Assembly (NCBI GenBank): GCA_015134335.1
Contig: CP043975.1
Coordinates: 84,350-148,349 of the forward strand
Source of the DNA: Candidatus Stammera capleta
GTDB lineage: Bacteria > Pseudomonadota > Gammaproteobacteria > Enterobacterales > Enterobacteriaceae
Reading direction: 5' to 3'
DNA length: 64,000 nt
Shown: one piece after another, positions 1 through 64,000 of the stretch
Layout: the number at the start of each line of letters is the position of its first letter
Numbering within the stretch: position 1 is the stretch's first letter
Made by a program: the position numbers and the translations under genes
The notes under the pieces: model-generated
Databases searched by the model: none
What the model was told of the DNA's origin: nothing
What the model saw: only the letters and a program-made list of their open reading frames with translations

Positions 1-286
1 ATCCAAAATATTTAAGATTATTTAAATCATCATATAAATATATTTTATTAGTATAATTCCTTTTAATACTATTTAATAAATTATTTTTATCCATACCTAT
101 TCCATTATCTATGAGCTTAATCAAACTAATACCTTTATTTATAAAATATAATTTAATTAAATTTGATTTAGCATCTAAACTATTTTCTAATAATTCTTTA
201 ATTATATGAAATAATTTTCATAAAGATTCTCCTTGAGATAATTTATTAATAGTATCTTCAGGTAATAATTTTATTTTATTATACAT
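1..286 (-). CDS. mutL: DNA mismatch repair protein MutL, N-terminal part (gene continues beyond the left edge)
   Basis: ATG at 284-286 on the minus strand. Translation is MYNKIKLLPEDTINKLSQGESLW(TGA)KLFHIIKELLENSLDAKS...LIDNGIGM. This carries the GHKL ATPase motifs of MutL (ELxENSxDA, DNGxGM). Confidence 0.85.
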
Positions 287-614
287 AATATGTTATAAAT
301 AAATTTATTTAAAAATTAATTATCAATTTTTTTTTTTAAAAACTTAATTTTAAATATATTATAATAAATTTAAAATTAAAAATATAAAAATTTTTATTTA
401 TATTTTAAAAAAATATTATAATTATAAATTTTAAATTTTAATATTATTTATGTAAACTTTACTATATTAAAAAAATTTTTATATTTACAATTTATAATAA
501 AATAACAAAAACAAATTTTATAATTTTTATGTTATTAATTATAATTAATATATAATTAAATAATTTTAAAACAAATTTTTTAAATATTTATTATTTATTA
601 TTTATAATATAAAA

Positions 615-687
615 AGCGGAAAACGAGATTCGAACTCGCAACCATAACCTTGGCAAGGTTATACTCTACCAATTGAGCTATTTCCGC
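615..687 (-). tRNA. tRNA-Gly (anticodon GCC)
   Basis: The reverse complement GCGGAAATAGCTCAATTGGTAGAGTATAACCTTGCCAAGGTTATGGTTGCGAGTTCGAATCTCGTTTTCCGCT aligns along its length with E. coli tRNA-Gly(GCC). Anticodon loop is TTGCCAA. No encoded CCA. Confidence 0.9.
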
Positions 688-695
688 AATATTAA

Positions 696-1253
696 TTATT
701 TATAATTAATTAAAAAACTTTTATAATATTTTAATTCTAAAACAGATTGTTTAATATCATATAAAGCACTATGTTTAAATTTTTTTTTTTTAAAAAAATT
801 ATTAAAATTAGGAATTCATCTATTAAATAACTCTTTTAAAGAACTAACATCTATGTATCTATAATGAAAAAAATCTTCTAATCTAGGCATATATTTAAAT
901 AAAAATCTTCTGTCTTGAGATACTGTATTACCACATATAGGTGAAGATTTATATTTAACTCATTTTTGTAAAAATTGTAATGTTAAAGTTTCTGCATAAC
1001 ATTCATTTATTACACTATTATGTACCAATTTTAATAAACCACTTCTATTATGAACTTTCAAACATCAAGAATTCATTTTAGATAAATGCTTTTTCTTTTG
1101 TTTAATTACTAAATTTGGTCCTATATCTAAAATAGATAAATTATTATCTGTTATTAATGTTGCTATCTCTATAATTCTATGAATTTTAGGATTTAAACCT
1201 GTCATTTCTAAATCAATTCATATTAAATTATTTTTATAATTTACTACATTCAT
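696..1253 (-). CDS. orn: oligoribonuclease
   Basis: 185-aa ORF under the UGA=Trp code: [22 protein letters not shown]...[11 protein letters not shown]...[13 protein letters not shown]...[11 protein letters not shown]. These are the DEDDh exonuclease motifs of Orn. Stop is TAA at 696-698. Confidence 0.88.
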
Positions 1254-1277
1254 ATAAAAATTTTTATTTTTTAAAAC

Positions 1278-1351
1278 CGGTACGAACGGGACTCGAACCC
1301 GTGACCCCCAGCGTGACAGGCTGGTATTCTAACCAACTGAACTATCGCACC
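1278..1351 (-). tRNA. tRNA-Asp (anticodon GTC)
   Basis: The reverse complement GGTGCGATAGTTCAGTTGGTTAGAATACCAGCCTGTCACGCTGGGGGTCACGGGTTCGAGTCCCGTTCGTACCG is close to E. coli tRNA-Asp. It lies directly downstream of 5S, as in E. coli rrnC/rrnH. Confidence 0.92.
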
Positions 1352-1376
1352 TAAATTTATTAATTATTAAAATTAC

Positions 1377-1496
1377 ATACCTGGCGATTACTTACTCTCA
1401 CATAAGAAAAACTTATACTACCATCAGCGCCATAATATTTCACTTCTGAGTTCGGAATGGTATCAGGTGGTTCCATTACGCTATTGTCGCCAGATA
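1377..1496 (-). rRNA. rrf: 5S ribosomal RNA
   Basis: The reverse complement contains CTGGCGAC...CCACCTGATACCATTCCGAACTCAGAAGTGAAA...GCGCTGATGGTAGT...GAGAGTAAGTAATCGCCAGGTA, collinear with E. coli 5S. Confidence 0.9.
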
Positions 1497-1528
1497 TAAT
1501 AAAAAATTTTAAACATCTTAAAATTGTG
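1496..1528 (-). other. 3' flank of 23S forming one arm of the 23S processing helix
   Basis: Plus-strand 1501-1530 (AAAAAATTTTAAACATCTTAAAATTGTGAA) is the reverse complement of 4475-4505, apart from two G:U-compatible changes and a 1-nt bulge. Confidence 0.55.
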
Positions 1529-4476
<2,948 letters not shown>

Positions 4477-4507
4477 CACAATTTTAAAATGTCTAAAAAT
4501 TTTTTAG
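4477..4507 (-). other. 5' flank of 23S forming the other arm of the 23S processing helix
   Basis: Complementary to 1496-1528 (see that feature). This is the RNase III-type stem typical of bacterial rRNA precursors. Confidence 0.55.
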
Positions 4508-4516
4508 AACTTAACA

Positions 4517-4588
4517 CGTCCTCTAGGGGATTCGAACCCCTGTTGCCGCCGTGAAAGAGCGATGTCCTAACCTCTAGACGAAGAGGAC
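4517..4588 (-). tRNA. tRNA-Glu (anticodon TTC) in the 16S-23S spacer
   Basis: The reverse complement GTCCTCTTCGTCTAGAGGTTAGGACATCGCTCTTTCACGGCGGCAACAGGGGTTCGAATCCCCTAGAGGACG is near-identical to E. coli tRNA-Glu. Confidence 0.95.
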
Positions 4589-4652
4589 ATAACTCATAAA
4601 AAAAAATAATTATTGTAGATATAAAATTAATTACAAAATACTTAATACTTAA

Positions 4653-6290
<1,638 letters not shown>

Positions 6291-6492
6291 ACAAACTGAC
6301 TATACTTAAAAATTAGATATTCTTAAATATATGTAATTTAAAATATATCTACAAAAAATTATTTATTGTAAAGAACAAATTAATTATTAATTCAATAATT
6401 AATAATTAATTATTAAATACGTTTATCTAATATATCAACAAACTAACTATAATACAAGCAATATTTATATTTTTTTTAAAAAAAATTTATTA

Positions 6493-6942
6493 TTAATTTA
6501 AAGGTTTTATATTAATTAAAAAATTAACAATATATTTTTTATATAACTTTATTTTTATATTATAATTACCTATATATTTAATAGGACCATTAGTTAATAA
6601 AATAAATTTTTTAGAAATTTTTATATTTAATTTCTCAAAAATAATATTTTTAATATCTATATCTTTAATAGAACCAAATAATTTATTATTTTTATCACAC
6701 CTCAATTCTAAATTTATAGGTAAAATTGAATTAATTTTATTTAATAATTTATTAAAATCTATTACTTTAGTAATATTTTTATGTTTTCTTTTAAAATTTA
6801 TAATATTACTTTTAGTAGCATATATAGCCTTTCCATAAGGTACCAAATAATTTCTAGCATATCCTAATTTTACATTTAAAATACTTCCTATAGGAGCAAA
6901 TTTAGAATCTATTACTATAACTTTAGTTTTTAAAATAACCAT
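6493..6942 (-). CDS. rplI: 50S ribosomal protein L9
   Basis: 149-aa ORF, MVILKTKV...NVKLGYARNYLVPYGKAIYATKSN. Lies in rpsF-rpsR-rplI synteny. Confidence 0.9.
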   Translation of the reverse strand: MVILKTKVIVIDSKFAPIGSILNVKLGYARNYLVPYGKAIYATKSNIINFKRKHKNITKVIDFNKLLNKINSILPINLELRCDKNNKLFGSIKDIDIKNIIFEKLNIKISKKFILLTNGPIKYIGNYNIKIKLYKKYIVNFLINIKPLN

Positions 6943-6967
6943 TATTTATTATATAAACCATATTAAA

Positions 6968-7192
6968 TTATTTATGTAAATCAGTATATGGCAATAAAGA
7001 TAAATATCTAGCTATTTTTATAGCCTTAGATAATTTTCTTTGATATTTAGCTGATATACCAGTTATTCTACTAGGTAGAATCTTATTACAATCTGTAAGA
7101 TATTGTTTTAATATATCTATATTTTTATAATCTATATTATTAAATTTTTTATTAATAATATTTAAATTTTTTTTCTTATTAAAATTAAACAT
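6968..7192 (-). CDS. rpsR: 30S ribosomal protein S18
   Basis: ...[55 protein letters not shown]. The start is placed at the second ATG (7190-7192) to match the 75-aa E. coli protein; an upstream ATG at 7216 is possible. Confidence 0.88.
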
Positions 7193-7223
7193 ATTTAATA
7201 AACCTTTATATAACAAAATTACT

Positions 7224-7574
7224 CTATTTATTTAATAAATTTAAACTTAATTTATTTATTTTTTTATTCATAATAGAAGAATTTAATATTATATTTTCTT
7301 TCTTCAAAATTATAAATCTTAAAATACTATCATTTAATTTAAAATTTTTTTCTATATCATTTATATAAATTTTATTAATTTCTATATTCATTAATATATA
7401 ATGAGCTTTATAAACATTTTTAATACTATAAGATAAATATTTTAATCCTCAATCTTCTAACCTATGTATTTTACCTTCTTTTTTATTTATAAAATTAGTA
7501 TAATAACTAACTATATTTTTAATATACATAGTTTTATCCGGATAAACTAAATATACAATTTCATAATTACGCAT
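7224..7574 (-). CDS. rpsF: 30S ribosomal protein S6
   Basis: [15 protein letters not shown]...[10 protein letters not shown](TGA)[23 protein letters not shown], compared with E. coli MRHYEIVFMVHPDQS...[20 protein letters not shown] stop at 7224-7226. There is no priB between rpsF and rpsR. Confidence 0.9.
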
Positions 7575-7729
7575 AATATATTACTTTATTTTTATTGTTT
7601 ATATAAATTTTTTTATTTTTATTAATTAATTAATAAAATATTTTACAGAATATTAAAATTAAAATTCTTAATAATTTTAATTAAATTAATATATTTTTAT
7701 TTTTAAATAAAATCTTTATATAATATTTT

Positions 7730-10153
7730 TTAATATTTATTTAACAAATTAAAATTTTTTTTAAATTTTTTAAATAATATTAATGATGTTTTAATAATTA
7801 TTTTTGGTAATCCAGTTTTTTTAGCAACATAAAAAGAACAACTATTATTACAATAACCCTCTTTGATTTTATATAAAAAAATAATATTATTATTTACTTT
7901 TATATAATTAAAATAAATTTTTTTTATATTTTTATATAAATTTCCTATATTCAAAATTTCAAAAAAATGAGTTGAAAACAAAGTTATACATTTTATATAT
8001 TTAGATATATAATTTAAACAAGACCAAGATAAGGCCATACCTTCATAAAAAGATGTACCACGACCCATTTCATCAATTAATATTAAACTATTTTTAGTTG
8101 CATTATTTATAATATAAGAAATTTCAGACATCTCAACCATAAAAGTTGATTTATTATCCATAATATCATCAGAAAATCCTATTCTGGTCAAAATTTTATC
8201 TATAATTCCAATATAAGCTTTAGTAACAGGTAAATAACTACCTATGCAACCCATTATACAAATAATAGCTATTTGCCTCATATACGTACTTTTACCTCCC
8301 ATATTAGGACCTGTTATAAACAAAGTTCTAACAAATTTATTATCGATAAAAAAATCATTACTAATAAATTTATCATCCAAATAATTTTCTAAAACAGGAT
8401 GACGACTATCTTTAAAATAAATATAAGAATATTTTTTAAATTTAGGCTTTTTATAATTATAATGAATAGCTATATAAACAAAACTAGACAAAACATCTAA
8501 TTTAGCTAAATATTTAGATATAATTTGTAAATCTACAATATAAAAAATAATTTTTTTTATAATTTTATTAAAAATTTTACTTTCTAATATTATTATTTTT
8601 TTTCTATTATAAAGAACTTTAATTTCAAATTCTTTTAATTCAGTAAAAAAAAATCTTATATGATTTTTTAAAGATTTAATTTTTATATAATGACTAGGTA
8701 TTAAATTAAAATCTTTTTTATTAATTTGTATATAATAACCATCTAATTTACTATAAATAATATGTAAATTTGATATATTATATTTTATTTTTTCAGAATT
8801 TTCTATATTAGAAATATATTTATAAACACTATTATCAAATTTCCTTAAATTATCTAATTTTTTACTATAACCTTTTTTAATTATAAAATTATTATCTAAG
8901 CTTTTTTCTTCTATAGAAGAACTTATTAAAAAAATAATCTTTTTTAAAATATTATATTTTTTATATAAAAAAAGAAATATATTATGTCTATTTATAGAAT
9001 TTTTTTTTTTATTAAATAATTTAATAATATTCAATATAGATTTTAAAAATATATTTAATTTTAATAAATCTTTAAATACTGCATTTTTTAAACAAATACG
9101 ACCTAAAACACGCTCTAAATCACCTATTTTTCTTAAAAAAAACCTTAACTCATCATTTCATAACCAAATAATATTCATTATAAAATGCCTATCTTTTAGT
9201 TTAATAAAATCAAAAATAGGATTTATAATTCATCTTCGTAACAAACGACTACCCATTGGGGTTAACGTTTTATCTAAAAAATATAATAAAGAATTTTTTT
9301 TATTATTATATAAAGAACTAATCAATTCTAAATTAGATATTGTATTAAAATCAATAAATATATACTTATTTTTTTTATTATATTTTATTAAATTAATATG
9401 TTTAAAATTAACTAATTGAGTAAATTTAATATACTTTAACAAACATCCAGCTGGAATAATTCCCATATTGTTAAAGCTAATATTAAAAATATTTAAATTA
9501 GAAACCTTAAAATGATTTAATAAAATTTTTAAAGATTTATTATACGAAAAATATTTTATAGAAATTTTATTATAAAATATATTTTTATTTTTTATTAATA
9601 ATATATTAAAATTTTTATTTGAATAAAGAACTTCCTTAGGATTCGTTTTAAAAATTTCACTCTTTAAATCATTTACATTTTTAAATTTAAATAAATTAAA
9701 CTTACCACTAAAAATATCTATTACAGAATAATAATAAATATTATTATATAAATAAATACAACTTATTAAATTATCATATTTCTTACCTATATAATAACTT
9801 TCAGAAATAGTACCTGGAGTAATTATTTTAAAAACTTTTCTTTTCTTTAAAGAAAGATCTTTATTTTTAAGACTATTATTAACTTGATTACAAATAACAA
9901 CAGATTCACCTAATTTAATTAATTTTAAAATATATCTTTTACTGCTTTTTAAAGGAAGACCTGCCATAGGCACATTTTTTTGTTTAACAAACTTTTTAAA
10001 AGTTAATTTTAAATTCAATAAATTAGATATCTTTATAGCATCATCATAAAATAATTCATAAAAATCTCCTATTTGATAAAACAATAATATCTTTTTATAT
10101 CTTTTTTTAATATTTAAATATTGTTTAATTATAGGACTCAAATATATAGACAT
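7730..10153 (-). CDS. mutS: DNA mismatch repair protein MutS (intact under UGA=Trp)
   Basis: Track ORFs 9230..10153 and 7730..9034 are one frame joined through TGA codons at 9230-9232 (LDKTLTPMGSRLLRRW) and 9158-9160. Walker A is GPNMGGKST, followed by DEMGRGTS. 807 aa. Confidence 0.92.
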
Positions 10154-10162
10154 AAAATATAT

Positions 10163-10561
10163 TTAACGCTTAGAATATTGATGACGACAACGAGATTTAC
10201 GTAAACCATATTTTTTACGCTCTACAATTCTAGAATCTCTGGTTAAAAAACCTAAAGGTTTTAAATATTTACGTAAACTAATATCAAATTTTAATAATAT
10301 TCTACTAATAGCTAGACGAATAGCTATACATTGACTGCTAATACCACCTCCTCTAACTGTAATATTATAATTATAATTATTTAAAAAATTATTATTCTTA
10401 ATAACCCCAAAAACTTGCATTATTATTAACTTAAATTTTTTTAAAAAAAAATATTTATCAATGAATATACCATTAATAATTATTTTACCGTTTCCAGATT
10501 TACTAAAAACTCTTGCCACTGATGTTTTTCTTCTTCCTATACTAAAAAATATACTATTCAT
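10163..10561 (-). CDS. rpsI: 30S ribosomal protein S9
   Basis: 132-aa ORF ending ...GLRKSRCRHQYSKR. Lies in rplM-rpsI synteny. Confidence 0.9.
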   Translation of the reverse strand: MNSIFFSIGRRKTSVARVFSKSGNGKIIINGIFIDKYFFLKKFKLIIMQVFGVIKNNNFLNNYNYNITVRGGGISSQCIAIRLAISRILLKFDISLRKYLKPLGFLTRDSRIVERKKYGLRKSRCRHQYSKR

Positions 10562-10581
10562 ATAATATTTATTTATTAAAT

Positions 10582-10998
10582 TTAATTTATTAAAATTAAT
10601 TTTTGTGCTATATGTTTATGATAATTATTACAATAAATTTTTAATCTTTTTAACATTAATCTTCCTAAATAATTTTTAGGCAACATTCCTTTAACAGCAT
10701 ACCTAATAATTCTATCTGGAAATTTTTTTAATAAAACATTATAACTAATACACTTTAATCCACCCACATAACCACTATGCTTATAATATACTTTTTTATA
10801 CTTTTTATTACCAGACAATATTATACTATTAGCATTTAATACAACTACATAACCCCCATTAACTATATTAGATTTATAATTATAATTATTTTTACCCATT
10901 AATAAATAAACAATTTTAGTACAAAAACGACCTAATATTTGAGATTTAGCATCCAACAAATATCATAAATTATTATTATTAATACTTTTTATAAACAT
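10582..10998 (-). CDS. rplM: 50S ribosomal protein L13
   Basis: The track ORF extends upstream through TGA 10963-10965 to the ATG at 10996-10998: MFIKSINNNNLW YLLDAKSQILGR... (E. coli ...RDWYVVDATGKTLGR). Confidence 0.88.
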
Positions 10999-11023
10999 AA
11001 AATTTTCATCCTATATAAAATTT

Positions 11024-12475
11024 TTACTTATTTAAACCACCAACTATCATATCATTTATTTTTAAAGTAGGCTGACCCACATTAACAGGAATAACTTGAT
11101 TTTCTTTTACGCATCATCCCATACCATGATCAAACTTAAAATCATTACCTACCATACTAATCTTTTTCATTATATCTACTGAAGAACCAATTAAAGTAGC
11201 TCCTTTAACAGGATTCATTATTCTACCTTTTTTTATCAAATAACCCTCTAAAATTGTAAAAACAAAATTACCACTTGAAATATCAACTTGACCACCAGAT
11301 AAATGTGATATATATAAACCATAATCTATACTATTTATAATTTCATTAAAACAATATTTACCTACACATAAATAAGTATTACTCATTCTAGGTAAAGGTA
11401 AATCACTAAATGATTCTTTACGAGCACTACCATTAGATCTTAAATCTAATAAACGAGCATTAAATTTATCTAATAAATACGTTTTTAAAATTCCATTTTT
11501 AATTAAAATTTTTTTTCGAGATTTTTCTCCTTCATCATCAATACTATAACTTCCTTTGTTTTCAAATATACTACTATCATCTATAACAGTACAATGCTTA
11601 GAAGCTACTTTTTTATTTAATAAATTACTGAAAATAGAAATTTTTTTACTAATAAAATCACTTTCTAAACCATGACCAACAGCTTCATGTAACAAAACAC
11701 CAGGTGAACCACTAGCTAAAACAATAGGCATTTTACCTGCAGGGGCATTAATAGCATATAAATTATTAATAGCTATACGTACTGATTCAGAAGCTCAATA
11801 ATAAATTAACAAATCATTATCATATTTTTTATTCAATAATTCTTCAAAAGAATAACTACCACCTCCTCCACTTATACCAATTTCATTATTATTATTACTA
11901 GTAATATTAACTTTAATTAAAATATTAATCATTGGTCTTATATCAAAAGATAAACTATAATTAGTATTAGCAACTAAAATTAAATCATATTTACTAATTA
12001 AATTTATAGTAATATAATTAATTCTACTATCCATTTTCTTTATATAATTATATAAATCAAATAATATATTTATTTTATTTATATTAAATTTAAAATTAAT
12101 AGGAGAAATAATATTATTAATTAATTTATTTTTAATAATAAACAATTTTTTGTTTTTATCTAAAATATTTTGTTTATATACCAATCCTAATTTTTTAATT
12201 AATTCTAAAATAGACTTCTTATTAATAATACTACTATATGAAAATATAGTATTATTATTTTTATTTAATCTAATACTTACACCTTGTTTATATTTTAAAA
12301 TATTTCTCTTTAAAATATTATTTTCTAAAATTAAAGATTCACTATAAGAATCTTGTAAATAAATATCTCCATAATCAGAATCTATAATACATAAATTATT
12401 TAATAAATTTACCAAATCAGATTCCGAAATATTGTTTTTAAACAAAAGATTATTATATACTATATCTAAATTCAT
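11024..12475 (-). CDS. tldD: metalloprotease TldD
   Basis: Track ORFs 11795..12475 and 11114..11731 are joined in frame through TGA 11795-11797 and extended through TGA 11114-11116. Contains GVLLHEAVGHGLE. C-terminus is ...GMGW CVKENQVIPVNVGQPTLKINDMIVGG. TAA at 11024-11026. Confidence 0.88.
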
Positions 12476-12714
12476 AAAATTACCTAATTTAATTTAAAAA
12501 ATAAAACATTATATATATAAATTATATATTATAAAAATAAAAATATATTTAAAAAAAATATTATAAAATTATTAACATAATTTTATTTTATTATTCATAA
12601 ATTTTTATTATAATAATTAATTTTTAACATAATGTATTTATATATACTTAATAAAACTAATTTGATATTATTTTAATAATTAACTTAACATTTTTATAAT
12701 ATTAAAAAAAATAT

Positions 12715-13044
12715 ATGTATGCAATTATTAATATATTAGGACATCAATTTAAAATAAAGAAAAATATTAATATAACAACACAAAAAATAAACGAAAAAAC
12801 AGGAACAATAATTAAATTAAATCCCATTCTAATATTAAATAAAAAAAACAATATAATTATTGGAAAAAAATTAAATAATTATATAATACATGCTATTATT
12901 AAAAAACATTTTAAAAATAAAAAAATAACAATAATAAAATTTAAAAGAAGAAAAAACTATAAAAGAAAAATAGGACATAGACAAAATTTAACTATATTAA
13001 ATATAATATCTATTAAAAAAAAAAAGAAAAAAAATGGCACATAA
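12715..13044 (+). CDS. rplU: 50S ribosomal protein L21
   Basis: [16 protein letters not shown]...[18 protein letters not shown]. Its 3' end overlaps the rpmA start by 11 nt. Confidence 0.88.
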
Positions 13045-13285
13045 AAAAGCAGGTGGTTCCACTAAAAATGGAAGAGATTCACATTCAAAAAGATTAGGTA
13101 TTAAATGTTTTGGTAATCAAAAAGTATATCCTGGATATATAATTGTTAAACAACGAGGAACTAAATTCCATCCAGGAAAAAATGTAAAATGTGGAAAAGA
13201 TTATACATTATATGCTACTAAAAAAGGTTATGTAAATTTTAAGATTAAAGGATATAATAAAAAAAAATATGTAAATGTTATATAA
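13034..13285 (+). CDS. rpmA: 50S ribosomal protein L27
   Basis: [24 protein letters not shown]...[14 protein letters not shown]. Confidence 0.93.
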
Positions 13286-14281
13286 ATGTATAAAATACCT
13301 ATAATAAAAAAAATAAAATTAAAATTAATTTCTGGAAACGGAGGAAGTGGTTTAGTTAGTTTCTATAGAACAAAATTTATAAAAAAAGGAGGACCTGATG
13401 GAGGTAATGGAGGTAAAGGAGGTAATATTTATTTTAAAACAGATAAAAAAATAAATTCATTAGAACATTTACAAAATAAAAAAATTATAAAAGCACAAAA
13501 TGGTGAAAACGGTAAAAAAAACAATAAAACAGGTAAAAATGGTAAATCTATATTTATTAATATACCTATAAACACTAAAATAACAATTATAAAAAAAAAC
13601 AAAAAAAAAAATTACATATTTAAAAAATATAAACAATTAATTATTATTAATAAAGGAGGTAAAGCAGGAATAGGTAATAATTATTTAAAAAATTCAACAA
13701 ATATAACTCCTTTACAATGTATAAAAGGACAACCAGGGAATATAATTAATATAGTTATACAAAAAATATATAAAAATAATATTATATTAATAGGATTACC
13801 TAATTCTGGAAAATCAAGTATATTTAAAAAATTGACATTAATTAAAAATATTAAAATAACAAATTATCCATATAGTACTTTATATACTAATATAAAAAAT
13901 ATTATAATAAATAAAAAAAAAACAAAATTTCATATTATTGATACACCTTCAATTTTATATAAAATGAATAAAAAAAAATTACTTATTAAAAATATTTATT
14001 TTATTAAAAATTGCAAATTAATACTTTATGTAATTGAATATAATATTAAAATCACATATTTAATTAAAAATATAAAAATTATTTATAAAATATTAAAAAT
14101 ATATAATACACAATTATGAATAATTATTAATAAATATGATTTTCAAAACAAAAATTATATAAAAACAATTAAAAAAATATTTTTAAAAAAATTTATTAAT
14201 ATTAAAATATTTTTTATTTCTATAATAAATAATTATGGAATTAAAAAATTTATATATAAATTAACAAAATATATACAATAA
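13286..14281 (+). CDS. obg: GTPase Obg/CgtA
   Basis: Glycine-rich Obg fold (GNGGSGLVSF...GGPDGGNGGKGGNIYF) and G1 motif GLPNSGKSS. The track ORF extends through TGA 14117-14119 to TAA 14279-14281. The ATG abuts the rpmA stop. Confidence 0.88.
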
Positions 14282-14682
14282 TATTTATATAACATAATTT
14301 ATCAATTTAAAAAATATATAACTATTAAATACAAAACTATATAAAAAAATTTAAAAATTTAAAACATACAAAAAATTTAAAATTATAATATCTATAAAAA
14401 CTATAAATTTTATTTATTTGAAAAAAACATTAAAACATATAAAATAAAAAAATAATAAATACTATGTAAAATTAAATTTTAAAAAATTAAATACACAAAC
14501 TATTAATAAAATAAAATTAAAAAATAAATTTATAATAAAAATTTTAAATAATAATAATTTATATATATATATAAATATTAAATTTTAAATAAAATATATA
14601 AAGATATACCATATATAAAAAAGTTAATAAATAAAAAAAAACATTAACTATTAATAATTAAAAATTAAAATTATTTTAATGA

Positions 14683-15291
14683 ATAAAAAAAAAATGAATT
14701 CATTACATTCGTAATGATAAATATAAAAAATTATCTATTAAATATAATTTAAAATCTAGGTCTTGATTTAAAATATTTGAAATAGATAAAAAATATAAAA
14801 TTTTTAAAAAAAATAACAATATAATAGATTTAGGGTCTTCACCAGGCGGATGATCTAAATATTGTATTACTAAAATAAAACCTAAAGGTAAAATTTTTTG
14901 CTGTGATATAATTCCAATGCAAAAAATATATAATACATTTTTTATAAAAGGTAATATTAATAAAATTAAAATATTAAATATAATAATAAAAAAAACAAAT
15001 AAATTAATTATAAATAATATTATTTCAGATATATCACCAAACATAACTGGAATTTATGAAACAGATTATTATAATCAAAAAAAAATAATAAATAATATAT
15101 TATGATTATGTAAAAAAAAACTTATTAATAAAGGAAATTTAATTATAAAAATATTTTTAGGAAAATTGTTTAATAAAATATTAAAAAAAATAAAAAATAT
15201 ATTTAATTATATTAAAATTTTCAAACCACAATCTTCAAATTTCTTTTCTAAAGAAATATATATAATAGCTAAAAATTATAATAAAACTTAA
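14683..15291 (+). CDS. rlmE: 23S rRNA U2552 2'-O-methyltransferase RlmE/FtsJ (start codon uncertain)
   Basis: ...KKKW IHYIRNDKYKKLSIKYNLKSRSW FKIFEIDKKYKIF...IIDLGSSPGGW(TGA 14851-14853)SKY...DISPNITG...KIF.G..F, collinear with E. coli RlmE. It lies upstream of ftsH as in E. coli. There is no in-frame ATG: either ATA at 14683 initiates, or the ATG at 14679 is used after a 1-nt loss in the A10 run. Confidence 0.8.
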
Positions 15292-15311
15292 TTTTATAAT
15301 ATATAAAAAAT

Positions 15312-17076
15312 ATGAAAAACATTAAATTAATTTTTTGAATAATAGTTACATTAATATTATTATATATAATTAACCTTAATATTTATGAACATCCTTATAT
15401 TAATGAAATTAATTATTCTAATTTTTTAATGGATTTAAAAAATAATATTATTAAAAGAATAAGAATTAATAATAAAGAATTAAATATAATAACTAATTAT
15501 GATTATGCATATAAAGTATATATGCCCTTTAAAGATACTAGCTTAATTAATAAATTAATTAAAAAAAATATATTAATAGAAACTAACAATAATAATAATC
15601 ATAATTTTTTAATATCATTAATTATTTCATGATCTCCGATTTTATGTACATTAATTATAATAATATTATTAATAAAATACATTATTAATAATAATTTAAC
15701 ATTATTCAATAATAATAAAGCACAAAAATATAATAAAAATTTTAAAATAAATTTTAAACAAATAGCAGGATGCGAAGAAGTTAAAAATGAAATAACTGAT
15801 ATTATAGAATATTTAAAAAAACCTAAAAAATTTAAAAAATTAGGAGCTAAAATTCCTAAAGGAATATTAATGATAGGTCCTCCTGGAACAGGAAAAACAT
15901 TATTAGCTAAAGCAATAGCCAGGCGAAGCTAAAGTTCCTTTTTTTAATATTTCAGGATCAGATTTTGTTGAAATATTTGTAGGAGTTGGAGCAGCAAGAA
16001 TGAGAGCAATGTTTCAAAAAGCTAAACAATTAGCTCCAAGTATAATATTTATAGATGAAATAGATGCTGTTGGAAAAAAACGATCATCTCATCAATTACA
16101 AAGTAATGATGAAAGAGAACAAACTCTTAATCAAATGTTAGTAGAAATGGATGGTTTTAATAGTCAAAAAACAGTTATAGTTATTGGAGCAACAAATAGA
16201 CCTGAAGTTTTAGACAAAGCTCTACTTAGACCAGGTAGATTCGATAGAAAAATAATAATAAATTTACCAGATTTAAAAGGCCGTTATAAAATACTAAAAA
16301 TACATATAAAAAATATTCCTGTTAAAAAAAATATTGATATTAAAACAATAGCAAAAAGTACTTCTGGATTTTCTGGTGCAGATTTAGCTAATTTAATTAA
16401 TGAAGCAGCATTATTAGCAGCAAAAAAAAATCTTAAAAAAATTACTAATAAAGAATTAGAAAGCTCTAAAGATAAAATAATAATGGGAGCTTCTAGAAAA
16501 TCATTAATAATGAATCAACAACAAAAAGAATTAACAGCATATCATGAATCAGGGCACGCTATTGTAAGTATAATGGTACCATATCATGATCCTATACATA
16601 AAATAACTATTATTCCTCATGGTCAATCATTAGGTACAACTATGTTTTTACCTAAAAATGACAATATACTATTAAAAAAAACATTATTAGAAAGCAAAAT
16701 TTCTGCATTATATGGAGGAAGAATAGCTGAAGAAATAATATACGGATTTGAAAACATTTCTATAGGAGCTAGCAATGACATTAAAATAGCTACATATTTA
16801 GCTCAAAAAATGATAACTAAATGAGGTTTTTCTAAAAAAATAGCACCATTAATATATAATAAAAATATTTTAAATAATAAATATATATATTCAGAATATA
16901 TTAATAAAATAATTGATAAAGAAATACAATATTTAATAAAAAAAAATTATAAAATAGCTAAAAAAATATTAACTAAAAATATCAATTTGTTACATAAAAT
17001 GAAAAAAAAATTAATAAAATATGAAACATTAAACAAAAAACAAATATTTAATTTAATTAAAAAATATTCAATATAA
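15312..17076 (+). CDS. ftsH: ATP-dependent zinc metalloprotease FtsH, interrupted by a +1 frameshift at about 15920/15921
   Basis: Frame 0 (15312-15929) encodes the TM segments and Walker A ([15 protein letters not shown]), then AGG CGA AGC TAA. Frame +1 from 15922 encodes [31 protein letters not shown]...[11 protein letters not shown]...[10 protein letters not shown]...HESGHAIV...W GFS..., ending at TAA 17074-17076. Confidence 0.85.
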
Positions 17077-17196
17077 AAATATTTTATAATAATAAAAAAC
17101 TATAATATAATATATATGTATATTATAGTATGATTATAAAAAATCTAAAATTTTTATAAAATTAAATAAATTTATAAATAAACTTAATATAATATT

Positions 17197-17487
17197 ATGT
17201 ACATCTTTAGTTTAACAATTTTTTTTATTATATCAATTTCACTTATTATATTAATTATAATGTCCCCTAGTAAAAATAATATAGTTGGATCATCAAAAAA
17301 TACTAATACTATACAACAAAATATTAATAATTTAAAATATTTTAAAAATGACATTAATTATAATATAAAAATATTAGCAATACTATTCTTTATAACTAAT
17401 ATAATATTAAATAATATTTATAATAAAAAAACACAAAACTATAAAAATAAAAATTTTATACAACATACAATATTAAAATCTAAATAA
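17197..17487 (+). CDS. secG: preprotein translocase subunit SecG
   Basis: 96-aa two-TM protein (MYIFSLTIFFIISISLIILIIM...). It lies immediately upstream of tRNA-Leu(GAG), as E. coli secG-leuU does. Confidence 0.75.
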   Translation: MYIFSLTIFFIISISLIILIIMSPSKNNIVGSSKNTNTIQQNINNLKYFKNDINYNIKILAILFFITNIILNNIYNKKTQNYKNKNFIQHTILKSK

Positions 17488-17492
17488 AAAAA

Positions 17493-17581
17493 GCCGGGGT
17501 GGTGAAATAGGTAAACACGCTACTTTGAGGAAGTAGTTTCTAATAAAAAATGAATTACGGGTTCAAATCCCGTTCCCGGTA
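17493..17581 (+). tRNA. tRNA-Leu (anticodon GAG), long variable arm
   Basis: GCCGGGGTGGTGAAATAGGTAAACACGCTACTTTGAGGAAGTAG...ACGGGTTCAAATCCCGTTCCCGGTA aligns with E. coli leuU. Anticodon loop is TTGAGGA. Confidence 0.88.
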
Positions 17582-17736
17582 ATAATAAAAATTATATTTT
17601 ATTAATTTTATTTAAAAATTATTAAATTATAATTAAATATTTACAAATTTAATAAAAATTTTTATTAATTTAAATAAATAAAAATATTTTATATAATATA
17701 AAAATTTTTATAAAAAAATAATTTATAATTTTTAAT

Positions 17737-18771
17737 ATGAATAATAATAAAAAAATAATAGAAGTAGCAAATGCTGTTTCTAACGAAAAATCTTTACCTA
17801 AAGAAAAAATTTTTAAATTTTTAGAAAACGCATTAGAAATAGCTATAAAAAAAAAATATAAAAAAAAAATTAATATAAAAATTTATATAAATAGAAAAAA
17901 CGGTATATTAAATACATTTAGAAAATGAAAAATAGTTAAAAAAGTAAAAAATCATAATATAGAAATATGCTATAAACTTACAAAAAATAAAAACACTAAA
18001 ATAGGAAGCTATATAACTAAAAAAATAAAATCTATAAAATTTGACAGAATTACCACTCAAAGAGTTAAACAAATAATCACACAAAAAATTAAATTAGCAA
18101 AACAATTAATTAATTTAAATAAAATTAAAAAAAAAATAGGAAAATTAATAACAGGTTTTATTACAAAAATTAAAAAAAATTATATTCTTATTGATATAGG
18201 ATCTGATTTAGAAGCTATTTTACTTAAATGCAATATGATAAAAACAGAAAAACTTCATAAAGGAAAAAAAATAACAGGTATATTATATAATATCATAAAA
18301 AACAAAAACAATTATAAAATATTTATAACAAGATTAAACAATAAAATTTTAATTGAGCTTCTTAAAAAAGAAATTCCTGAAATTAAAAAAAAAATAATAA
18401 TAATTAAATCAATATCAAGAGAACCAGGAATTAGAACCAAAATTGCAGTAAAAACATACGATAAAAGAATAGACCCTATAGGATCATGTATTGGTATTAG
18501 AGGAATTAGAATACAAAATATATCTCAAAAATTATCAGGAGAAAAAATTGATATAATTTTATGAAAAAAAAATCCTAAAAAATATGTTATAAATGCATTG
18601 GCACCTGCAAAAATAATAAACATTAAAATTAATAAAAAAAATAAAAACATGGATATAATTGTAAAAAACAACAATATAGCAAAAGCAATTGGTAAAAAAG
18701 GTTTAAATATTAAATTAGCATCTTTATTAACTAAATGAAATATAAATATACTAAATAACAAAAAAATATAA
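17737..18771 (+). CDS. nusA: transcription termination/antitermination factor NusA (lacks the C-terminal AR1/AR2 repeats)
   Basis: A single frame through TGA codons at 17926 and 18562. Contains the S1 and KH domains: ...KKEIPEIKKK...[50 protein letters not shown]...AKAIGKKGLNIKLASLLTKW. 344 aa. Confidence 0.9.
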
Positions 18772-18799
18772 AACAAAAAATAATTATTAAATATTATAT

Positions 18800-20503
18800 A
18801 TGAATATTAAAAAAAAAAAATATTTAAAATTTAACAAAAATATTAATAAAAAAAATAATAAAATTAAAAAAAAATTAAAATATAAAAAAAATATTAACTT
18901 AATAAAAAAAAAACAAAAAAACCAAAATATAACTAATAACAAAACTTTTAATAACAATTATTACAAAAAATATAAAAATTTAAAAAAATTAATATTATTA
19001 AAAAGACCTAAAGGTAACTTAATTAAACAAAGACCTCCTATAATTACTATTATGGGACATGTAAATCACGGAAAAACTTCTTTAATAGATTGTATAAAAT
19101 CATCTAAATTAGTAAATGATGAAGTTGGTAACATTACTCAACATATTAATGCATATAATATAATTCATAAATTAGGAAAATTTACTTTATTAGACACCCC
19201 TGGACATGAAACATTTTTTGATATGCGTAAAAGAGGAATTAAATTAGCTGATTTAATAATATTAATAATAGCTATAGATGACGGTATAATGCCACAAACT
19301 ATAGAAATTATTAAATATAACATAAAATTTAAAATTCCAATTATAATTGCAATTAATAAAATTGATAAAATAAATTATTTAAATAACATTAAAACAATTA
19401 AACAAAAATTACAATTTTATAATATATTACCAAAAAAATTAGGTGGTAATAATATTTTTGTAAAAATATCTACTAAAAAAAATTTAGGTATAAATAAATT
19501 AATTAATTCTATATTTAACATTTCCTTTAATTTAAAATTAAAAACAAACATAAACCAAATGGCTGAAGGAATAATATTAGATTCAAGTATAAACAAAAAT
19601 ATTGGATTTATTTCAAAAATATTAATTAAAAAAGGAACATTAAAGATAAATGATATCATATTATGTGATGATAGTTATGGAAAAATAAAAAATATATGAA
19701 ACGATAACAATATAAAAATATATTCAGCATCACCTTCAATGGCAATTACTATTTCTGGAATAAACAAACAAACAAAATTAGGAAAAAAATTTATTATAAT
19801 AAACAATTTAAAAGAAGCAAAAAAATTATCTAATATAAAATTAATAATTAATAAAGAAAAAAAATGAAACAATATAACAAATAATAATTTAAATAATTTT
19901 AAAACATTAAAACCCCAGAATAATAAATTAAATATTTTATTAAAAACTAATTCTATTAGTATAATTAAAACTTTAAAATATTTTATTAAAAAAAATATGA
20001 ATAAAAAAATACATATAACCTATTATAATATAGGAGATATAAATGAAAATGATATTTTATATGCAAAAACAACTAATTCTATTATTATAACATTTAATAT
20101 AAATATTAATAATAATATAAAAAAAATAAACCAAAATAATATTAAAATATATAATTTTAATATAATATATAAATTAATTAATAAATTAAATAAATTATAT
20201 TCAAAAAAAATAATAAATAAATCAAATCCTATAATATTAGGCAAAGCTATTATACAAGATATATTTAAAATTTCTAAATTAGATTGTATAGCAGGATGTA
20301 AAATTATAGAAGGATTTATTAATATAAAAAATAAAATTCAAATTATAAGAAATAATAATAAAATTTATCAAGGAACAATTAAATCATTACAAAAATTTAA
20401 AGAAAAAATTAATATTATACACAAAAATTCAGAATGTGGAATACATATAAAAAATTTTAATAATATAAAAATAAATGATCAAATTATTTCTATTAATGAA
20501 TAA
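18800..20503 (+). CDS. infB: translation initiation factor IF-2 (shortened N-terminus)
   Basis: G domain: IMGHVNHGKTSLID, DTPGHETF, INKIDK. Track ORFs 18800..19699 and 19997..20503 are in the same frame, joined through TGA codons. Confidence 0.9.
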
Positions 20504-20505
20504 TA

Positions 20506-20868
20506 ATGAAAATTGTTAAATATAATAAAATATACAAAGAAATACTTAAAAATATAATTAATATAATAATGAAAAAATATAATTATTTATTTAAAAAATA
20601 TATTTTGAACATAGATTTTATGTATATAAATAAAAATTTTTCTAAATTATATATTTACACTAATATAAATAATAATTATTTTAATAATAAAAAATTAAAT
20701 TATCAAAAAAATATTATTAAAATTTTAAATAACTCAAAAAATTATATAAAAAAATTATTATATAAAAAAACATTTTTAAATAAAATTCCTAAAATTTACT
20801 TTAAAATAGATAATTTTTATAATAAAAATAAAAAATTGTTTAATATATTAAATAAAATTAATAAATAA
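20506..20868 (+). CDS. rbfA: ribosome-binding factor A
   Basis: 120-aa ORF between infB and truB, which is the conserved position. It shows a weak RbfA pattern (...NKIPKIYFKID...). Confidence 0.75.
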   Translation: MKIVKYNKIYKEILKNIINIIMKKYNYLFKKYILNIDFMYINKNFSKLYIYTNINNNYFNNKKLNYQKNIIKILNNSKNYIKKLLYKKTFLNKIPKIYFKIDNFYNKNKKLFNILNKINK

Positions 20869-20873
20869 AATAT

Positions 20874-21599
20874 ATGTTATATAATAAAAAAATTAACGGA
20901 CTACTTTTATTAAACAAACCTAAAGGAATAACTTCTAATAATATATTACAAAAAATTAAATATATAACTAAAAGCTATAAAACAGGATTTATAGGAACAT
21001 TAGATCCATTAGCAACTGGAATTCTATTAATATGTTTTGGAAAAACAACAAAATTATCTAAATTTATAATTAATGAAAAAAAAACATATAAAGTAACATT
21101 TATTTTAGGTTATACAACCAACACATATGACTCATATGGCTTTATTACAAAAAAATATAAAATTAAAACTAATAAATATAATATATATGATGTAATTAAT
21201 AATTACAAAGGAAAAATAAAACAAAAAATACCAACATATTCAGCATGTAAATATAAAGGAAAACCATTATATAAATATGCAATTAAAGGAATAAAAATTA
21301 AAAAATATAAATATATTTATATTTATAAAATAAAAATTATTAAAATTAATAAAAATATTATTAAATTAAAAATTAAATGTTCTAAAGGTACATATATAAG
21401 AAGTATAATACACGATATTGGAAAAATATTAAATACAGGAGCATATATCATATCACTAAAAAGAACTAAAATAGGAAAATTTAAAATTAAACATTCTTAT
21501 ACTATACAAAAAATAAAACAAAATATAAAAAATAATAAAAATATTATTTTAGATCATAATATTATAAAATATAATTATATTATTAATAATAATTTTTAA
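20874..21599 (+). CDS. truB: tRNA pseudouridine-55 synthase TruB
   Basis: GLLLLNKPKGITSNNILQKIK...KTGFIGTLDPLATGILLICFGKTTK (catalytic Asp motif). Confidence 0.9.
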   Translation: MLYNKKINGLLLLNKPKGITSNNILQKIKYITKSYKTGFIGTLDPLATGILLICFGKTTKLSKFIINEKKTYKVTFILGYTTNTYDSYGFITKKYKIKTNKYNIYDVINNYKGKIKQKIPTYSACKYKGKPLYKYAIKGIKIKKYKYIYIYKIKIIKINKNIIKLKIKCSKGTYIRSIIHDIGKILNTGAYIISLKRTKIGKFKIKHSYTIQKIKQNIKNNKNIILDHNIIKYNYIINNNF

Positions 21600-21607
21600 T
21601 TTATACA

Positions 21608-22318
21608 ATGCAAAAATTAGTTATTATAAGACATGGAACTAGTGTTTGAAATATTAAAAATATATTTACTGGATGAATAGATATTAAATTATCTAAAAAA
21701 GGAATTAAAGAAGCAAAAAAAGCAGGAAAACTATTTAATAAATATAAATTTAATTTTGATATAACATATACCTCTTTTCTTAAAAGAGCTATACATACAG
21801 CATGATATATACTATGTAAATTAAATTTAATATGAACTCCAATTATTAAAACATGAAAATTAAATGAACGACATTATGGAGCTTTACAGGGTAAAAATAA
21901 AAACGAAATTTTACTAAAATATGGAGAAAAACAATTCATTAAATGAAGAAGAAGTTATACAACTAAACCCCCTTTAATAAAAAAAATAGATAAAAATTAT
22001 ACAGAAAATGAATTTAAATATAAAAATTTAATATCAATTCCTTTAGGTGAAAGTTTATTAGATACATATAATAGAGTAATACCATATTGGAAAAAAATAA
22101 TATATAAAAACATTTTAAAAAATAAATGTATACTTATAGTTGCTCATGGTAATTCATTAAGAGCTTTAATAAAATATATTGAACAAATATCAGATAATAA
22201 TATTATAAAACACGAAATTCCTACCGCAACACCATATATATATGAATATAATATACCTAATATTTATTACAAAAATAATTATTTAATTAATATAAAAAAA
22301 AAATATTATCTAAAATAA
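21608..22318 (+). CDS. gpmA: 2,3-bisphosphoglycerate-dependent phosphoglycerate mutase
   Basis: [29 protein letters not shown]...[11 protein letters not shown]...[13 protein letters not shown]...[12 protein letters not shown], collinear with E. coli GpmA. It has seven TGA=Trp codons plus one TGG (22088-22090), so it is absent from the standard-code track. Confidence 0.9.
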
Positions 22319-22333
22319 ATTATTATATTAATA

Positions 22334-22405
22334 TGGCCCCTATTGGACTCGAACCAACGACCAAGCGATTATGAGTCGCCTGCTCTACCACTGAGCTAAA
22401 GGGCC
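22334..22405 (-). tRNA. tRNA-Ile2 (anticodon CAT, presumably lysidine-modified)
   Basis: The reverse complement GGCCCTTTAGCTCAGTGGTAGAGCAGGCGACTCATAATCGCTTGGTCGTTGGTTCGAGTCCAATAGGGGCCA is near-identical to E. coli ileX rather than to Met or fMet tRNAs. tilS is present in this window. Confidence 0.8.
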
Positions 22406-22450
22406 ATTAAATAAATTTATAATATCAAAATTATATTATAAAAACAATAT

Positions 22451-23086
22451 TTATTTTTTATTATTATTCTTTTTGTATTTTAAAACTTTAACCATTGTTG
22501 GTCTTAATAATCTGTCATGAATTATATAACCATGTTGTAAAATTTCAATAATTTTATTATCTTCTTTTTTATTATAAGTATAAACTATAGACATAGCTTG
22601 ATGATAATTAGGATCAAATTTATCTATATCATTACATAGTTTTTTTATACCAAATTTATCTAAAATAGATATAAAATTTTTTAATGTTAATTTAATCCCT
22701 TTATAATTAATTAAATAATTAACTTTATCATTTTTACTAATTTTAATAGCTGATTCTAAATTATCTAAAATATTTATTAAATCTTTAGAAAATTTTTCTA
22801 AAGAATATTTATATATTTTATTAATATTAATTTCATTAGATTTTCTTAAATTATCAATACTAGCATTAAATCTTAATTCTTTATCAATTATCTTTTTTTT
22901 TAAATATTTTATTTTAGATTTTAATTTAATAATTTTAATATTTTTATTTTTAATTTTTTTTTTTAAATTAACTAAATCTTTATTTAAATTTTTTATATGA
23001 ATATTTTCACAACAAAAATCATTATTTATTTCATTATTTAATTTTTTTTTAATATTATCTTTTTCTTTTATATCTTTTTTAATCAT
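22451..23086 (-). CDS. grpE: nucleotide exchange factor GrpE
   Basis: 211-aa ORF: ...KYSLEKFSKDLINILDNLE...FDPNYHQAMS...GYIIHDRLLRPTMVKV. Confidence 0.88.
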   Translation of the reverse strand: MIKKDIKEKDNIKKKLNNEINNDFCCENIHIKNLNKDLVNLKKKIKNKNIKIIKLKSKIKYLKKKIIDKELRFNASIDNLRKSNEININKIYKYSLEKFSKDLINILDNLESAIKISKNDKVNYLINYKGIKLTLKNFISILDKFGIKKLCNDIDKFDPNYHQAMSIVYTYNKKEDNKIIEILQHGYIIHDRLLRPTMVKVLKYKKNNNKK

Positions 23087-23192
23087 ATTAAATTATTCCT
23101 TATAAAAATTTTATTTTAAATAAACTATTTACTTAACTATTATAATACTATAATAAATAAAACTTTTATATAAAAACTACTTATTTATTAAA

Positions 23193-23600
23193 ATGAATAA
23201 AAAAAAAATTATATATAACAAATATATTAAAAAACACTATATTATTAAACAAAAATTTAAAACAGGAATTGTCCTTAAAGGATGAGAAGTTAAATCTATA
23301 TTTATTAATAATATAGATATTAAAAACAGTTACATAAAAATAAATAAAAAAAAAGAAATATATTTAATTAACTCTAATATTTTTAATAATTTTAAAAACA
23401 AAAAAAGACATATTAAACTTTTACTTAAAAAAAAAGAAATTAAATATTTATATAATAAATCTTTAAACAAAGGTTATACAATAATGTTATTATCTATAAT
23501 TATTAAAAAACCATGATATAAATGTATAATTGCTTTATGCAAAGGATTAAAATTATACAATAAAAAAGATAAAATAAAATATAAAACATGAAATATATAA
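23193..23600 (+). CDS. smpB: SsrA-binding protein SmpB
   Basis: ...KFKTGIVLKGW(TGA 23283-23285)EVKSI...HIKLLLKKKEIKYL...KGYTIMLLSII...PW YKCIIALCKG. Followed by ssrA as in E. coli. Confidence 0.88.
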
Positions 23601-23661
23601 ATTAATTATTGACTTTATTTTTACTAAAGAATAAAATATATTATATATGTAAAAATTAAAT

Positions 23662-24014
23662 GGGGTTGTTTGGTTTTGACAAAATATATAAGTTCTAATG
23701 TGCATGTCGAGGTAACGGTAGGCCGCGTTAAAAACCGTAAATTTAGTTGCAAATAACAACATAAATTATGCTTTAGCAGCTTAAACTGTATAAAGCCGTT
23801 TTTATATATTATTTTTACTCTTTATAAATATAAAAATGTCATTTAAAAGAGAAAAAGTTATAAACGTCTATATTTATAACTAATAATTTCAATAGACTAA
23901 TTAATTATTAATTTTGTTTATTTAAAATAATTAATAAAATATTAAAATAAAACAAACATGTAGTAACAAAAGAATAAATAATTTTGGAAGCGGGTTCAAC
24001 TCCCGCCAACTCCA
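23662..24014 (+). ncRNA. ssrA: tmRNA (SsrA)
   Basis: The 5' end GGGGTTGTTTGGTTTTGAC...GTGCATGTCGAGG and the 3' end GGAAGCGGGTTCAACTCCCGCCAACTCCA match E. coli ssrA. The tag reading frame at 23749-23784, GCA AAT AAC AAC ATA AAT TAT GCT TTA GCA GCT TAA, encodes ANNNINYALAA. Confidence 0.92.
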
Positions 24015-24022
24015 TTATTTAA

Positions 24023-24094
24023 AGGTGATTAACTCAGAGGTAGAGTATCTCTTTTACAAGGAGAAGGTCGATGGTTCAATTCCATCATCACCTA
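24023..24094 (+). tRNA. tRNA-Val (anticodon TAC)
   Basis: AGGTGATTAACTCAGAGGTAGAGTATCTCTTTTACAAGGAGAAGGTCGATGGTTCAATTCCATCATCACCTA aligns with E. coli tRNA-Val(UAC). Confidence 0.9.
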
Positions 24095-25462
24095 TTTAAA
24101 TTTTTTTAACTGTTTATTAATTTCAAATATATCTTTATAAGATAACTTAGTAAAATTCTTTTCATAAATATACATTAAACTTGCTACACTAACCTCCAAC
24201 AAATTTTTCTTAGAAAAATTCAAAATTTTATTTAAAAAAAAATTTTTATAAAATTTATTTATAAAATTATTTTTTATAAAATATCTACTTAAAATACTAA
24301 ATAATTTTTCAATTCTAATAATTATTAATTTATTAATTTTAGGAATTGATATTTTTTTTATATTAGAAAAAACTTTTTTTAATTTAAATAAAAAAAAATT
24401 ATCCTTTTTATAATCAACTAATAAAATAGCTTTTCCTATATTATCTGCTCTACCTGTTCTACCAATACGGTGAATATATGAATTAATATCATAAGGAATA
24501 TCATAATTTATAATTAAATTAACATTATTAATATCTAATCCTCTTGATGCAATATCAGTAGCTATCAAAATATGTATGTAACCATTACGAAAATTATATA
24601 CAATTTTTTCTCTTAAATTTTGATTCATATCTCCATTTAAAGCAGAACAATTATATCCTTTTTTTTCTATTAAAGATGATAATTTTAAACTAAAATCTTT
24701 TGTTTTTACAAAAATAATTAATCTTAAGTATTTTTCTGATTCTAAAAATTTAAATAAAGTATCTAACTTGTTTTTATAATTAATATAACAAAAATATTGA
24801 ATAATATTTACATTATTATCTTTATTTAAAATAATTTCTTTAATAGGAGCCTTCATTATAGATTTAGTAATCTGTTTAATCTCATTAGGCATAGTAGCAG
24901 AGAATAAAGCTGTTTGATGAGTAACTAAAATTTTATTAATAATAAATTTAACATCATTTATAAAACCCATATGTAACATTTCATCTGCTTCATCTATTAT
25001 TAATATTTTAATATTAGAAATATCTATAGTTTTTCTATTAATATGATCGATTAATCTACCTGGAGTAGCAACTATTATATGAGGTTGTGTTCGTAAATTT
25101 CTAAATTGTATACAATATGATTGACCTCCATAAAGAGATACTATTTTTGTATTATTTAAATATTTAGAAAACACATTAAAAAAATTAGTAATTTGTATAA
25201 CCAACTCTCTAGTTGGAGATAATACCAAAGATTGCAATTTATAATTAGAATTAATATTATTTAAAATAGGTAAAACAAAAGCTGCAGTTTTTCCACTACC
25301 AGTCTTAGCTATAGCTAACACATCTTTTCCTTTTAATAATTCAGGAATACATTTACACTGTATACTAGTAGGGCTATTATAACCTATTTCATAAATAACT
25401 TTTAATAATTCTTTTTTTAAATTAAATATTCTAAAATTTAAATTAGAAACATGTGACTTCAT
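24092..25462 (-). CDS. deaD: DEAD-box ATP-dependent RNA helicase (DeaD/CsdA by synteny with pnp)
   Basis: 456 aa with AKTGSGKTAAF, PTRELV, DEADEM, SAT and HRIGRTGR. It lies downstream of rpsO-pnp as in E. coli, with nlpI missing. The TAG stop at 24092-24094 overlaps the tRNA-Val 3' end. Confidence 0.85.
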   Translation of the reverse strand: MKSHVSNLNFRIFNLKKELLKVIYEIGYNSPTSIQCKCIPELLKGKDVLAIAKTGSGKTAAFVLPILNNINSNYKLQSLVLSPTRELVIQITNFFNVFSKYLNNTKIVSLYGGQSYCIQFRNLRTQPHIIVATPGRLIDHINRKTIDISNIKILIIDEADEMLHMGFINDVKFIINKILVTHQTALFSATMPNEIKQITKSIMKAPIKEIILNKDNNVNIIQYFCYINYKNKLDTLFKFLESEKYLRLIIFVKTKDFSLKLSSLIEKKGYNCSALNGDMNQNLREKIVYNFRNGYIHILIATDIASRGLDINNVNLIINYDIPYDINSYIHRIGRTGRADNIGKAILLVDYKKDNFFLFKLKKVFSNIKKISIPKINKLIIIRIEKLFSILSRYFIKNNFINKFYKNFFLNKILNFSKKNLLEVSVASLMYIYEKNFTKLSYKDIFEINKQLKKFK

Positions 25463-25535
25463 ATATTATATACCATTGTAATAAAATTTAATAAATATTT
25501 ATTTATTATAAAATAATAATTAATTATTAAATTTA

Positions 25536-27641
25536 TTATAATTTATGTAAATTTAATTTAATTTTACCATTTATATCTATATTAATGATTTTAACAAATA
25601 TTATTTGACCTATTTTAAACCCATGTAAAATATTTTTATTAAAATTATTATTTTTTATTATTTTCGATATATGTAATAAACCTTCTTTTCCATTATCAAA
25701 TAATACAAATATACCAAAATTTAAAATTTTAATAATTTTAACTTTATAAATATTTCCAATAACTAAATTTTTAGTAATTTTATTTATTATATTTAAAACA
25801 TTATTAACATCACTTTTATTAGAAGAAATAATTTTTATTAATCCGTTATCTTCAATCTCAATTAAACAATTATAATCTTCTGTTAATTTCTTAATTACTG
25901 ATCCCTTTTTACCTATTACGTATTTAATTTTATTAACATCTATTTTATGTAAAAATATTTTAGGAGCAAACGGAGAAATATCAATATTGTTTTTATTTAT
26001 AACTTTATTCATTTTATTTAAAATAAATAATCTAGAATCTTTTGCTCTATATAAAGACTTTTCTATTAAATCAAAACTTATATTTTTAACTTTCATATCC
26101 ATTTGCAAGGCAGTTATACCATTATAAGTACCTATAACCTTTAAATCCATATCACCCAAACGATCTTCATCTCCTATGATATCAGATAAAATAAAATCAT
26201 TATGTTTATATTTTAATAATCCCATTGCTATTCCAGCTACATTACATTTTATAGGAACTCCAGCATCCATTAAAGCTAAAGACGCTCCACATACTGAAGC
26301 CATAGAAGATGAACCATTAGATTCTAAAATATCTGAAACTATACGTATAGTATAAGCAAAATCTTTATTATTAGGTAAAACAGGAAAAATACCCTTTTTA
26401 GCCAAATAACCATGACCTATTTCTCTCCTTTTAGGAACACCTATATTACCTATTTCACCTACAGAATAAGGTGGAAAATTATAATGAAAAATAAAATTAT
26501 CTGTTCTATCTCCTAAAAACAAATCATTAAAATTTTGAGCATCCTTTGCTGTACCTAAAGTAACAGTTACTAACGCTTGAGTATCCCCTCTAGTAAATAA
26601 AGCAGATCCATGAACTCTTTTTGGTAAAAAACCAATTTTAATATCTATATCCCTAATGTCATTAATCTTTCTACCATCTATACGATTTCCAGTTAAAAAA
26701 ATATTACTAGAAACAATTTCTTGCTCTATTAACTGAAATTTTTTTTCTATTAAATTACTTTCAATATTATATATATTTTTTAAATTATATATTAAATCTT
26801 GTTTTAAAAAATTTAATTTAATGGTTCTATATTTTTTAGACAATTTTAAATCATATATATTATAAATTTTATCGAAATAATTTTTATAAATATATTTTGT
26901 AACTTTATCAGATAATTTAATATTTAAATAAGAAAAATTTAAATCATTTAAATTATTTTTTTTATAATAAGATGAAAATAATTTTATATTATTTATAACA
27001 TTTAAATATTTAGTATATCCATAATATATAGCATCTAATAATATTTTTTCACCCAAATTATCACAAGAAATATCTATAACGGTTATACCTTCAATTGTTC
27101 CAGCTACTACTAAATTTAACTTACTATTATACATATCTGATATGGTAGGATTTAATACAAATTTATTATTTATATATCCTATCCTAGCAGCTCCTAAAAA
27201 TTCTATATTAGGAATTCCAGAAATACTTAAAACAGCTGAAACAGCTATAATAGATAAAATATCAGCAGTAATTTCTGGATCAACTGAAATAACATTAATT
27301 ACTATTTGAACTTCATTAATAATATTTTTATTAAACAAAGGCCTAATACATCTATCAATAAGCCTAGATATAATTACTTCTACATCACTAGATCTACCTT
27401 CTCTCCTAAAAAAACTACCAGGTATTTTACCAATTGAATAATATTTCTCTTGATAATAAACACTTAAAGGTAAAAAATCATATTCATTATTTAATTCATT
27501 ATTAAAAACCAAAGTAACTATAATAACTGTATCACCAATGCTAGCAATTACAGAAGCTGTAGACTGACGAGCTATAATATTAGTTTCTAATTTAATTTTT
27601 AAATTACCATATAAAAATTCAAAAATATTATTTTTTAACAA
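25536..27641 (-). CDS. pnp: polynucleotide phosphorylase
   Basis: 701-aa uninterrupted ORF with two RNase PH domains plus KH and S1 domains (...FTRGDTQALV...GDEDRLGDMDLKV...). It uses a TTG start, as E. coli pnp does. Confidence 0.93.
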   Translation of the reverse strand: MLKNNIFEFLYGNLKIKLETNIIARQSTASVIASIGDTVIIVTLVFNNELNNEYDFLPLSVYYQEKYYSIGKIPGSFFRREGRSSDVEVIISRLIDRCIRPLFNKNIINEVQIVINVISVDPEITADILSIIAVSAVLSISGIPNIEFLGAARIGYINNKFVLNPTISDMYNSKLNLVVAGTIEGITVIDISCDNLGEKILLDAIYYGYTKYLNVINNIKLFSSYYKKNNLNDLNFSYLNIKLSDKVTKYIYKNYFDKIYNIYDLKLSKKYRTIKLNFLKQDLIYNLKNIYNIESNLIEKKFQLIEQEIVSSNIFLTGNRIDGRKINDIRDIDIKIGFLPKRVHGSALFTRGDTQALVTVTLGTAKDAQNFNDLFLGDRTDNFIFHYNFPPYSVGEIGNIGVPKRREIGHGYLAKKGIFPVLPNNKDFAYTIRIVSDILESNGSSSMASVCGASLALMDAGVPIKCNVAGIAMGLLKYKHNDFILSDIIGDEDRLGDMDLKVIGTYNGITALQMDMKVKNISFDLIEKSLYRAKDSRLFILNKMNKVINKNNIDISPFAPKIFLHKIDVNKIKYVIGKKGSVIKKLTEDYNCLIEIEDNGLIKIISSNKSDVNNVLNIINKITKNLVIGNIYKVKIIKILNFGIFVLFDNGKEGLLHISKIIKNNNFNKNILHGFKIGQIIFVKIINIDINGKIKLNLHKL

Positions 27642-27673
27642 AATAATCTATCCTTATAATTTAATTATTTATA

Positions 27674-27940
27674 TTAATTATTAAACTTAATATCTTTAAA
27701 TAAATTATTATATATATTTATATTTTTATTTTTTAAATAAATTAATAATTTTCTTCTTTTAAAAACTATTTTAAGTAATCCCTGTTTACTATGTAAATCT
27801 TTTTTATTTTTTAAAAAATGATAATGTAATTTATTAATCTTATAAGTTAATAAAATAATTTGAAAAACAACTGAACCATAATTTTCTTGTATACAATATT
27901 TATTAATTAATTTATTTTTATTAATTAAATTTAACGACAT
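27674..27940 (-). CDS. rpsO: 30S ribosomal protein S15
   Basis: 88-aa ORF (...GSVVFQIILLTYKINKLHYHFLKNKKDLHSKQGLLKIVFKRRKLLIYL) upstream of pnp. Confidence 0.88.
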   Translation of the reverse strand: MSLNLINKNKLINKYCIQENYGSVVFQIILLTYKINKLHYHFLKNKKDLHSKQGLLKIVFKRRKLLIYLKNKNINIYNNLFKDIKFNN

Positions 27941-27977
27941 ATAATACCTTTTAATAAATTTTATAATAAATATATAA

Positions 27978-27994
27978 AGCCTTATTAAAAGGCT
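27978..27994 (-). terminator. candidate intrinsic terminator downstream of groEL
   Basis: AGCCTT-ATTAA-AAGGCT hairpin lies 20 nt past the groEL stop and is followed on the minus strand by a T-rich tract. It is one of the few G/C-containing palindromes in intergenic DNA here. Confidence 0.45.
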
Positions 27995-28013
27995 ATATAT
28001 ATATAAATTTATA

Positions 28014-29684
<1,671 letters not shown>

Positions 29685-29699
29685 TTAAATTAATTATAT

Positions 29700-29990
29700 T
29701 TATTCTATAATAGCCAATACATCACTTTCTGACATTATTAAAACTTCTTTGTTATTTAATTTTTCTGTCTTTACGCTATATCCATCATTAAAAATTATTA
29801 AATCACCAACCTTTACGTCTAATGATCTAACTTTTCCATTTTCTAAAATACGACCTTTTCCCACTGCTAAAACTTTACCTCTATTAGATTTACCTACTGA
29901 AGAACCTGTTAATACTATTCCTCCAGAAGATTTAGATTCTACGTTTTTGCGTTTTACTATAATACGATCATGTAATGGACGAATTTTCAT
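29700..29990 (-). CDS. groES: co-chaperonin GroES
   Basis: [30 protein letters not shown]... A GGGAG Shine-Dalgarno sequence lies 7 nt upstream. Confidence 0.96.
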
Positions 29991-30125
29991 CTTTTAACTC
30001 CCATATTAAATTATTACTATTTACTATATTATTATATTATAAATTATTTATAAAAATTTTTAAATAAATAATAAAATGTAATATTATAATAAATTATATG
30101 TTATTTATAAATAATTAATTACTAA

Positions 30126-30154
30126 TTGACAAATATATATAAATATATTAACAT
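30126..30154 (+). promoter_or_regulatory. candidate sigma70 promoter for cutA (TTGACA-N17-TAACAT)
   Basis: A perfect -35 hexamer TTGACA at 30126-30131, which is rare in this A/T-only spacer. It is 17 nt from TAACAT and about 25 nt upstream of the cutA ATG. -10-like strings are everywhere in this genome, so support is weak. Confidence 0.25.
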
Positions 30155-30178
30155 TAAATTTAAAATATTATTTAAATT

Positions 30179-30511
30179 ATGAAAAATATTAAAAAAAATA
30201 ATATAATTATAATTTTATGTAATATACCATGTAAAAAAAATATATTAAATATTATAATTAATAATTTATTAAAAAAAAAAATTACATGTTGTATAAATTA
30301 TATAAATAATATCAAATCTATATTCTTTTGAAAAAATAAAATAAAAAAAACAAAAGAAATTAAAATAATAATTAAAACCTTATATAAATTTAAAAATATA
30401 ATAATAAAATTAATAGAAAAAAATCATCCATATAAAATTCCTGAAATATTAATTATTAAAAGTCATACAAATAATAAATATTATAAATGAATATCAAATA
30501 ATTTAATATAA
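30179..30511 (+). CDS. cutA: divalent-cation tolerance protein CutA
   Basis: 110 aa: ...IIIILCNIP...SIFFW KNKI....IIIKT......LIEKNHPYKIPEILIIK....NNKYYKW ISNNL, compared with E. coli CutA ...VVVLCTAP...SLYYWEGKL...ILKT...LKSHHPYQTPELLVLPV...DYLSWLNASL. Confidence 0.75.
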
Positions 30512-30538
30512 ATATATAATTATTATAATAAATAATAC

Positions 30539-30611
<73 letters not shown>

Positions 30612-30624
30612 TCATTAAAATTAT

Positions 30625-32340
30625 TTAAACATTATTCTTTTCTAATATTAATTGAATATCTTTAATTAATTTTTGATCTAAAATTTTTTCAGATAACCTT
30701 CTACTAGAAGTTATATAACTACTACGTATAATCTTTTTAATACTTGGAATCATACTTACATTCATACTTAATTCATCTAATCCTAAACCTAATAATAATC
30801 TAATACATTTTAAATCGCCTGCTAATTCACCACACAAACAAACTTTTTTATTTTTTTCATGTATAGAATCTATAATATATTTTATTAAATTTAATACTGA
30901 AGGATATAATGGATTATATAAATTAGATACTTCTACATTATTTCTATCAACAGCCAAAATAAATTGAGTTAAATCATTTGTACCAATACTAAAAAAATCT
31001 AATTCATTAGCCAAATGTCCTGATATAATAGCTGCTGATGGAGTTTCTATCATACATCCAATTTTAATTTTACTATTAAATTTAATATTTTTATTAGTTA
31101 AATCAGTTTTAACATCTTCTATAATATTTTTTAGAAAAAAAACCTCTTCCAAAGATATTATTAAAGGAAACAAAATTCGTACTCTACCATAACTTGAAGC
31201 TCTTATAATAGCTCTTAATTGAGTATATATAATTTCAGGCTTATCTTTATAGATTCTTATAGATCTTCATCCTAAAAAAGGAGAATTTTCTTTAGGAAAA
31301 TTCATATAAGATAAAAATTTATCTCCTCCTAAATCTATAGTACGTATAGTAACTGATTTATTTTTCATAAACTTTACTACTTGTTTATAAGTATTAAATT
31401 GTTCTTCTTCATTAGGAAAATCATTTCTATCCATAAATAAAAATTCAGTTCTATATAAACCTATACCTTCAGCACCATATTTAAATATATTATATATATC
31501 ATTATTATTTCCTATATTAGCAAATAATTTAATACGATAACCATCATAAGTAACAGCAGGTAATTCTTTTAATTTTAATAAAGATTTTTTCTTTTCTAAA
31601 TAACTTTTATATTTTGTTTTTAATTTTTTATGAATATCATTAGTTGTATTTATATATACTCTATCTTTTATACCATCAATAATTAAATTATCATTATTAA
31701 CAACTTTTTTCATAATATCTTTAATACCAAGAATTGAAACTATTTCTCTAGATCTTGATATTATAGAACTATGAGAAGTTATACTACCTTTTTCTAATAT
31801 ATAACCATTAATAAAATCTAAATTAAATTGTATGATTTGAGATGGTGACAAATCTTTAGCGACAATTATAATTTTGTAATTTAATTTTAAAAAATTAAAA
31901 TCTATTAAATCTATATTTTTAATATTATAAATTAATCTCTTTCTAATATCTAATAAATCATTAGCTCTTTCTCTTATATAAATATTATTAACATTTTTAA
32001 ATAAATTTATTTGATCTGAAATTACTTTTGTTACAGCATATTCAGCATAATATAATTTATTTTTAATTAAAGTAATAATTTTTTCTAATAAAGATTTATC
32101 ACTTAATATTAAAATATAACCGTCAAATAATAATTTTTTATCCTTATTACCCTTACATAATAATTTTATTTTTTTAAATTGTTTAATAGTTTTTTTATAT
32201 GCTTTTAAAAAAACATTAATTTCATAATCTATTTTATCACTTTTAATTAAATTATCATTTATAATAATATTTTTTTCTTTATATATAAAAGCTTTTCCAA
32301 AAGAATAACCATTATATATAGTAATACCATTTAAAAACAT
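30625..32340 (-). CDS. ptsI: PTS enzyme I (phosphoenolpyruvate-protein phosphotransferase)
   Basis: Track ORFs 31267..32340 and 30625..31173 are joined in frame through TGA 31267-31269 (...NSPFLGW RSIRIY...). Contains the active-site region GSITSHSSIISRS, GIGLYRTEFLF and IGTNDLTQ. 571 aa. Confidence 0.92.
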
Positions 32341-32408
32341 AATTTTACCTTTATAATAATTAATATTTAATTTAATCTTTTAAATAATATTTAATAAATG
32401 TTATATTA

Positions 32409-32675
32409 TTATTCTTTTGATGATAACGAAGATATTATTATAGATAATTTATTCATAGCTTCTAATTCATCTTTACCATTAATAATAAGTTCAATTAAGT
32501 CATTTTTGGAAATACCTAATGTTTGAATTTGTAATAAACTTTTACCGTCTACTTTTTTATCTTTTAATCTTATAATAATTTGTGAAGAAAACTTTTTAGC
32601 TATTTTGACAAATTTAGTTGCTGGCCTTATATGAAAACCATTTTCTAAATTAATTAAAAATGTTTTTTTAATCAT
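32409..32675 (-). CDS. ptsH: phosphocarrier protein HPr
   Basis: MIKKTFLINLENGFHIRPATKFVKIAKKF...GKSLLQIQTLG. The His15 and Ser46 contexts are conserved. Confidence 0.92.
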   Translation of the reverse strand: MIKKTFLINLENGFHIRPATKFVKIAKKFSSQIIIRLKDKKVDGKSLLQIQTLGISKNDLIELIINGKDELEAMNKLSIIISSLSSKE

Positions 32676-32871
32676 TTTACTAAATCCTATTTAATAAATA
32701 ATAATTATAAAATAATATTTAAAAATTAAATGTAAATTTAAACATATTTTAACATAATAAAAATATAATTTTATTATTTTCTAGTATAATCATATTAATA
32801 ATAATTAATTAATTATAAAAACATTAAATATACAAAAAATTTATATTCGATTTATTTATAAGGACGATTAT

Positions 32872-33906
32872 ATGATACATAAAATATTATTAATATTACT
32901 TACATTTTTTGCATCTAATAGTGGTTTATATGGTATAAATCATAATTTTAAATATACTAATTTATATATAGGAAATCAAATAGGTTTATCAAATTATACT
33001 AACTTAAAACAATTGAGTAATAATTTAAAATATATAAAAACTAATATAAAAAATAATAATTTAGGTTATGGTAATTTTTTAGGATATAAAATTAATAAAA
33101 ATTTTAATTTAGAACTTGGGTACAATAATTTTGGAAAAGTTTATAAAAAAAGTAAATTTGTAAGTGGATTTTTTATAACAAAAGGAATTACATTATGTAA
33201 TAAATTTAATTATAATATAATTAATAAAACAACAAATTTATATACTAAAATAGGATGAATGATATTAAAATCTCAAGCTCAAAAAAGTAATATTATTAAT
33301 CATAATAAAGAAACAACATCTTATGTTAAAATGACTCCATTAACATCTATAGGAATAGAATTTAACATAAATAAAAATTGAATTACTAGATTAGATTATC
33401 AATGAACTTATAATGTAGGTCATAGAAATTATTTATATGAAGAACCTAATAATAATTTATTAACATTTAATATAATTTATAAAATTTCTAATTTAGAAAA
33501 TTTTAATTTAATTAAAAAATATTTCATTTATATTTATAAAATATATAAAAATTTTAATTTAAATATTATAAATAAATATAATTATAAAAAATATATTAAT
33601 AATTATAAAAACAAATATAATAGAAATAATTTAAATCTAATTAATATATTTAATTATTTTAAATATAAAAATTTATATATTATAAATATAAAGATATTAA
33701 ATTTAATAAATAATAAAAAATTAATTTTAAATAAAAATTTAACAAAAATTAATCCATATATAAAATATATAATAAAATATTTATATTATAAAAAAATTAG
33801 GAAATCTCAAATATTAATAAAAAACAAATATATAAATAAAAATATTAATAAAAATAATATATTATTATTAATAAAATATAAAAAGTTAAATAATTTAATA
33901 AAATAA
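32872..33906 (+). CDS. ompA: OmpA-family outer membrane protein (beta-barrel recognisable, C-terminal domain highly degenerate)
   Basis: Signal-like N-terminus MIHKILLILLTFFASNSG. Barrel strands: ...GYGNFLGYKINKNFNLELGY...TKIGW MILK...ITRLDYQW TYNVG...LLTFNIIYKI (E. coli ATRLEYQWTNNIGD...MLSLGVSYRF). A relic of NQGLSERRAQSVVDYL survives as NKNLTKINPYIKYIIKYL. An AAGGA Shine-Dalgarno sequence is present. Confidence 0.72.
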
Positions 33907-33935
33907 TAAAATTATATTATTATATTATTATATTA

Positions 33936-34011
33936 TTAAAAACCACTTAATTTTTTTATATAATATTATATAAAATTTTAGATATAAAATTATTTAATAA
34001 GTGGTTTTTAA
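33936..34011. repeat. 14-bp perfect inverted repeat (TTAAAAACCACTTA / TAAGTGGTTTTTAA) with a 48-nt spacer, between convergent genes
   Basis: Arms at 33936-33949 and 33998-34011. The spacer contains a second palindrome, TTTTATATAAT|ATTATATAAAA. The repeat lies between the ompA stop (33906) and the exonuclease stop (34018). Confidence 0.7.
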
Positions 34012-34017
34012 AATATT

Positions 34018-34834
34018 TTATTTTAATATATTAAATATATTTTTATTAACAATATAATTATTAATTTTAAAAGATAATTTTATTTTATTACTAAAACTTA
34101 ATAATCTATATCAAATTCTAATATTATAAAAGTTATTTTTAATATTATTAATAATATTAATATTAATTCCATTAAGTAAAAGTATATTTAACTTATTATA
34201 TAAATTATATATATCTCCTACAATATTAATTATTTTTACTCCTGTTTTAATACCTATTCCTCTTATACCTGGAATATTATCACTTCTATCACCTAATAAA
34301 ACAAATAAATCTTTAATTAAATATGGATAAACACCATATTTTTTATAAATATTATTAATATTTCATATTTTATTAATATATGTATATAAAAAAATTTTAT
34401 CATTAATTAATTGTATAAAATCTTTATCATATGATAAAATATATATTAATATATATTTATAATAATTATTTAATTTTTTAATTATATTATAAATAATATC
34501 ATCTGTTTCAATATTTTTAATACATATAATTTTAATATTTAATAATTTTAATTTTTCTTTAATTAATTTTATATATAGTAAAAAATTTTTTGAAGGTTTT
34601 TTCCTATTAGATTTATATAATTTAAAAATATTTTTTCTATAATTATTATTGTTATTATTATCAAATATAAAAATAATATAATTTGGTTTAATATAATTAA
34701 ATCTTACATATATCATTTTTATAAAAATTTTAATAGATTTTATAAAATTTTTTTTTTTTATAATTAATTACATAATATGCTTTATATGCAAATAATGTTG
34801 AATCAACTAAAAATATTTTTTTATATTTAATCAT
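34018..34834 (-). CDS. polA: 5'-3' exonuclease (PolA N-terminal domain only), frameshifted in an A12 tract
   Basis: The ATG at 34832-34834 gives MIKYKKIFLVDSTLFAYKAYYVINYKKKK (E. coli LILVDGSSYLYRAYHAF), then stops at 34730-34732. The rest is in another frame: NFIKSIKIFIKMIYVRFNYIKPNYIIFIFD...ETDDIIY...SYDKDFIQL...W...KYGVYPYLIKDLFVLLGDRSDNIPGIRGIGIKTG... to TAA 34018-34020. The two frames meet in the 12-nt homopolymer at 34748-34759. No polymerase or 3'-5' exonuclease domains follow. Confidence 0.85.
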
Positions 34835-35176
34835 TTTATTATATTAATTTTAATATTTTTATTATATTAATTATTATAAATATATTTTTAAAATAATTTA
34901 TTTAATTTAATTTATATTAAATAAATTAACATTATATATATTTATATTATCTTATATATTTTAATTAATTAAACTATTTAATTAACTTAATACTTTATAT
35001 ATTATTATTGAGCTATTACTTCCAAAAAATTACATACAACACATTAATTTTATTAGTTTACTAGATAAATTATTATAAATCAATATTAAATTTTAAATTA
35101 TAAAAAAATTTTAAATATAATATTGATTATTAAAATTAAATATTTTATAATTACAAATTATTATAATATTATTGAA

Positions 35177-37075
35177 ATGTTATTTACAAAAAGTTATGAT
35201 TATAATGTTATTATTGTAGGAGGAGGTCATGCTGCTATAGAAGCTTCATATATATTAAGTAAAAAAAAATGTAGAACTTTATTAATAACATTTAATAAAA
35301 ATAAAATTGGAGAATTATCATGTAATCCTTCTATTGGTGGATTAGGGAAAAGTAATTTAGTAAAAGAAATTGATTCTTTATCAGGATTAATGGGTAAATT
35401 AGTAGATTTATCAGGTATTAATTATAAAATTTTAAATTCTAGTAAAGGTTATGCTGTAAGAGCTACTAGAGTACAAATTGATAAAGAATTATATAAAAAG
35501 AATGTAATATATTATTTAAATAAAAATAAAAAATATTTACATATTATAGAAGATGAAGTAATTGATTTGGTTATTTATAATAATATTGTATGTGGAGTTA
35601 AAACTCTTAAATATATAATTACTTCTTATATTGTAATTTTATGTGTTGGAACTTTTTTAGATTCTAAAATATTTATAGGTAATGATATTATTTATGCGGG
35701 GCGTTTAAATGATAATGGGTCTTATAAATTAGCTTTTAATTTAAAAAAATATTATCCATATTTTGGATATTTAAAGACTGGTACTCCTCCTAGACTAAAT
35801 AAATATACAGTAAATTTTAGTAATTTAGAAAAACAAGTTAGTGAAATAAAATTAATATCTAAATTCTCTTTTTTTAATTCATTAAGAAAAAATAAATTTA
35901 TTAAACAACATAATTGTTATTTAACATATACAAATTTAAATACTCATAAAATTGTTATTAAAAATTTATATAAAAGTCCATTATTTAATGGTTTGATAAA
36001 TTCTAAAGGTCCTAGATATTGCCCTTCTTTAGAGTATAAAATATATAATTTTTTAGATAAAAATCGACATAATATTTATTTAGAGCCTGAATCAATTTAT
36101 AATAATTATATTTATCCTAATGGGCTTTCTATGAGTTTTCCTTTAAATATTCAATATAAAATTATAAAATCTATAATGGGTTTAGGTTTTTCAAAAATAA
36201 TTATACCAGGATATTCGGTTGAATATATGTATTTAAATCCAATTTTTTTAAATAAAACTTTAGAAAGTAAGGTAATAAATAATTTATTTATAGCTGGTCA
36301 AATTAATGGTACTACAGGATATGAAGAAGCTGCAGCTCAAGGTTTAATTGCTGGTATAAATTCTTATTTAAAAATTAGTAATAAAAAATTATTTATACCT
36401 AAAAGATTAAATTCTTATATAGGTGTATTAATTGATGATTTATGTACAAAAGGTATTAAAGAACCTTATAGAATTTTTAATTCTAGATCAGAATTTAGTT
36501 TGTATTTGAGAGAAGATAATGCAGATTATCGATTAACTCCTATTGCTAAAAAATTAGGTTTAATTAATAATAAGAAGTGAATTTTTTTTAAAAATAAAAT
36601 GAATCAAATATATAAAATTTCAAAATTTATTATTAATAAAATTTATAATATTAATGATTTAAAAACTAAATGACAAAAATTATATAAAAATAAAAAAACA
36701 ATTCAAGCAAAATCTTTAATTTGTAATTCTTGTATTAAATTTAATAAAATAAAAAAATTTATTTTTAAAGATAAAAAAAAATTTTTATCTAATAAATTTT
36801 TAAAAGAAATAAAAATATTATTTATATATAAAGGTTATATTAAAAGACAAAAATTAGAACTTTTTAAATATAAATTATATGAAAAAATTTTATTACCTAA
36901 TAAGATTAAATATGAAAATATTAAAGGTTTATCAAACGAAGTAATACAAATATTAAATTATATTAAACCAAATTTTTTAGGTCAATTATTAAGAATTTCG
37001 GGGATAACTCCTATATCTCTAATGATTATTTATATTTATCTTAAAAAGCATAAATTAATTAATATTGTTGATTAA
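35177..37075 (+). CDS. mnmG: tRNA uridine 5-carboxymethylaminomethyl modification enzyme MnmG (GidA)
   Basis: MLFTKSYDYNVIIVGGGHAAIEA...CNPSIGGLGKSNLVKEIDSL...LKTGTPPRL...GPRYCPSLE...AGQINGTTGYEEAAAQGLIAG...REDNADYRL. Extended through TGA 36578-36580 to ...GLSNEVIQILNYIKP..LGQLLRISGITP. TAA at 37073-37075. Confidence 0.93.
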
Positions 37076-37169
37076 TTTATTTGTATAATTTTATATATAG
37101 TATTAATTATATATTTAAATTACCAATATATATAATTAATATTAAAAAAATAGTTATTAGGATAAAAAA

Positions 37170-37988
37170 ATGATTAAAAATTTAGTTATAAATTTTGCAA
37201 TATCATCAAATTATATTACTCATCATTTAAAACATTTAGTTATTAATTTAATAAATTTTAAATTATTGAATAATATTAATAATTATAGTAATATTAAATT
37301 TTTAACTGTTAATGTTGATAGTTTTTTAATTTCTATATGATTGGCTTTTATATTTTTATATATTTTTAAATATTTTTTAAGTACATTAAAATATAATCAA
37401 ATACCTAATAAGGTTCAATTATTATTTGAACTTATAATTGTTTTTGTATTAGAAAATGTTAAAAATATTATAGGTAAAAAAGATAAGTACATATTTAGTT
37501 TAGCTTTTACAGTTTTTACTTGAATATTAATAATGAATTTAATGAGTTTAATTCCTATTGATATAATACCTATACTATTAAATTTTTTCATAAATATTTA
37601 TTCATTTAGAGTTGTTGCTACTTCAGATATTAATGTTACATCTTCTTTAGCTTTTAGTTCTTTATTATATGTTTTTATTTATAAAATTTTTAGAAATGGT
37701 TTTTATAATTTAATATATAATTTTTTATTTCATCCATTTAATAACAAATATTGTATTATATTAAATATAATATTAGAATTTATTAATATATGTTCAAAAT
37801 TTTTATCTTTATCTTTAAGATTATTTGGTAATATGTATTCTGGTGAAATAATATTTATTTTATTATCATTTATAATACCATGATGATTACAATGATTAAT
37901 AATTTTTCCGTGATTTATGTTACATATTTTTATATCTTTTTTACAATCTTTTATATTTATGATATTAGTAATAATATATTCTGTTTAA
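37170..37988 (+). CDS. atpB: ATP synthase F0 subunit a
   Basis: Polytopic membrane protein in one frame through several TGA codons. Contains ...LSLSLRLFGNMYSGEIIF...PW W LQW ...ISFLQSFIFMILVIIY, including the conserved R of the LRLFGN motif. An AGGA Shine-Dalgarno sequence is present. Confidence 0.88.
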
Positions 37989-38003
37989 TTAATATAAATT
38001 TAA

Positions 38004-38255
<252 letters not shown>

Positions 38256-38304
38256 AAAATAATATATAAATAAATTTATTTTTATAATTTTATTAATTAT
38301 TATT

Positions 38305-38778
38305 ATGCAAATTAATATAACTTTTATATTACAAATTATATCATTTATATTTTATATTATTTTTTGTATTAAATATATATGACCATATGTAGATAATATA
38401 TTAGAAAAAAGAAAAGAAAAATTGTGTTTAGACTTTAAAAAAATTAAAAATGCTAAATTAAAAATTATTTCTTTAAATAAAAAAATTAAAGAATATAAAA
38501 TTATTTATAAAAATTTAATTACTAAATTAAAATATGATATGGAAAAATTTAAAAATAATTTAATAAAACAATATAAAAATAAAGCTTTATATGAATATAA
38601 AAGAATTATTAAAAATTATAAATTAAAAATTAAAGTTAAAAAAAAAAATATGTATGATAAATTTTATAATAATGTATCAAATATTATTTATATTATATTA
38701 CATAAAATTACTAAAAAAATATTTAATGAAAAATTAGATAATAAGTTGATTTATAAGATTTTACAAGATATAAAATAA
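38305..38778 (+). CDS. atpF: ATP synthase F0 subunit b
   Basis: MQINITFILQIISFIFYIIFCIKYIW PYVDNILEKRKEKL... has an N-terminal TM helix followed by a charged helix. It sits between atpE and atpH. The track ORF 38422..38778 is its 3' part. Confidence 0.78.
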
Positions 38779-38802
38779 TAATTTTTAAATAATAAAAAAA
38801 TT

Positions 38803-39354
38803 ATGTTAAATAAATATAATTTAGCTTGTTCTTATGCATTAAGTTTAATTGATAAAATTAATATTGATAATTTAATATATTATGAAGATTGAATAGATTA
38901 TTTTAAATGTTTAATTAATATATTCAATATAAAAAATATTAATAAATTTATTTTAATTAATAAAAAATTTAGTATTATTTTTTTTATTACAATTTTTAGA
39001 AAAATTAAAAATTTTAATAATTTGATGGAATCTTTTTTAAATATTGTTATACAAGATAATGTTTTTAATTTTATTAATTTAGTATATAAATATTTTATTA
39101 AATTAGTTAAGTTAAGAAAAAGTAGTAATTCTATTATTATTTATTATAGTAATAAATTTAATAAAAAAAATATTATATTAATTAAAAATTTTATAAAAAA
39201 AAAATTTAGTTTATATAAATATAAACATTATTATTTTAAATATAATAAAAATATTATAGCAGGTTTTAAGGTAAAAATTAATGATTTTATTATAGATAAT
39301 AGTTTATTAAATATTTTAAATAAAATAAAATTATCAATTTTAAAAAGAGTATAA
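38803..39354 (+). CDS. atpH: ATP synthase F1 subunit delta
   Basis: 183-aa frame from the ATG at 38803 through TGA (YYEDW). It sits between atpF and atpA. The sequence is strongly degenerate. Confidence 0.72.
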
Positions 39355-39356
39355 AA

Positions 39357-40901
39357 ATGTCTTTTAAATTTGAAGAAATTAATGAATTAATTAAATCTAG
39401 ATTAGATAAATTAGATCATATAGATTATTATTATGAAGGAAAAATTATATCTATAATAGATGGTATTATAAGAATTATAGGTTTGTCAGGAGTTTTTTTA
39501 AATGAATTATTAAAATTTCCTTATAATTTAGGTTATGGATTAATATTTGATTTAGATAAAGAATTTATAAGTGCAGTTTCATTATGTTCTTGTAATAATT
39601 TAAGACCTGGTATGATAGTAAAAAGTACTGGAACTATGTTAAAAGTTCCTGTTGGTTATAATTTATTAGGAAGAATAGTTAATTCTTTAGGTGATATATT
39701 AGATGGTAAAAATAAATTAGATATTAATGAATTTTATAATATAGAAAGAAAATCTCCTTCTATAATAGACAGAAGATATATAAACAGGCCTTTATGTACA
39801 GGATATAAATCTATAGATAGTATGATTCCTATAGGTTTGGGGCAAAGGGAGCTTATAATAGGTGATCGTAAAACAGGTAAAACTAGTTTAGTTTTAGATA
39901 TAATACTAAATCAACGTAATTTAAATATTAAATGTATTTATGTTTCTATTGGTCAAAAATTATCTACAATATATAATATTGTTGAAAAGTTAGAATTGTA
40001 TAATGCTTTAGATTATACTATTTTGGTTGTGGCTTCTGCCTCTGATGAGGTTGTTATGCAATATATAGCTCCTTATTCAGCTTGTTCAATTGCTGAATAT
40101 TTTAGAGATAGAGGAGAAGATGTATTAATTATTTATGATGACTTATCTAAACATGCTAATGCTTATAGGCAAATTTCTTTATTATTAAGAAGACCTCCAG
40201 GTCGTGAGGCTTATCCAGGAGATATATTTTATTTACACTCTAGATTATTAGAGAGATCTGCGTATGTTAATTATAATTTTATAAAAAAATATAATTCTAA
40301 TTATGATATTGATGGGTTGTCAGGTTCTTTGACTTCTTTGCCTATAGTTGAAACTTATGAAGGTGATATATCTTCTTTTATTGCTACTAATATTATTTCA
40401 ATAACTGATGGACAAATTTTTTTAGAATCTGATTTATTTAATTCAGGTATTAAACCAGCTATTAATCCAGGTATTTCTGTTTCTAGAGTTGGTTCATCAG
40501 CTCAGACACAAATTATGAAATATTTATCTAGTTCTTTAAGAACATATTTATCTCAATATTATGAACTTTTAAATTTTTCTCAATTTTCTTCAGATTTAGA
40601 TGAAAACACTAATAATCAATTAAAATATGGTAAAAGAATAGTAGAAATATTTAAACAAAAACAATATAAACCTTGTTCTTTATTTAAGCAAGTATTAATA
40701 TTATTTTCTTTAAAATATGGTTATTTAAATGATATAAAAATAAATAAAATTTATTTATATGAAATTGAATTATATAAATATGCTTCTAAAAAATATCCTT
40801 TATTAAAAAAAAATATTAATTATAGTGGTATATTAAATAATAAAATAATAAATTCTTTAAAAGATGTTATTATTTCGTTTAAATCTACAATATTAATTTA
40901 A
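39357..40901 (+). CDS. atpA: ATP synthase F1 subunit alpha
   Basis: 514 aa: GQRELIIGDRKTGKTSL...IYDDLSKHANAYRQISLLLRRPPGREAYPGDIFYLHSRLLERSA. Confidence 0.97.
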   Translation: MSFKFEEINELIKSRLDKLDHIDYYYEGKIISIIDGIIRIIGLSGVFLNELLKFPYNLGYGLIFDLDKEFISAVSLCSCNNLRPGMIVKSTGTMLKVPVGYNLLGRIVNSLGDILDGKNKLDINEFYNIERKSPSIIDRRYINRPLCTGYKSIDSMIPIGLGQRELIIGDRKTGKTSLVLDIILNQRNLNIKCIYVSIGQKLSTIYNIVEKLELYNALDYTILVVASASDEVVMQYIAPYSACSIAEYFRDRGEDVLIIYDDLSKHANAYRQISLLLRRPPGREAYPGDIFYLHSRLLERSAYVNYNFIKKYNSNYDIDGLSGSLTSLPIVETYEGDISSFIATNIISITDGQIFLESDLFNSGIKPAINPGISVSRVGSSAQTQIMKYLSSSLRTYLSQYYELLNFSQFSSDLDENTNNQLKYGKRIVEIFKQKQYKPCSLFKQVLILFSLKYGYLNDIKINKIYLYEIELYKYASKKYPLLKKNINYSGILNNKIINSLKDVIISFKSTILI

Positions 40902-40919
40902 TATATTTTAGGTGTTATT

Positions 40920-43173
<2,254 letters not shown>

Positions 43174-43217
43174 TTATTTTAAAATAACTTTTTTATATTT
43201 ATTATAAAAATATAATT

Positions 43218-43622
43218 ATGAATTTTAAAATTAATATTTTATGTAAAGATAATATTTTATTAAAAAAATATATATTTTGTATTAAAATTTTTGAATTTAA
43301 TATAGAAATTTATTATAATCATACACCTATATTATTATTTTTAGATAAGAGTATTATTTTATTAAATGATGTTACAAAATATAGTTATTTTATATGTAGT
43401 GGTTTATTAGAATTTAGTAATAATAAATTAAATATTATAAGTGATGAATTAATAACTTATAAAGATTTAAATAAAAATCAAATATTTTTAAAAATAGAAA
43501 ATATAAAAAATAAAATTATTTTATTAAAAGATAAATTTAGTAATAAATATTTAAATTTATTATATAAATTAAATATTTATAAAAGATATTTAAAATTAAT
43601 TAAATTTGCTAAATTTAAATAA
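43218..43622 (+). CDS. atpC: ATP synthase F1 subunit epsilon
   Basis: 134-aa ORF at the end of the atp operon. The sequence is degenerate, so the call rests mainly on position. Confidence 0.7.
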   Translation: MNFKINILCKDNILLKKYIFCIKIFEFNIEIYYNHTPILLFLDKSIILLNDVTKYSYFICSGLLEFSNNKLNIISDELITYKDLNKNQIFLKIENIKNKIILLKDKFSNKYLNLLYKLNIYKRYLKLIKFAKFK

Positions 43623-43673
43623 AATTATAGTAAAAACTATTATTTTATTATATGATATATATAATTAATTATT

Positions 43674-43746
43674 GGGGTTATAGCTCAATTGGTAGAGTAT
43701 CTGCTTTGCACGTAGAAGGTTAGCGGTTCAATTCCGCTTAACTCCA
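43674..43746 (+). tRNA. tRNA-Ala (anticodon TGC)
   Basis: GGGGTTATAGCTCAATTGGTAGAGTATCTGCTTTGCACGTAGAAGGTTAGCGGTTCAATTCCGCTTAACTCCA. The G3:U70 identity pair is present. Confidence 0.92.
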
Positions 43747-43778
43747 TATTAATAAAATTATATATAAAATAATTATAC

Positions 43779-43851
<73 letters not shown>

Positions 43852-43877
43852 TAAATTTTAATATATAATACAATTTA

Positions 43878-43961
43878 GGTGAGATTCCTGAGTGGTTAAA
43901 AGGGACAGACTGTAAATCTGTTGTCATAATGACTTCGAAGGTTCGAATCCTTCTCTCACCA
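43878..43961 (+). tRNA. tRNA-Tyr (anticodon GTA)
   Basis: GGTGAGATTCCTGAGTGGTTAAAAGGGACAGACTGTAAATCTGTTGTCATAATGACTTCGAAGGTTCGAATCCTTCTCTCACCA aligns with E. coli tRNA-Tyr. Confidence 0.93.
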
Positions 43962-43967
43962 TTAATT

Positions 43968-44038
43968 GCGAATATATTATAAAGGTATTATATTAGCCTT
44001 CCAAGCTAATAATGTGGGTTCGAGTCCCACTATTCGCT
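43968..44038 (+). tRNA. tRNA-Gly (anticodon TCC)
   Basis: GCGAATATATTATAAAGGTATTATATTAGCCTTCCAAGCTAATAATGTGGGTTCGAGTCCCACTATTCGCT aligns with E. coli glyT. Confidence 0.88.
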
Positions 44039-46618
44039 TTTTATATTTATATATATATTATTTTTAATATTAATTATATTTTTAAATTTATTTAATTTTT
44101 TTATAATTTTAAATTTTATTTTTTTTATATAATAAATTTTTAATAAATATATATTTTTCTTAATAATTTTTTTTTCAGTTTTTGATAAATTTATAATTAT
44201 TAATTTTTTTATATTATTAATTTTATTTTTTTTTAAAATTTTTATTATATTTTTTATTATATTAAATATATATATTGTTTTTTTGTTTTTATATTTTGAA
44301 TAATTTATATATTTTATAATTTTATAGCTTAATATAGATGGTTTTTTTTTGTTAAAAATATTATTTATGAAAATAATTTTTTTTCATATATATTCTGTTA
44401 AAAAAGGAATAATAGGATGATTTATTAAAATAATATTTATGAAAACAATTTTTAATATTATTAAATTATTAATACTTATATATTTACTTTTTTTATATTT
44501 AAAAATTTTTTTAAACAATTCAATAAACCAATTACAAAAAATAGTAATTAAAAATTTTTGTATTTTTATACATAGTTTTTGAAATTTAAAATTTTTAATT
44601 AATTTTTTATATTGTTTAAGTAATTTATTAAATTTATATAATATTCAATAATTTATTAAGTTTTTTTTTATATATTTATAATTAAAATTTATAATATTTT
44701 TTATATTATAATTTAAATTTTTATTATTTTTAAAAAATTTTATTATAAATTTAGATATATTTAATAGTTTATTACAAAAATTATAACTATTTTTTAAAAA
44801 TTGAAAATTAAAATTAATTTTTAGTTTGTTTGATGAAATATTATATAATGTATATCTTAAAATATCTGTTCCATAAGCGGGTATTCCATTAGGAAAATAT
44901 TTTTTAGTATTATTAATAATTTTTTTTTTTAAATTATTTTTAATTAAATATTTAGTTCTTTTAATTATTAAATTTTTTAAACTTATGCCATATATTATAT
45001 CTTTAGGTGTAATTATATTTCCTGTTGATTTAGACATTTTATTGCCATTTTCATCAGTTATTAATCCTGTTATTAATACTTTTTTAAAAGGTATTAAATT
45101 GTAGGATTTATTTAATAATAATGGTGTTATTATTATCATTCGTGCTATTCAAAAATAAATTATATCAAACCCACTTACTATTAAATTTATAGGATGAAAT
45201 TTATGTGAAAAATTTTTAGGTCATCCTAAACTAGTTAAAGTCCATATTGATGATGAAAACCATGTATCTAAAATATTAATATCTTGTTTTAAATAAATAT
45301 TTTTATTTAAGTTATATTTTTTAATGATATGTTTTTTATTATATCCTAAATATATTTTTTTAAATTTATCATATCAAATAGGTATTTTATGACCTCAACA
45401 AATTTGTCTTGATATACATCAATCTTGAATATTTTTAATTCAAGAAAATAATAAATTTTTATATTTATTAGGTATAAAAATTATTTTTTTATATTTAATA
45501 TATTTAAAACAATTTTTAGTTAATGATTTCATTTTTAAAAATCATTGTTTAGTAAGTATTTTTATAATTTTTGTATTAGTTTTTGTACTGTAAGAAACAG
45601 GTTTAATTATTTTAATTGTTTTATAAATATATTTATTATTTATTAAAAATTTTATAATTTGTTTTTTATTTTTATATATATTTTTAATATTATTTTTAAT
45701 TTTTATACATTTATAATTTAATATATTAATTTTTTTTTTTAAATTACCATTTTTTTTTAAAATATTTATAATGTTAATTTTTTTTTTTTTAGCTTTTTTA
45801 AAATGTGAAATTTTATGACCAGGAGTTAAATTAATATAATATTTTATATTTTTTTTTTTTTTTAAAATTATAGGTAATTTTATATTATTTATAGGATTTA
45901 TAATAAATTTATATTTTTTAATAGTTTTATCATTTGTTAAAATTGCTGTATTAGATAATAAAAGTTCAGGTTTAGTAGTAGGAATAATAATATATTTATT
46001 TTTAGTATTATATAATTTATATTTAATAAAATATTGTTTAACTTTTTTTTTTTTTTTATATATTTCTATATCAGATAAAACAGTTTTAATTTTTACATCT
46101 CAATTAATTATTTTATAATCTTGATAAATTAATTTTTTTTTATATAGAATAATAAATGCTTTTTTAACTGCTTTAGAATAATTTTTATCTAATGTAAATT
46201 TTTTACTTTTTCAAAATATACTATTACCTAATAATTTTGTTTCTTTATATATTTTATATTCATATTTATATTTTCATTTTCATAATTCTTTTATTAATTT
46301 TTTTTTATCATATATTTTATATTTTTTTTTTAAATAATTTTCCACAATTATTTGAGTAGATATACCTGCATGATCTATTCCAGTTAGTCAAATAGTATTA
46401 AATCCTGACATTTTTTTATATCTAATAATTAAATCCATTATAGCTTGTTGATAAGCATGTCCTAAATGTAAATTACCTGTAATATTAGGAGGTGGCATTA
46501 TAATAGAGAAATTTTTTTTATGTTTAATATTTTTGTTATTTGGATTAAATAATTTATTTTTAAGTCAAAATTTATAAATATTTTTTTCTTTTATTAAAAT
46601 ATTTAAAATATTTTTCAT
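44030..46618 (-). CDS. valS: valyl-tRNA synthetase
   Basis: 862-aa frame under UGA=Trp from the ATG at 46616-46618: ...PPPNITGNLHLGHA...W DVKIKTVLSDIE...TTKPELLL...IQDW CISRQICW GHKIPIW Y...LDTWFSS...VSGFDIIYFW IARMI...GNKMSKSTGN...FPNGIPAYGTDILR...NHPIIPFLTEYIW. The TAG stop at 44030-44032 lies inside the tRNA-Gly(TCC) gene on the other strand. Confidence 0.92.
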
Positions 46619-46624
46619 TTTTTT

Positions 46625-48076
46625 TTATTTATTTTTTTTAATATATTTAGTAATAAATTTAATAATTAAATAAACAGTTCTTCCTGTTGCTCCATTTTTA
46701 TTTCATGCTGTACCAGCAATATCAATATGAGCTCATTTATATTTTTCAGTAAAAAAATTTAAAAAACAAGCAGAAGTAATTGTACCAGCATAATTAGAAT
46801 TACTACAATTTTTAATATCTGCAATATTAGATTGTAAATATTTATTATATTTTTTATATAGTGGTAATTGTCATATTATATCTTTAGTTTTTTTTCCAGA
46901 TTTTATTAATTTTTTAGCTAATTTATTATTATTACTAATTAATCCACTTATATTATTACCTAATGCTATTAAACATGCTCCTGTTAAAGTTGCTATTGTT
47001 ATTACTGTGGAAGGGTTATATTTTTTTATATATGTTAAAGTATCGCATAATACTAATCTTCCTTCAGCATCTGTATTAATAATTTCTATTGTTTTTCCAG
47101 ATAAAGATTTAATTACATCTCCGGGTCTAGTTGAATTATGATTAATCATATTTTCTGCACAACATAAAATTCCAATAATATTTAATTTAAGTTTTAATTT
47201 ATTAATAATATACATAATTCCTCATACTACAGCAGCTCCAGACATATCGTATTTCATTTCATGCATATTTAATGATGATTTTATTGATAAACCTCCTGAA
47301 TCGAATGTTAATCCTTTTCCTATTAATATTAATGGTTTTTTATTTTTATTATTATTATATTTAATTTTTATCATTTTAATTTCATTGGATGAAGCTTTAT
47401 TAACTGATAAATATGCGTTCATACTCAATTTTTTCATTTTTTTTTCATTTAAATAAGATATTTTAGTGTTTTTTCCTATTATATATTTGTATGTTTTATT
47501 AAGAATATAATTAGAATTACATATATTTGGAGGTGTGTTACATAAATTTTTAGTTTTGTTAATACCACTAGATATAATTTTACTATTATTAATTATTTTT
47601 TTATATTTTAAAATATTTATTTTATCTGTTTCAAAATATATATTTTTATTTAAAATTTTTTTTTTTTTAGTTTTAAATGTTAAATATTTATATATTAAAT
47701 TTTCAGTTATATGAATAATATTAAATAATTTTCAATTTAATTTTTTATCATTTAAATTGTTTATTAAAAAAATTATGTTTTTATATTTTTTTTTTTTTAT
47801 TATTTTTAAAGATTTAGTAATTAAAATTTTTAAAATATTATATTTTAATTTTTTTTTATTATATTCAATTAAAAATATATCTTGGTTTTTATTTATATTA
47901 GATTTAATTTTATGTATATTATATTTTTTTTTAATAAATTTATATTTATTAATTTGTTCATTAATAATATTATTGTATATATTAGTAGGATTATTATATT
48001 TTTTATTTACAAATATAATTGTACATTGATATTTATTATAGTTATTATTAAAATTTGTTTCTATTTTATATTTCAT
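46625..48076 (-). CDS. pepA: leucyl aminopeptidase PepA
   Basis: Three track ORFs (47732..48076, 47222..47437, 46871..47215) share one frame joined by TGA codons. Contains ...LCNTPPNICN...GKGLTFDSGGLSIK...MKYDMSGAAVVW G...NTDAEGRLVLCD...ATLTGAC...KW AHIDIAGTAW. TAA at 46625-46627, 6 nt before the valS ATG. Confidence 0.92.
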
Positions 48077-48175
48077 TTTAAAAAAAAAAAAAGAAAATTA
48101 TAATTAATATGATATATATTATATAATATATTTATTTATTTAAAATTTTAAATATTATTTTTATTTTTTTGTATT

Positions 48176-48742
48176 ATGGTAAATATAAAAAATAATTTAT
48201 TTGTTGGAAATAAAATTATATATTTAAATGAACCTTATAATATTGAATTTGTAGATTTTATAAAGCCTGGTAAAGGAAAACCATTTGTAAGAATTAAAAT
48301 ACGTAATTTAATTAATTTAAAATTAATTGATAAAACTTTTAAATTTTTAAAAAATATAAAAATAGCTAATATATATAATTATAATTGTAATTATATTTAT
48401 TTTAATAATAAAAGTTTATATTTTTTAAATTTAATTAATTTAGAACAAGTAGTTTTAACAAAAGATTTAATAGGAAATAAAATAATTTGATTATATAAAA
48501 ATAATATATATAATATAATTTTTTGAAATAATATTCCTATTAATTTAATAATTCCTAAAATTATAAAGATTAAAGTTATATTTACTGATTTTATTATAAA
48601 CAAAAATACTAATAAAAAATATAAATTAGCAAAATTAATAAATGGAGTTTATATTAAAGTTCCATTTTTTATAAATATTGGAGATTTAATAAAAGTAAAT
48701 ACTTACAAGAAATTATATATATCTCGTTATATTAAAATATAA
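48176..48742 (+). CDS. efp: elongation factor P
   Basis: ...EPYNIEFVDFIKPGKGKPFVRIKIRNL... (the Lys34 loop is conserved). Extended through TGA 48488-48490 to TAA 48740-48742. Confidence 0.88.
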
Positions 48743-48769
48743 ATAAAAAAAAATATAAAATAAATAAAA

Positions 48770-48843
48770 CAGGGGCAGAAGGAATTGAACCCTCAACCTA
48801 TGGTTTTGGAGACCACTGTTCTACCTAATTAAACTATGCCCCT
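48770..48843 (-). tRNA. tRNA-Trp with unchanged CCA anticodon
   Basis: The reverse complement AGGGGCATAGTTTAATTAGGTAGAACAGTGGTCTCCAAAACCATAGGTTGAGGGTTCAATTCCTTCTGCCCCTG aligns with E. coli tRNA-Trp. Anticodon loop is CTCCAAA, discriminator is G73, and the D stem is GTTT/GAAC (U11:A24). Confidence 0.9.
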
Positions 48844-48857
48844 AATTTTTTTTTTAT

Positions 48858-48930
48858 TAGGTCTAAGTGGAGTTGAACCACTGACCTCACCCTTATCAGG
48901 GGTGTGCTCTTACCTCTGAGCTATAGACCT
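48858..48930 (-). tRNA. tRNA-Ile (anticodon GAT), located outside the rRNA operon
   Basis: The reverse complement AGGTCTATAGCTCAGAGGTAAGAGCACACCCCTGATAAGGGTGAGGTCAGTGGTTCAACTCCACTTAGACCTA aligns with E. coli tRNA-Ile1. Confidence 0.92.
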
Positions 48931-49182
48931 TTAATTATTTTTAAATAATTAAGATATATTAAATTATTTTTATTATAACAAATATTTTTTTTTATGTCAT
49001 TAAATGTAATTTATAAATTTAAAATTATTTATTAATTAATATATATAATTTTTTTTAATTTTTATATTTTATATAATATAAAATTATATATTTTTATTAA
49101 TTTAAATTATTTTAAAATTATATTAAAATATTAATATAATAAATATTTAAATATTATAATATATTGTTAAATTAATTAATAT

Positions 49183-50859
49183 ATGAAGACCAAAAAATAT
49201 TGTTTATTTACAAGTATTAAAAATAAAATGAATTTTAAAGAATATGATATATATTCATTAATGATTCAAGCTGGTTTTATTAGAAAAATATGTTCTGGTA
49301 TATTTATATTATTACCAAATGGATTACAAATTATTAATAATATTATTAATATTATAAGAAATAAAATGAATTTATTAAATTCATTAGAATTAAATTTACC
49401 TATTATAGTTCCTTCAAATTTATGAATAAGAAGTAGTAGAATATATAGTTACGGTTCTGAATTATATAAAATTTATGATAGAAATAATAAATTGTTTATT
49501 TTATCTCCTACTAGTGAAGAAGTAATTACTAAATTTTTTTTAAAAGAAAAATATTTATTGAATAATTATCCATATATATTTTATCAAATTAATTATAAAT
49601 TTAGAGATGAAATACGTCCTAAAGCTGGAATTATTAGAAGCAAAGAGTTTTTAATGAAAGATGCTTATTCATTTCATAAATCAAAATCTTGTTTAGATAA
49701 AATATATATAGATTTATTAAACATATATATAGATATATTTAAAGAATTAAAATTAGATGTTTTTTATAAAGAGGCTAAATGTGGTAAAATAGGTGGTGCT
49801 TTATCACATGAATTTCATACTAATTCTATTTATGGAGAAAATTATTATTATATTAAAAAAATAGATATAATAAAAAATTTTTATAATATTATAATAAAAA
49901 AAAATAAAATAAAAAAATTTAAAATTAGGTATTTTAATACTAAAATATTTAATAAATTAAATATTTTAGAAAATATTAAATTGTATAAATTTATTAAAAC
50001 AAATATATTAAAAATTTATTTTATAAATAAAATTATTTATATAGTAGTATTAATTTCATATTATAAAATTATTGATTTAATGAAAATAAAAGATTTGTTT
50101 CCTTTATCAATTAAAATTAAAATTTTAAATGATAAAAATATTATTAAAAAATTTAATATATCTAATTTATTTTTAGGTCCTTTTACTTTAAATTATAGAA
50201 TTATAGCTGATTTTTCATTAATTAATTATAAAAATTTTATTATAGGAGCTAATATAAAAAATTGTTTTTTTTATAATGTTAATTGAATACAACATATTAA
50301 TATAGTTAATTTTATTGATATTAGTAAAAATATTTGTTTTAAAAGTAAAAATATAATTAATAAAAATTCAAATATAGTAAAATTTAAATCTTTAGAAATA
50401 GCTCATATTTTTAAATTATATAATATTTATACATTAAATTATGATATTAAAAATATTTATATGGGTTGTTATGGTATTGGAATATTTAGATTATTAACTA
50501 GTATTTTAGAAAAAAATTTATATAATAATAAAATTGTTTTACCTTTATCAATAACTTATTTTAAAATAGGAATTATACCTGTTTTAATGTTTAAAAATAA
50601 AAATGTTTTTGATTTATCTTTTAAGATTTATTATTTTTTAATAAAAAATAATATAAATGTATTAATAGAAAACAGAAATATTTATATAGCAAAAACTTTT
50701 AATGATTTTGAAATAATAGGAATTCCTAATTTTTTAATAATTAGTAAAAATTTATTATTTATAAATAAAGTAGAATTTAGAGATCGTATTAATAATACAA
50801 TTTATTTGATTAATATAAAAGAAATATATAATTTTTTATTAAAAAAATATATATATTAA
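49183..50859 (+). CDS. proS: prolyl-tRNA synthetase
   Basis: Three track ORFs share one frame joined by TGA codons. Contains ...MIQAGFIRKICSGIFILLPNG...SPTSEEVIT...YQINYKFRDEIRPKAGIIRSKEFLMKDAYSF...GGALSHEF...LEIAHIF...MGCYGIG.... Confidence 0.92.
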
Positions 50860-50872
50860 TTAATAATTTATT

Positions 50873-52192
50873 TTATTTTTTTATATTTAAAATAATATTT
50901 CATCAATTATTTTTAGAAGGTTTTGCTTTTTTAGTAATGAATATATTAGGGCATAATATAGGAATTTTGTTATAAAAAATTATTGGAGTTAATTTTCTTT
51001 TTCATGGGAATATTTTATATTTTTGTCAAATATTTTTAATTTTTTGAGTTTTTTTATATAAAAGTTTAATTTTAAATTTATTTTTAATATTAAATTTTAT
51101 ATAAATATTTTCTTTTTTTGTTGGTTTACGAACTCTATTAAAATTTATATATTTTTTGTTTTTGTCTGTATTAGTATATAATACTCCTATGTCGTTAGGT
51201 AATTTAATAGTATTATTATTTTTATTTCATTTAATAGTTTTAATTTTTAATATTTTAAATTTTTTTTCTAAATATAAATTATTTTTATATTTTATAATTA
51301 TAAAATGTTTTAAATGTAATTGAAAATAATTTTTATTTTTATTTGTTTTTAATTTTTTTAATATTAAATATATTAATTTATATGAAATATAATTTTGATT
51401 ATTAATTTTAATAAATTTTCTTAATATTATTATTATTTCTTCATTTTGTAATTTATATATATTATTTAAATTTAAATATTTGTTTTTAATATATAAATTT
51501 ATTTTTTTTTTTATAAGTTTATTAATTAATTTATATTGATTATGACATATTTTTGAGTTACGATTTAAAGAACTATAAAAATATTTTCATCTTTTAACAA
51601 TTAAAGGTAATATTTTATGTCTTAAAAAATTTCTATCTAATTTTAAATTTAAATTACTATTATCTTCTATTCATTTTATATTATATTTAATAGCATTATT
51701 AATAATATATTTTTTATTTATATTAATAAATGGTCTTTTAATAATAAATTTTTTATTAAATATAGTTGTTTCTTTTATACCTATTAATCCTTTTAAACCT
51801 GTTCCTCTTTTTAACATTAAAAAAATAGTTTCTATTTTATCATTTAAATGATGAGCTAATAATAAAATTTCATTTTTTTTTATATTTTTAAAGTATATTT
51901 TTAATCTTTTTTTTCGTAATTTATTTTCTAAATTATTTATATTTTTTATATAAATATTTTTTATAATTAAAGGTATTTTAAGTTGTTTGCAAAATAATTT
52001 ACAGTGATTTTGTCATATTAAAGAATCTTTATGTATATTATGATTTATATGTATAGCTCTAATATTATTATTAATTTTGTATTTGTTTATATTATAAAGT
52101 AAAATAGTAGAATCTATTCCTCCGCTATAACCTATTAAAATATTATTATATTTATTTATAATTTTTTTTATTTTTTTTTTAATTAAATTCAT
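50873..52192 (-). CDS. tilS: tRNA(Ile)-lysidine synthetase TilS
   Basis: I translated all 439 codons by hand. The frame is uninterrupted under UGA=Trp: MNLIKKKIKKIINKYNNILIGYSGGIDSTILLYN... (PP-loop SGGxDS) ...HHLNDK...LDRNFLRHKILPLIVKRW. TAA at 50873-50875. It is invisible in the standard-code track. Confidence 0.88.
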
Positions 52193-52282
52193 ATTTATAA
52201 ATTTATAAATTAATTATTAATATTTATTTATATTTAATATAAGATTGTTTTTATATAAGAAATATTATAATATATTGTAAAT

Positions 52283-52355
52283 GGGTCGTTAGCTCAGTTG
52301 GTAGAGCAGTTGACTTTTAATCAATTGGTCACAGGTTCGAATCCTGTACGACCCA
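52283..52355 (+). tRNA. tRNA-Lys (anticodon TTT)
   Basis: GGGTCGTTAGCTCAGTTGGTAGAGCAGTTGACTTTTAATCAATTGGTCACAGGTTCGAATCCTGTACGACCCA aligns with E. coli tRNA-Lys. Confidence 0.95.
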
Positions 52356-52376
52356 TATTTTAAAAAGATTTTTAAA

Positions 52377-52673
52377 TTAAAATATAAAATCTATATGTAA
52401 TATTTTGTTTTTAACAGGATGTTTTTGAATTTCTTTAATATAACATGGAAATATTTTAATAAATTTTATTAATATTTTTCATTTTATTTTATATATTTTA
52501 TTTTTGTTTCTTATTAAATTATAGAATTCATTATATTTAATTTTTATATATATATTTTTTTTATTTTTAGAATATAATATAGCAGGTATTTTATTTTTTT
52601 TTCTTAATTTATTATTATGATTTGTACCTAAAATAGTTCTATATTGAGCATTTATAGTTAATAAATTAGTCAT
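52377..52673 (-). CDS. rplY: 50S ribosomal protein L25
   Basis: MTNLLTINAQYRTILGTNHNNKLRKKNKIPAILYS..., extended through TGA 52479-52481 to ...IQKHPVKNKILHIDFIF (E. coli ...VQRHPYKPKLQHIDFVRA). Confidence 0.85.
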
Positions 52674-52758
52674 TTTATTTAATATAATATTTTAATTAAA
52701 TTATTATATATAATATATTATAATAATAGTATATAAATTTTATATTGTATATATAAGT

Positions 52759-53616
52759 ATGTTTTTAAAGATTAAGAATAAACAAATTGGTGTACATTTT
52801 AAAAATAGATTTACTTTATTTAATAATATTAAGTATGCATTTAAATTAAATATAAATACTTTTTCTTTTTTTTTAGGTAATCCATTATCTTGAAATAAAA
52901 AAATTAATAATTCTGATATATATAAATTTAAATATTATTTAAATAAATATAATATTAAAACTGATTATATTGTTCCTCATAGTAGTTATTTAATAAATTT
53001 ATGTTCATCAAATATATTTAATTTAATTAAATCTATTAAATTATTTATTAAAGAAATTAATTTATGTTATGAATTAGATATTAAATTTATTAATTTTCAT
53101 TTAGGTAGCAATGATTTAAGAAATATTAATATAAATAAGTGTATTGATAATGTAATTAATATTTTAAATAATATTATTAATAAAACTAAAAAAGTTATTT
53201 TAGTAATAGAAAATTCTGCTGGTCAAGATAATGCTATAGGTAATAATATTATAGATATATCTAAAATTATAAATAATATAGATAATAAGTCTAGAATAGG
53301 TTTGTGTATAGATACCTGTCATGCATTTGCTGCTGGATATGATTTAAGAACATTAAATAAATGTGATGATTTCTTTTTATATATAAATAAAATAATAGGA
53401 TTAAATTTTTTAAAAGTTATTCATTTAAATGGTAGTATATATAAATATTTTAGTAAGTTAGATAAACATAGTATGTTATTAAAAAATAATTTTTTAGGAT
53501 ATGCTGTTTATTATTGAATTATGACTAATAATTTGTTTAATAATAAACCAATTATATTGGAAACTCCAAATTCATTAAAATGAATTGAAGAATTAAGTTG
53601 ACTATATTCTATTTAA
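52759..53616 (+). CDS. nfo: endonuclease IV
   Basis: ...IVPHSSYLINL...INFHLGS...VIENSAGQ...SRIGLCIDTCHAFAAGYDLRT...IHLNGS...LDKHS...W IM...PIILETP...W IEELSW L, collinear with E. coli Nfo. The His/Asp/Glu metal ligands are recognisable. Confidence 0.9.
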
Positions 53617-53942
53617 TTTTTTAATTTATATATATTAAATTGTTTTTTAATATAATTTGATATTTTATATAATGAATGTTTATAAAATTTTTTATATATT
53701 AAAAATCATGATAGTTGAGATTCAGATATATATATATATATATGAGATCCATTATTATCTTGAGTTATTATATGATATCATGGATTATTTTTTGATTTTT
53801 TGTTTTTTATATTTAATATTTTATATTTATTATTATTTAATGAATGTATATATATAGGATCAATATCTATTATTACCGCAATAAAATTTAAAATTTTATG
53901 TTTAACTAATTGACCTATATTAAATTTACTTTTTTTAATCAT
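53613..53942 (-). CDS. hspQ: heat-shock protein HspQ (YccV family)
   Basis: MIKKSKFNIGQLVKHKILNFIAVIIDIDPIY...NNPW YHIITQDNNGSHIYIYISESQLS, compared with E. coli [30 protein letters not shown]...[27 protein letters not shown]. Its 3' end overlaps the nfo 3' end by 4 nt. Confidence 0.82.
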
Positions 53943-54160
53943 ATATATTTTATAATTAAATTTAAATTATTATTTTTTTATATAATATAATATAATGTTA
54001 TTTGTTATATGATATATAAAATCTTAATCATTATATATGATATATTAGAAATAATTATAATATTTATATAATACTTTTATTTTTAAAATTATATTATTTT
54101 TAAATATATTATTAATATAATATTTATTTTTTAGGTTTTTATATTAAATATGGAGTTTTT

Positions 54161-54508
54161 ATGAAAAAAAAATTATTAGAAGTTAATGAAAGTATTTTTG
54201 AAAAAAAAGTTTTAAAAAAAAAAGGATATTGTTTAGTAGATTTTTGAGCTAAATGATGTGGTCCTTGTAGGTTGTTTATAACTATTTTAAATGAATTATA
54301 TAATAATAAAAATTTTTATAAAAAAATTAAATTATTTAAAATAGATATAGATAAAAATAATTTATTAGTTAATAAATATAATATACAAAGCGTTCCTACA
54401 ATAATTTTATTTAAAAATGGTAATTTATTATCTAAAAAAACAGGTTTATTAACTAAATTAGATATATTAAATTTTTTAAAATTAAATGGATTAGATATAT
54501 TAATATAA
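54161..54508 (+). CDS. trxA: thioredoxin 1
   Basis: ...CLVDFW AKW CGPCR... (WCGPC with both Trp as TGA) ...IQSVPTIILFKNG. A GGAG Shine-Dalgarno sequence is present. It lies upstream of rho as in E. coli. Confidence 0.9.
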
Positions 54509-54566
54509 ATATATTTTTTTATAATTTTATATTTATTTGTTTTTAATTAATTATTATTATTAATAT

Positions 54567-55829
54567 ATGAATTTTACTTACTTAAAAAGTATTTCAGTAA
54601 CTGAGCTTATTAATATAGGTAAAAATATAGGATTAGAAAATTTATCTCGTATGCGTAAACAGGATATAATATTTTCTATATTAAAACAACATTCTAAATG
54701 TGGAGAGGATATTTTTGGAAGCGGTGTGTTAGAAATATTACAAGATGGATTTGGGTTTTTACGTTCTTCTAATAGTTCATATTTAGCTGGGCCTGATGAT
54801 ATATATGTTTCACCAAGTCAAATACGTAGATTTCATTTAAGAACAGGTGATACTGTTTCAGGTAAAATACGCCCCCCTAAAGAAATAGAAAGATATTTTT
54901 CTTTATTAAAGGTTAATTTTATAAATTATGATAAACCAGAAAATTTTCTTAATAAAATATTATTTGAAAATTTAACTCCATTACACGCTAATTATAGATT
55001 ATATATGGAAATTGGAAATGGAAGTAATGATGATATTACTGCTAGAGTATTAGATTTATGCGCTCCAATAGGAATGGGGCAGAGAGGTTTAATAGTAGCT
55101 CCTCCTAAAGCAGGTAAAACAATTTTATTGCAAAATATAGCTAAAAGTATTAACTGTAATTATCCTGATTGTATATTAATGGTATTATTAATTGATGAAC
55201 GTCCTGAAGAAGTTACTGAAATGCAACGTTTAGTAAAAGATGGTGAAGTAATATCATCTACATTTGATGAGCCTGCTTCACGTCATGTACAAGTTTCTGA
55301 AATGGTTATTGAAAAAGCTAAAAGATTAGTAGAACATAGAAAAGATGTAATTATTTTATTAGATTCTATAACTAGATTAGCTCGTGCTTATAATATAGTA
55401 GTTCCAGCATCTGGTAAAATTTTAACTGGGGGTATAGATGCTAATGCTCTACATAGACCTAAAAGATTTTTTGGAGCTGCTAGAAATATAGAAGAAGGTG
55501 GTAGCTTAACTATTATAGCTACTGCTTTAATAGATACAGGTTCTAAAATGGATGAAGTAATTTATGAAGAATTTAAAGGTACTGGAAACATGGAATTACA
55601 TTTATCTAGAAAAATTGCAGAGAAAAGAATTTTTCCAGCTATAGATTATAATAGATCTGGTACTAGAAAAGAGGAGTTATTAACATCTAATAATGAATTA
55701 AAAAAAATATGAATTTTAAGAAGAATTATTCAACCTATGAATGAAATAGATTCTATGGATTTTTTAATTAAAAAATTATTAATGACCAAAACAAATAATG
55801 AATTTTTTGAAATGATGAAAAGAACATAA
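54567..55829 (+). CDS. rho: transcription termination factor Rho
   Basis: ...[12 protein letters not shown]...[27 protein letters not shown]...[15 protein letters not shown]...[13 protein letters not shown]...RLARAYN..., extended through TGA 55710-55712 (KKIW ILRRII) to ...[11 protein letters not shown] at 55827-55829. Confidence 0.95.
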
Positions 55830-55903
55830 ATATATTAAAATTTAATAATTAATTTAGTGGTTTTTAGTTGTAAATTTTTATATAATATAAAATATTAATA
55901 TTT

Positions 55904-55977
55904 GGTGGTTATAGCTTAGTTGGTAGAGCTTTGGATTGTGGTTCCAATGGTCATGGGTTCGATTCCCATTAACCACC
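55904..55977 (+). tRNA. tRNA-His (anticodon GTG), G-1 encoded
   Basis: GGTGGTTATAGCTTAGTTGGTAGAGCTTTGGATTGTGGTTCCAATGGTCATGGGTTCGATTCCCATTAACCACC aligns with E. coli hisR, including the extra 5' G. Confidence 0.92.
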
Positions 55978-55999
55978 TTATAAATATTTTATATAAAAA

Positions 56000-56073
56000 C
56001 GGTGAGTGGCGCAGTTTGGTAGCGCAACTGGTTTGGGACTAGTAGGTCGGAGGTTCAAATCCTCCCTTGCCGA
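56000..56073 (+). tRNA. tRNA-Pro (anticodon TGG)
   Basis: CGGTGAGTGGCGCAGTTTGGTAGCGCAACTGGTTTGGGACTAGTAGGTCGGAGGTTCAAATCCTCCCTTGCCGA aligns with E. coli proM. Confidence 0.92.
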
Positions 56074-56109
56074 TTTTTTTTTATTTATATAATTTTATAA
56101 AATATTTAT

Positions 56110-57750
56110 ATGAAACATATATTGGTTACATGTGCTTTACCGTATGCTAATGGTTCTATACATTTAGGTCATATTTTAGAACATATACAAGCTGATATTT
56201 GAGTAAAATTTAATAAAATGTTAGGTAATAAAGTTTATTTTATATGTGCTGATGATTCTCATGGTACAGCTGTATATTTAAAAGCGAAATCTTTACAAAT
56301 TAATCCTAAAAATATGATAAAAAATATTTTAGTTGAACATATTAATCAATTTATTAATTTTAATATTTTTCATAATTATTATTCAACAACTCATAGTAAA
56401 TATAATTATATTTTTCTAAAAAAATTTATTAATCGATGTCAAAAAAAGAATATTTTATATACTAAGAGTGTATTACAATTTTATGATAATACTAAAAAAA
56501 TATTTTTACCTGATAGATATATTGAAGGTACATGTCCTATTTGTAATAGTATTAATCAATATGGAGATAGTTGTTTTATTTGTGGTTCTATTTATAATAG
56601 TATAGATTTAATTAATCCAATTTCTAGATTATCATCAACTATTCCTAATTTAATGTATTCTGATCATTTGTTTATAAATTTAAATATTTTTAAAAATAAT
56701 TTAATTTATTGAATTAATGAATATAATTTAAATAAAAATGTTTTAAATCAATTATTAATATGGTTAAAAAATGATTTAATAGATTGAAATATATCTAGAG
56801 ATTTTCCTTATTTTGGTTTTAAAATACCTTCAAAATATATATATAATAAATATTTTTATGTATGATGTGATGCTTTATTAGGTTATATAAGTACTTTCTA
56901 TAAATATTGTAAATATAAAAAAAGTATTAATTTATTTTCAAATTTTTGAGATATTAATTCTAATTATGAGTTATATCATTTTATAGGTAAAGATATATTA
57001 TATTTTCATGGTATATTATGACCAATAATATTAAATATTTTAAATTATCGTCAACCTACTGGTTTAGTTGTACATGGACATATAATGATTAATGGAATTA
57101 AAATGTCTAAATCTTTAAATAATTATATAAATACTAATAATTGATTACAGTATTTTGATGCTGATAGTTTAAGATATTATTTAGCAAGTTTATTAAATAA
57201 TAGTATAAAAGATATAAATATTTCATTAAATGATTTAGTTAATAAAATAAATTCTGATATAGTTAATAAATTTATTAATATAGCTTCTCGTATATCTGGA
57301 TTTTTATATAAATATTTTAATAATATATTATCTAAGTTATTGTGAGATGATAATATATATAATTATTTTGTTAATAAGTCTATTATTATATATAATTTAT
57401 ATTTAAAATTTAATTATAATAAAATTATTATAGAAATTAATTTATTATTAGATATTATTAATAAATATATTAATGATCATAGTCCATGAATATTAAATAC
57501 TATTGGCAGTAAATTAAAAAATATTAATAATTTACATATGTTTTGTACTACTATAATTAATATTTTTAAAGTTTTATCAATATATTTAAATCCAATAATT
57601 CCTAATATTATTAGTAAAGTTAAAATTTTTTTAAATATAAAAAAATTATCATGAAATGATTTATATAAACCATTATTAAATCATAAAATTAAAAAGTATA
57701 TTAATATTTATAATCGTTTAAATATTTTAAATATAAATAAAATTTTATAA
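56110..57750 (+). CDS. metG: methionyl-tRNA synthetase (core enzyme, no C-terminal tRNA-binding appendage)
   Basis: [31 protein letters not shown]..., zinc knuckle CPICNS...CFICG, ...W DISRD-like [12 protein letters not shown]..., KMSKS at 57100-57114. 546 aa in one frame through many TGA codons. Confidence 0.92.
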
Positions 57751-57800
57751 TTTAAATAATAAAAAAATTTTATAATTAATTAAAATAAAAAAAAAAATTT

Positions 57801-58013
57801 ATGTCATATTTAGAAATTGAAAAAGTAGTTAAAAAAGTTGGTAACAGATTTGATTTAGTTTTAATTGCATCTTATTTAGCTAGACAAATACAGTTGTATA
57901 ATAAAAAATTTATAAAAAAGAAAAAAGATAAACCTACTATATTAGCGTTAAAAAAAATTGAAAAACAAAATTGTAGTAAAAAATTAATATTTAAATTTAT
58001 TAATAAAATATAA
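57801..58013 (+). CDS. rpoZ: RNA polymerase subunit omega
   Basis: 70 aa: ...[23 protein letters not shown]...[11 protein letters not shown], compared with E. coli ...[23 protein letters not shown]...KTTVIALREIE. Confidence 0.85.
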   Translation: [70 protein letters not shown]

Positions 58014-58029
58014 ATATTTTATTTAAATA

Positions 58030-59232
58030 ATGAAAATTTATTTAGTTGGCGGTTATGTAAGAGATAATTTGTTGGGATTAAAATCTATAAGTGATAAAGA
58101 TTGATTAGTAGTAGGAAGCTCTTATAGTAAAATGTTAAAATTAGGTTATAAGCCTGTAGGTAATTTTTTTCCTGTTTTCTTACATCCTATTACTAAAGAA
58201 GAATATGCATTAGCTAGAAAAGAATATAAAAATGGTTTAGGTTATAAAGGTTTTAATTGTGTTTTTGATAAAAGTATTTCTTTAGAAGAAGATTTATATA
58301 GAAGAGATTTAACGATTAATGCTATAGCAATGGATAAAAAAGGTAAATATTATGATCCTTATAATGGTTTAGAAGATATAAAAAACAGAATTATTAAACA
58401 TGTATCTAATTTTTTTAGTGATGATCCATTAAGATTAATTAGAGTTGCTCGTTTTAAAGCTTATTTATTTAATTTAAATTTTTATATACATAAAGATACT
58501 TATTTTTTAATGAAAAATATTGTTTTAAAAGGTGAATTATTATATATTTCTCCAGAAAGAATTTGAATAGAATTAAGAAAAGTATTAATTTTGAATAAAA
58601 ATATTTATATTTTTTTTAAAGTATTAAAAAGTTGTAATGCTTTATATATTATATATCCAGAATTAAATAATATATTTAATAGTAATATATTAAAATATTT
58701 TTTTAAGTTAATTTTTAGTAAATTAGAATTTTATAATTATGGTTATAATTTAAATTTTATTTTTTTGTTTTTTTTTTTTCATTATACATTTTTATATAAG
58801 AGTTTTTATGATAAAAAAAAATTTATTATTAATAGTATTAAAAATTTTTATAAAAAATTTAATTTACCTAAAAAATTATTTTTGTTATGTAAAAAAAGTT
58901 ATTATTTAATATATGAAATTTATATGTATAAAAAAAACATTGATATATCTATTTTTATATTGAATATTTTTTATAAAATTGATATTTGAAGAGATAATAA
59001 TTTTATTATTATAGTTTTAAAAATTATTAAAATTTTAAAATTAATTAATATTTATGATTTTTTTATATTAAATATTTTAGAAAAATATATATTAAAGGTT
59101 TTTACTAAAATTAATAAGATTAATTTTAAAAAATTATTAAAGATAAAAAATTTTAAAAATTTTGTAGATATTAAAAATTATATATATAATTTACGTTTGA
59201 GAAAAATAAAAAATATATTTTGTAATATATAA
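58030..59232 (+). CDS. cca: tRNA nucleotidyltransferase (CCA-adding enzyme), HD phosphohydrolase motifs not recognisable
   Basis: MKIYLVGGYVRDNLLGLKSISDKDW LVVG...VGNFFPVFLHPITKEEYALARKE...LYRRDLTINAIAMD...DPLRLIRVARF...ISPERIW, collinear with the E. coli Cca head domain. The C-terminal half is degenerate. Confidence 0.88.
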
Positions 59233-59237
59233 TAAAA

Positions 59238-60257
59238 TTATTTATTAGTTAATTTTAATTTAGGTTTAATATCTATTAAAAGAGATTTTTTTATATTATT
59301 AAAATTTTTATTATATTTATTTTTATAATTTAAATAACCTGTATAAGCAATCATAGTTGCATTATCTGTACATAAATTAATTTTTGGAAAAAAAATATTT
59401 TTATTATATTTTTTATAATAATTTATTTTGTGTCTTAATTTTTTATTTCGACTAACTCCTCCTACAATTGATATATTATTAATTTTATATTTATTAGAAG
59501 CATTAATAATTTTTTTTATTAAAATATCTGTAATTGTTTCTTCTAATGAATAAGCTATATTTGCTTTTGTTTGAAAAGTAAGTTTATTACTTTTAATATA
59601 ATTAAATATATGTGTTTTTAAACCAGAAAAGCTAAAATTAAAATTATTTTTATAATTTAATGGTTTAGGGAAATTTAAGTTTATTTTACCATATTTAGCT
59701 AATTTAGATATTTCATGCCCTCCTGGTAATTTAAGTTTTATTAATATAGCAATTTTATCAAATATTTCACCTGCTGAATCATCTAAACATTCTCCAATAA
59801 TTTTAAATTTATTATAATTATAAATTATACATAAAATAGTGTTTGCTCCTGATGTAATTAGACTAATAAAAGGAAATTTAGGAAAAACTTTATTTAACAT
59901 TATGGACATAATATGTGCTTCTATATGATTAATAGCTATTGTAGGTATATTATATAAAAATGATATTATTTTAGATAATGTTACCCCCATTAATAGTGAA
60001 TTAGGTAATCCTGGACCGATAGTGTAAGCAATTAAATTAATATTATGTAATTTTAATTTATTTTGTTTTAAAATATCTATTAGTAAAGGAAATATTTTTT
60101 TAGCATGATACTTTGAAGCTATTTCAGGTATTATTCCTCCATATTTATTATGTAATTTACATTGACTATATAATTTATTTATAAATGATTTTTTTTTAGT
60201 ATTATATAAACTAAGTCCAGTTTCATCACATGAAGTTTCGATACCTAATATTATCAT
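59238..60257 (-). CDS. tsaD: tRNA N6-adenosine threonylcarbamoyltransferase TsaD
   Basis: MIILGIETSCDETGLSLY...GGIIPEIASKYHAK...YTIGPGLPNSLLMG...INHIEAHI... It is divergent from rpsU as in E. coli. Confidence 0.92.
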   Translation of the reverse strand: MIILGIETSCDETGLSLYNTKKKSFINKLYSQCKLHNKYGGIIPEIASKYHAKKIFPLLIDILKQNKLKLHNINLIAYTIGPGLPNSLLMGVTLSKIISFLYNIPTIAINHIEAHIMSIMLNKVFPKFPFISLITSGANTILCIIYNYNKFKIIGECLDDSAGEIFDKIAILIKLKLPGGHEISKLAKYGKINLNFPKPLNYKNNFNFSFSGLKTHIFNYIKSNKLTFQTKANIAYSLEETITDILIKKIINASNKYKINNISIVGGVSRNKKLRHKINYYKKYNKNIFFPKINLCTDNATMIAYTGYLNYKNKYNKNFNNIKKSLLIDIKPKLKLTNK

Positions 60258-60338
60258 ATTTATTTTTTTAAATATATTAATTATAATATATTATAATAAT
60301 TATTAATTTAGTTCAAATATAATTTAAAGGTATATATT

Positions 60339-60545
60339 ATGCCGTTTATTAAAATAAAAGAAAATGAACCATTTGATATAGCTTTGAGAAGATTTAAAAG
60401 AGTATGTGAGAAATCTGGTATTTTGTCTGAAGTACGTAAAAGAGAATTTTATGAAAAACCAACTACAGCTAGAAAAAAAGCTAAAGCTTCAGCAATTAAA
60501 AGAAGAATTAAAAAAAATATTCGTGATAAAATTAATAGATATTAA
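60339..60545 (+). CDS. rpsU: 30S ribosomal protein S21
   Basis: [52 protein letters not shown]. Confidence 0.95.
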
Positions 60546-60563
60546 ATAATATATATATTTAAT

Positions 60564-62315
60564 ATGAGATATATTTCAAAATTATTTATAAAAAAATTAT
60601 TGTATAATACAAATATTATAGATATAATTTCTTCTAAAATAAATTTAAAGAAAAATGGTAAATATTATCAATCTATTTGTCCTTTTCATAATGAAAAAAA
60701 TCCATCTTTTATTGTTAATGAAGATAAGAAATTTTTTTATTGTTTTGGTTGTAAAATATATGGAAATATAATAGATTTTTTAATGAAATTTAATAATTAT
60801 AATTTTTTAGATGCTATAAAAGAGTTAGCAAATATTAGTAATTCAGAAATAGTTTATTCTAATATTAAAACTAATATAAAAGATATAGATGAAAGAAATA
60901 TATTTTTTCAATTAATGGCATTATTAAATTCGTTTTATAAAAAATCTTTATTAAAGAATTTTAGTAAAATTAAATATTTTTTTAAAATTCGTAATATTAA
61001 TTATAAATTGATAAAATATTTTTCTTTAGGTTATTCAGATAAAAATAGTTTTAATAAATTTATACAGTATTTAGATGTATATAAAAAAGATTTTTTATTT
61101 AAATTGGGAGTTTTAAAAAAAAATAAATATAATAATTATTATGATATTTTAGATAAAAGAATTACATTTCCTATATATAATATATATGGAAATATAATAG
61201 CTTTTGGTGCAAGAATAATTTATTTAAATAATTATAATAATAAATATATAAATATTTCAAATAATATATATTTTAATAAAAAGAAATGTTTATATAATTT
61301 ATTTAATTTAATACAATATTATAAAAAAAATAATATTAAAATATCTGAAATATTAATTGTTGAAGGTTATTTAGATGTTATTTTATTATTTAAATATGAG
61401 ATAATTAGTATAGGGTTGTTAGGTACAAATATATCTATTTATCAAATTAATATATTATATAAATATACAAATAAATTAATATTTTGTTTAGATGGTGATA
61501 AAGCTGGTTATAAAGCTGTTAAAAATATAGTTAAATTATTATTAAATTTTATAAATTCTATTAAAATATGTTTTTTTGTTTTTTTGCCTTCTGGAGAGGA
61601 TCCAGACTCTTTAATACAAAAAGAAGGTAAAATTTTATTTAGAAATAGAATTAAAAATGCATTATCAATTTGAGATGTATTATTTAGTAAATATATGGGT
61701 TTTAAGAATAATTTATTATCATATTTTGATAAAATATCTTTTTTAAATTTTATACTTCCTTTAGTAAAAAATATTAAATGTCCAATAACTAAATCATTTA
61801 TTAGACAATCTATAAGTAATAAAGTAGGAATTATTAATAATGATTTTTTAGAAAAATATTTATATATTAGAAAAAAATCTCCTATACTAAAATTTAGTAT
61901 TATTCGATGTTTAATAAGTTTAGTATTAAAATTTCCATTTTTATCTTATAAAGTTAATATATATAGTATTTTTTTTAAAGATTATAAAATAGTTCCAGGT
62001 TTATTATTGTTTTTAGATATAATAAATTTGTGTATTAGTAATAAAAATATTTCTAGTAATGAAATTTTAAATAAATATAATAATAAAAATAATATTAGAT
62101 TTTTGTTAATAAAATTATTATATTGAAATTTTTTTCCTAAAAATGTTAATTTTTCATTATTATTTGATGATAATTTAAAAAAATTAAAATATTTAATAAT
62201 TAATATAAAACTAAAAAATATGTTTTTTAAAAAAAATATAAATGAATTATCTTTAGTTGATAAAATTAAAGTATGAAATTTTATTAAAATGAAGAAATTA
62301 AATTTAAATTTATAA
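60564..62315 (+). CDS. dnaG: DNA primase
   Basis: Zinc finger CPFHNEKNPSFIVNEDKKFFYCFGC and TOPRIM domain (VEGYLDV...CLDGDKAG...PSGEDPDS). Track ORFs 60564..61673 and 61695..62126 are in one frame joined by TGA. TAA at 62313-62315. Confidence 0.9.
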
Positions 62316-62397
62316 TTTATATTTATTTTTTTTAATATTTATTAAAATCATAAAAATTTTTATATTTAAACAAAATAATTAATATATAAATAAATAT

Positions 62398-64000
62398 ATG
62401 AAAAAAAATATTATGTTACAAATAAATTTATTAATTTCTGAATATAAAGATCAAGGATATATTACTTATTCTCAAATTAATAAAAAATTATTTTTATTAG
62501 ATGAAAAAATTAATATTTCTCAATATGAAAAAATCATAAATATGATAACTAATTTAGGTATTTCTGTTATTGATAAATCCTCCCCCAATATTAAATTTGG
62601 TTCAAATAGTAATTTATATTCTATAAATAATAATTTGTTTAAGATTAATAATAATGATTATAATAAAATAAATGATCCTGTTAGGATGTATATGAAAGAA
62701 ATGGGAACAGTTGATTTATTAACACGAGAAGGAGAAATTGTTATATCTAAAAGAATTGAAGATAATATAAATTATATACAATATAATTTAGCTAAATTTT
62801 TTAAAAATATAAAATATTTTTTAGATCAATATAATTTAATAAAATTAAAAAAAAGTAAATTGTCTGATTTAATTCTTGGTTATATAGATGATAAATATAA
62901 TTATATTTTTAATAATAATAGATATAATTTAAATTATTTTTATAATATTAAATATATAGATAATAATAATAGTAATAATGATACTATTAAAAGTAAATTT
63001 AAATTTTTAAAATATCAATATAAAATTTTAATAAAATTTATTAATTTATATAGTTTTAATCATCCATATACTAAATATGAATTTAATAAATTATTAAATA
63101 TTTTTATGACATTTAAATTAGTTCCTAAAGTTTTAGATAATTTATTATTTAATATAAAAAAAATTTTTATAAAGATTAAAAATATAGAAAATAATATAAT
63201 GAATTTATGTATTAATAATTTAATGCCTAAGAATATATTTTTAAAATTAATATTAAATTATAAGTTGAGTGAATATAAGTGATTTTATAAAGCTGTTAAT
63301 ATGAATAAATTATGATCTGTTAATCTTATAAAAATAAAATATAAAATATTTAAAAAAATTAAAATTTTATTTATAATTGAAAAAGAAATAGGAATTGATT
63401 TAATTAAATTTAAAAAAATTATTAAAAATATATTTGAAAGTGAATTAAAAACTAAAAGTGTTAAAAAAGAAATGGTAGAAGCTAATTTAAGATTGGTAAT
63501 ATCTATAGCAAAAAAATATACTAATAGAGGTTTACAATTTTTAGATTTGATTCAAGAGGGAAATATAGGTTTAATGAAAGCTGTTGATAAATTTGAATAT
63601 AGAAGGGGATATAAATTTTCTACATATGCAACTTGATGAATAAGACAAGCTATAACTAGATCAATAGCTGATCAAGCTAGAACCATTAGAATACCTGTTC
63701 ATATGATAGAAACTATTAATAAGTTAAATAGAATATCTAGACAGTTATTACAGGAAATTGGTAGAGAACCTACTCCTGAAGAGCTTTCACTTAAAATGAT
63801 GATTCCAGAAGATAAAATACGTAAAGTTTTAAAAATTGCTAAAGAACCTGTTTCTATGGAAACTCCAATTGGAGAAGATGAAGATTTACATTTAGGTGAT
63901 TTTATAGAGGATACTTCAGTTAAATTACCTTTAGAAAGTGCTACTACTGAAAGTTTAAAGTTAGTTACTAATAATATTTTATCTAGTTTAACTCCTAGAG
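62398..64000 (+). CDS. rpoD: RNA polymerase sigma factor RpoD (3' end beyond the window)
   Basis: ...[22 protein letters not shown]...[78 protein letters not shown]... The invariant region-2.3 WW is TGA TGA at 63634-63639. Confidence 0.95.

Follow-up and report, generated by a model that had tools for sequence, protein, structure and literature searches.

UGA codons for tryptophan and a single tRNA-Trp(CCA) in a 64-kb chromosome piece of Candidatus Stammera capleta

Introduction

Candidatus Stammera capleta lives extracellularly as a pectin-digesting symbiont in tortoise leaf beetles (Cassidinae), with pectinolytic enzymes as its hallmark function and a genome of ~0.26 Mb that is translated with code 4. 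The reassignment of UGA to tryptophan in this organism goes back to Salem et al. 2017, a report to which PMC10540940, PMC13462651 and the gTranslate preprint all refer, and was re-analysed in 2026 on 49 genomes (PMC13462651). The reference genome has a G+C content of 15.4%, carries UGA in 62% of its coding sequences, lacks prfB and keeps trnW(CCA) (PMC10540940 Table 2). Across the 49 genomes tRNA-Trp(UCA) is found in none and prfB in 15, UAA accounts for 88-97% of stops, and tRNA-SeC and selB are missing (PMC13462651 Table 2); the G+C content ranges from 13.9 to 20.4% (PMC13462651). Five basal Stammera genomes use code 11 and have kept prfB (gTranslate preprint 2026).

Candidatus Hodgkinia cicadicola, Candidatus Nasuia deltocephalinicola and the Mycoplasmatales likewise combine UGA-encoded tryptophan with loss of release factor 2 (RF2) (PMC10540940, PMC13462651), but they possess a cognate tRNA-Trp(UCA), whereas the anticodon is CCA in the sequence studied here and in all Stammera loci compared with it. 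The cognate tRNA is common, though not universal, in genomes using table 4. Candidatus Zinderia insecticola shares with Stammera the reassignment, the loss of prfB, an extreme A+T bias and a tRNA-Trp(CCA) without a UCA counterpart (PMC10540940, PMC13092985). It is a member of the Betaproteobacteria, however, and its proposed decoding solution is a 4-bp anticodon stem in tRNA-Trp. A second case within the Enterobacterales has been published for Candidatus Providencia siddallii PSAC (Morganellaceae), which also reads UGA as tryptophan and keeps trnW(CCA) but is at an early stage, with UGA in ~20% of coding sequences and a prfB gene that is present and itself contains UGA (PMC10540940). Some PSAC genes apparently still stop at UGA, whereas the reassignment is complete in the sequence described below.

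The window, that is, the whole stretch of DNA that was analysed, is 64,000 nucleotides long and covers about one quarter (~25%) of a chromosome of roughly 260 kb.

1..64000, no strand: Candidatus Stammera capleta chromosome piece, by composition, RNAs, open reading frames and Stammera identity

It has a G+C content of 18.3%. Protein genes number ~55, and the RNA genes comprise one rrn operon, 16 tRNAs and one tmRNA. Among the translation tables, table 4 fits it, as TGA falls on tryptophan in alignments. An original prediction had proposed UGA-encoded tryptophan here and hinted at an independent, or at least rarely documented, occurrence in the Enterobacterales. The observation is real and was correctly read, and it is already known: with Stammera published since 2017 and PSAC also on record, the origin is neither independent nor undocumented. 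The examples given beside the prediction (Mollicutes, Hodgkinia, Zinderia and Nasuia) were other organisms and omitted Stammera, the window's own. The literature already covers UGA-encoded tryptophan in Stammera, the absence of a UCA tRNA, the loss of prfB from most strains and the basal code-11 lineage, and nothing new is established on these points.

TGA codons on tryptophan positions

Window segments running from one TAA or TAG stop to the next were aligned to 18 E. coli K-12 loci holding orthologues. In the stricter of two runs TGA was masked as X before alignment, which removes any pull towards tryptophan. Under masking, 88 of 107 in-frame TGA codons fell on an E. coli tryptophan; this residue makes up 0.95% of those aligned, so that about 1 in 107 would be expected there by chance. 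When TGA was translated as tryptophan the count was 95 of 108, with glycine opposite TGA once, cysteine never and every other residue at most twice. The 13-19 codons off an E. coli tryptophan lie at poorly conserved sites, and downstream of every TGA homology continues with identity unchanged. A Buchnera control locus contained no in-frame TGA. TGA is followed by A in 52% of cases, the background being 50%, which gives no sign of context selection for readthrough. Among the aligned positions where tryptophan is kept, 88 of 94 (~93%) are TGA and six are TGG. TGG is thus rare yet in use, and six of its seven aligned occurrences are on an E. coli tryptophan. Judged by these alignments, UGA in the window is read as sense and encodes tryptophan, as had been claimed. 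Genes and codons that bear on this are the following.

9230..9232, minus strand: mutS, TGA in LLRRW, by sequence check
14851..14853, plus strand: rlmE, TGA in PGGW, by sequence check
21608..22318, plus strand: gpmA, six TGA and one TGG, all on E. coli tryptophan; longest table-11 piece 13 aa
22088-22090: TGG codon of gpmA, by sequence check
23283..23285, plus strand: smpB, TGA in KGWEVKS, by sequence check
44030..46618, minus strand: valS, 15 in-frame TGA and three TGG, 18/18 on E. coli tryptophan
50873..52192, minus strand: tilS, eight TGA, six of them in the aligned part and 6/6 on E. coli tryptophan
54161..54508, plus strand: trxA, active-site motif WAKWCGPC with TGA for both tryptophans
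55710..55712, plus strand: rho, single TGA (KKIWILR) on tryptophan; Rho is 84% identical to that of E. coli
56110..57750, plus strand: metG, 10 in-frame TGA (nine on E. coli tryptophan) and one TGG (on tryptophan)
63634..63639, plus strand: rpoD, tandem TGA TGA (YATWWIRQ) at two tryptophans of E. coli sigma-70 region 2

The codons cited beforehand in rpoD, mutS, rlmE, smpB, rho and gpmA were all correctly placed, and the continued use of TGG had been rightly noted. All four TGA codons of rpoD are on an E. coli tryptophan, and tilS carries a TGA TGA pair 10 codons upstream of its TAA stop.

Stop codons and gene prediction

In 53 of 53 traceable genes a TAA or TAG is found a few codons past the end of homology, TAA in 50 (~94%) and TAG in three. 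TGA is not needed as a terminator in any of them and never stands at the end of the orthologue. On this evidence termination in the window uses only UAA and UAG, in agreement with the original prediction and with the preponderance of UAA in other Stammera. TGA is present in 35 of the 53 gene segments, or about two-thirds, again as in Stammera at large, and these are fragmented under table 11. Re-prediction with both tables, a check proposed at the outset together with the orthologue alignment, gives a coverage by open reading frames of at least 100 aa of 78% under table 4 vs 53% under table 11, and 18 vs 7 frames of at least 400 aa. For gpmA, tilS, smpB, orn, cutA, hspQ and rpsF no table-11 piece of at least 60 aa exists; all but rpsF had been named as genes that the standard code misses. 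Any Stammera sequence, the window included, needs annotation with table 4; in the window, table 11 breaks about two-thirds of the genes and loses several whole.

tRNA-Trp and release factor 2

Of interest in the Stammera code is the way in which a tRNA with the anticodon CCA could decode UGA. The window has a single tRNA-Trp gene.

48770..48843, minus strand: tRNA-Trp(CCA), ARAGORN; 67.4 bits with the Rfam tRNA model

The encoded tRNA has a 5-bp anticodon stem with G27.U43 as its top pair, in contrast to the 4-bp stem of Zinderia, and its D stem contains the pair U11-A24; the 3′ CCA is not encoded. The gene adjoins tRNA-Ile(GAU), as in other Stammera. ARAGORN found no UCA-anticodon tRNA of any identity in the window, and the only tRNA-Trp is of the CCA type in all 14 Stammera loci too, a condition already known from Stammera and Zinderia. 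A tblastn search with E. coli RF2 gave no prfB in the 64-kb window, about 25% of the genome, the best E value being 5.7. The reading preferred here, with a probability of roughly 0.93, is that the window strain is a table-4 strain of Candidatus Stammera capleta in which UGA encodes tryptophan; the codon would be read by near-cognate pairing with tRNA-Trp(CCA).

Table 4 would hold equally if editing or modification made C34 resemble U, or if an unrecognised or imported tRNA read UGA. Editing of tRNA-Trp C34 occurs in trypanosomatid mitochondria, and in E. coli near-cognate codons are as a rule read inefficiently, whereas a genome in which ~93% of tryptophan codons are UGA demands efficient decoding. 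The lack of a cognate UCA tRNA in the window, the 14 loci and the 49 genomes points the same way. We know of no C34-editing enzyme for tRNA-Trp in bacteria, however, and Zinderia too has a CCA tRNA only. Moreover, UGA reading in E. coli has been cited or demonstrated for variants of tRNA-Trp(CCA) such as those with G24A, A9C or a 4-bp anticodon stem (PMC13092985). Such an additional decoding factor is accordingly given a small chance, well short of an even one.

Identity of the window strain

The GroEL of the window and a C-terminal fragment of its FtsH are 100% identical to proteins of one 260,485-bp NCBI contig within the Stammera series. GroEL identity is 87-94% to roughly 35 Stammera-sized genomes (240-325 kb), among them CP024013.1 (Candidatus Stammera capleta), and at most 86% to any taxon outside them. 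In a scan with PepA the best matches were 14 contigs titled Candidatus Stammera capleta, the nearest being CP144782.1 with 74% identity. Synteny with CP024013.1 spans more than 20 kb in the order atp-mnmG-exo-ompA-like-ptsHI-cutA-groSL-rpsO-pnp-deaD-smpB-grpE-gpmA-truB-rbfA-infB-nusA. The tRNA clusters ileT-trpT and alaT-thrT-tyrT-glyT are likewise kept between the window and Stammera, and the ileT-trpT arrangement is identical in 14 of 14 loci.

A new, independent origin of the reassignment, in a symbiont of the Enterobacterales outside Stammera, might be suspected from an amino-acid identity of only 52-65% to the 14 other Stammera loci, and from an exact 16S 35-mer that was not found among species representatives. 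Divergence of this size is seen among all 14 'S. capleta' loci, however, and Stammera core genes have been defined with identity thresholds of 50-60% (gTranslate preprint 2026). Together with the identical GroEL and FtsH sequences, the synteny, the ileT-trpT arrangement and the TGA positions common to other code-4 Stammera, this makes such an origin very improbable; the window comes from a separate strain of Stammera.

The derivation from the Enterobacterales that had been proposed is supported. At least eight loci keep E. coli K-12 micro-synteny, including rplU-rpmA-obgE-rlmE-ftsH-secG-leuU-nusA-infB-rbfA-truB, tsaD/rpsU-dnaG-rpoD, trxA-rho, mnmG-atpBEFHAGDC, orn-tRNA-Gly(GCC) and valS-pepA, and the rrn operon has the order 16S-tRNA-Glu-23S-5S-tRNA-Asp, matching rrnC. 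Beyond the Stammera clade the best GroEL matches are Enterobacteriaceae beetle symbionts, and NCBI taxonomy places Candidatus Stammera in the Enterobacteriaceae. No polygalacturonase or rhamnogalacturonan lyase was recognised among the open reading frames of the window, about one quarter of the genome. The ftsH gene of the window strain carries a frameshift of its own.

Comparison of code-4 and code-11 strains

The 14 Stammera loci used for comparison comprise 11 with code 4 and three with code 11 (CP144774.1, CP144777.1 and CP144771.1). Codons that are TGA in the window are TGA at orthologous positions in the 11 other code-4 loci, whereas each of the three code-11 loci has TGG at 37-41 of them. 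The latter, all basal strains, contain no in-frame TGA, in line with the gTranslate preprint 2026. Between members of the code-4 clade, TGG and TGA replace one another. The basal strains have the clade (at genus level), the synteny and a tRNA-Trp(CCA) with A24 in common with the window; they differ in having TGG where it has TGA and in reportedly keeping prfB.

That the in-frame TGA codons are true stops, in a decaying genome rich in pseudogenes or through G-to-A sequencing errors in TGG, would suit an extremely reduced, A+T-rich genome with at least one frameshifted gene (ftsH), but is refuted by the masked alignment and the codon comparison: the codons are non-random in falling on conserved tryptophans, recur in 11 independently assembled genomes and are TGG in three others, leave identity undiminished behind them, and occur in about two-thirds of the genes, including rpoD, rho, valS, metG, nusA and trxA, the first five of which are essential in E. 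coli. UGA encodes selenocysteine in many bacteria. A meaning of glycine (table 25), cysteine or selenocysteine, even though UGA-to-Gly exists in Gracilibacteria and Absconditabacteria (PMC13462651), has virtually no chance here given the residues found opposite TGA, the lack of any UCA-anticodon tRNA in the window and the lack of tRNA-SeC and selB in Stammera (PMC13462651 Table 2).

A possible route to UGA decoding

Under the preferred reading, extreme mutation pressure towards A+T, with UGA no longer used as a stop, would have allowed the loss of RF2. UGA would then have been captured by the single tRNA-Trp(CCA) as a near-cognate, with a C34-A mismatch at the third position, after which G-to-A mutation pressure could have turned most TGG codons into TGA. 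A24 and a weak, A/U-rich anticodon stem would both favour the reading of UGA. They would be permissive rather than the trigger, since both are already present in basal code-11 Stammera.

The trpT genes of the window, E. coli and nine Stammera were aligned, and position 24 was read in all 14 Stammera loci. It is A throughout, giving U11-A24, whereas E. coli trpT has U11.G24. The E. coli Hirsh suppressor, a G24A mutant of tRNA-Trp(CCA), shares the anticodon and the U11-A24 pair with Stammera and reads UGA by way of a mismatch at the third position. This laboratory mutant has RF2 as a competitor and gives only partial suppression, whereas A24 is the wild-type state in Stammera and is also found in standard-code strains. 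G24A has been cited as aiding UGA readthrough by tRNA-Trp(CCA), and of 3,438 tRNA-Trp(CCA) genes whose anticodon stem has 4 bp, 2,414 have A9C and/or G24A (PMC13092985), which suggests that A24 is common. Its presence in the three code-11 loci means that A24 is not specific to reassigned strains and, with its apparent frequency elsewhere, that it is insufficient on its own.

The Stammera tRNA-Trp(CCA) could be a natural suppressor of the Hirsh type, by virtue of U11-A24, an A/U-rich anticodon stem and a weakened 27:43 pair, in which case the loss of RF2 alone might be enough to flip the code; this proposal, drawn from sequence features, is tentative and rather doubtful. The suppressor-like state of the tRNA would predate the reassignment, as the basal code-11 strains share it. 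Stammera, with code-4 and code-11 strains whose tRNA-Trp genes are almost identical, is a good natural system for the decoding question. The available Stammera passages of the literature make no mention of A24, and its occurrence in Stammera tRNA-Trp, as the state of the Hirsh suppressor, is one small addition to what is known.

UGA codons correspond to tryptophan

The TGA codons of the window fall overwhelmingly on tryptophan. Segments running from one TAA or TAG to the next were aligned by tblastn with 18 E. coli K-12 regions carrying orthologues, and only the best-scoring frame was kept at any one position. When TGA is translated as W, E. coli has Trp at 95 of the 108 in-frame TGA codons and no other single residue at more than two; overall identity to E. 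coli is 44%. Since this translation might bias the alignment towards W-W pairs, a second run was made with TGA masked as X. TGA then faced E. coli W at 88 of 107 codons, with about one expected by chance, given that 0.95% of the E. coli residues in the alignment are Trp. The 150 aligned E. coli Trp positions carry TGA at 88 and TGG at six in the window, the remainder being substituted, mostly by TTA and TAT. TGG is rare yet kept, with six of its seven aligned occurrences on W. The original prediction, that UGA is read as tryptophan at conserved Trp positions while TGG stays in use, is confirmed without reservation, and the coordinates it gave were all correct on checking. Reading of UGA as glycine, cysteine or selenocysteine is excluded by the residues aligned to TGA in the unmasked run; the selenocysteine machinery is in addition reported absent from Stammera (PMC13462651).

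Termination fits the same code. All 53 genes checked one by one end in TAA (50) or TAG (3) a few codons past the end of homology, as had been claimed from about 25 genes, and in none of the 53 does TGA stand at the place where the E. coli protein ends. TGA occurs within 35 of the 53 gene segments. Open reading frames of at least 100 aa cover 78% of the window under table 4 (UGA as Trp) and 53% under table 11 (standard stops), a comparison that favours table 4. The genes said to be missed by the standard code (gpmA, tilS, smpB, orn, cutA and hspQ) have a longest table-11 piece shorter than 60 aa, and rpsF likewise lacks any 60-aa piece under that table.

Two further stretches are open under table 4:

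111-302 (+): short ORF with two TGA codons, lacking a homologue in the E. coli regions used
27998-28051: stop-free extension upstream of rpsO, overlapping the end of groEL

Both probably arise as non-coding artefacts when ORFs are defined with TGA allowed in A+T-rich sequence.

A Stammera genome with a known reassignment

The prediction of an Enterobacterales-derived symbiont holds and can be narrowed to Stammera, the symbiont of tortoise beetles. A 260,485-bp NCBI contig encodes a protein that matches GroEL of the window at 100% identity along its whole length, and about 35 further proteins, on contigs of 240-325 kb, are 87-94% identical to it. Behind these, at 86% or less, rank Enterobacteriaceae that live as symbionts in Donaciinae beetles, and then Lonsdalea, Dasytiphilus and Buchnera. 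One close GroEL relative is carried by CP024013.1 (271,175 bp), which has been named 'Candidatus Stammera capleta' in a published paper and whose neighbouring genes are ordered as in the window. A PepA scan of species-representative genomes gave 14 contigs labelled 'MAG: Candidatus Stammera capleta' as best matches, the nearest being CP144782.1 at 74% identity. An exact 35-mer from the 16S gene had no match among the species-representative genomes, the strain not being one of those representatives. NCBI taxonomy places the Stammera species in Enterobacterales, Enterobacteriaceae. An independent origin of UGA-to-Trp outside Stammera is excluded by the GroEL and PepA relationships, the gene order of CP024013.1 and a shared tRNA-Ile(GAU)/tRNA-Trp arrangement.

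The suggestion of an independent or rarely documented occurrence did not stand. PMC10540940 counts Stammera (Salem et al. 2017) among four classical endosymbiont lineages with UGA-to-Trp, and its Table 2 gives for Stammera 15.4% G+C, no prfB (encoding release factor 2, RF2), a trnW decoding UGG (anticodon CCA) and UGA in 159 of 255 CDS (62%). A second case in Enterobacterales, Providencia siddallii PSAC, has been published as well. Across 49 Stammera genomes, tRNA-Trp(CCA) is present, tRNA-Trp(UCA) is absent from every one, prfB is found in 15 and lost in most strains, and UAA accounts for 88-97% of stops (PMC13462651, 2026). Five basal Stammera genomes retain code 11 and prfB (gTranslate preprint, 2026). 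The feature is real, correctly read and already known, and the window appears to derive from a Stammera genome that has been deposited; as the reassignment has been published for Stammera, its observation in the window is a correct rediscovery.

The split within Stammera was reproduced independently when TGA was masked in the same way in 15 loci from Stammera and one from Buchnera. Twelve of the 15 resemble the window: each has 21-57 in-frame TGA codons, of which 72-95% face E. coli W, and 0-7 TGG. The other three (CP144774.1, CP144777.1 and CP144771.1, from genomes of about 312 kb each) lack in-frame TGA altogether and carry TGG at 44-45 W positions, and the Buchnera control resembles them (0 TGA, 34 TGG on W). 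These three use table 11 and match the basal code-11 lineage of the gTranslate preprint. When the loci are aligned codon by codon, TGA of the window stands opposite TGA at 26-50 codons per locus in the code-4 strains and opposite TGG at 37-41 codons per locus in the code-11 strains; TGG and TGA are occasionally interchanged among code-4 strains. Premature stops, pseudogenes and sequencing errors are excluded as the source of the TGA codons because of this pattern across Stammera loci and the masked alignments.

tRNA-Trp and the decoding of UGA

The window holds one tRNA-Trp gene:

48770-48843 (-): tRNA-Trp, anticodon CCA

Its syntenic counterpart, adjoining tRNA-Ile(GAU), has anticodon CCA in 14 of 14 Stammera loci, and none of the tRNA genes of the window has a UCA anticodon. 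A tblastn search with E. coli RF2 found no match in the window, which is about a quarter of the genome. With RF2 no longer competing, UGA may be read by the near-cognate tRNA-Trp(CCA), and G-to-A mutation pressure would then push TGG to TGA.

The one mildly new angle concerns A24 of this tRNA as a candidate explanation for decoding that dispenses with a UCA anticodon. The Stammera tRNA-Trp genes, that of the window among them, were aligned with E. coli K-12 trpT. In the window and in each of the 14 Stammera loci, the code-11 ones not excepted, position 24 is A (U11-A24); E. coli has G there (U11.G24). Code-4 and code-11 strains alike bear the base of the E. coli Hirsh suppressor, tRNA-Trp(CCA) with G24A; this classical UGA-suppressor change is cited in PMC13092985 as aiding UGA readthrough by tRNA-Trp(CCA). 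The anticodon stem has five pairs, just two of them G-C. At 27:43, the top of this stem, the window has G.U, the other strains have A-U or U-A, and E. coli has C-G. PMC13092985 (2026) also reports a 5-bp stem for Stammera tRNA-Trp(CCA), in contrast to the 4-bp stem of Zinderia; its supplements yielded no Stammera tRNA details. Among tRNA-Trp(CCA) genes having a 4-bp anticodon stem, 2,414 of 3,438 carry A9C and/or G24A (PMC13092985), which suggests that A24 is common.

A24 and these features of the anticodon stem would, hypothetically, favour UGA reading. They may form a permissive background at most, because they occur in the three code-11 strains too and A24 seems common; the trigger would be loss of RF2. 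Editing or modification of C34, or an unrecognised tRNA, in place of plain near-cognate reading is the one live rival; we consider it unlikely, and it touches the decoding step only. In E. coli, tRNA-Trp reads through UGA more readily when the next base is A (PMC10540940). Selection for such a base was rejected for the window, where A follows at 52% against a background of 50%.

The tRNA-Trp genes of the window and of the Stammera loci inspected do not encode the 3′-terminal CCA. The gene for the CCA-adding enzyme is kept:

58030-59232 (+): cca, whose product aligns with E. coli Cca over its N-terminal 216 residues only

Gene content and order

The 64-kb window has 18.3% G+C, with protein-coding stretches as low as 13-20%, the rRNA operon alone being richer. 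With TAA and TAG as the only stops, about 55 housekeeping genes occupy 88% of it. Its RNA genes comprise a single minus-strand rrn operon (16S, tRNA-Glu, 23S, 5S, tRNA-Asp), one tmRNA and 16 tRNA genes.

E. coli-like gene blocks in the window
rplU-rpmA-obgE-rlmE-ftsH-secG-leuU-nusA-infB-rbfA-truB
rpsF-rpsR-rplI
rplM-rpsI
mnmG-atpBEFHAGDC
valS-pepA
trxA-rho
tsaD/rpsU-dnaG-rpoD
orn-tRNA-Gly(GCC)
cutA close to tRNA-Phe

Small E. coli operon genes missing from otherwise collinear stretches
7216-7224: priB, between rpsF and rpsR
46618-46625: holC, between valS and pepA
17581-17737: rimP, upstream of nusA
37075-37170: rsmG and atpI, between mnmG and atpB
54508-54567: rhoL, between trxA and rho

Other features

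~34,717-35,122: spacer between a 5′-3′ exonuclease gene and mnmG, with the cumulative GC-skew minimum and a switch in gene orientation
15312-17076 (+): ftsH, interrupted near 15,920 by a frameshift of one base (junction ~15,903-15,925)
4653-6292 (-): 16S gene, 1,640 nt against a 1,533-position model
32872-33906 (+): OmpA-like protein
18800-20503 (+): infB, encoding a 567-aa IF2

The exonuclease gene/mnmG spacer is probably the replication origin; mnmG neighbours oriC in E. coli. The spacer contains no DnaA boxes, and relaxed-consensus matches number four in the whole window against 6.7 expected.

The ftsH junction reads GCA ATA GCC AGG CGA AGC TAA, in which GCC AGG C resembles frameshift sites at rare ('hungry') codons. 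Programmed frameshifting was rejected: the aligned genes contain AGG 29 times, and FtsH is intact, at 574-609 aa, in the other Stammera-sized genomes listed, the genome's own gene call being a 358-aa C-terminal fragment. The split is better explained by a strain-specific pseudogene or an assembly error than by conserved recoding.

The excess length of the 16S gene comes mostly from an insertion of about 170 nt within the 5′ domain (~5,985-6,100), made up almost wholly of A and T. In the OmpA-like protein the N-terminal beta-barrel alone aligns to E. coli OmpA (about 30% over 178 aa); no homology was detected for the C-terminal 135 residues, which are rich in Lys, Asn and Ile. IF2 aligns only to the C-terminal ~510 residues of the 890-aa E. 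coli protein, its N-terminal domains being replaced by a short Lys/Asn-rich stretch.

Follow-up and report, generated by a model that had tools for sequence, protein, structure and literature searches.

The membrane protease gene ftsH of one strain of the tortoise-beetle gut symbiont Stammera is broken by a single extra base, and the gene as encoded is not one uninterrupted reading frame. The genome belongs to the Stammera clade (~14% GC, 260 kb; 260,485 bp), and 64 kb of it, referred to here as the window, were analysed, with all statements on reading frame made under translation table 4 (UGA = Trp). The upstream open reading frame (ORF) encodes two transmembrane (TM) segments, the periplasmic FtsH_ext, Walker A (GPPGTGKT), and the Walker-A helix (LLAKAIA). 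The remainder of the protein lies in the +1 frame and comprises beta2, the pore-1 loop (IFVG), Walker B (IIFIDEID), the second region of homology (SRH), HESGH, the Glu ligand, and the C-terminal helices. The break falls between 15918 and 15929, which leaves 11 nt of room for a shift (Table 1). The insertion was either of a C, which changed GCA to GCC-A, or of an A that now separates GCC from GGC.

Table 1. Positions, in the window, of the parts of the interrupted ftsH and of genes that bear on decoding at its junction.
Feature	Position	Strand	Description
Upstream ORF	15312..15932	+	ATG 15312, GCC 15918-15920, AGG CGA AGC, TAA 15930-15932; FtsH residues 1-203, then out-of-frame RRS and TAA; 206-aa product P0121
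TAG shutting the +1 frame on its 5' side	15916..15918	+	+1 frame open from 15919
Heptamer GCC_AGG_C (frame junction)	15918..15924	+	zero frame Ala-Arg; +1 frame GGC (Gly204)
Extra base, one of three (C, C, A)	15919..15921	+	deleting any one gives back AIAGEAK
Downstream (+1) frame	15922..17076	+	FtsH residues 204-587; TAA 17074-17076; 384 codons
TAA ending the upstream frame, three codons past the junction	15930..15932	+	
First canonical start in the downstream frame (ATG)	16000..16002	+	begins the 358-aa recorded product P0009
tRNA-Gly(GCC)	615..687	-	cognate for +1-frame GGC
mnmG (gidA), intact	35177..37075	+	686 bits against a cutoff of 525
tRNA-Ala(UGC), the only tRNA-Ala in the window	43673..43747	+	presumably reads P-site GCC through U34:C wobble in the event of a shift

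A preliminary description of this locus had given the same coordinates for both frames, and all agree under translation table 4, as does its placement of the TAG that shuts the +1 frame, which was found again on re-translation. Removal of position 15920 or 15921 repairs FtsH as had been proposed, and deletion of the C at 15919 works as well. The restored junction motif had also been called universal. This is true of Glu205, which is invariant in the Stammera clade, but not of Gly204, which is W in four sequences and S in one.

Alignment to the NCBIfam FtsH_fam profile placed the N-terminal piece at positions 4-216 and the downstream frame at positions 217-598, such that the two pieces abut exactly. 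The protein repaired by removal of one base scored 714.4 bits against an equivalog cutoff of 600 (NCBIfam TIGR01241/PRK10733), whereas the unrepaired pieces scored 131.5 and 563.5 bits, both below that cutoff. Because the profile spans adjoin and the equivalog cutoff is exceeded by the repaired protein alone, the two pieces represent one FtsH and not a chance juxtaposition. The repaired protein aligned over its full length to residues 4-595 of E. coli FtsH (7vhp), and the TM segments and FtsH_ext, Walker A, the pore-1 loop, Walker B, the SRH, HExxH, and the Glu ligand are all present across the two frames. Calling the gene essential presumes that what holds in E. coli holds here.

The extra base is present in the sequencing reads. 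Logan contig SRR10017628_619, an independent assembly from raw Illumina run SRR10017628 that was reached by look-up with the N-terminal stub (P0121), is identical to window positions 14383-16647 at 2265/2265 bases, GCAATAGCCAGGCGAAGCTAAAG included, and stems from the same read set as the deposited assembly. Exact look-ups of P0009 and of the code-11 fragments 16000-16824 and 15429-15632 matched no contig. The complete identity of an independent assembly across the site indicates that the base is not an artefact of the assembler or of curation, which makes the assembly indel entertained in the preliminary description unlikely. The Stammera genomes were assembled with MEGAHIT from Illumina 2x150 reads in a pipeline that included correction of local assembly errors. 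A Nanopore/Dcm artefact was considered, as the site contains CCAGG, and was dropped given the Illumina 2x150 and MEGAHIT origin of the data and the agreement of the Logan assembly.

FtsH was uninterrupted at the junction in all 36 Stammera-clade proteins (585-609 aa) and all five outgroup proteins compared, a set without a sister-level strain; this indicates that the insertion is lineage-specific. A scan of species-representative genomes returned no sister strain. Three relatives checked at the DNA level read ATA GCW GGA GAA at the junction, and the GCC_AGG_C context was absent from their DNA. No mention of ftsH was found in the Stammera paper or its supplement. In the clade alignment, the repaired protein keeps 29 of 30 otherwise invariant columns upstream of the junction and 124 of 125 downstream; intact orthologues depart from invariant columns 0-3 times, compared to one departure upstream and one downstream here. 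No additional stop or indel was detected in the 587 codons of ftsH. Between 4.4 and 6.8% of possible substitutions would make a stop, and a dead frame would therefore have a 50% chance of containing one at only 0.9-1.3% divergence. With no decay in its downstream frame, the gene thus carries a lesion that must be either very young or else tolerated. Viewed as a candidate nascent pseudogene, ftsH has a frame that is interrupted relative to intact orthologues by a real lesion and displays neither further degeneration nor relaxed constraint.

Our preferred reading, which we hold with moderate confidence, is that the ftsH split is a genuine, lineage-specific, recent frameshift lesion driven by drift rather than programmed recoding. 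A single-base insertion would have arisen in ftsH of this one Stammera-clade strain and would be very young in evolutionary terms; its high frequency is probably explained by drift in a bottlenecked, asexual, vertically transmitted symbiont. Standard decoding would then yield a 206-aa membrane-anchored stub that ends in AIARRS, and full-length FtsH would be made only through occasional unprogrammed +1 slips in the 11-nt window or from a minority of intact genome copies. FtsH function would accordingly be lost or strongly reduced, and the gene would either stand at the very start of pseudogenisation or await reversion. The lineage is also visibly losing or damaging genes next to ftsH: greA is gone, with nothing above noise in a search for its remnant between obg and rlmE, and codon 5 of rlmE shows a frame problem associated with an A10 run. 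In Buchnera, the population genomics of Moran et al. in 2009 reportedly revealed that new single-indel inactivations arise at a high flux and extend to genes that are conserved elsewhere.

Several observations sit poorly with a young lesion. All the other Stammera-clade genomes seen retain ftsH as one continuous frame, which would make its genuine loss exceptional, and for any one gene it is improbable that a dead ORF would be sampled within ~1-4% divergence, before a second lesion. The mutational context is also atypical, being G/C-rich and non-homopolymeric (the site is one of only four dodecamers with at least 9 G/C in 57 kb). Like the Ty1 heptamer, it has AGG_C in its A-site half, with GGC in the +1 frame, and the next zero-frame codon, CGA, is again a rare Arg codon. 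Only ~1% of random insertions would put AGG in the corrective A site. Collectively, the rarity of loss, the atypical context, and the low chance of AGG favour survivorship, whereby partial rescue lets the allele persist. The present evidence fits both inactivation in the very recent past and an unprogrammed +1 shift that the symbiont tolerates. These two remain from the options of the preliminary description; an assembly indel and two polypeptides are unlikely, and a programmed shift is unsupported.

Corrective, unprogrammed +1 frameshifting, which we consider unlikely though plausible, would allow the real insertion to persist as a useful fraction of ribosomes shifts inside the 11-nt window and enough FtsH is made. 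The shift might occur at either of two points. At the first, P-site GCC would be weakly read by tRNA-Ala(UGC) and A-site AGG would be slow, with +1 GGC read by tRNA-Gly(GCC) to give the wild-type AIA-G-EAK. At the second, one codon on, AGG would occupy the P site and rare CGA the A site, with +1 GAA giving AIA-R-EAK. Both points keep Glu205, and position 204 tolerates substitution, as noted for other Stammera. The A-site half of the heptamer is identical to that of CUU_AGG_C in Ty1/ABP140, both tRNAs are encoded in the window, and the zero frame carries tandem rare Arg codons (AGG CGA) that recall the shiftiness of AGG_AGG in E. coli. CGA accounts for 16 of ~400 Arg codons, and GGC and GCC each make up <2% of their codon families, compared to the GGA and GCW that relatives use at these positions. 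The infrequency with which chance would supply AGG and the pristine downstream frame also favour compensation. More broadly, endosymbionts and mitochondria may keep partly compensated indels (review, PMC5009743).

Against compensation stands the lack of conservation of the site among the orthologues compared, none of which comes from a sister strain. AGG is also decoded normally elsewhere: it occurs 26 other times among ~400 Arg codons in the window (27 with the junction codon), occupies positions of AtpA and AtpD at which Arg is invariant, and is followed by C in seven other contexts, all in intact genes. The AGG/AGA ratio (0.09) is the same as that of other NNG/NNA pairs, indicating that AGG is not specifically avoided and that its rarity follows mutational bias, in keeping with the preliminary description of AGG as an ordinary Arg codon in this window. 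The U34 modification pathway, which includes MnmG, lets E. coli tRNA-Arg(UCU) read AGG, and MnmG is intact here. The minus-strand ORF at 24092-25465 was considered as mnmE and rejected, since its motifs (GSGKT, DEAD, SAT, and HRIGRTGR) are those of a DEAD-box helicase, leaving mnmG as the one gene confirmed. By inspection, tRNA-Ala(UGC) would re-pair on the +1 codon CCA at only 2/3 positions, with a mismatch at the first. No stimulatory element was identified: the 20 nt upstream of the junction contain no Shine-Dalgarno (SD)-like motif, though the anti-SD CCUCC is retained, and the RNA downstream (15915-16010) folds no better than shuffled sequences (z = -0.74). The tRNA genes considered are those of the 64-kb window, in which no tRNA-Arg gene was found.

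The most specific form of this proposal is that an endosymbiont keeps a protease working via a corrective +1 shift at a non-homopolymeric sense-codon site, GCC_AGG_C or possibly AGG_CGA_A, and we put it forward as a tentative, rather unlikely proposition. In this genome, 93% of Trp codons are read through a C:A mismatch, and it is similarly doubtful, if conceivable, that the allele persists because such a translation system tolerates the slip. We know of no earlier sense-codon rescue of a "problem indel" in a bacterial chromosome outside organelles. The review cited above likewise contains no validated case in which a +1 shift at a sense codon rescues a chromosomal gene of an insect endosymbiont (PMC5009743).

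It is improbable, to a greater degree, that intact and frameshifted ftsH co-occur within hosts, in the population or in the polyploid cells of the 1-3 beetles sequenced, with the commoner broken allele shown in the consensus and intact copies providing function. Reduced symbionts are commonly polyploid, and transmission bottlenecks let deleterious alleles rise. A related study took DNA from 1-3 individuals per species, and the single path that both assemblers give is compatible with a mixture, as bubble-popping conceals minor alleles. However, a second allele was not found in any database: no full-length or junction-spanning product at at least 70% identity was recovered by database search, and no JGI metagenome contig scanned carried either ftsH allele. 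A stable mixture would also be hard to maintain with the broken allele in the majority, as this reading requires.

We consider it very improbable that the deposited base is absent from the organism, as would follow from a sequencing or assembly artefact. A lone indel in an otherwise flawless conserved gene, located in a local G+C island, invites this suspicion; GGC-type motifs trigger sequence-specific Illumina errors, and both assemblies stem from one read set. Yet two different assemblers returned identical sequence over 2.3 kb, and consensus-level insertions outside homopolymers are very rare in Illumina data. A chimera with the ftsH of another bacterium is not credible, as the k-mers that span the site are flanked by Stammera-specific AT-rich sequence.

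Assembly of a working FtsH from the 206-aa stub and a separately initiated C-terminal polypeptide is more doubtful still. The break is at the end of the Walker-A helix, in a loop region, GGAG lies 8 nt upstream of ATG 16000, and the 358-aa product from this ATG is on record as a called gene. However, the GGAG is merely coding sequence of the conserved VGVGA, and ATG 16000 follows the junction by 26 codons and lies beyond the pore-1 loop, such that its product (P0009) lacks beta2 and IFVG as well as Walker A. The Phe of IFVG, which we take to be F228 in the older E. coli numbering, is presumably needed for proteolysis. The downstream frame contains no ATG, GTG, or TTG between 15919 and 16000, where the only candidate starts are ATT 15949 and ATA 15973, both without an SD, and neither fragment reaches the FtsH model cutoff. 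The two separately made polypeptides envisaged in the preliminary description are thus unlikely, as the only canonical start omits beta2 and the pore-1 loop.

Least credible of all is a genuinely programmed (i.e., selected and regulated) +1 site of the prfB/Ty/antizyme kind, as had been suggested by resemblance to Ty1 and Ty3. Nothing beyond the likeness to CUU_AGG_C and a nearby zero-frame stop points to one, and out-of-frame stops occur every 7-8 codons in this genome anyway; all 41 orthologues are in frame and lack the site, there is no stimulator, and no regulatory logic is apparent. Absence of the extra base and of the GCC-AGG-C context from orthologues is what the preliminary description had named as refuting its proposal, and a conserved programmed site is refuted on those terms. 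Of the proposed resemblance, the shared A-site half with Ty1 stands, but it is accompanied by neither conservation nor a stimulator, and AGG is an ordinary codon.

Transcriptional slippage is inapplicable to ftsH, as had been argued from its non-homopolymeric site, because the longest run there is 2 nt (CC, GG) compared to the homopolymer of ~9 nt or more expected at a break rescued in this way. The preliminary description had contrasted the site with other frameshifts in the window. In a scan of the whole window that required 60 or more open codons on either side, the ftsH junction was the only one located mid-gene, so that such frameshifts must be near gene ends (e.g., the A10 of rlmE). That run, at 14685-14694 at the start of rlmE, is a candidate poly(A) slippage-type frameshift.

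If the split is simply a fresh lesion, it provides another snapshot of genome erosion in a 260-kb symbiont, and would show that retention of a protease in all other Stammera lineages does not spare its gene from damage. It would also mark a record whose ftsH calls for annotation as a disrupted gene rather than as two proteins. Should FtsH still be made, the locus would represent a natural and experimentally tractable case of a bacterial indel that is compensated during translation. The locus would then join the organelle-type idea of "corrective frameshifting" to insect symbionts and offer a defined heptamer that can be tested on bacterial ribosomes with a minimal tRNA set.

Comparison with known systems separates the ftsH junction from the established programmed sites. 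At the prfB (RF2) site, CUU_UGA_C, bacterial ribosomes shift +1 over a slowly decoded A-site codon close to a zero-frame stop, much as a shift at ftsH would proceed, but prfB has a stop codon in that A site, an SD-like element 3 nt upstream, autoregulation, and wide conservation, none of which apply to ftsH; Stammera lacks prfB altogether (PMC10540940). Ty3 (GCG_AGU_U) shares with ftsH a P-site Ala codon, which at ftsH is presumably also read by a non-cognate-wobble tRNA, and an AGN codon next, slow in Ty3 and putatively so at ftsH; a shift at ftsH would likewise give Ala plus the +1 amino acid without good re-pairing. Ty3 requires a 14-nt 3' stimulator and has an intrinsic shiftiness of only ~2% (PMC5009743), whereas no stimulator was found at the ftsH site. 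The ingredients of the Ty1/ABP140 site are weak U34 pairing in the P site, slow AGG, and abundant tRNA-Gly for +1 GGC (PMC5009743). At ftsH, zero-frame AGG, +1 GGC with a cognate tRNA-Gly, and a P-site codon presumably read by a weak U34 tRNA are the same, but the P-site codon is GCC rather than CUU, re-pairing in the +1 frame (CCA) is 2/3 rather than full, AGG is not demonstrably tRNA-limited, conservation is absent, and the ribosome is bacterial. Frameshifting at AGG_AGG and AGA_AGA in E. coli also involves two consecutive rare Arg codons, here AGG CGA before the stop. That effect is high only with over-expressed mRNA and depleted tRNA (PMC5009743), and codon rarity in this genome instead follows mutational bias rather than special avoidance.

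Systems in which indels persist in small genomes offer a second set of comparisons. Mitochondrial corrective +1 shifting likewise concerns a tiny, non-recombining genome in which an essential-looking gene has gained one nucleotide that may be compensated during translation, and the review groups endosymbionts with mitochondria for compensation of "problem indels" (PMC5009743). The mitochondrial cases differ in being conserved across species and in involving rare or unassigned codons, whereas the ftsH site is unconserved and AGG is assigned and used. Poly(A)-tract frameshifts in Buchnera and Blochmannia are rescued by transcriptional slippage (Tamas et al., 2008, as summarised in PMC5009743 and PMC10540940). 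These genes resemble ftsH as frameshifted, conserved endosymbiont genes that may still yield product, and differ in that ftsH has no run >2 nt. Indels of symbiont genome erosion fall overwhelmingly in homopolymers (PMC3622351); the ftsH indel differs in lying in a G+C-rich non-repeat and in a gene that the rest of the clade has retained. It resembles the fresh single-indel inactivations of Buchnera and Blochmannia in that one indel has hit an otherwise perfectly conserved gene, that the symbiont is tiny, AT-rich, and passed on vertically, and that neighbouring lineage-specific losses are present (greA here and rlmE in relatives).

The reading of ftsH, a membrane protease gene, as split by a +1 frameshift is confirmed by its frame coordinates. 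Under translation table 4, ATG 15312 opens a frame that carries two TM segments, the periplasmic domain and Walker A; after GCC 15918-15920 it reads AGG CGA AGC TAA and stops at 15930-15932. A TAG at 15916-15918 closes the +1 frame, which thereafter stays open until TAA at 17074-17076, encoding GEAKVPFF..., the pore-1 loop, Walker B, the SRH, HESGH, and the Glu ligand. On the FtsH_fam profile the two pieces occupy 4-216 and 217-598, abutting without gap or overlap, and only the repaired protein (714 bits) exceeds the equivalog cutoff of 600 bits. It aligns with E. coli FtsH across residues 4-595, which places the break at A206|G207, where the Walker-A helix ends. A one-base repair, as the preliminary description proposed, suffices: deletion of C 15919 or 15920, or of A 15921, recovers an intact product. 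With at least 60 open codons required on either side, a scan of the window identified no other intragenic frame junction. Antisense open stretches on the minus strand at 15503-15928 (142 codons) and 15903-16283 (127 codons) were rejected as separate genes, since their frame change at the insertion point mirrors that of ftsH.

The gene order rplU-rpmA-obg-...-ftsH-secG-nusA-infB is common to the window and its Stammera-clade relatives. The proteins closest to the repaired FtsH (~36 from NCBI/Logan, 60-66% identity) each derive from a single-contig genome of 240-326 kb, and both ftsH pieces are recorded from a 260,485-bp NCBI contig. The junction is continuous in 36 of 36 Stammera-clade orthologues and in all five outgroups (Makana, two Nardonella-type weevil symbionts, Buchnera, and Wigglesworthia), and the DNA of three relatives reads ATA GCW GGA GAA at the site. 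Among proteins of a 5.8-billion-cluster collection, only the window's own two pieces exceeded 70% identity to either half. Judging from these comparisons, the split site is certainly not a clade feature. The frameshift is real, unprogrammed, and private to its lineage; most likely the lesion is very young. The junction motif, previously called universal, is less uniform than this implies: residue 204 (the column at window 15921-15926) is Trp in four Stammera-clade proteins (AIAWESK or AISWEAQ) and Ser in one rather than Gly, and only Glu205 is invariant (41/41). Under code 4, one substitution turning GGA into TGA would be enough to produce Trp-204. Because residue 204 varies while Glu205 does not, a shift one codon later, yielding AIA-R-EAK, could also be productive.

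At columns invariant elsewhere, the repaired FtsH departs once on each side of the break, retaining 124/125 of them in the downstream part, compared with 0-3 departures in intact orthologues. Of the substitutions possible in the 384 downstream codons, 4.4-6.8% would produce TAA or TAG; without constraint, the probability of a stop is computed to reach 50% by 10-15 substitutions (0.9-1.3% divergence) and 95% by 3.7-5.7% divergence. Given this quick expected gain of stops, the undamaged downstream frame indicates either that the insertion is very young or that the frame is still selected.

The best-surviving explanation, on which our judgment is evenly poised, is a recent lesion, either loss-of-function or strongly hypomorphic, which is the default for reduced symbionts: the insertion would abolish or strongly reduce FtsH function and the allele would have spread by drift. 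This fits visible erosion next door, where greA is absent, the rlmE of relatives is degenerate, and that of the window has a frame problem at an A10 run. In L081 and L083, two related genomes, greA sits between obg and ftsH (1863-2333 and 1844-2314, respectively); no remnant of it is detectable at window 14282-14678, a 400-bp AT-rich spacer. Conversely, rlmE looks intact in the window, whereas those genomes have it only as a 51-aa call or lack it. These are lineage-specific losses adjoining ftsH. The rlmE body lies in the +1 frame relative to the ATG ahead of its A10 run, the problem arising at codon 5; with one A removed it reads MNKKKWIHYIRND... and scores 166-172 bits against RlmE equivalog models, under their cutoffs. 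Its start is thus a candidate for a poly(A) transcriptional-slippage-type frameshift or a non-ATG start, and the leech symbiont Providencia siddallii is reported to carry a poly(A/T) frameshift in its own rlmE (PMC10540940).

A more doubtful, though tenable, alternative to a fresh lesion is that the insertion persists because its favourable context lets unprogrammed +1 slippage yield enough FtsH. Length-biased sampling favors it, as tolerated alleles would outlast intact-looking dead ORFs by far, and the mutational site is atypical in being non-homopolymeric. The AGG context is also a coincidence of only ~1%: among single-base insertions enumerated in 56 genes, AGG occupied the corrective A site (the position from which skipping +1 recovers the protein) in 0.9-1.1% and a stop codon did so in 6-8%. 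However, AGG is decoded normally elsewhere, as the preliminary description had observed, with 26 other uses (~6.5% of Arg codons) that include positions of AtpA and AtpD where Arg is invariant; in seven of the 26 a C follows, all in intact genes. The AGG/AGA ratio (0.09) falls within the range of the remaining NNG/NNA pairs (0.025-0.10); AGG rarity reflects mutational bias with no special avoidance. The zero frame at the site presents tandem rare Arg codons, AGG CGA, and GCC and GGC each make up <2% of their codon families. The window encodes tRNA-Ala(UGC), tRNA-Gly(GCC), tRNA-Gly(UCC), and an intact MnmG; no tRNA-Arg gene occurs within its 64 kb. Alternative frames of ftsH contain one stop per 7-8 codons, making the nearness of the flanking stops uninformative. 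Window G+C is 11-18% (rRNA operon excluded), and across 57 kb of non-RNA sequence just four 12-mers have 9 or more G/C, GCCAGGCGAAGC (15918-15929) being one of them. The indel thus lies in a local island of extreme G+C, an odd place given the genome's 81 A/T runs of at least 9 nt.

A within-host mixture, with intact ftsH copies alongside broken ones, is improbable. Still less likely is the assembly indel that had been suggested earlier. The related Stammera genomes derive from Illumina 2x150 reads assembled with MEGAHIT and later curated, so long-read indel artefacts are no concern. In Logan, an independent assembly of SRA runs, the 206-aa N-terminal stub ending AIARRS (P0121) is also on record, and contig SRR10017628_619 matches window 14383-16647 at 2,265/2,265 positions, including the ftsH site and the A10 run of rlmE. 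The reads therefore contain the insertion, and two assemblers both took that path. The adjacent run, SRR10017631, yields CP043978.1, another genome of the clade.

Two separately made, cooperating polypeptides, another earlier suggestion, are very improbable: the first ATG, GTG, or TTG of the downstream frame is ATG 16000, beyond the pore-1 loop, no SD precedes ATT 15949 or ATA 15973, the sole other candidates before it, and the resulting 358-aa product (P0009) is missing Walker A as well as strand beta2 and the pore-1 loop. A conserved programmed +1 site, also raised in the preliminary description, is refuted by the uninterrupted orthologues, the outcome named there beforehand as refuting it.

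Stammera is published as using code 4, keeping trnW(CCA), and missing prfB (PMC8629427; PMC10540940). The window's RNA genes comprise one tmRNA and 16 tRNAs, trnW(CCA) among them, and its 57 ORFs contain 111 in-frame TGA (Trp) versus 8 TGG. Taken with FtsH similarity and gene order, these traits place the window, by inference, in the Stammera clade. Since UGA supplies 111/119 Trp codons although the anticodon is CCA, a C34:A mismatch must carry most Trp decoding, barring a second trnW elsewhere in the genome; such reading was previously described for Stammera and Zinderia (PMC10540940). T13-T15 runs on the plus strand (A-runs in minus-strand genes) lie inside long ORFs whose frames are unbroken, and are potential slippage hot spots. 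The 458-codon ORF was considered as mnmE and ruled out by its helicase motifs. In E. coli, FtsH is among the proteases by which ssrA-tagged proteins are removed, and a broken ftsH may therefore affect clearance of tagged products, including truncated stubs that the genome's own frameshifts would yield.

Coordinates of features in the window
Feature	Position	Strand	Details
rlmE start	14679-14694		ATG AAT, then A10 run; gene body to 15291
tmRNA	23662-24014	+	tag peptide ANNNINYALAA
458-codon ORF	24092-25465	-	DEAD-box helicase motifs AKTGSGKT, DEAD, SAT, HRIGRTGR
Very long homopolymers	45849-45863, 46043-46057	+ (T)	inside 865-aa ORF 44030-46624 (-)
Further very long homopolymers	47656-47668, 47786-47798 and others	+ (T)	
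tRNA-Trp, anticodon CCA	48769-48844	-	anticodon loop CUCCAAA

A frameshift-disrupted gene in a reduced endosymbiont is a known phenomenon. Poly(A)-tract frameshifts rescued by transcriptional slippage are attributed to Tamas et al. (2008), as cited in PMC5009743 and PMC10540940; the ftsH break differs in having no homopolymer, and the earlier distinction on this point holds. Shiftiness of the yeast Ty1 site is ascribed to weak U34 P-site pairing, slow AGG, and plentiful tRNA-Gly for GGC (Atkins et al. review, PMC5009743). The earlier likening of ftsH to Ty1 and Ty3 stands for the heptamer, where the A-site half is identical to that of Ty1 (AGG_C with +1 GGC), and goes no further. The anti-SD CCUCC is kept at the 16S 3' end; no SD-like motif occurs within 20 nt upstream of the shift site, and the 96 nt starting at the site show no more folding than shuffled sequence (z = -0.74). 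The ftsH site thus departs from programmed +1 sites in both conservation and stimulators. In its present state the frameshift is of modest interest; it would be novel only if translational compensation were shown to be true, a hypothesis that is cheap to test.

Follow-up and report, generated by a model that had tools for sequence, protein, structure and literature searches.

How a full-length enzyme could be made from a gene whose two parts lie out of frame by one base is the question raised by a 5'-3' exonuclease gene of Candidatus Stammera capleta, which lives in the foregut of tortoise beetles as a symbiont. The gene was found on the minus strand of a 64,000-nucleotide stretch of DNA (hereafter the window), which lies on a contig of 260,485 bp (CP043975.1), and its two frames were confirmed by direct reading of positions 33900-35000. 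They meet at an uninterrupted run of 12 A in the mRNA. The original prediction for this locus was that RNA polymerase slippage within the run might rescue the gene.

Frames of the Exonuclease Gene

The window has a GC content of 18.3% and TGA is read as tryptophan; in a rough set of window genes called with code 4, TGA was used 110 times vs. 7 times for TGG. With this code, direct reading and translation place the start codon of the exonuclease gene at 34834-34832 (ATG, minus strand). It is followed by an N-terminal coding segment of 25 codons before the tract (MIKYKKIFLVDSTLFAYKAYYVINY; 34760..34834, minus strand), which holds the catalytic Asp11 and whose reading is supported by a match to PF02739 from profile position 1. 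The tract itself (A12 in the mRNA, T12 on the plus strand; 34748..34759, minus strand) encodes a lysine run and was recognized as the site of the frame break by reading and by comparison with orthologs. Frame 0 from the ATG reads MIKYKKIFLVDSTLFAYKAYYVINYKKKKFYKIY. Its translation opens with 29 codons, MIKYKKIFLVDSTLFAYKAYYVINYKKKK, continues with FYKIY and ends at a TAA five codons past the tract (34730..34732, minus strand), giving a 34-aa ORF (34730..34834). The body of the exonuclease lies in the +1 frame (34018..34749, minus strand), running from NFIKSIKIF... through the H3TH domain to a TAA at 34018-34020, as established by translation, Pfam and alignment. The body frame is closed 5' of the tract by a TAA at 34768..34770 (minus strand; reading and translation).

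The body frame is open from the tract to its TAA at 34020-34018 if two internal TGA codons are taken as tryptophan (code 4). A code-11 ORF list splits the body at both codons, and the TGA in NIRIW-YRL is tryptophan in every ortholog called with code 4. An internal ATG (34714..34716, minus strand), corresponding to Met40 and located 13 nt past the frame-0 stop, is the start of the automatic 232-aa call P0001, as seen from the ORF list, the gene call and the alignment. Judging from the sequence, it is almost certain that the biological protein is not this 232-aa product.

Every coordinate originally given for the two frames, their stops and the A12 tract agreed with our direct reading. It had also been stated that the frames could be joined only within the homopolymer. 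In mechanical terms this was too strict, as a -1 or +2 change anywhere in 34733-34767, a zone which also contains a T4 and an A4, would suffice; by homology the statement stands, since AATTTTATAAAATC corresponds to N-F-I-K-S in the ortholog L083 and TAT-AAA to Y-K in all orthologs, which places the junction inside the tract. On translation, an A11 tract gave the single ORF of 271 aa that had been proposed for either A11 or A14, whereas A14 gave 272 aa. The break divides the first 28 residues, including Asp11, from the remaining 243. The junction peptides expected of the joined frames are VINYKKKNFIK and VINYKKKKNFIK, and the tail of frame 0 is KKKKFYKIY.

Identity of the Gene Product

The protein obtained by joining the frames matched PF02739 (5_3_exonuc_N) over residues 6-167 and profile positions 1-164 of 164 (E 2.5e-29; 102.5 bits, cut-off 34.3) and PF01367 (the H3TH / SAM-fold domain, 5_3_exonuc) over residues 169-263 (E 9.8e-15; 55.3 bits, cut-off 40). 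The match to PF02739 is full-length only with both frames joined, and the fit of the repaired protein to these domains shows the 29-codon piece to be the true N-terminus and not a chance ORF. A GDxSDNIPG motif is invariant in the ortholog alignment. The best solved-structure match was to residues 13-222 of Taq polymerase, in which the aspartate of LVD (Asp11) pairs with Taq Asp18, and D58, E109, D111, D112, D136 and D138 pair with Taq D67, E117, D119, D120, D142 and D144. These Taq residues we take to be the conserved catalytic active-site carboxylates of the 5'-nuclease family (Taq / E. coli Pol I). Their counterparts in the repaired protein (D11, D58, E109, D111, D112, D136, D138) are invariant among the orthologs, D11 being located on the severed N-terminal piece. 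The gene identity that had been assigned was supported by both Pfam matches, and the assignment of the first codons to the N-terminus of a PolA 5'-nuclease, with its catalytic Asp in LVD, was likewise borne out.

The repaired protein also aligns with the NCBIfam models for DNA polymerase I, over approximately their first 258 positions, and with those for stand-alone 5'-3' exonucleases. Its best scores fell short of the equivalog cut-offs in both cases (171.5 bits vs. 720 for PRK05755; 116 vs. 305 for PRK14976.1-4). Scores of this kind are expected because the protein is polymerase-less and compositionally extreme; membership of the broader family rests on Pfam. On its sequence features, the gene is classed here as a stand-alone 5'-3' exonuclease, or flap endonuclease, which shares homology with the N-terminal domain of DNA polymerase I. 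Its best named database matches were the polymerase-less PolA proteins of Buchnera, Riesia and the Donacia symbionts, which have the same PF02739 and PF01367 domains and a similar size (~270-300 aa). The genes of these proteins are in frame, unlike that of the window, and their identity to the Stammera protein is 33-40%.

Conservation of the Gene in Stammera

Protein searches turned up ~35 Stammera genomes of 240-325 kb. The exonuclease gene was found in ~20 other Stammera genome records or read-set assemblies, in each case encoding a 5'-3' exonuclease of ~270-290 aa that has no polymerase part, and this retention suggests that it is presumably indispensable. In a species-representative genome collection the closest loci were all from Candidatus Stammera capleta (CP024013.1, CP043993.1 and three CP144xxx records). 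Several CP144xxx records begin inside the exonuclease gene.

Both parts of the gene are well conserved, with 68-82% identity to the seven closest orthologs for the N-terminus and 62-68% for the body. The window keeps 37 of the 38 positions that are invariant in 21 orthologs, the lone change being I to L, and is no worse in this respect than the other orthologs, which had 0-6 changes at invariant positions when each was left out in turn. There was no sign of relaxed constraint on the N-terminus or the body, and no second lesion in 813 nt. The absence of other damage to the gene body, as first reported, was thus upheld, with all of the catalytic carboxylates present. The accompanying argument that the gene is still under selection fared less well: the gene is intact, but its intactness is the sole support for the argument, since the frameshift is not conserved. 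Intactness does not separate the possible readings either, because a gene still in use, a very recent lesion and a miscounted tract would all fit.

Origin of the Frame Break

An alignment of 21 orthologs was used to trace the break, and the DNA of the junction was read in eight of these (L001, L002, L003, L081-L085). When tract length was compared in related genomes, as the original prediction had suggested, the frameshift did not recur: none of the orthologs whose junction could be read has it. The lysine run is in frame in all eight orthologs with junction DNA read and also in further database proteins that span the junction. The homologous runs range from A5 to A13, some of them with a G or T in between, and the frame is kept in each; uninterrupted in-frame runs at this site include A11 in L085 and L082 and A13 in L003. 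Taken together, in-frame orthologs and a freely varying tract point to a lineage-specific indel in a hypermutable lysine run and not to a conserved recoding site.

In the three closest relatives with DNA read, the distance from TAT to TTTT is 17 nt (examples being AGAAAGAAAAATAAAAA in L083 and AAAAAAAAAAATAAAGA in L085) and the junction peptide is INY-K/R-K-K/R-N/I-K-N/D-F/L-x-KS. In the window the distance is 12 nt, a net loss of 5 nt, and the sequence 3' of the run is identical to that of L083. Loss of a single 5-nt stretch (TAAAA) would turn a hypothetical ancestor A11-T-A5-T4, with features of both L085 and L083, into precisely A12-T4. A lysine-rich linker past the first strand-helix unit, encoded nearly throughout by AAA codons, has in this lineage collapsed to an uninterrupted A12, and from the sequences compared the tract is best described as a mutational hot spot made by AT pressure on lysine codons.

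A number of orthologs that start at an internal Met were considered as candidates for the same frameshift and rejected. At the P0016, P0022 and L004 loci the contig or the record ends within the gene. P0021, called with code 11, begins past an upstream in-frame TGA and its locus has a break elsewhere, and in P0017 and P0019 the lysine run is in frame with the break located elsewhere.

Other Frame Breaks in the Same Gene

Homopolymer breaks near the start of the gene were also found in other Stammera lineages. In CP043983.1 (L081) the gene begins ATG-ATA-A7-T9-AATTGAT, with the ATG one base off the FFLIDS... body and a TAA immediately 5' of the body frame. The Logan contigs of SRR23946973 and SRR23946959 (L086 and L087) begin ATG-AAT-A6-T9 and have the same one-base offset as L081; these two are identical over the region compared and are possibly from one source. 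The relative L091 has A9-T8 and is in frame. In the contig of SRR23946956 (L082) it is an A9 that puts the ATG out of frame, and A10 would restore it. Non-ATG initiation is possible in L086, from an in-frame ATA, and in L082; in L081 it is hard to see, the only possible codons being TTA or ATT at the LID motif.

Since the L081 and L086 lineages have proteins of only 74% identity, the T9 break appears from the sequences to have been inherited across substantial divergence. On sequence comparison, up to four of ~20 lineages, the window included, may have homopolymer breaks in the first 30 codons of this gene. These cases raise the prior that the break of the window is real and tolerated; the tracts differ, however. 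It is distinctly improbable, in our estimation, that the tract acts as a heritable tunable attenuator or a heteroplasmic on/off switch among the many copies of the genome, and is more than mutational damage, with expression of the nuclease being routinely dependent on transcriptional or translational slippage across Stammera lineages.

Possible Routes to a Full-Length Enzyme

The reading which we favor, at a rough and tentative probability of 0.45, is that the frameshift is real and recent and that the gene is still used, with partial rescue taking place inside the run. We infer both the tract length and the occurrence of rescue from the DNA. Under this reading, full-length enzyme would be a minority product, made whenever expression happens to change register within the run, and the main products would be the 34-aa peptide and perhaps also an inactive 232-aa fragment from Met40. 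Such a change of register could come about in three ways. RNA polymerase slippage would give A11 or A14 transcripts; tRNA-Lys(UUU) and the ribosome could slide by +1 on an A12 mRNA, giving the same protein as an A11 transcript; or a minority of genome copies could have an in-frame tract length. The second and third of these, ribosome sliding and heterogeneity among genome copies, are equally valid routes that the original prediction did not include. The only tRNA-Lys found in the window has the anticodon UUU. The window also encodes tmRNA and a putative smpB product, by which aberrant products could be cleared.

Rescue by slippage is plausible by analogy with other systems. RNA polymerases realign on A/T runs of at least ~9 nt, which fill the RNA:DNA hybrid, and mRNAs of several lengths result (PMC5009743). 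In Blochmannia vafer, eight genes, including dnaX and dnaG, have single indels in poly(A) or poly(T) (PMC3017870), and ~30% full-length transcripts have been reported for frameshifted genes (Tamas et al., 2008, as cited in PMC3017870). The precedent that had been invoked from Buchnera and Blochmannia is therefore a real one as regards genes with poly(A)/poly(T) indels (PMC3017870; PMC5009743). The Stammera gene resembles these cases (B. vafer dnaX, dnaG and pth) in that an obligate insect symbiont with an AT-rich reduced genome has a single indel in a poly(A) run of at least 9 nt, within a replication gene that is otherwise intact and for which slippage is proposed. The Blochmannia and Buchnera cases differ in having been confirmed in genomic DNA, with mixed transcript pools and with some of the frameshifts conserved between populations or species. 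The putative frameshift of Stammera also differs from them in being absent from readable orthologs, in needing a -1 or +2 change and in its setting (beetle gut, code 4, 18% GC).

The direction of the change bears on the yield. Restoring the frame takes -1 (A11) or +2 (A14) and not the commonest change, +1. By CirSeq in Buchnera, single-base insertions were found to dominate in A/T runs (151 of 157 insertions), while deletions in runs were far rarer (16 of 57 deletions) and frame-restoring transcription errors were not observed (PMC5574713). Because insertions dominate the runs of Buchnera, the yield here would be expected to fall below that of a tract needing +1. A putative valS in the window has five in-frame runs of at least 11 nt and would forfeit much of its output if slippage on such runs were efficient, which suggests that slippage is modest or that heavy waste is tolerated.

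Two further systems can be compared. Like the A9 of Thermus thermophilus dnaX and the IS elements (PMC5009743), the Stammera run has at least 9 A/T, allowing realignment of the transcript; the Thermus dnaX and IS sites are conserved and programmed and give two useful products, whereas the Stammera run would be a lineage-specific accident giving one. Ribosomes of E. coli lose register on iterated AAA codons (PMC4363877), and A12 similarly consists of four AAA codons read by tRNA-Lys(UUU). The sliding reported there lowers output and gives frameshifted by-products, and is not described as a rescue (PMC4363877).

Reliability of the Tract Length

As an alternative to a real frameshift with rescue, the real tract may be A11 or A14 and the gene intact, with the 12-nt homopolymer having been miscounted in sequencing or assembly. 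Long A/T runs are a classic site of length miscalls, and the flawless state of both halves of the gene, with no relaxation of the N-terminus, is what an intact gene predicts. In another strain a Logan contig (L088) breaks off exactly within the A13 run at the homologous site, which fits assembly trouble there. The other tracts of the window speak against a high rate of miscalls. There are 81 A/T runs of at least 9 nt in the 64-kb window. Of the runs located in intact coding sequences, 29 measure at least 10 nt and 17 at least 11 nt, and every one is in frame. The putative valS has two A15, one A13 and two A11 of these long in-frame runs, a putative pepA has two A13, and A12 runs are found in putative orn and infB genes (these names being putative and read from N-terminal sequence and size). 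In-frame runs of 12 nt lie in three genes of the window besides that of the exonuclease, at 780-791 and 18809-18820 (A12 in the mRNA) and at 58768-58779 (T12). As the 17 coding tracts of 11 nt or more, the longest of them A15, are all in frame, homopolymer lengths in the assembly must be mostly right and the miscall rate per tract low.

All A/T runs of at least 7 nt were also scanned for a long frame entering and another long frame leaving, and the exonuclease site was the sole real case. The other hits were gene boundaries (e.g., rplU/rpmA) or antisense frames; a candidate poly(A) frameshift at 13015-13025 (A11) proved to be the ordinary overlap of the rplU stop and the rpmA start.

The sequencing approach has also to be weighed. 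A published set of 50 Stammera genomes was assembled with MEGAHIT from 2x150 Illumina metagenomes, with local errors curated against the reads, and its genes were predicted with code 4 and its pseudogenes with Pseudofinder (bioRxiv 10.1101/2023.12.12.571295). Such a pipeline would in our judgement be expected to recover the modal length of a 12-nt run, if the genome of the window belongs to that set. No second assembly of this strain was present in the collections searched, where the 100%-identity matches were the window's own products only. That homopolymer breaks recur in this gene in other lineages, which were assembled independently, also counts against a miscount, which we consider somewhat unlikely overall. 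The sequence fits both slippage read-through and a run-length sequencing error.

The Frameshift in ftsH

A second single-base frameshift in the same record bears on this question. The ftsH gene is split at ~15919-15925 and continues in the next frame, the DNA being GCA ATA GCC A GGC GAA GCT where two orthologs have GCT ATA GCT GGA GAA TCT. The break consists of one extra base in non-repetitive, locally GC-rich sequence, in an essential gene that is otherwise perfectly conserved, and makes residual indel errors in the record conceivable. FtsH of other Stammera, of which ~35 were found in protein searches, is full length. The heptamer GCC-AGG-C, similar to the Ty sites of yeast, was considered as a Ty1/Ty3-like site of +1 ribosomal frameshifting and rejected, AGG being present in 24 ordinary codons of window genes. 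A programmed site was likewise rejected, all other Stammera FtsH proteins being unbroken and the two with DNA read having GCT-GGA-GAA; with AGG common and the arrangement unique to the window, such a site is unsupported. The indel can be read in two directions. It favors error at the exonuclease locus in that the record shows at least one other unexpected indel, and it favors a real recent mutation in that an indel of this type is, in our judgement, rare from Illumina assemblies.

Loss of Function, Truncation and Programmed Recoding

If the tract length is correct, the gene could still be a young pseudogene that was fixed by drift, with no meaningful rescue and with removal of primers and flaps either handled otherwise or impaired. 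Gene erosion in AT-rich symbionts usually begins with indels in poly(A) (PMC3017870; PMC5574713), the frameshift is unique to the lineage of the window, and the break of ftsH in the same genome could mean that decay is ongoing. Set against this are the presence of the gene in ~20 other Stammera assemblies, with all readable junctions in frame, and the retention of 37 of 38 invariant residues, without a second lesion in 813 nt, in a genome that evolves extremely fast. In addition, no other 5'-nuclease was seen within the 64-kb window. We regard inactivation without rescue as improbable.

Very improbable indeed is a functional truncated enzyme made from the ATG at 34716, whether by reinitiation past the frame-0 stop or by non-covalent assembly of the 34-aa and 232-aa products. 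This ATG lies 13 nt 3' of the frame-0 TAA and was chosen by the gene caller, but Met40 is an internal residue that all orthologs except one share, and so is not a new start. The truncated product would also be without residues 1-39, including Asp11 (opposite Taq Asp18), and without approximately the first 35 positions of the Pfam N-terminal domain.

The chance that the site is one of programmed recoding, a regulatory device selected to attenuate expression of the exonuclease, is close to negligible, for although homopolymer breaks cluster in the first 30 codons in up to four lineages, with the T9 common to two of them (74% identity), the sites differ by lineage (A12, T9, A9), most lineages are in frame and a pattern of this kind would be produced by mutation pressure acting on K/F-rich AT-only codons.

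Implications for Stammera

Returning to the reading of a real frameshift with partial rescue, Stammera would, if the tract length is real, be a further symbiont, alongside Buchnera and Blochmannia, that relies entirely on infidelity of decoding to express an essential replication gene. Otherwise intact genes frameshifted in a homopolymer are well known from the very small, AT-rich genomes of symbionts, and this is probably the first case noted for Stammera; among the titles and abstracts returned by a literature search, no report of a Stammera frameshift was found. If the tract was miscalled, the locus has no biological content beyond a correction of the record. Stammera, being extracellular, is open to experiment; at least one strain has transcriptomes, and the long poly(A) runs of the genome are unusually dense. 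With the in-frame 12-nt runs of the window serving as built-in controls, polymerase slippage, ribosome sliding and tract heteroplasmy would be directly measurable.

Genome Setting of the Exonuclease Gene

A scan for promoters and terminators around the gene was uninformative in this DNA of 13% GC, with 35 promoter-like sites vs. 28.8 expected and no terminator-like sites. The exonuclease gene adjoins mnmG (35177-37075, plus strand). A search near the switch in GC skew found no DnaA box in the exo-mnmG spacer. The minimum of the cumulative GC skew falls at ~34-36 kb of the window, which suggests that the replication origin probably lies in or near this spacer.

Possible exonuclease frame breaks in other Stammera lineages

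The 5'-3' exonuclease gene of the window, whose frame is broken in an A12 tract, was compared with its orthologs at other Stammera loci, and in several of these the ATG was identified as out of frame. In two lineages, the ATG and the conserved exonuclease body (FFLIDS...) are offset by one base across a T9 run, the first being represented by L081 (CP043983.1, positions 1470-1500) and the second by L086 (Logan SRR23946973, positions 1080-1115) and L087 (Logan SRR23946959, positions 25-60). The arrangement at this point is ATG-N3-A6/7-T9 and the exonuclease proteins of the two lineages are 74% identical, while a relative, L091, carries A9-T8 and is in frame. This offset may represent an inherited and tolerated frameshift, or else the use of an unusual start codon. 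A further offset occurs at L082 (Logan SRR23946956, positions 1400-1425), where the ATG is out of frame across an A9 run (ATG AAT A9 TTTTC); the gene would be in frame with A10, and the frame would be regained by a +1 slip, the commonest kind.

The independent contig L088, from another strain (Logan SRR23946989), terminates exactly in an A13 run (positions 1-13) which is homologous to the A12 of the window, and this end suggests that assemblies are broken at the exonuclease A-run by read-level length heterogeneity. Run SRR23946959 gives two clearly distinct Stammera exonuclease alleles (L085 and L087), of the types of the ortholog proteins P0005 and P0021. The second of these, of P0021 type, is identical to the SRR23946973 contig across the compared region. 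The pattern points to a mixed sample or to library carry-over.

Homopolymers, mismatch repair and ftsH

Putative valS (44030-46618, minus strand), a single essential gene, contains five poly(A) runs that are 11 nt or longer (A11, A11, A13, A15 and A15), all of them in frame. If slippage on runs of this length were frequent, most putative valS transcripts would be out of frame.

Changes in homopolymer length are normally limited by mismatch repair. From their N-terminal sequences, a full-length putative mutS (7730-10153, minus strand) and the start of a putative mutL (2-286, minus strand) were identified; if these identities hold, mismatch repair would not obviously be lost from this genome.

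The ftsH gene (15312-17076, plus strand) is also out of frame, owing to one surplus base at approximately 15919-15925, directly after the Walker A motif and in non-homopolymer sequence (GCC-A-GGC-GAA). Both halves are perfectly conserved, FtsH is unbroken in approximately 35 other Stammera, and GCT-GGA-GAA stands at this site in both of the orthologs that were read at the DNA level. The break is either a recent genuine lesion or an assembly error. The GCC-AGG-C heptamer is similar to a Ty-type +1 shift site, but AGG is no starved codon in the window (24 uses).

Surroundings of the exonuclease gene

Between the convergent OmpA-like and exonuclease genes lies a perfect 14-nt inverted repeat (33936-33949 and 33998-34011; arms TTAAAAACCACTTA and TAAGTGGTTTTTAA), and no part of this spacer outside the repeat contains G or C. 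The repeat may act as a bidirectional terminator or processing signal, and was left unflagged by a simple terminator scan because its AT-only loop of 48 nt is too long.

On the other side, the spacer between the exonuclease gene (minus strand) and mnmG (plus strand), at 34835-35176 and with 13% GC, probably holds the replication origin. Cumulative GC skew reaches its minimum at approximately 34000-36000, its sign switching between the two genes, and the exonuclease gene is the linearisation point of several CP144xxx Stammera records. No consensus DnaA box (TTATNCACA) was found in this spacer.

Decoding of TGA

The only tRNA-Trp in the window (48769-48844, minus strand) was identified by ARAGORN as a 76-nt gene with its CCA anticodon placed at position 36. 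Despite this anticodon, a rough gene set of the window uses TGA for Trp 110 times and TGG only seven times. Bacterial UGA-to-Trp reassignment and tRNAs with 4-bp anticodon stems are the topic of PMC13092985.

Follow-up and report, generated by a model that had tools for sequence, protein, structure and literature searches.

Candidatus Stammera capleta is an extracellular gut symbiont of tortoise beetles, and the stretch of its DNA analysed here (64 kb, hereafter the window) carries 16 tRNA genes according to ARAGORN and Rfam. One of them encodes tRNA-Trp, and the anticodon UCA is found in none of the 16. ARAGORN places the tRNA-Trp(CCA) gene at 48769-48844 on the minus strand, and the Rfam tRNA model RF00005 matches 48770-48843 with a score of 67.4 bits (E = 1.6e-12). 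The gene for tRNA-Ile lysidine synthetase, tilS, lies about 2 kb away. The features of the window considered in this work are collected in Table 1.

Table 1. Features of the window, with coordinates counted from its first nucleotide
Feature	Coordinates	Strand	Evidence and remarks
tRNA-Ile2, anticodon CAU, usual TilS substrate	22334..22405	-	93% identity with tRNA-Ile genes as annotated in E. coli
mnmG (gidA), U34-modification enzyme	35123..37075	+	Pfam GIDA 2.5e-126
valS, 15 in-frame TGA, 3 TGG	44030..46618	-	Orthologues served to type the code of other Stammera lineages
tRNA-Trp gene, anticodon CCA; no 3' CCA encoded	48770..48843	-	ARAGORN, Rfam RF00005
Anticodon arm, stem GUGGU/ACCAU	48800..48816	-	G27 (48816)·U43 (48800) wobble on top; other four pairs Watson-Crick
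Anticodon C34-C35-A36, loop CUCCAAA	48807..48809	-	Sequence read; C34 = 48809
D arm	48818..48834	-	5' strand G10-U13 = 48834-48831; 3' strand G22-C25 = 48821-48818
tRNA-Ile(GAU)	48858..48930	-	Adjoins tRNA-Trp in all Stammera loci examined
tilS (tRNA-Ile lysidine synthetase)	50873..52192	-	Pfam PP-loop ATP_bind_3 5e-48 + TilS_C; SGGxDS motif
metG, 10 in-frame TGA	56110..57750	+	Evidence for the code

Read 5' to 3' and divided by structural element, the tRNA-Trp begins AGGGGCA UA GUUU AAUUAGGUA GAAC A GUGGU CUCCAAA ACCAU and continues AGGUU GAGGG UUCAAUU CCUUC UGCCCCU G. The D stem GUUU/GAAC comprises the pairs G10:C25, U11:A24, U12:A23 and U13·G22, with U11 at 48833 and A24 at 48819, and the U11:A24 pair occupies the position affected in the Hirsh UGA suppressor of Escherichia coli. 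The anticodon loop of seven nucleotides retains the A36-A37-A38 motif and is unchanged across 16 compared tRNA-Trp genes, and the window gene also keeps A9 and G73. Its sequence is identical to that of the tRNA-Trp of Ca. Stammera capleta CP043973.1; since the flanking sequences have diverged, the window represents a distinct Stammera strain.

For comparison with E. coli, its trpT sequence carrying G24 (U11·G24) was matched against 5,426 complete E. coli genomes. Identity at the best place was at least 99% in 5,394 of the 5,426 genome records, where the sequence coincides with annotated tRNA-Trp, and five among the matches listed were 100% identical. At 11:24, each of the window's 16 tRNAs has a Watson-Crick pair, and it is the U11·G24 wobble of E. 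coli that is the unusual state. The first-pass annotation of this locus had reported a CCA anticodon in the sole tRNA-Trp of the window, a D stem G10-U11-U12-U13/G22-A23-A24-C25 with a U11:A24 pair, and a U11·G24 pair in the E. coli counterpart. ARAGORN, Rfam and the sequence agree on the first of these, the second is read exactly so in the sequence, and the third is borne out by the E. coli genomes. Its description of the Hirsh suppressor as a G24-to-A change that leaves CCA intact is likewise correct (PMC11805395, PMC13092985).

UGA encodes Trp in this genome, and the only tRNA-Trp gene of the window has a CCA anticodon. Translated with table 4, the window contains 53 ORFs that do not overlap, and their in-frame Trp codons are 111 TGA and 8 TGG, so that TGA makes up 93% of Trp codons and is present in 37 of the 53 ORFs, which supports the earlier claim of heavy UGA usage for Trp. 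Stops in the same ORFs are 50 TAA, 3 TAG and no TGA, and nine of the ten TGA codons of metG align with Trp residues of E. coli MetRS. The GC content of the window is 13-20%. The nucleotide 3' of TGA is A at 55% of these codons, with 50% as the background frequency, giving no signal of codon context. Motif searches within the 64-kb window found none of prfA, prfB, miaA and trpS, and no GGQ release-factor gene was found in it.

Stammera is known as a code-4 symbiont, and its trnW keeps the CCA anticodon (PMC10540940, Table 2). Across 49 Stammera genomes, tRNA-Trp(CCA) is present and tRNA-Trp(UCA) absent, while prfB is found in 15 of the 49 (PMC13462651, Table 2). RF2 is described in published work as lost from most code-4 Stammera; some code-4 Stammera nevertheless retain prfB (PMC13462651). 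A recent preprint describes five genomes that form a basal lineage of Stammera with the standard code and a retained prfB, and reports that code-4 Stammera strains are "always" without tRNA-Trp(UCA) (gTranslate, 10.64898/2026.05.24.727570). In a 2026 survey in NAR, Stammera appears only under the "5-bp stem" cases, with no mechanism offered for it, whereas Zinderia and XS4 are explained there by a 4-bp anticodon stem (PMC13092985). The CCA-only state of Stammera is thus already known from publications, and the possibility left standing by the first-pass annotation, that a gene for tRNA-Trp(UCA) could lie outside the window, is answered by three independent surveys of complete genomes, which record none in Stammera (PMC13462651, 10.64898/2026.05.24.727570, PMC10540940). 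Because no Stammera genome has a tRNA-Trp(UCA), the reading of UGA needs something besides a genomic anticodon change. The literature searched yielded no statement that Stammera tRNA-Trp carries A24; the presence of A24 throughout the clade and the code-associated differences in the anticodon stem described below appear to be new to the literature.

The AtpD protein of the window shows 73-86% identity to about 25 further proteins, which constitute the Stammera radiation. The syntenic region (atp operon, valS, pepA, efp, tRNA-Trp, tRNA-Ile and proS) was retrieved through AtpD homologues from ten more Stammera genomes, and the genetic code of each was typed by counting in-frame TGA and TGG over about ten genes (Table 2). 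Six of these lineages use TGA for nearly all Trp codons and three use TGG exclusively. One further lineage (L010, GCA_036689315.1) has the profile of an early recoder, and three of its four TGA codons fall on Trp columns that are written TGG in the code-11 lineages.

Table 2. Genetic code and anticodon-stem pairing of tRNA-Trp in Stammera lineages
Lineage	Code	In-frame TGA/TGG	Non-Watson-Crick pairs in anticodon stem
Window	4		G27·U43
L003	4		G27·U43
L005	4	42/2	G30·U40
L006	4	36/3	G30·U40
L008	4	40/1	G30·U40
L013	4	38/3	G30·U40
L009	4	63/4	G27xA43
L014	4	34/1	G27·U43 + G30·U40
L010 (GCA_036689315.1)	early 4	4/31	U27xU43 + G30·U40
L007	11	0/38	none
L011	11	0/36, one TGA stop	none
L012	11	0/37	none

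All 12 Stammera tRNA-Trp genes (that of the window and 11 others) combine the CCA anticodon with a U11:A24 pair, whatever the code of the genome. A single AT-ward transition would turn CCA into the cognate UCA, and C34 is unchanged in the nine code-4 lineages. The first-pass annotation had proposed comparing position 24 in non-recoded relatives, and A24 is found in all three of the code-11 lineages (L007, L011 and L012; 0 TGA, 36-38 TGG), a result of the kind that the annotation itself had named as counting against its proposal; hence it does not co-vary with UGA decoding. Since recoded and non-recoded Stammera share it, A24 cannot be the recoding switch, and on this comparison it would be at most a predisposition (an exaptation) rather than what separates the two groups. 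A24 is clade-wide and, with the code-11 lineage reported to be basal (gTranslate preprint), probably older than the recoding.

The same state occurs outside Stammera. The Arsenophonus endosymbiont of Aleurodicus dispersus (ARAD) has an E. coli-type trpT with G24A and U45A, and the seven genes around it contain 14 TGG codons between them and run to full length when translated with table 11. In the free-living Bacillota Listeria, Bacillus, Paenibacillus and Enterococcus, tRNA-Trp has a D stem identical to that of the window gene. Screening a single genome from each GTDB species for an E. coli-type 5' half combined with A24 gave hits in four species, Stammera CP043973.1 and Arsenophonus ARAD among them, but the pattern is too narrow for this count to indicate that A24 is rare, as most Stammera alleles would not match it. 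The earlier proposal that UGA is decoded here by way of the D arm therefore stands in part: A24 is real and acts as a suppressor in E. coli, but it is common to standard-code relatives, and its presence in standard-code Stammera, Arsenophonus ARAD and Bacillota speaks against its being sufficient. In Stammera, by analogy with E. coli, A24 may predispose the tRNA to UGA reading.

Conversely, the anticodon stem does differ between the code groups. The three code-11 genes share the stem UUGGU/ACCAA with five Watson-Crick pairs, and each of the nine code-4 genes has at least one non-Watson-Crick pair, at 27:43 or 30:40 (9/9 against 0/3). A Fisher test on these counts gives p = 0.0045 (1/220, by hand arithmetic), a value that treats as independent a set of lineages that are not, and that carries no phylogenetic correction. 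The stem of the early recoder departs from the code-11 stems, that of its closest relative L007 included, only at positions 40 and 43. On a neighbour-joining (NJ) tree of 2,816 residues this lineage falls with the code-11 lineages (58-74% bootstrap), and L005, L008, L013 and L014 group together (100%) and are joined to the window (87%). Because U40 is seen in lineages that the tree does not group, it probably arose more than once in Stammera, as far as these sequences indicate. The change U27-to-G runs against the AT bias.

Anticodon-stem G·U pairs are also present in other tRNAs encoded near tRNA-Trp. They are seen in tRNA-Ala, tRNA-Gly and tRNA-Tyr of both code groups, and at the code-11 loci in tRNA-Gly (3/3) and tRNA-Tyr (2/3); the neighbouring tRNA-Ile and tRNA-Thr have none, and the tRNA-Lys of the window has a G27·U43 pair of its own. 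Predicted nearest-neighbour energies of the anticodon arm are -2.7 kcal/mol for the window, -2.2 kcal/mol for code-11 Stammera and -5.4 kcal/mol for E. coli, so that all Stammera arms are predicted to be far weaker than that of E. coli. For the alleles with G30·U40 the values are +0.7 to -0.1 kcal/mol, weaker than for the code-11 stem. A description of the code-4 stems as weakened in the thermodynamic sense was considered and abandoned, because it fails for the window allele and for L009 and holds for the G30·U40 alleles. As the energies back weakening only in the latter, we refer to the pattern as one of non-Watson-Crick geometry and not of lower stability. This code-associated pattern is suggestive only, a lead rather than a finding, and the published "5-bp stem" label of Stammera may hide relevant variation.

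Several characterised systems resemble the Stammera tRNA-Trp in part. The E. coli Hirsh trpT(G24A) shares with it the unchanged CCA, the replacement of U11·G24 by a Watson-Crick U11:A24, the anticodon loop, A9, G73 and the type of acceptor stem. In Stammera, however, A24 is a fixed wild-type state common to standard-code relatives, and the tRNA body differs from E. coli trpT at 13:22, 27:43, 28:42, 44/45 and in the T arm. Two studies describe how G24A allows E. coli trpT to read UGA: forward rates rise, the bent form of the tRNA is stable and its A/T state favoured, and both GTPase activation and accommodation become faster (PMC11805395, PMC13092985). Wild-type tRNA-Trp of Bacillota is identical to that of the window in the 5' strand of the acceptor, the GUUU/GAAC D stem and the CCA loop, but these bacteria have the standard code, RF2 and G:C-rich, fully Watson-Crick anticodon stems. 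B. subtilis is described as reading UGA as Trp with low efficiency (Lovett 1991, as cited in PMC2704378).

Other such systems are Zinderia insecticola, Fastidiosibacteraceae XS4, Blastocrithidia and Condylostoma, in which, as in Stammera, a sole CCA tRNA-Trp serves a code with UGA as Trp and there is no UCA tRNA (PMC13092985). The "Blastocrithidia-like" 4-bp stem class has its change atop the anticodon stem beside the hinge, as does Stammera, and the top pair is similarly unpinned in L009 (G27xA43) and L010 (U27xU43). The window itself differs from this class, as its G27·U43 wobble counts as a 5-bp stem by the definition of PMC13092985; the 7-nt loop fits and A9 is kept, but A24 is excluded by definition. 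The Zinderia tRNA-Trp has C11:G24 and A27xC43, unlike that of the window (PMC13092985, Suppl. Table 5), and on this difference an assignment of the window to Zinderia, suggested by low GC and UGA as Trp, was rejected. Changes at 27:43 enhance C·A wobble, and in an in vitro selection C27A alone produced no readthrough, yet was essential in the triple mutant C27A/G24A/G59A (PMC13092985). In the E. coli "Ochre" precursor, where RF2 no longer recognises UGA and its competition is removed, wild-type CCA tRNA-Trp is the main UGA decoder and inserts about 80% Trp (PMC11903333). The effect needs A36-A37-A38 and modification of A37, and the motif is kept in Stammera, but the E. coli strain is engineered, has G24 and a G:C stem, and was assayed at reporter codons as opposed to 93% of Trp codons. 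Mycoplasmatales, Hodgkinia and Nasuia underwent the same reassignment of UGA to Trp, but there the anticodon became UCA, whereas in Stammera it is unchanged in every lineage.

We favour, with a probability of about 0.55, a reading in which UGA is decoded by near-cognate C34·A pairing, enabled chiefly by the lack of competition from RF2, and in which the tRNA body is inherited and permissive. The tRNA-Trp(CCA) would read both UGG and UGA with its genomic anticodon remaining CCA and a near-cognate C34·A pair forming at the wobble position. Two circumstances would enable this: the disappearance of RF2 competition at UGA, and a tRNA body made permissive by the U11:A24 hinge, an AU-rich stem with a non-Watson-Crick pair and the intact A36-A37-A38, which would leave modification of A37 possible. 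A24 would have been inherited from the Stammera ancestor, and it is common also to lineages with a UGA stop and prfB. Events may have begun with a leaky tRNA bearing A24, in a genome that was AT-rich and nearly devoid of UGA stops, followed by RF2 becoming dispensable or lost and by the drift of TGG to TGA under AT pressure. We would rank release-factor loss as the main event, because of the E. coli work on G24A, 27:43 and RF2 removal, with the A24 hinge as a predisposition and the stem changes as possible later tuning. This order resembles the general model of a distal tRNA mutation followed by RF2 loss and recoding (McCutcheon et al. 2009, PMC2704378), which has distal D-arm or anticodon-arm mutations that permit C·A mispairing starting the reassignment, citing Hirsh 1971 and Schultz & Yarus 1994.

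A two-step series is a tentative elaboration, which we regard as possible though not probable. It would start from the ancestral Hirsh-type A24 and proceed through lineage-specific disruption of the stem, with recoding arising twice, in the main clade and in L010, and it mirrors the G24A/C27A synergy selected in vitro.

The loss of RF2 could also be enough by itself, an ordinary tRNA-Trp(CCA) sufficing and both A24 and the stem wobbles reflecting neutral, AT-biased drift. The E. coli precedent, with its G24 and fully G:C stem, argues for this (PMC11903333), as do the G·U pairs common in the anticodon stems of further Stammera tRNAs, in code-4 and code-11 lineages alike, the AT-ward direction of both G24-to-A and C40-to-U, and a window stem predicted to be no weaker than the code-11 stems. 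Drift accounts less readily for a stem pattern of 9/9 against 0/3 that involves differing kinds of substitution (U43, G27 and U40), for U40 in three lineages that lie apart on the NJ tree, or for U27-to-G, which opposes the AT bias; in Zinderia and XS4, the other recoders with CCA only, the 27:43 pair is likewise disrupted (PMC13092985), and prfB persists in some code-4 Stammera (PMC13462651). We consider RF2 loss alone a doubtful but serious alternative.

Reading of 93% of Trp codons by C·A mismatch is costly, and an alternative is that C34 is altered post-transcriptionally, either by C-to-U deamination or by a lysidine-like modification that TilS with relaxed specificity might introduce. Editing of C34 in tRNA-Trp has a precedent in kinetoplastid mitochondria (PMC8677022). 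The tilS gene is retained, and C34 and the CUCCAAA loop are invariant in nine code-4 lineages despite 93% UGA and the AT bias, while other positions of the tRNA turn over repeatedly; retention of C34 against AT pressure could thus point to its modification. Set against this, no cytidine deaminase was identified, and lysidine would miss the remaining UGG codons unless modification were partial. The tRNA-Ile2(CAU) encoded in the window fully accounts for tilS, so that its retention needs no other explanation. C34 is moreover an identity element for TrpRS, which could explain its conservation. As mnmG is present, a hypothetical U34 tRNA-Trp could be modified; either TrpRS identity forbids U34 here, or a modification needs C34. 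An alteration of C34 is on balance unlikely, and the specific proposal that C34 has been kept as the substrate of a change enabling it to read A (lysidine-like via relaxed TilS, or deamination) is very unlikely.

The strong form of the D-arm proposal would make G24-to-A the specific adaptation that reassigned UGA in this organism, a natural Hirsh suppressor serving as the recoding device. In its favour, position 24 is A in Stammera but G in E. coli, the change G24A has been proven to make E. coli trpT suppress UGA (PMC11805395, PMC13092985), and Stammera is without a UCA tRNA (PMC13462651). Judged by sequence comparison, however, this form has already failed its comparative prediction and retains very little probability: A24 is found in three Stammera lineages with no in-frame TGA, the basal code-11 lineage keeps prfB (gTranslate preprint), TGG-using Arsenophonus ARAD and Listeria, Bacillus, Paenibacillus and Enterococcus carry A24 too, and a Watson-Crick 11:24 is normal in 16 of 16 tRNAs of the window. 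A cognate tRNA-Trp(UCA) encoded beyond the window, which spans about a quarter of the roughly 260-kb genome, or supplied by the host, is highly improbable, since the three surveys of complete Stammera genomes cited above record none and import of tRNA into an extracellular symbiont is unlikely.

How a stop codon acquires a sense meaning while the anticodon stays the same is an old question, and one that the "ambiguous intermediate" model of Schultz and Yarus addresses; a genome-reduction model has been put forward by McCutcheon et al. 2009 (PMC2704378). The Stammera tRNA-Trp is a variant on both the Hirsh suppressor and the short-stem tRNA-Trp. If the C34-substrate reading is true, bacteria would have a new way of reassigning a codon. 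Stammera also offers a natural series, with standard-code lineages, one lineage at about 10% TGA among its Trp codons and others above 90%, all with the same CCA tRNA-Trp gene at the same genomic position. Positions 27:43 and 30:40 differ with the code and provide a small, concrete set of alleles for reporter swaps, and such natural alleles would make the ambiguous-intermediate model directly testable.

The Stammera locus L010 (CP144790.1, GCA_036689315.1) is at an early stage of recoding: the nine genes counted hold 4 in-frame TGA codons and 31 TGG, and three of these TGAs fall in Trp columns that are written TGG in the Stammera genomes using the standard code. In a neighbor-joining tree of 2,816 residues L010 clusters with one of those standard-code loci, L007, which hints at a second, independent reassignment of UGA to Trp inside Stammera. 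The gene call for atpG in L010 is split into two fragments.

Comparison of the efp-proS interval of the window with the syntenic Stammera loci L006, L007, L010, L011 and L012 shows that genes were lost stepwise along the clade. In the standard-code and early lineages the stretch between efp and proS holds a NifU-like gene, a response regulator, a histidine kinase and hinT; hinT is the only one of the four kept in the Stammera genome CP043973, and all are gone from the window.

Coordinates of the features discussed
Feature	Sequence	Positions	Strand
rRNA operon (16S, tRNA-Glu, 23S, 5S, tRNA-Asp)	window	1278-6292	minus
16S rRNA match	window	4653-6292	
tRNA-Ile2	window	22334-22405	minus
tmRNA (tag peptide ANNNINYALAA)	window	23662-24014	
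efp-proS interval	window	48176-50859	
tRNA-Trp	window	48770-48843	
tRNA-Lys(UUU)	window	52283-52355	
CCA-adding/poly(A) polymerase family gene	window	58030-59232	
Region with 5S and tRNA-Trp, Arsenophonus	L004	314-571	
tRNA-Trp, Arsenophonus	L004 (NZ_LR025108.1)	496-571	
Genes of L010	CP144790.1	8902-11538; 13130-13672; 14898-16166	

The tRNA-Trp gene has been relocated in Stammera and now adjoins tRNA-Ile(GAU). The gene order of the window's rRNA operon is that of E. coli rrnC, where trpT comes after aspT, and in the Arsenophonus endosymbiont of Aleurodicus dispersus (L004) tRNA-Trp still lies directly after 5S. The Arsenophonus tRNA-Trp differs from E. coli trpT by G24A and U45A alone, and is a literal Hirsh mutation occurring in nature; the genes beside it use the standard code, with Trp as TGG. 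The 16S match in the window spans 1,640 nt versus 1,533 nt for the model, implying that this rRNA contains insertions.

The 3′ CCA end is not encoded in the window's tRNA-Trp gene, the one tRNA considered in this respect, and the window has a gene of the CCA-adding/poly(A) polymerase family, whose product would be needed to add it. Another tRNA gene, labeled Met(CAU) by ARAGORN, shares 93% identity with E. coli genes annotated as tRNA-Ile, and is thus tRNA-Ile2, on which TilS makes lysidine. This genome, about 260 kb in size, has kept its tmRNA.

As in tRNA-Trp, the anticodon stem's top pair in tRNA-Lys(UUU) is G27·U43, and a G·U pair is found in the anticodon stem of five of the 16 window tRNAs; together, these observations constitute the background that bears on any claim regarding the stem of tRNA-Trp.
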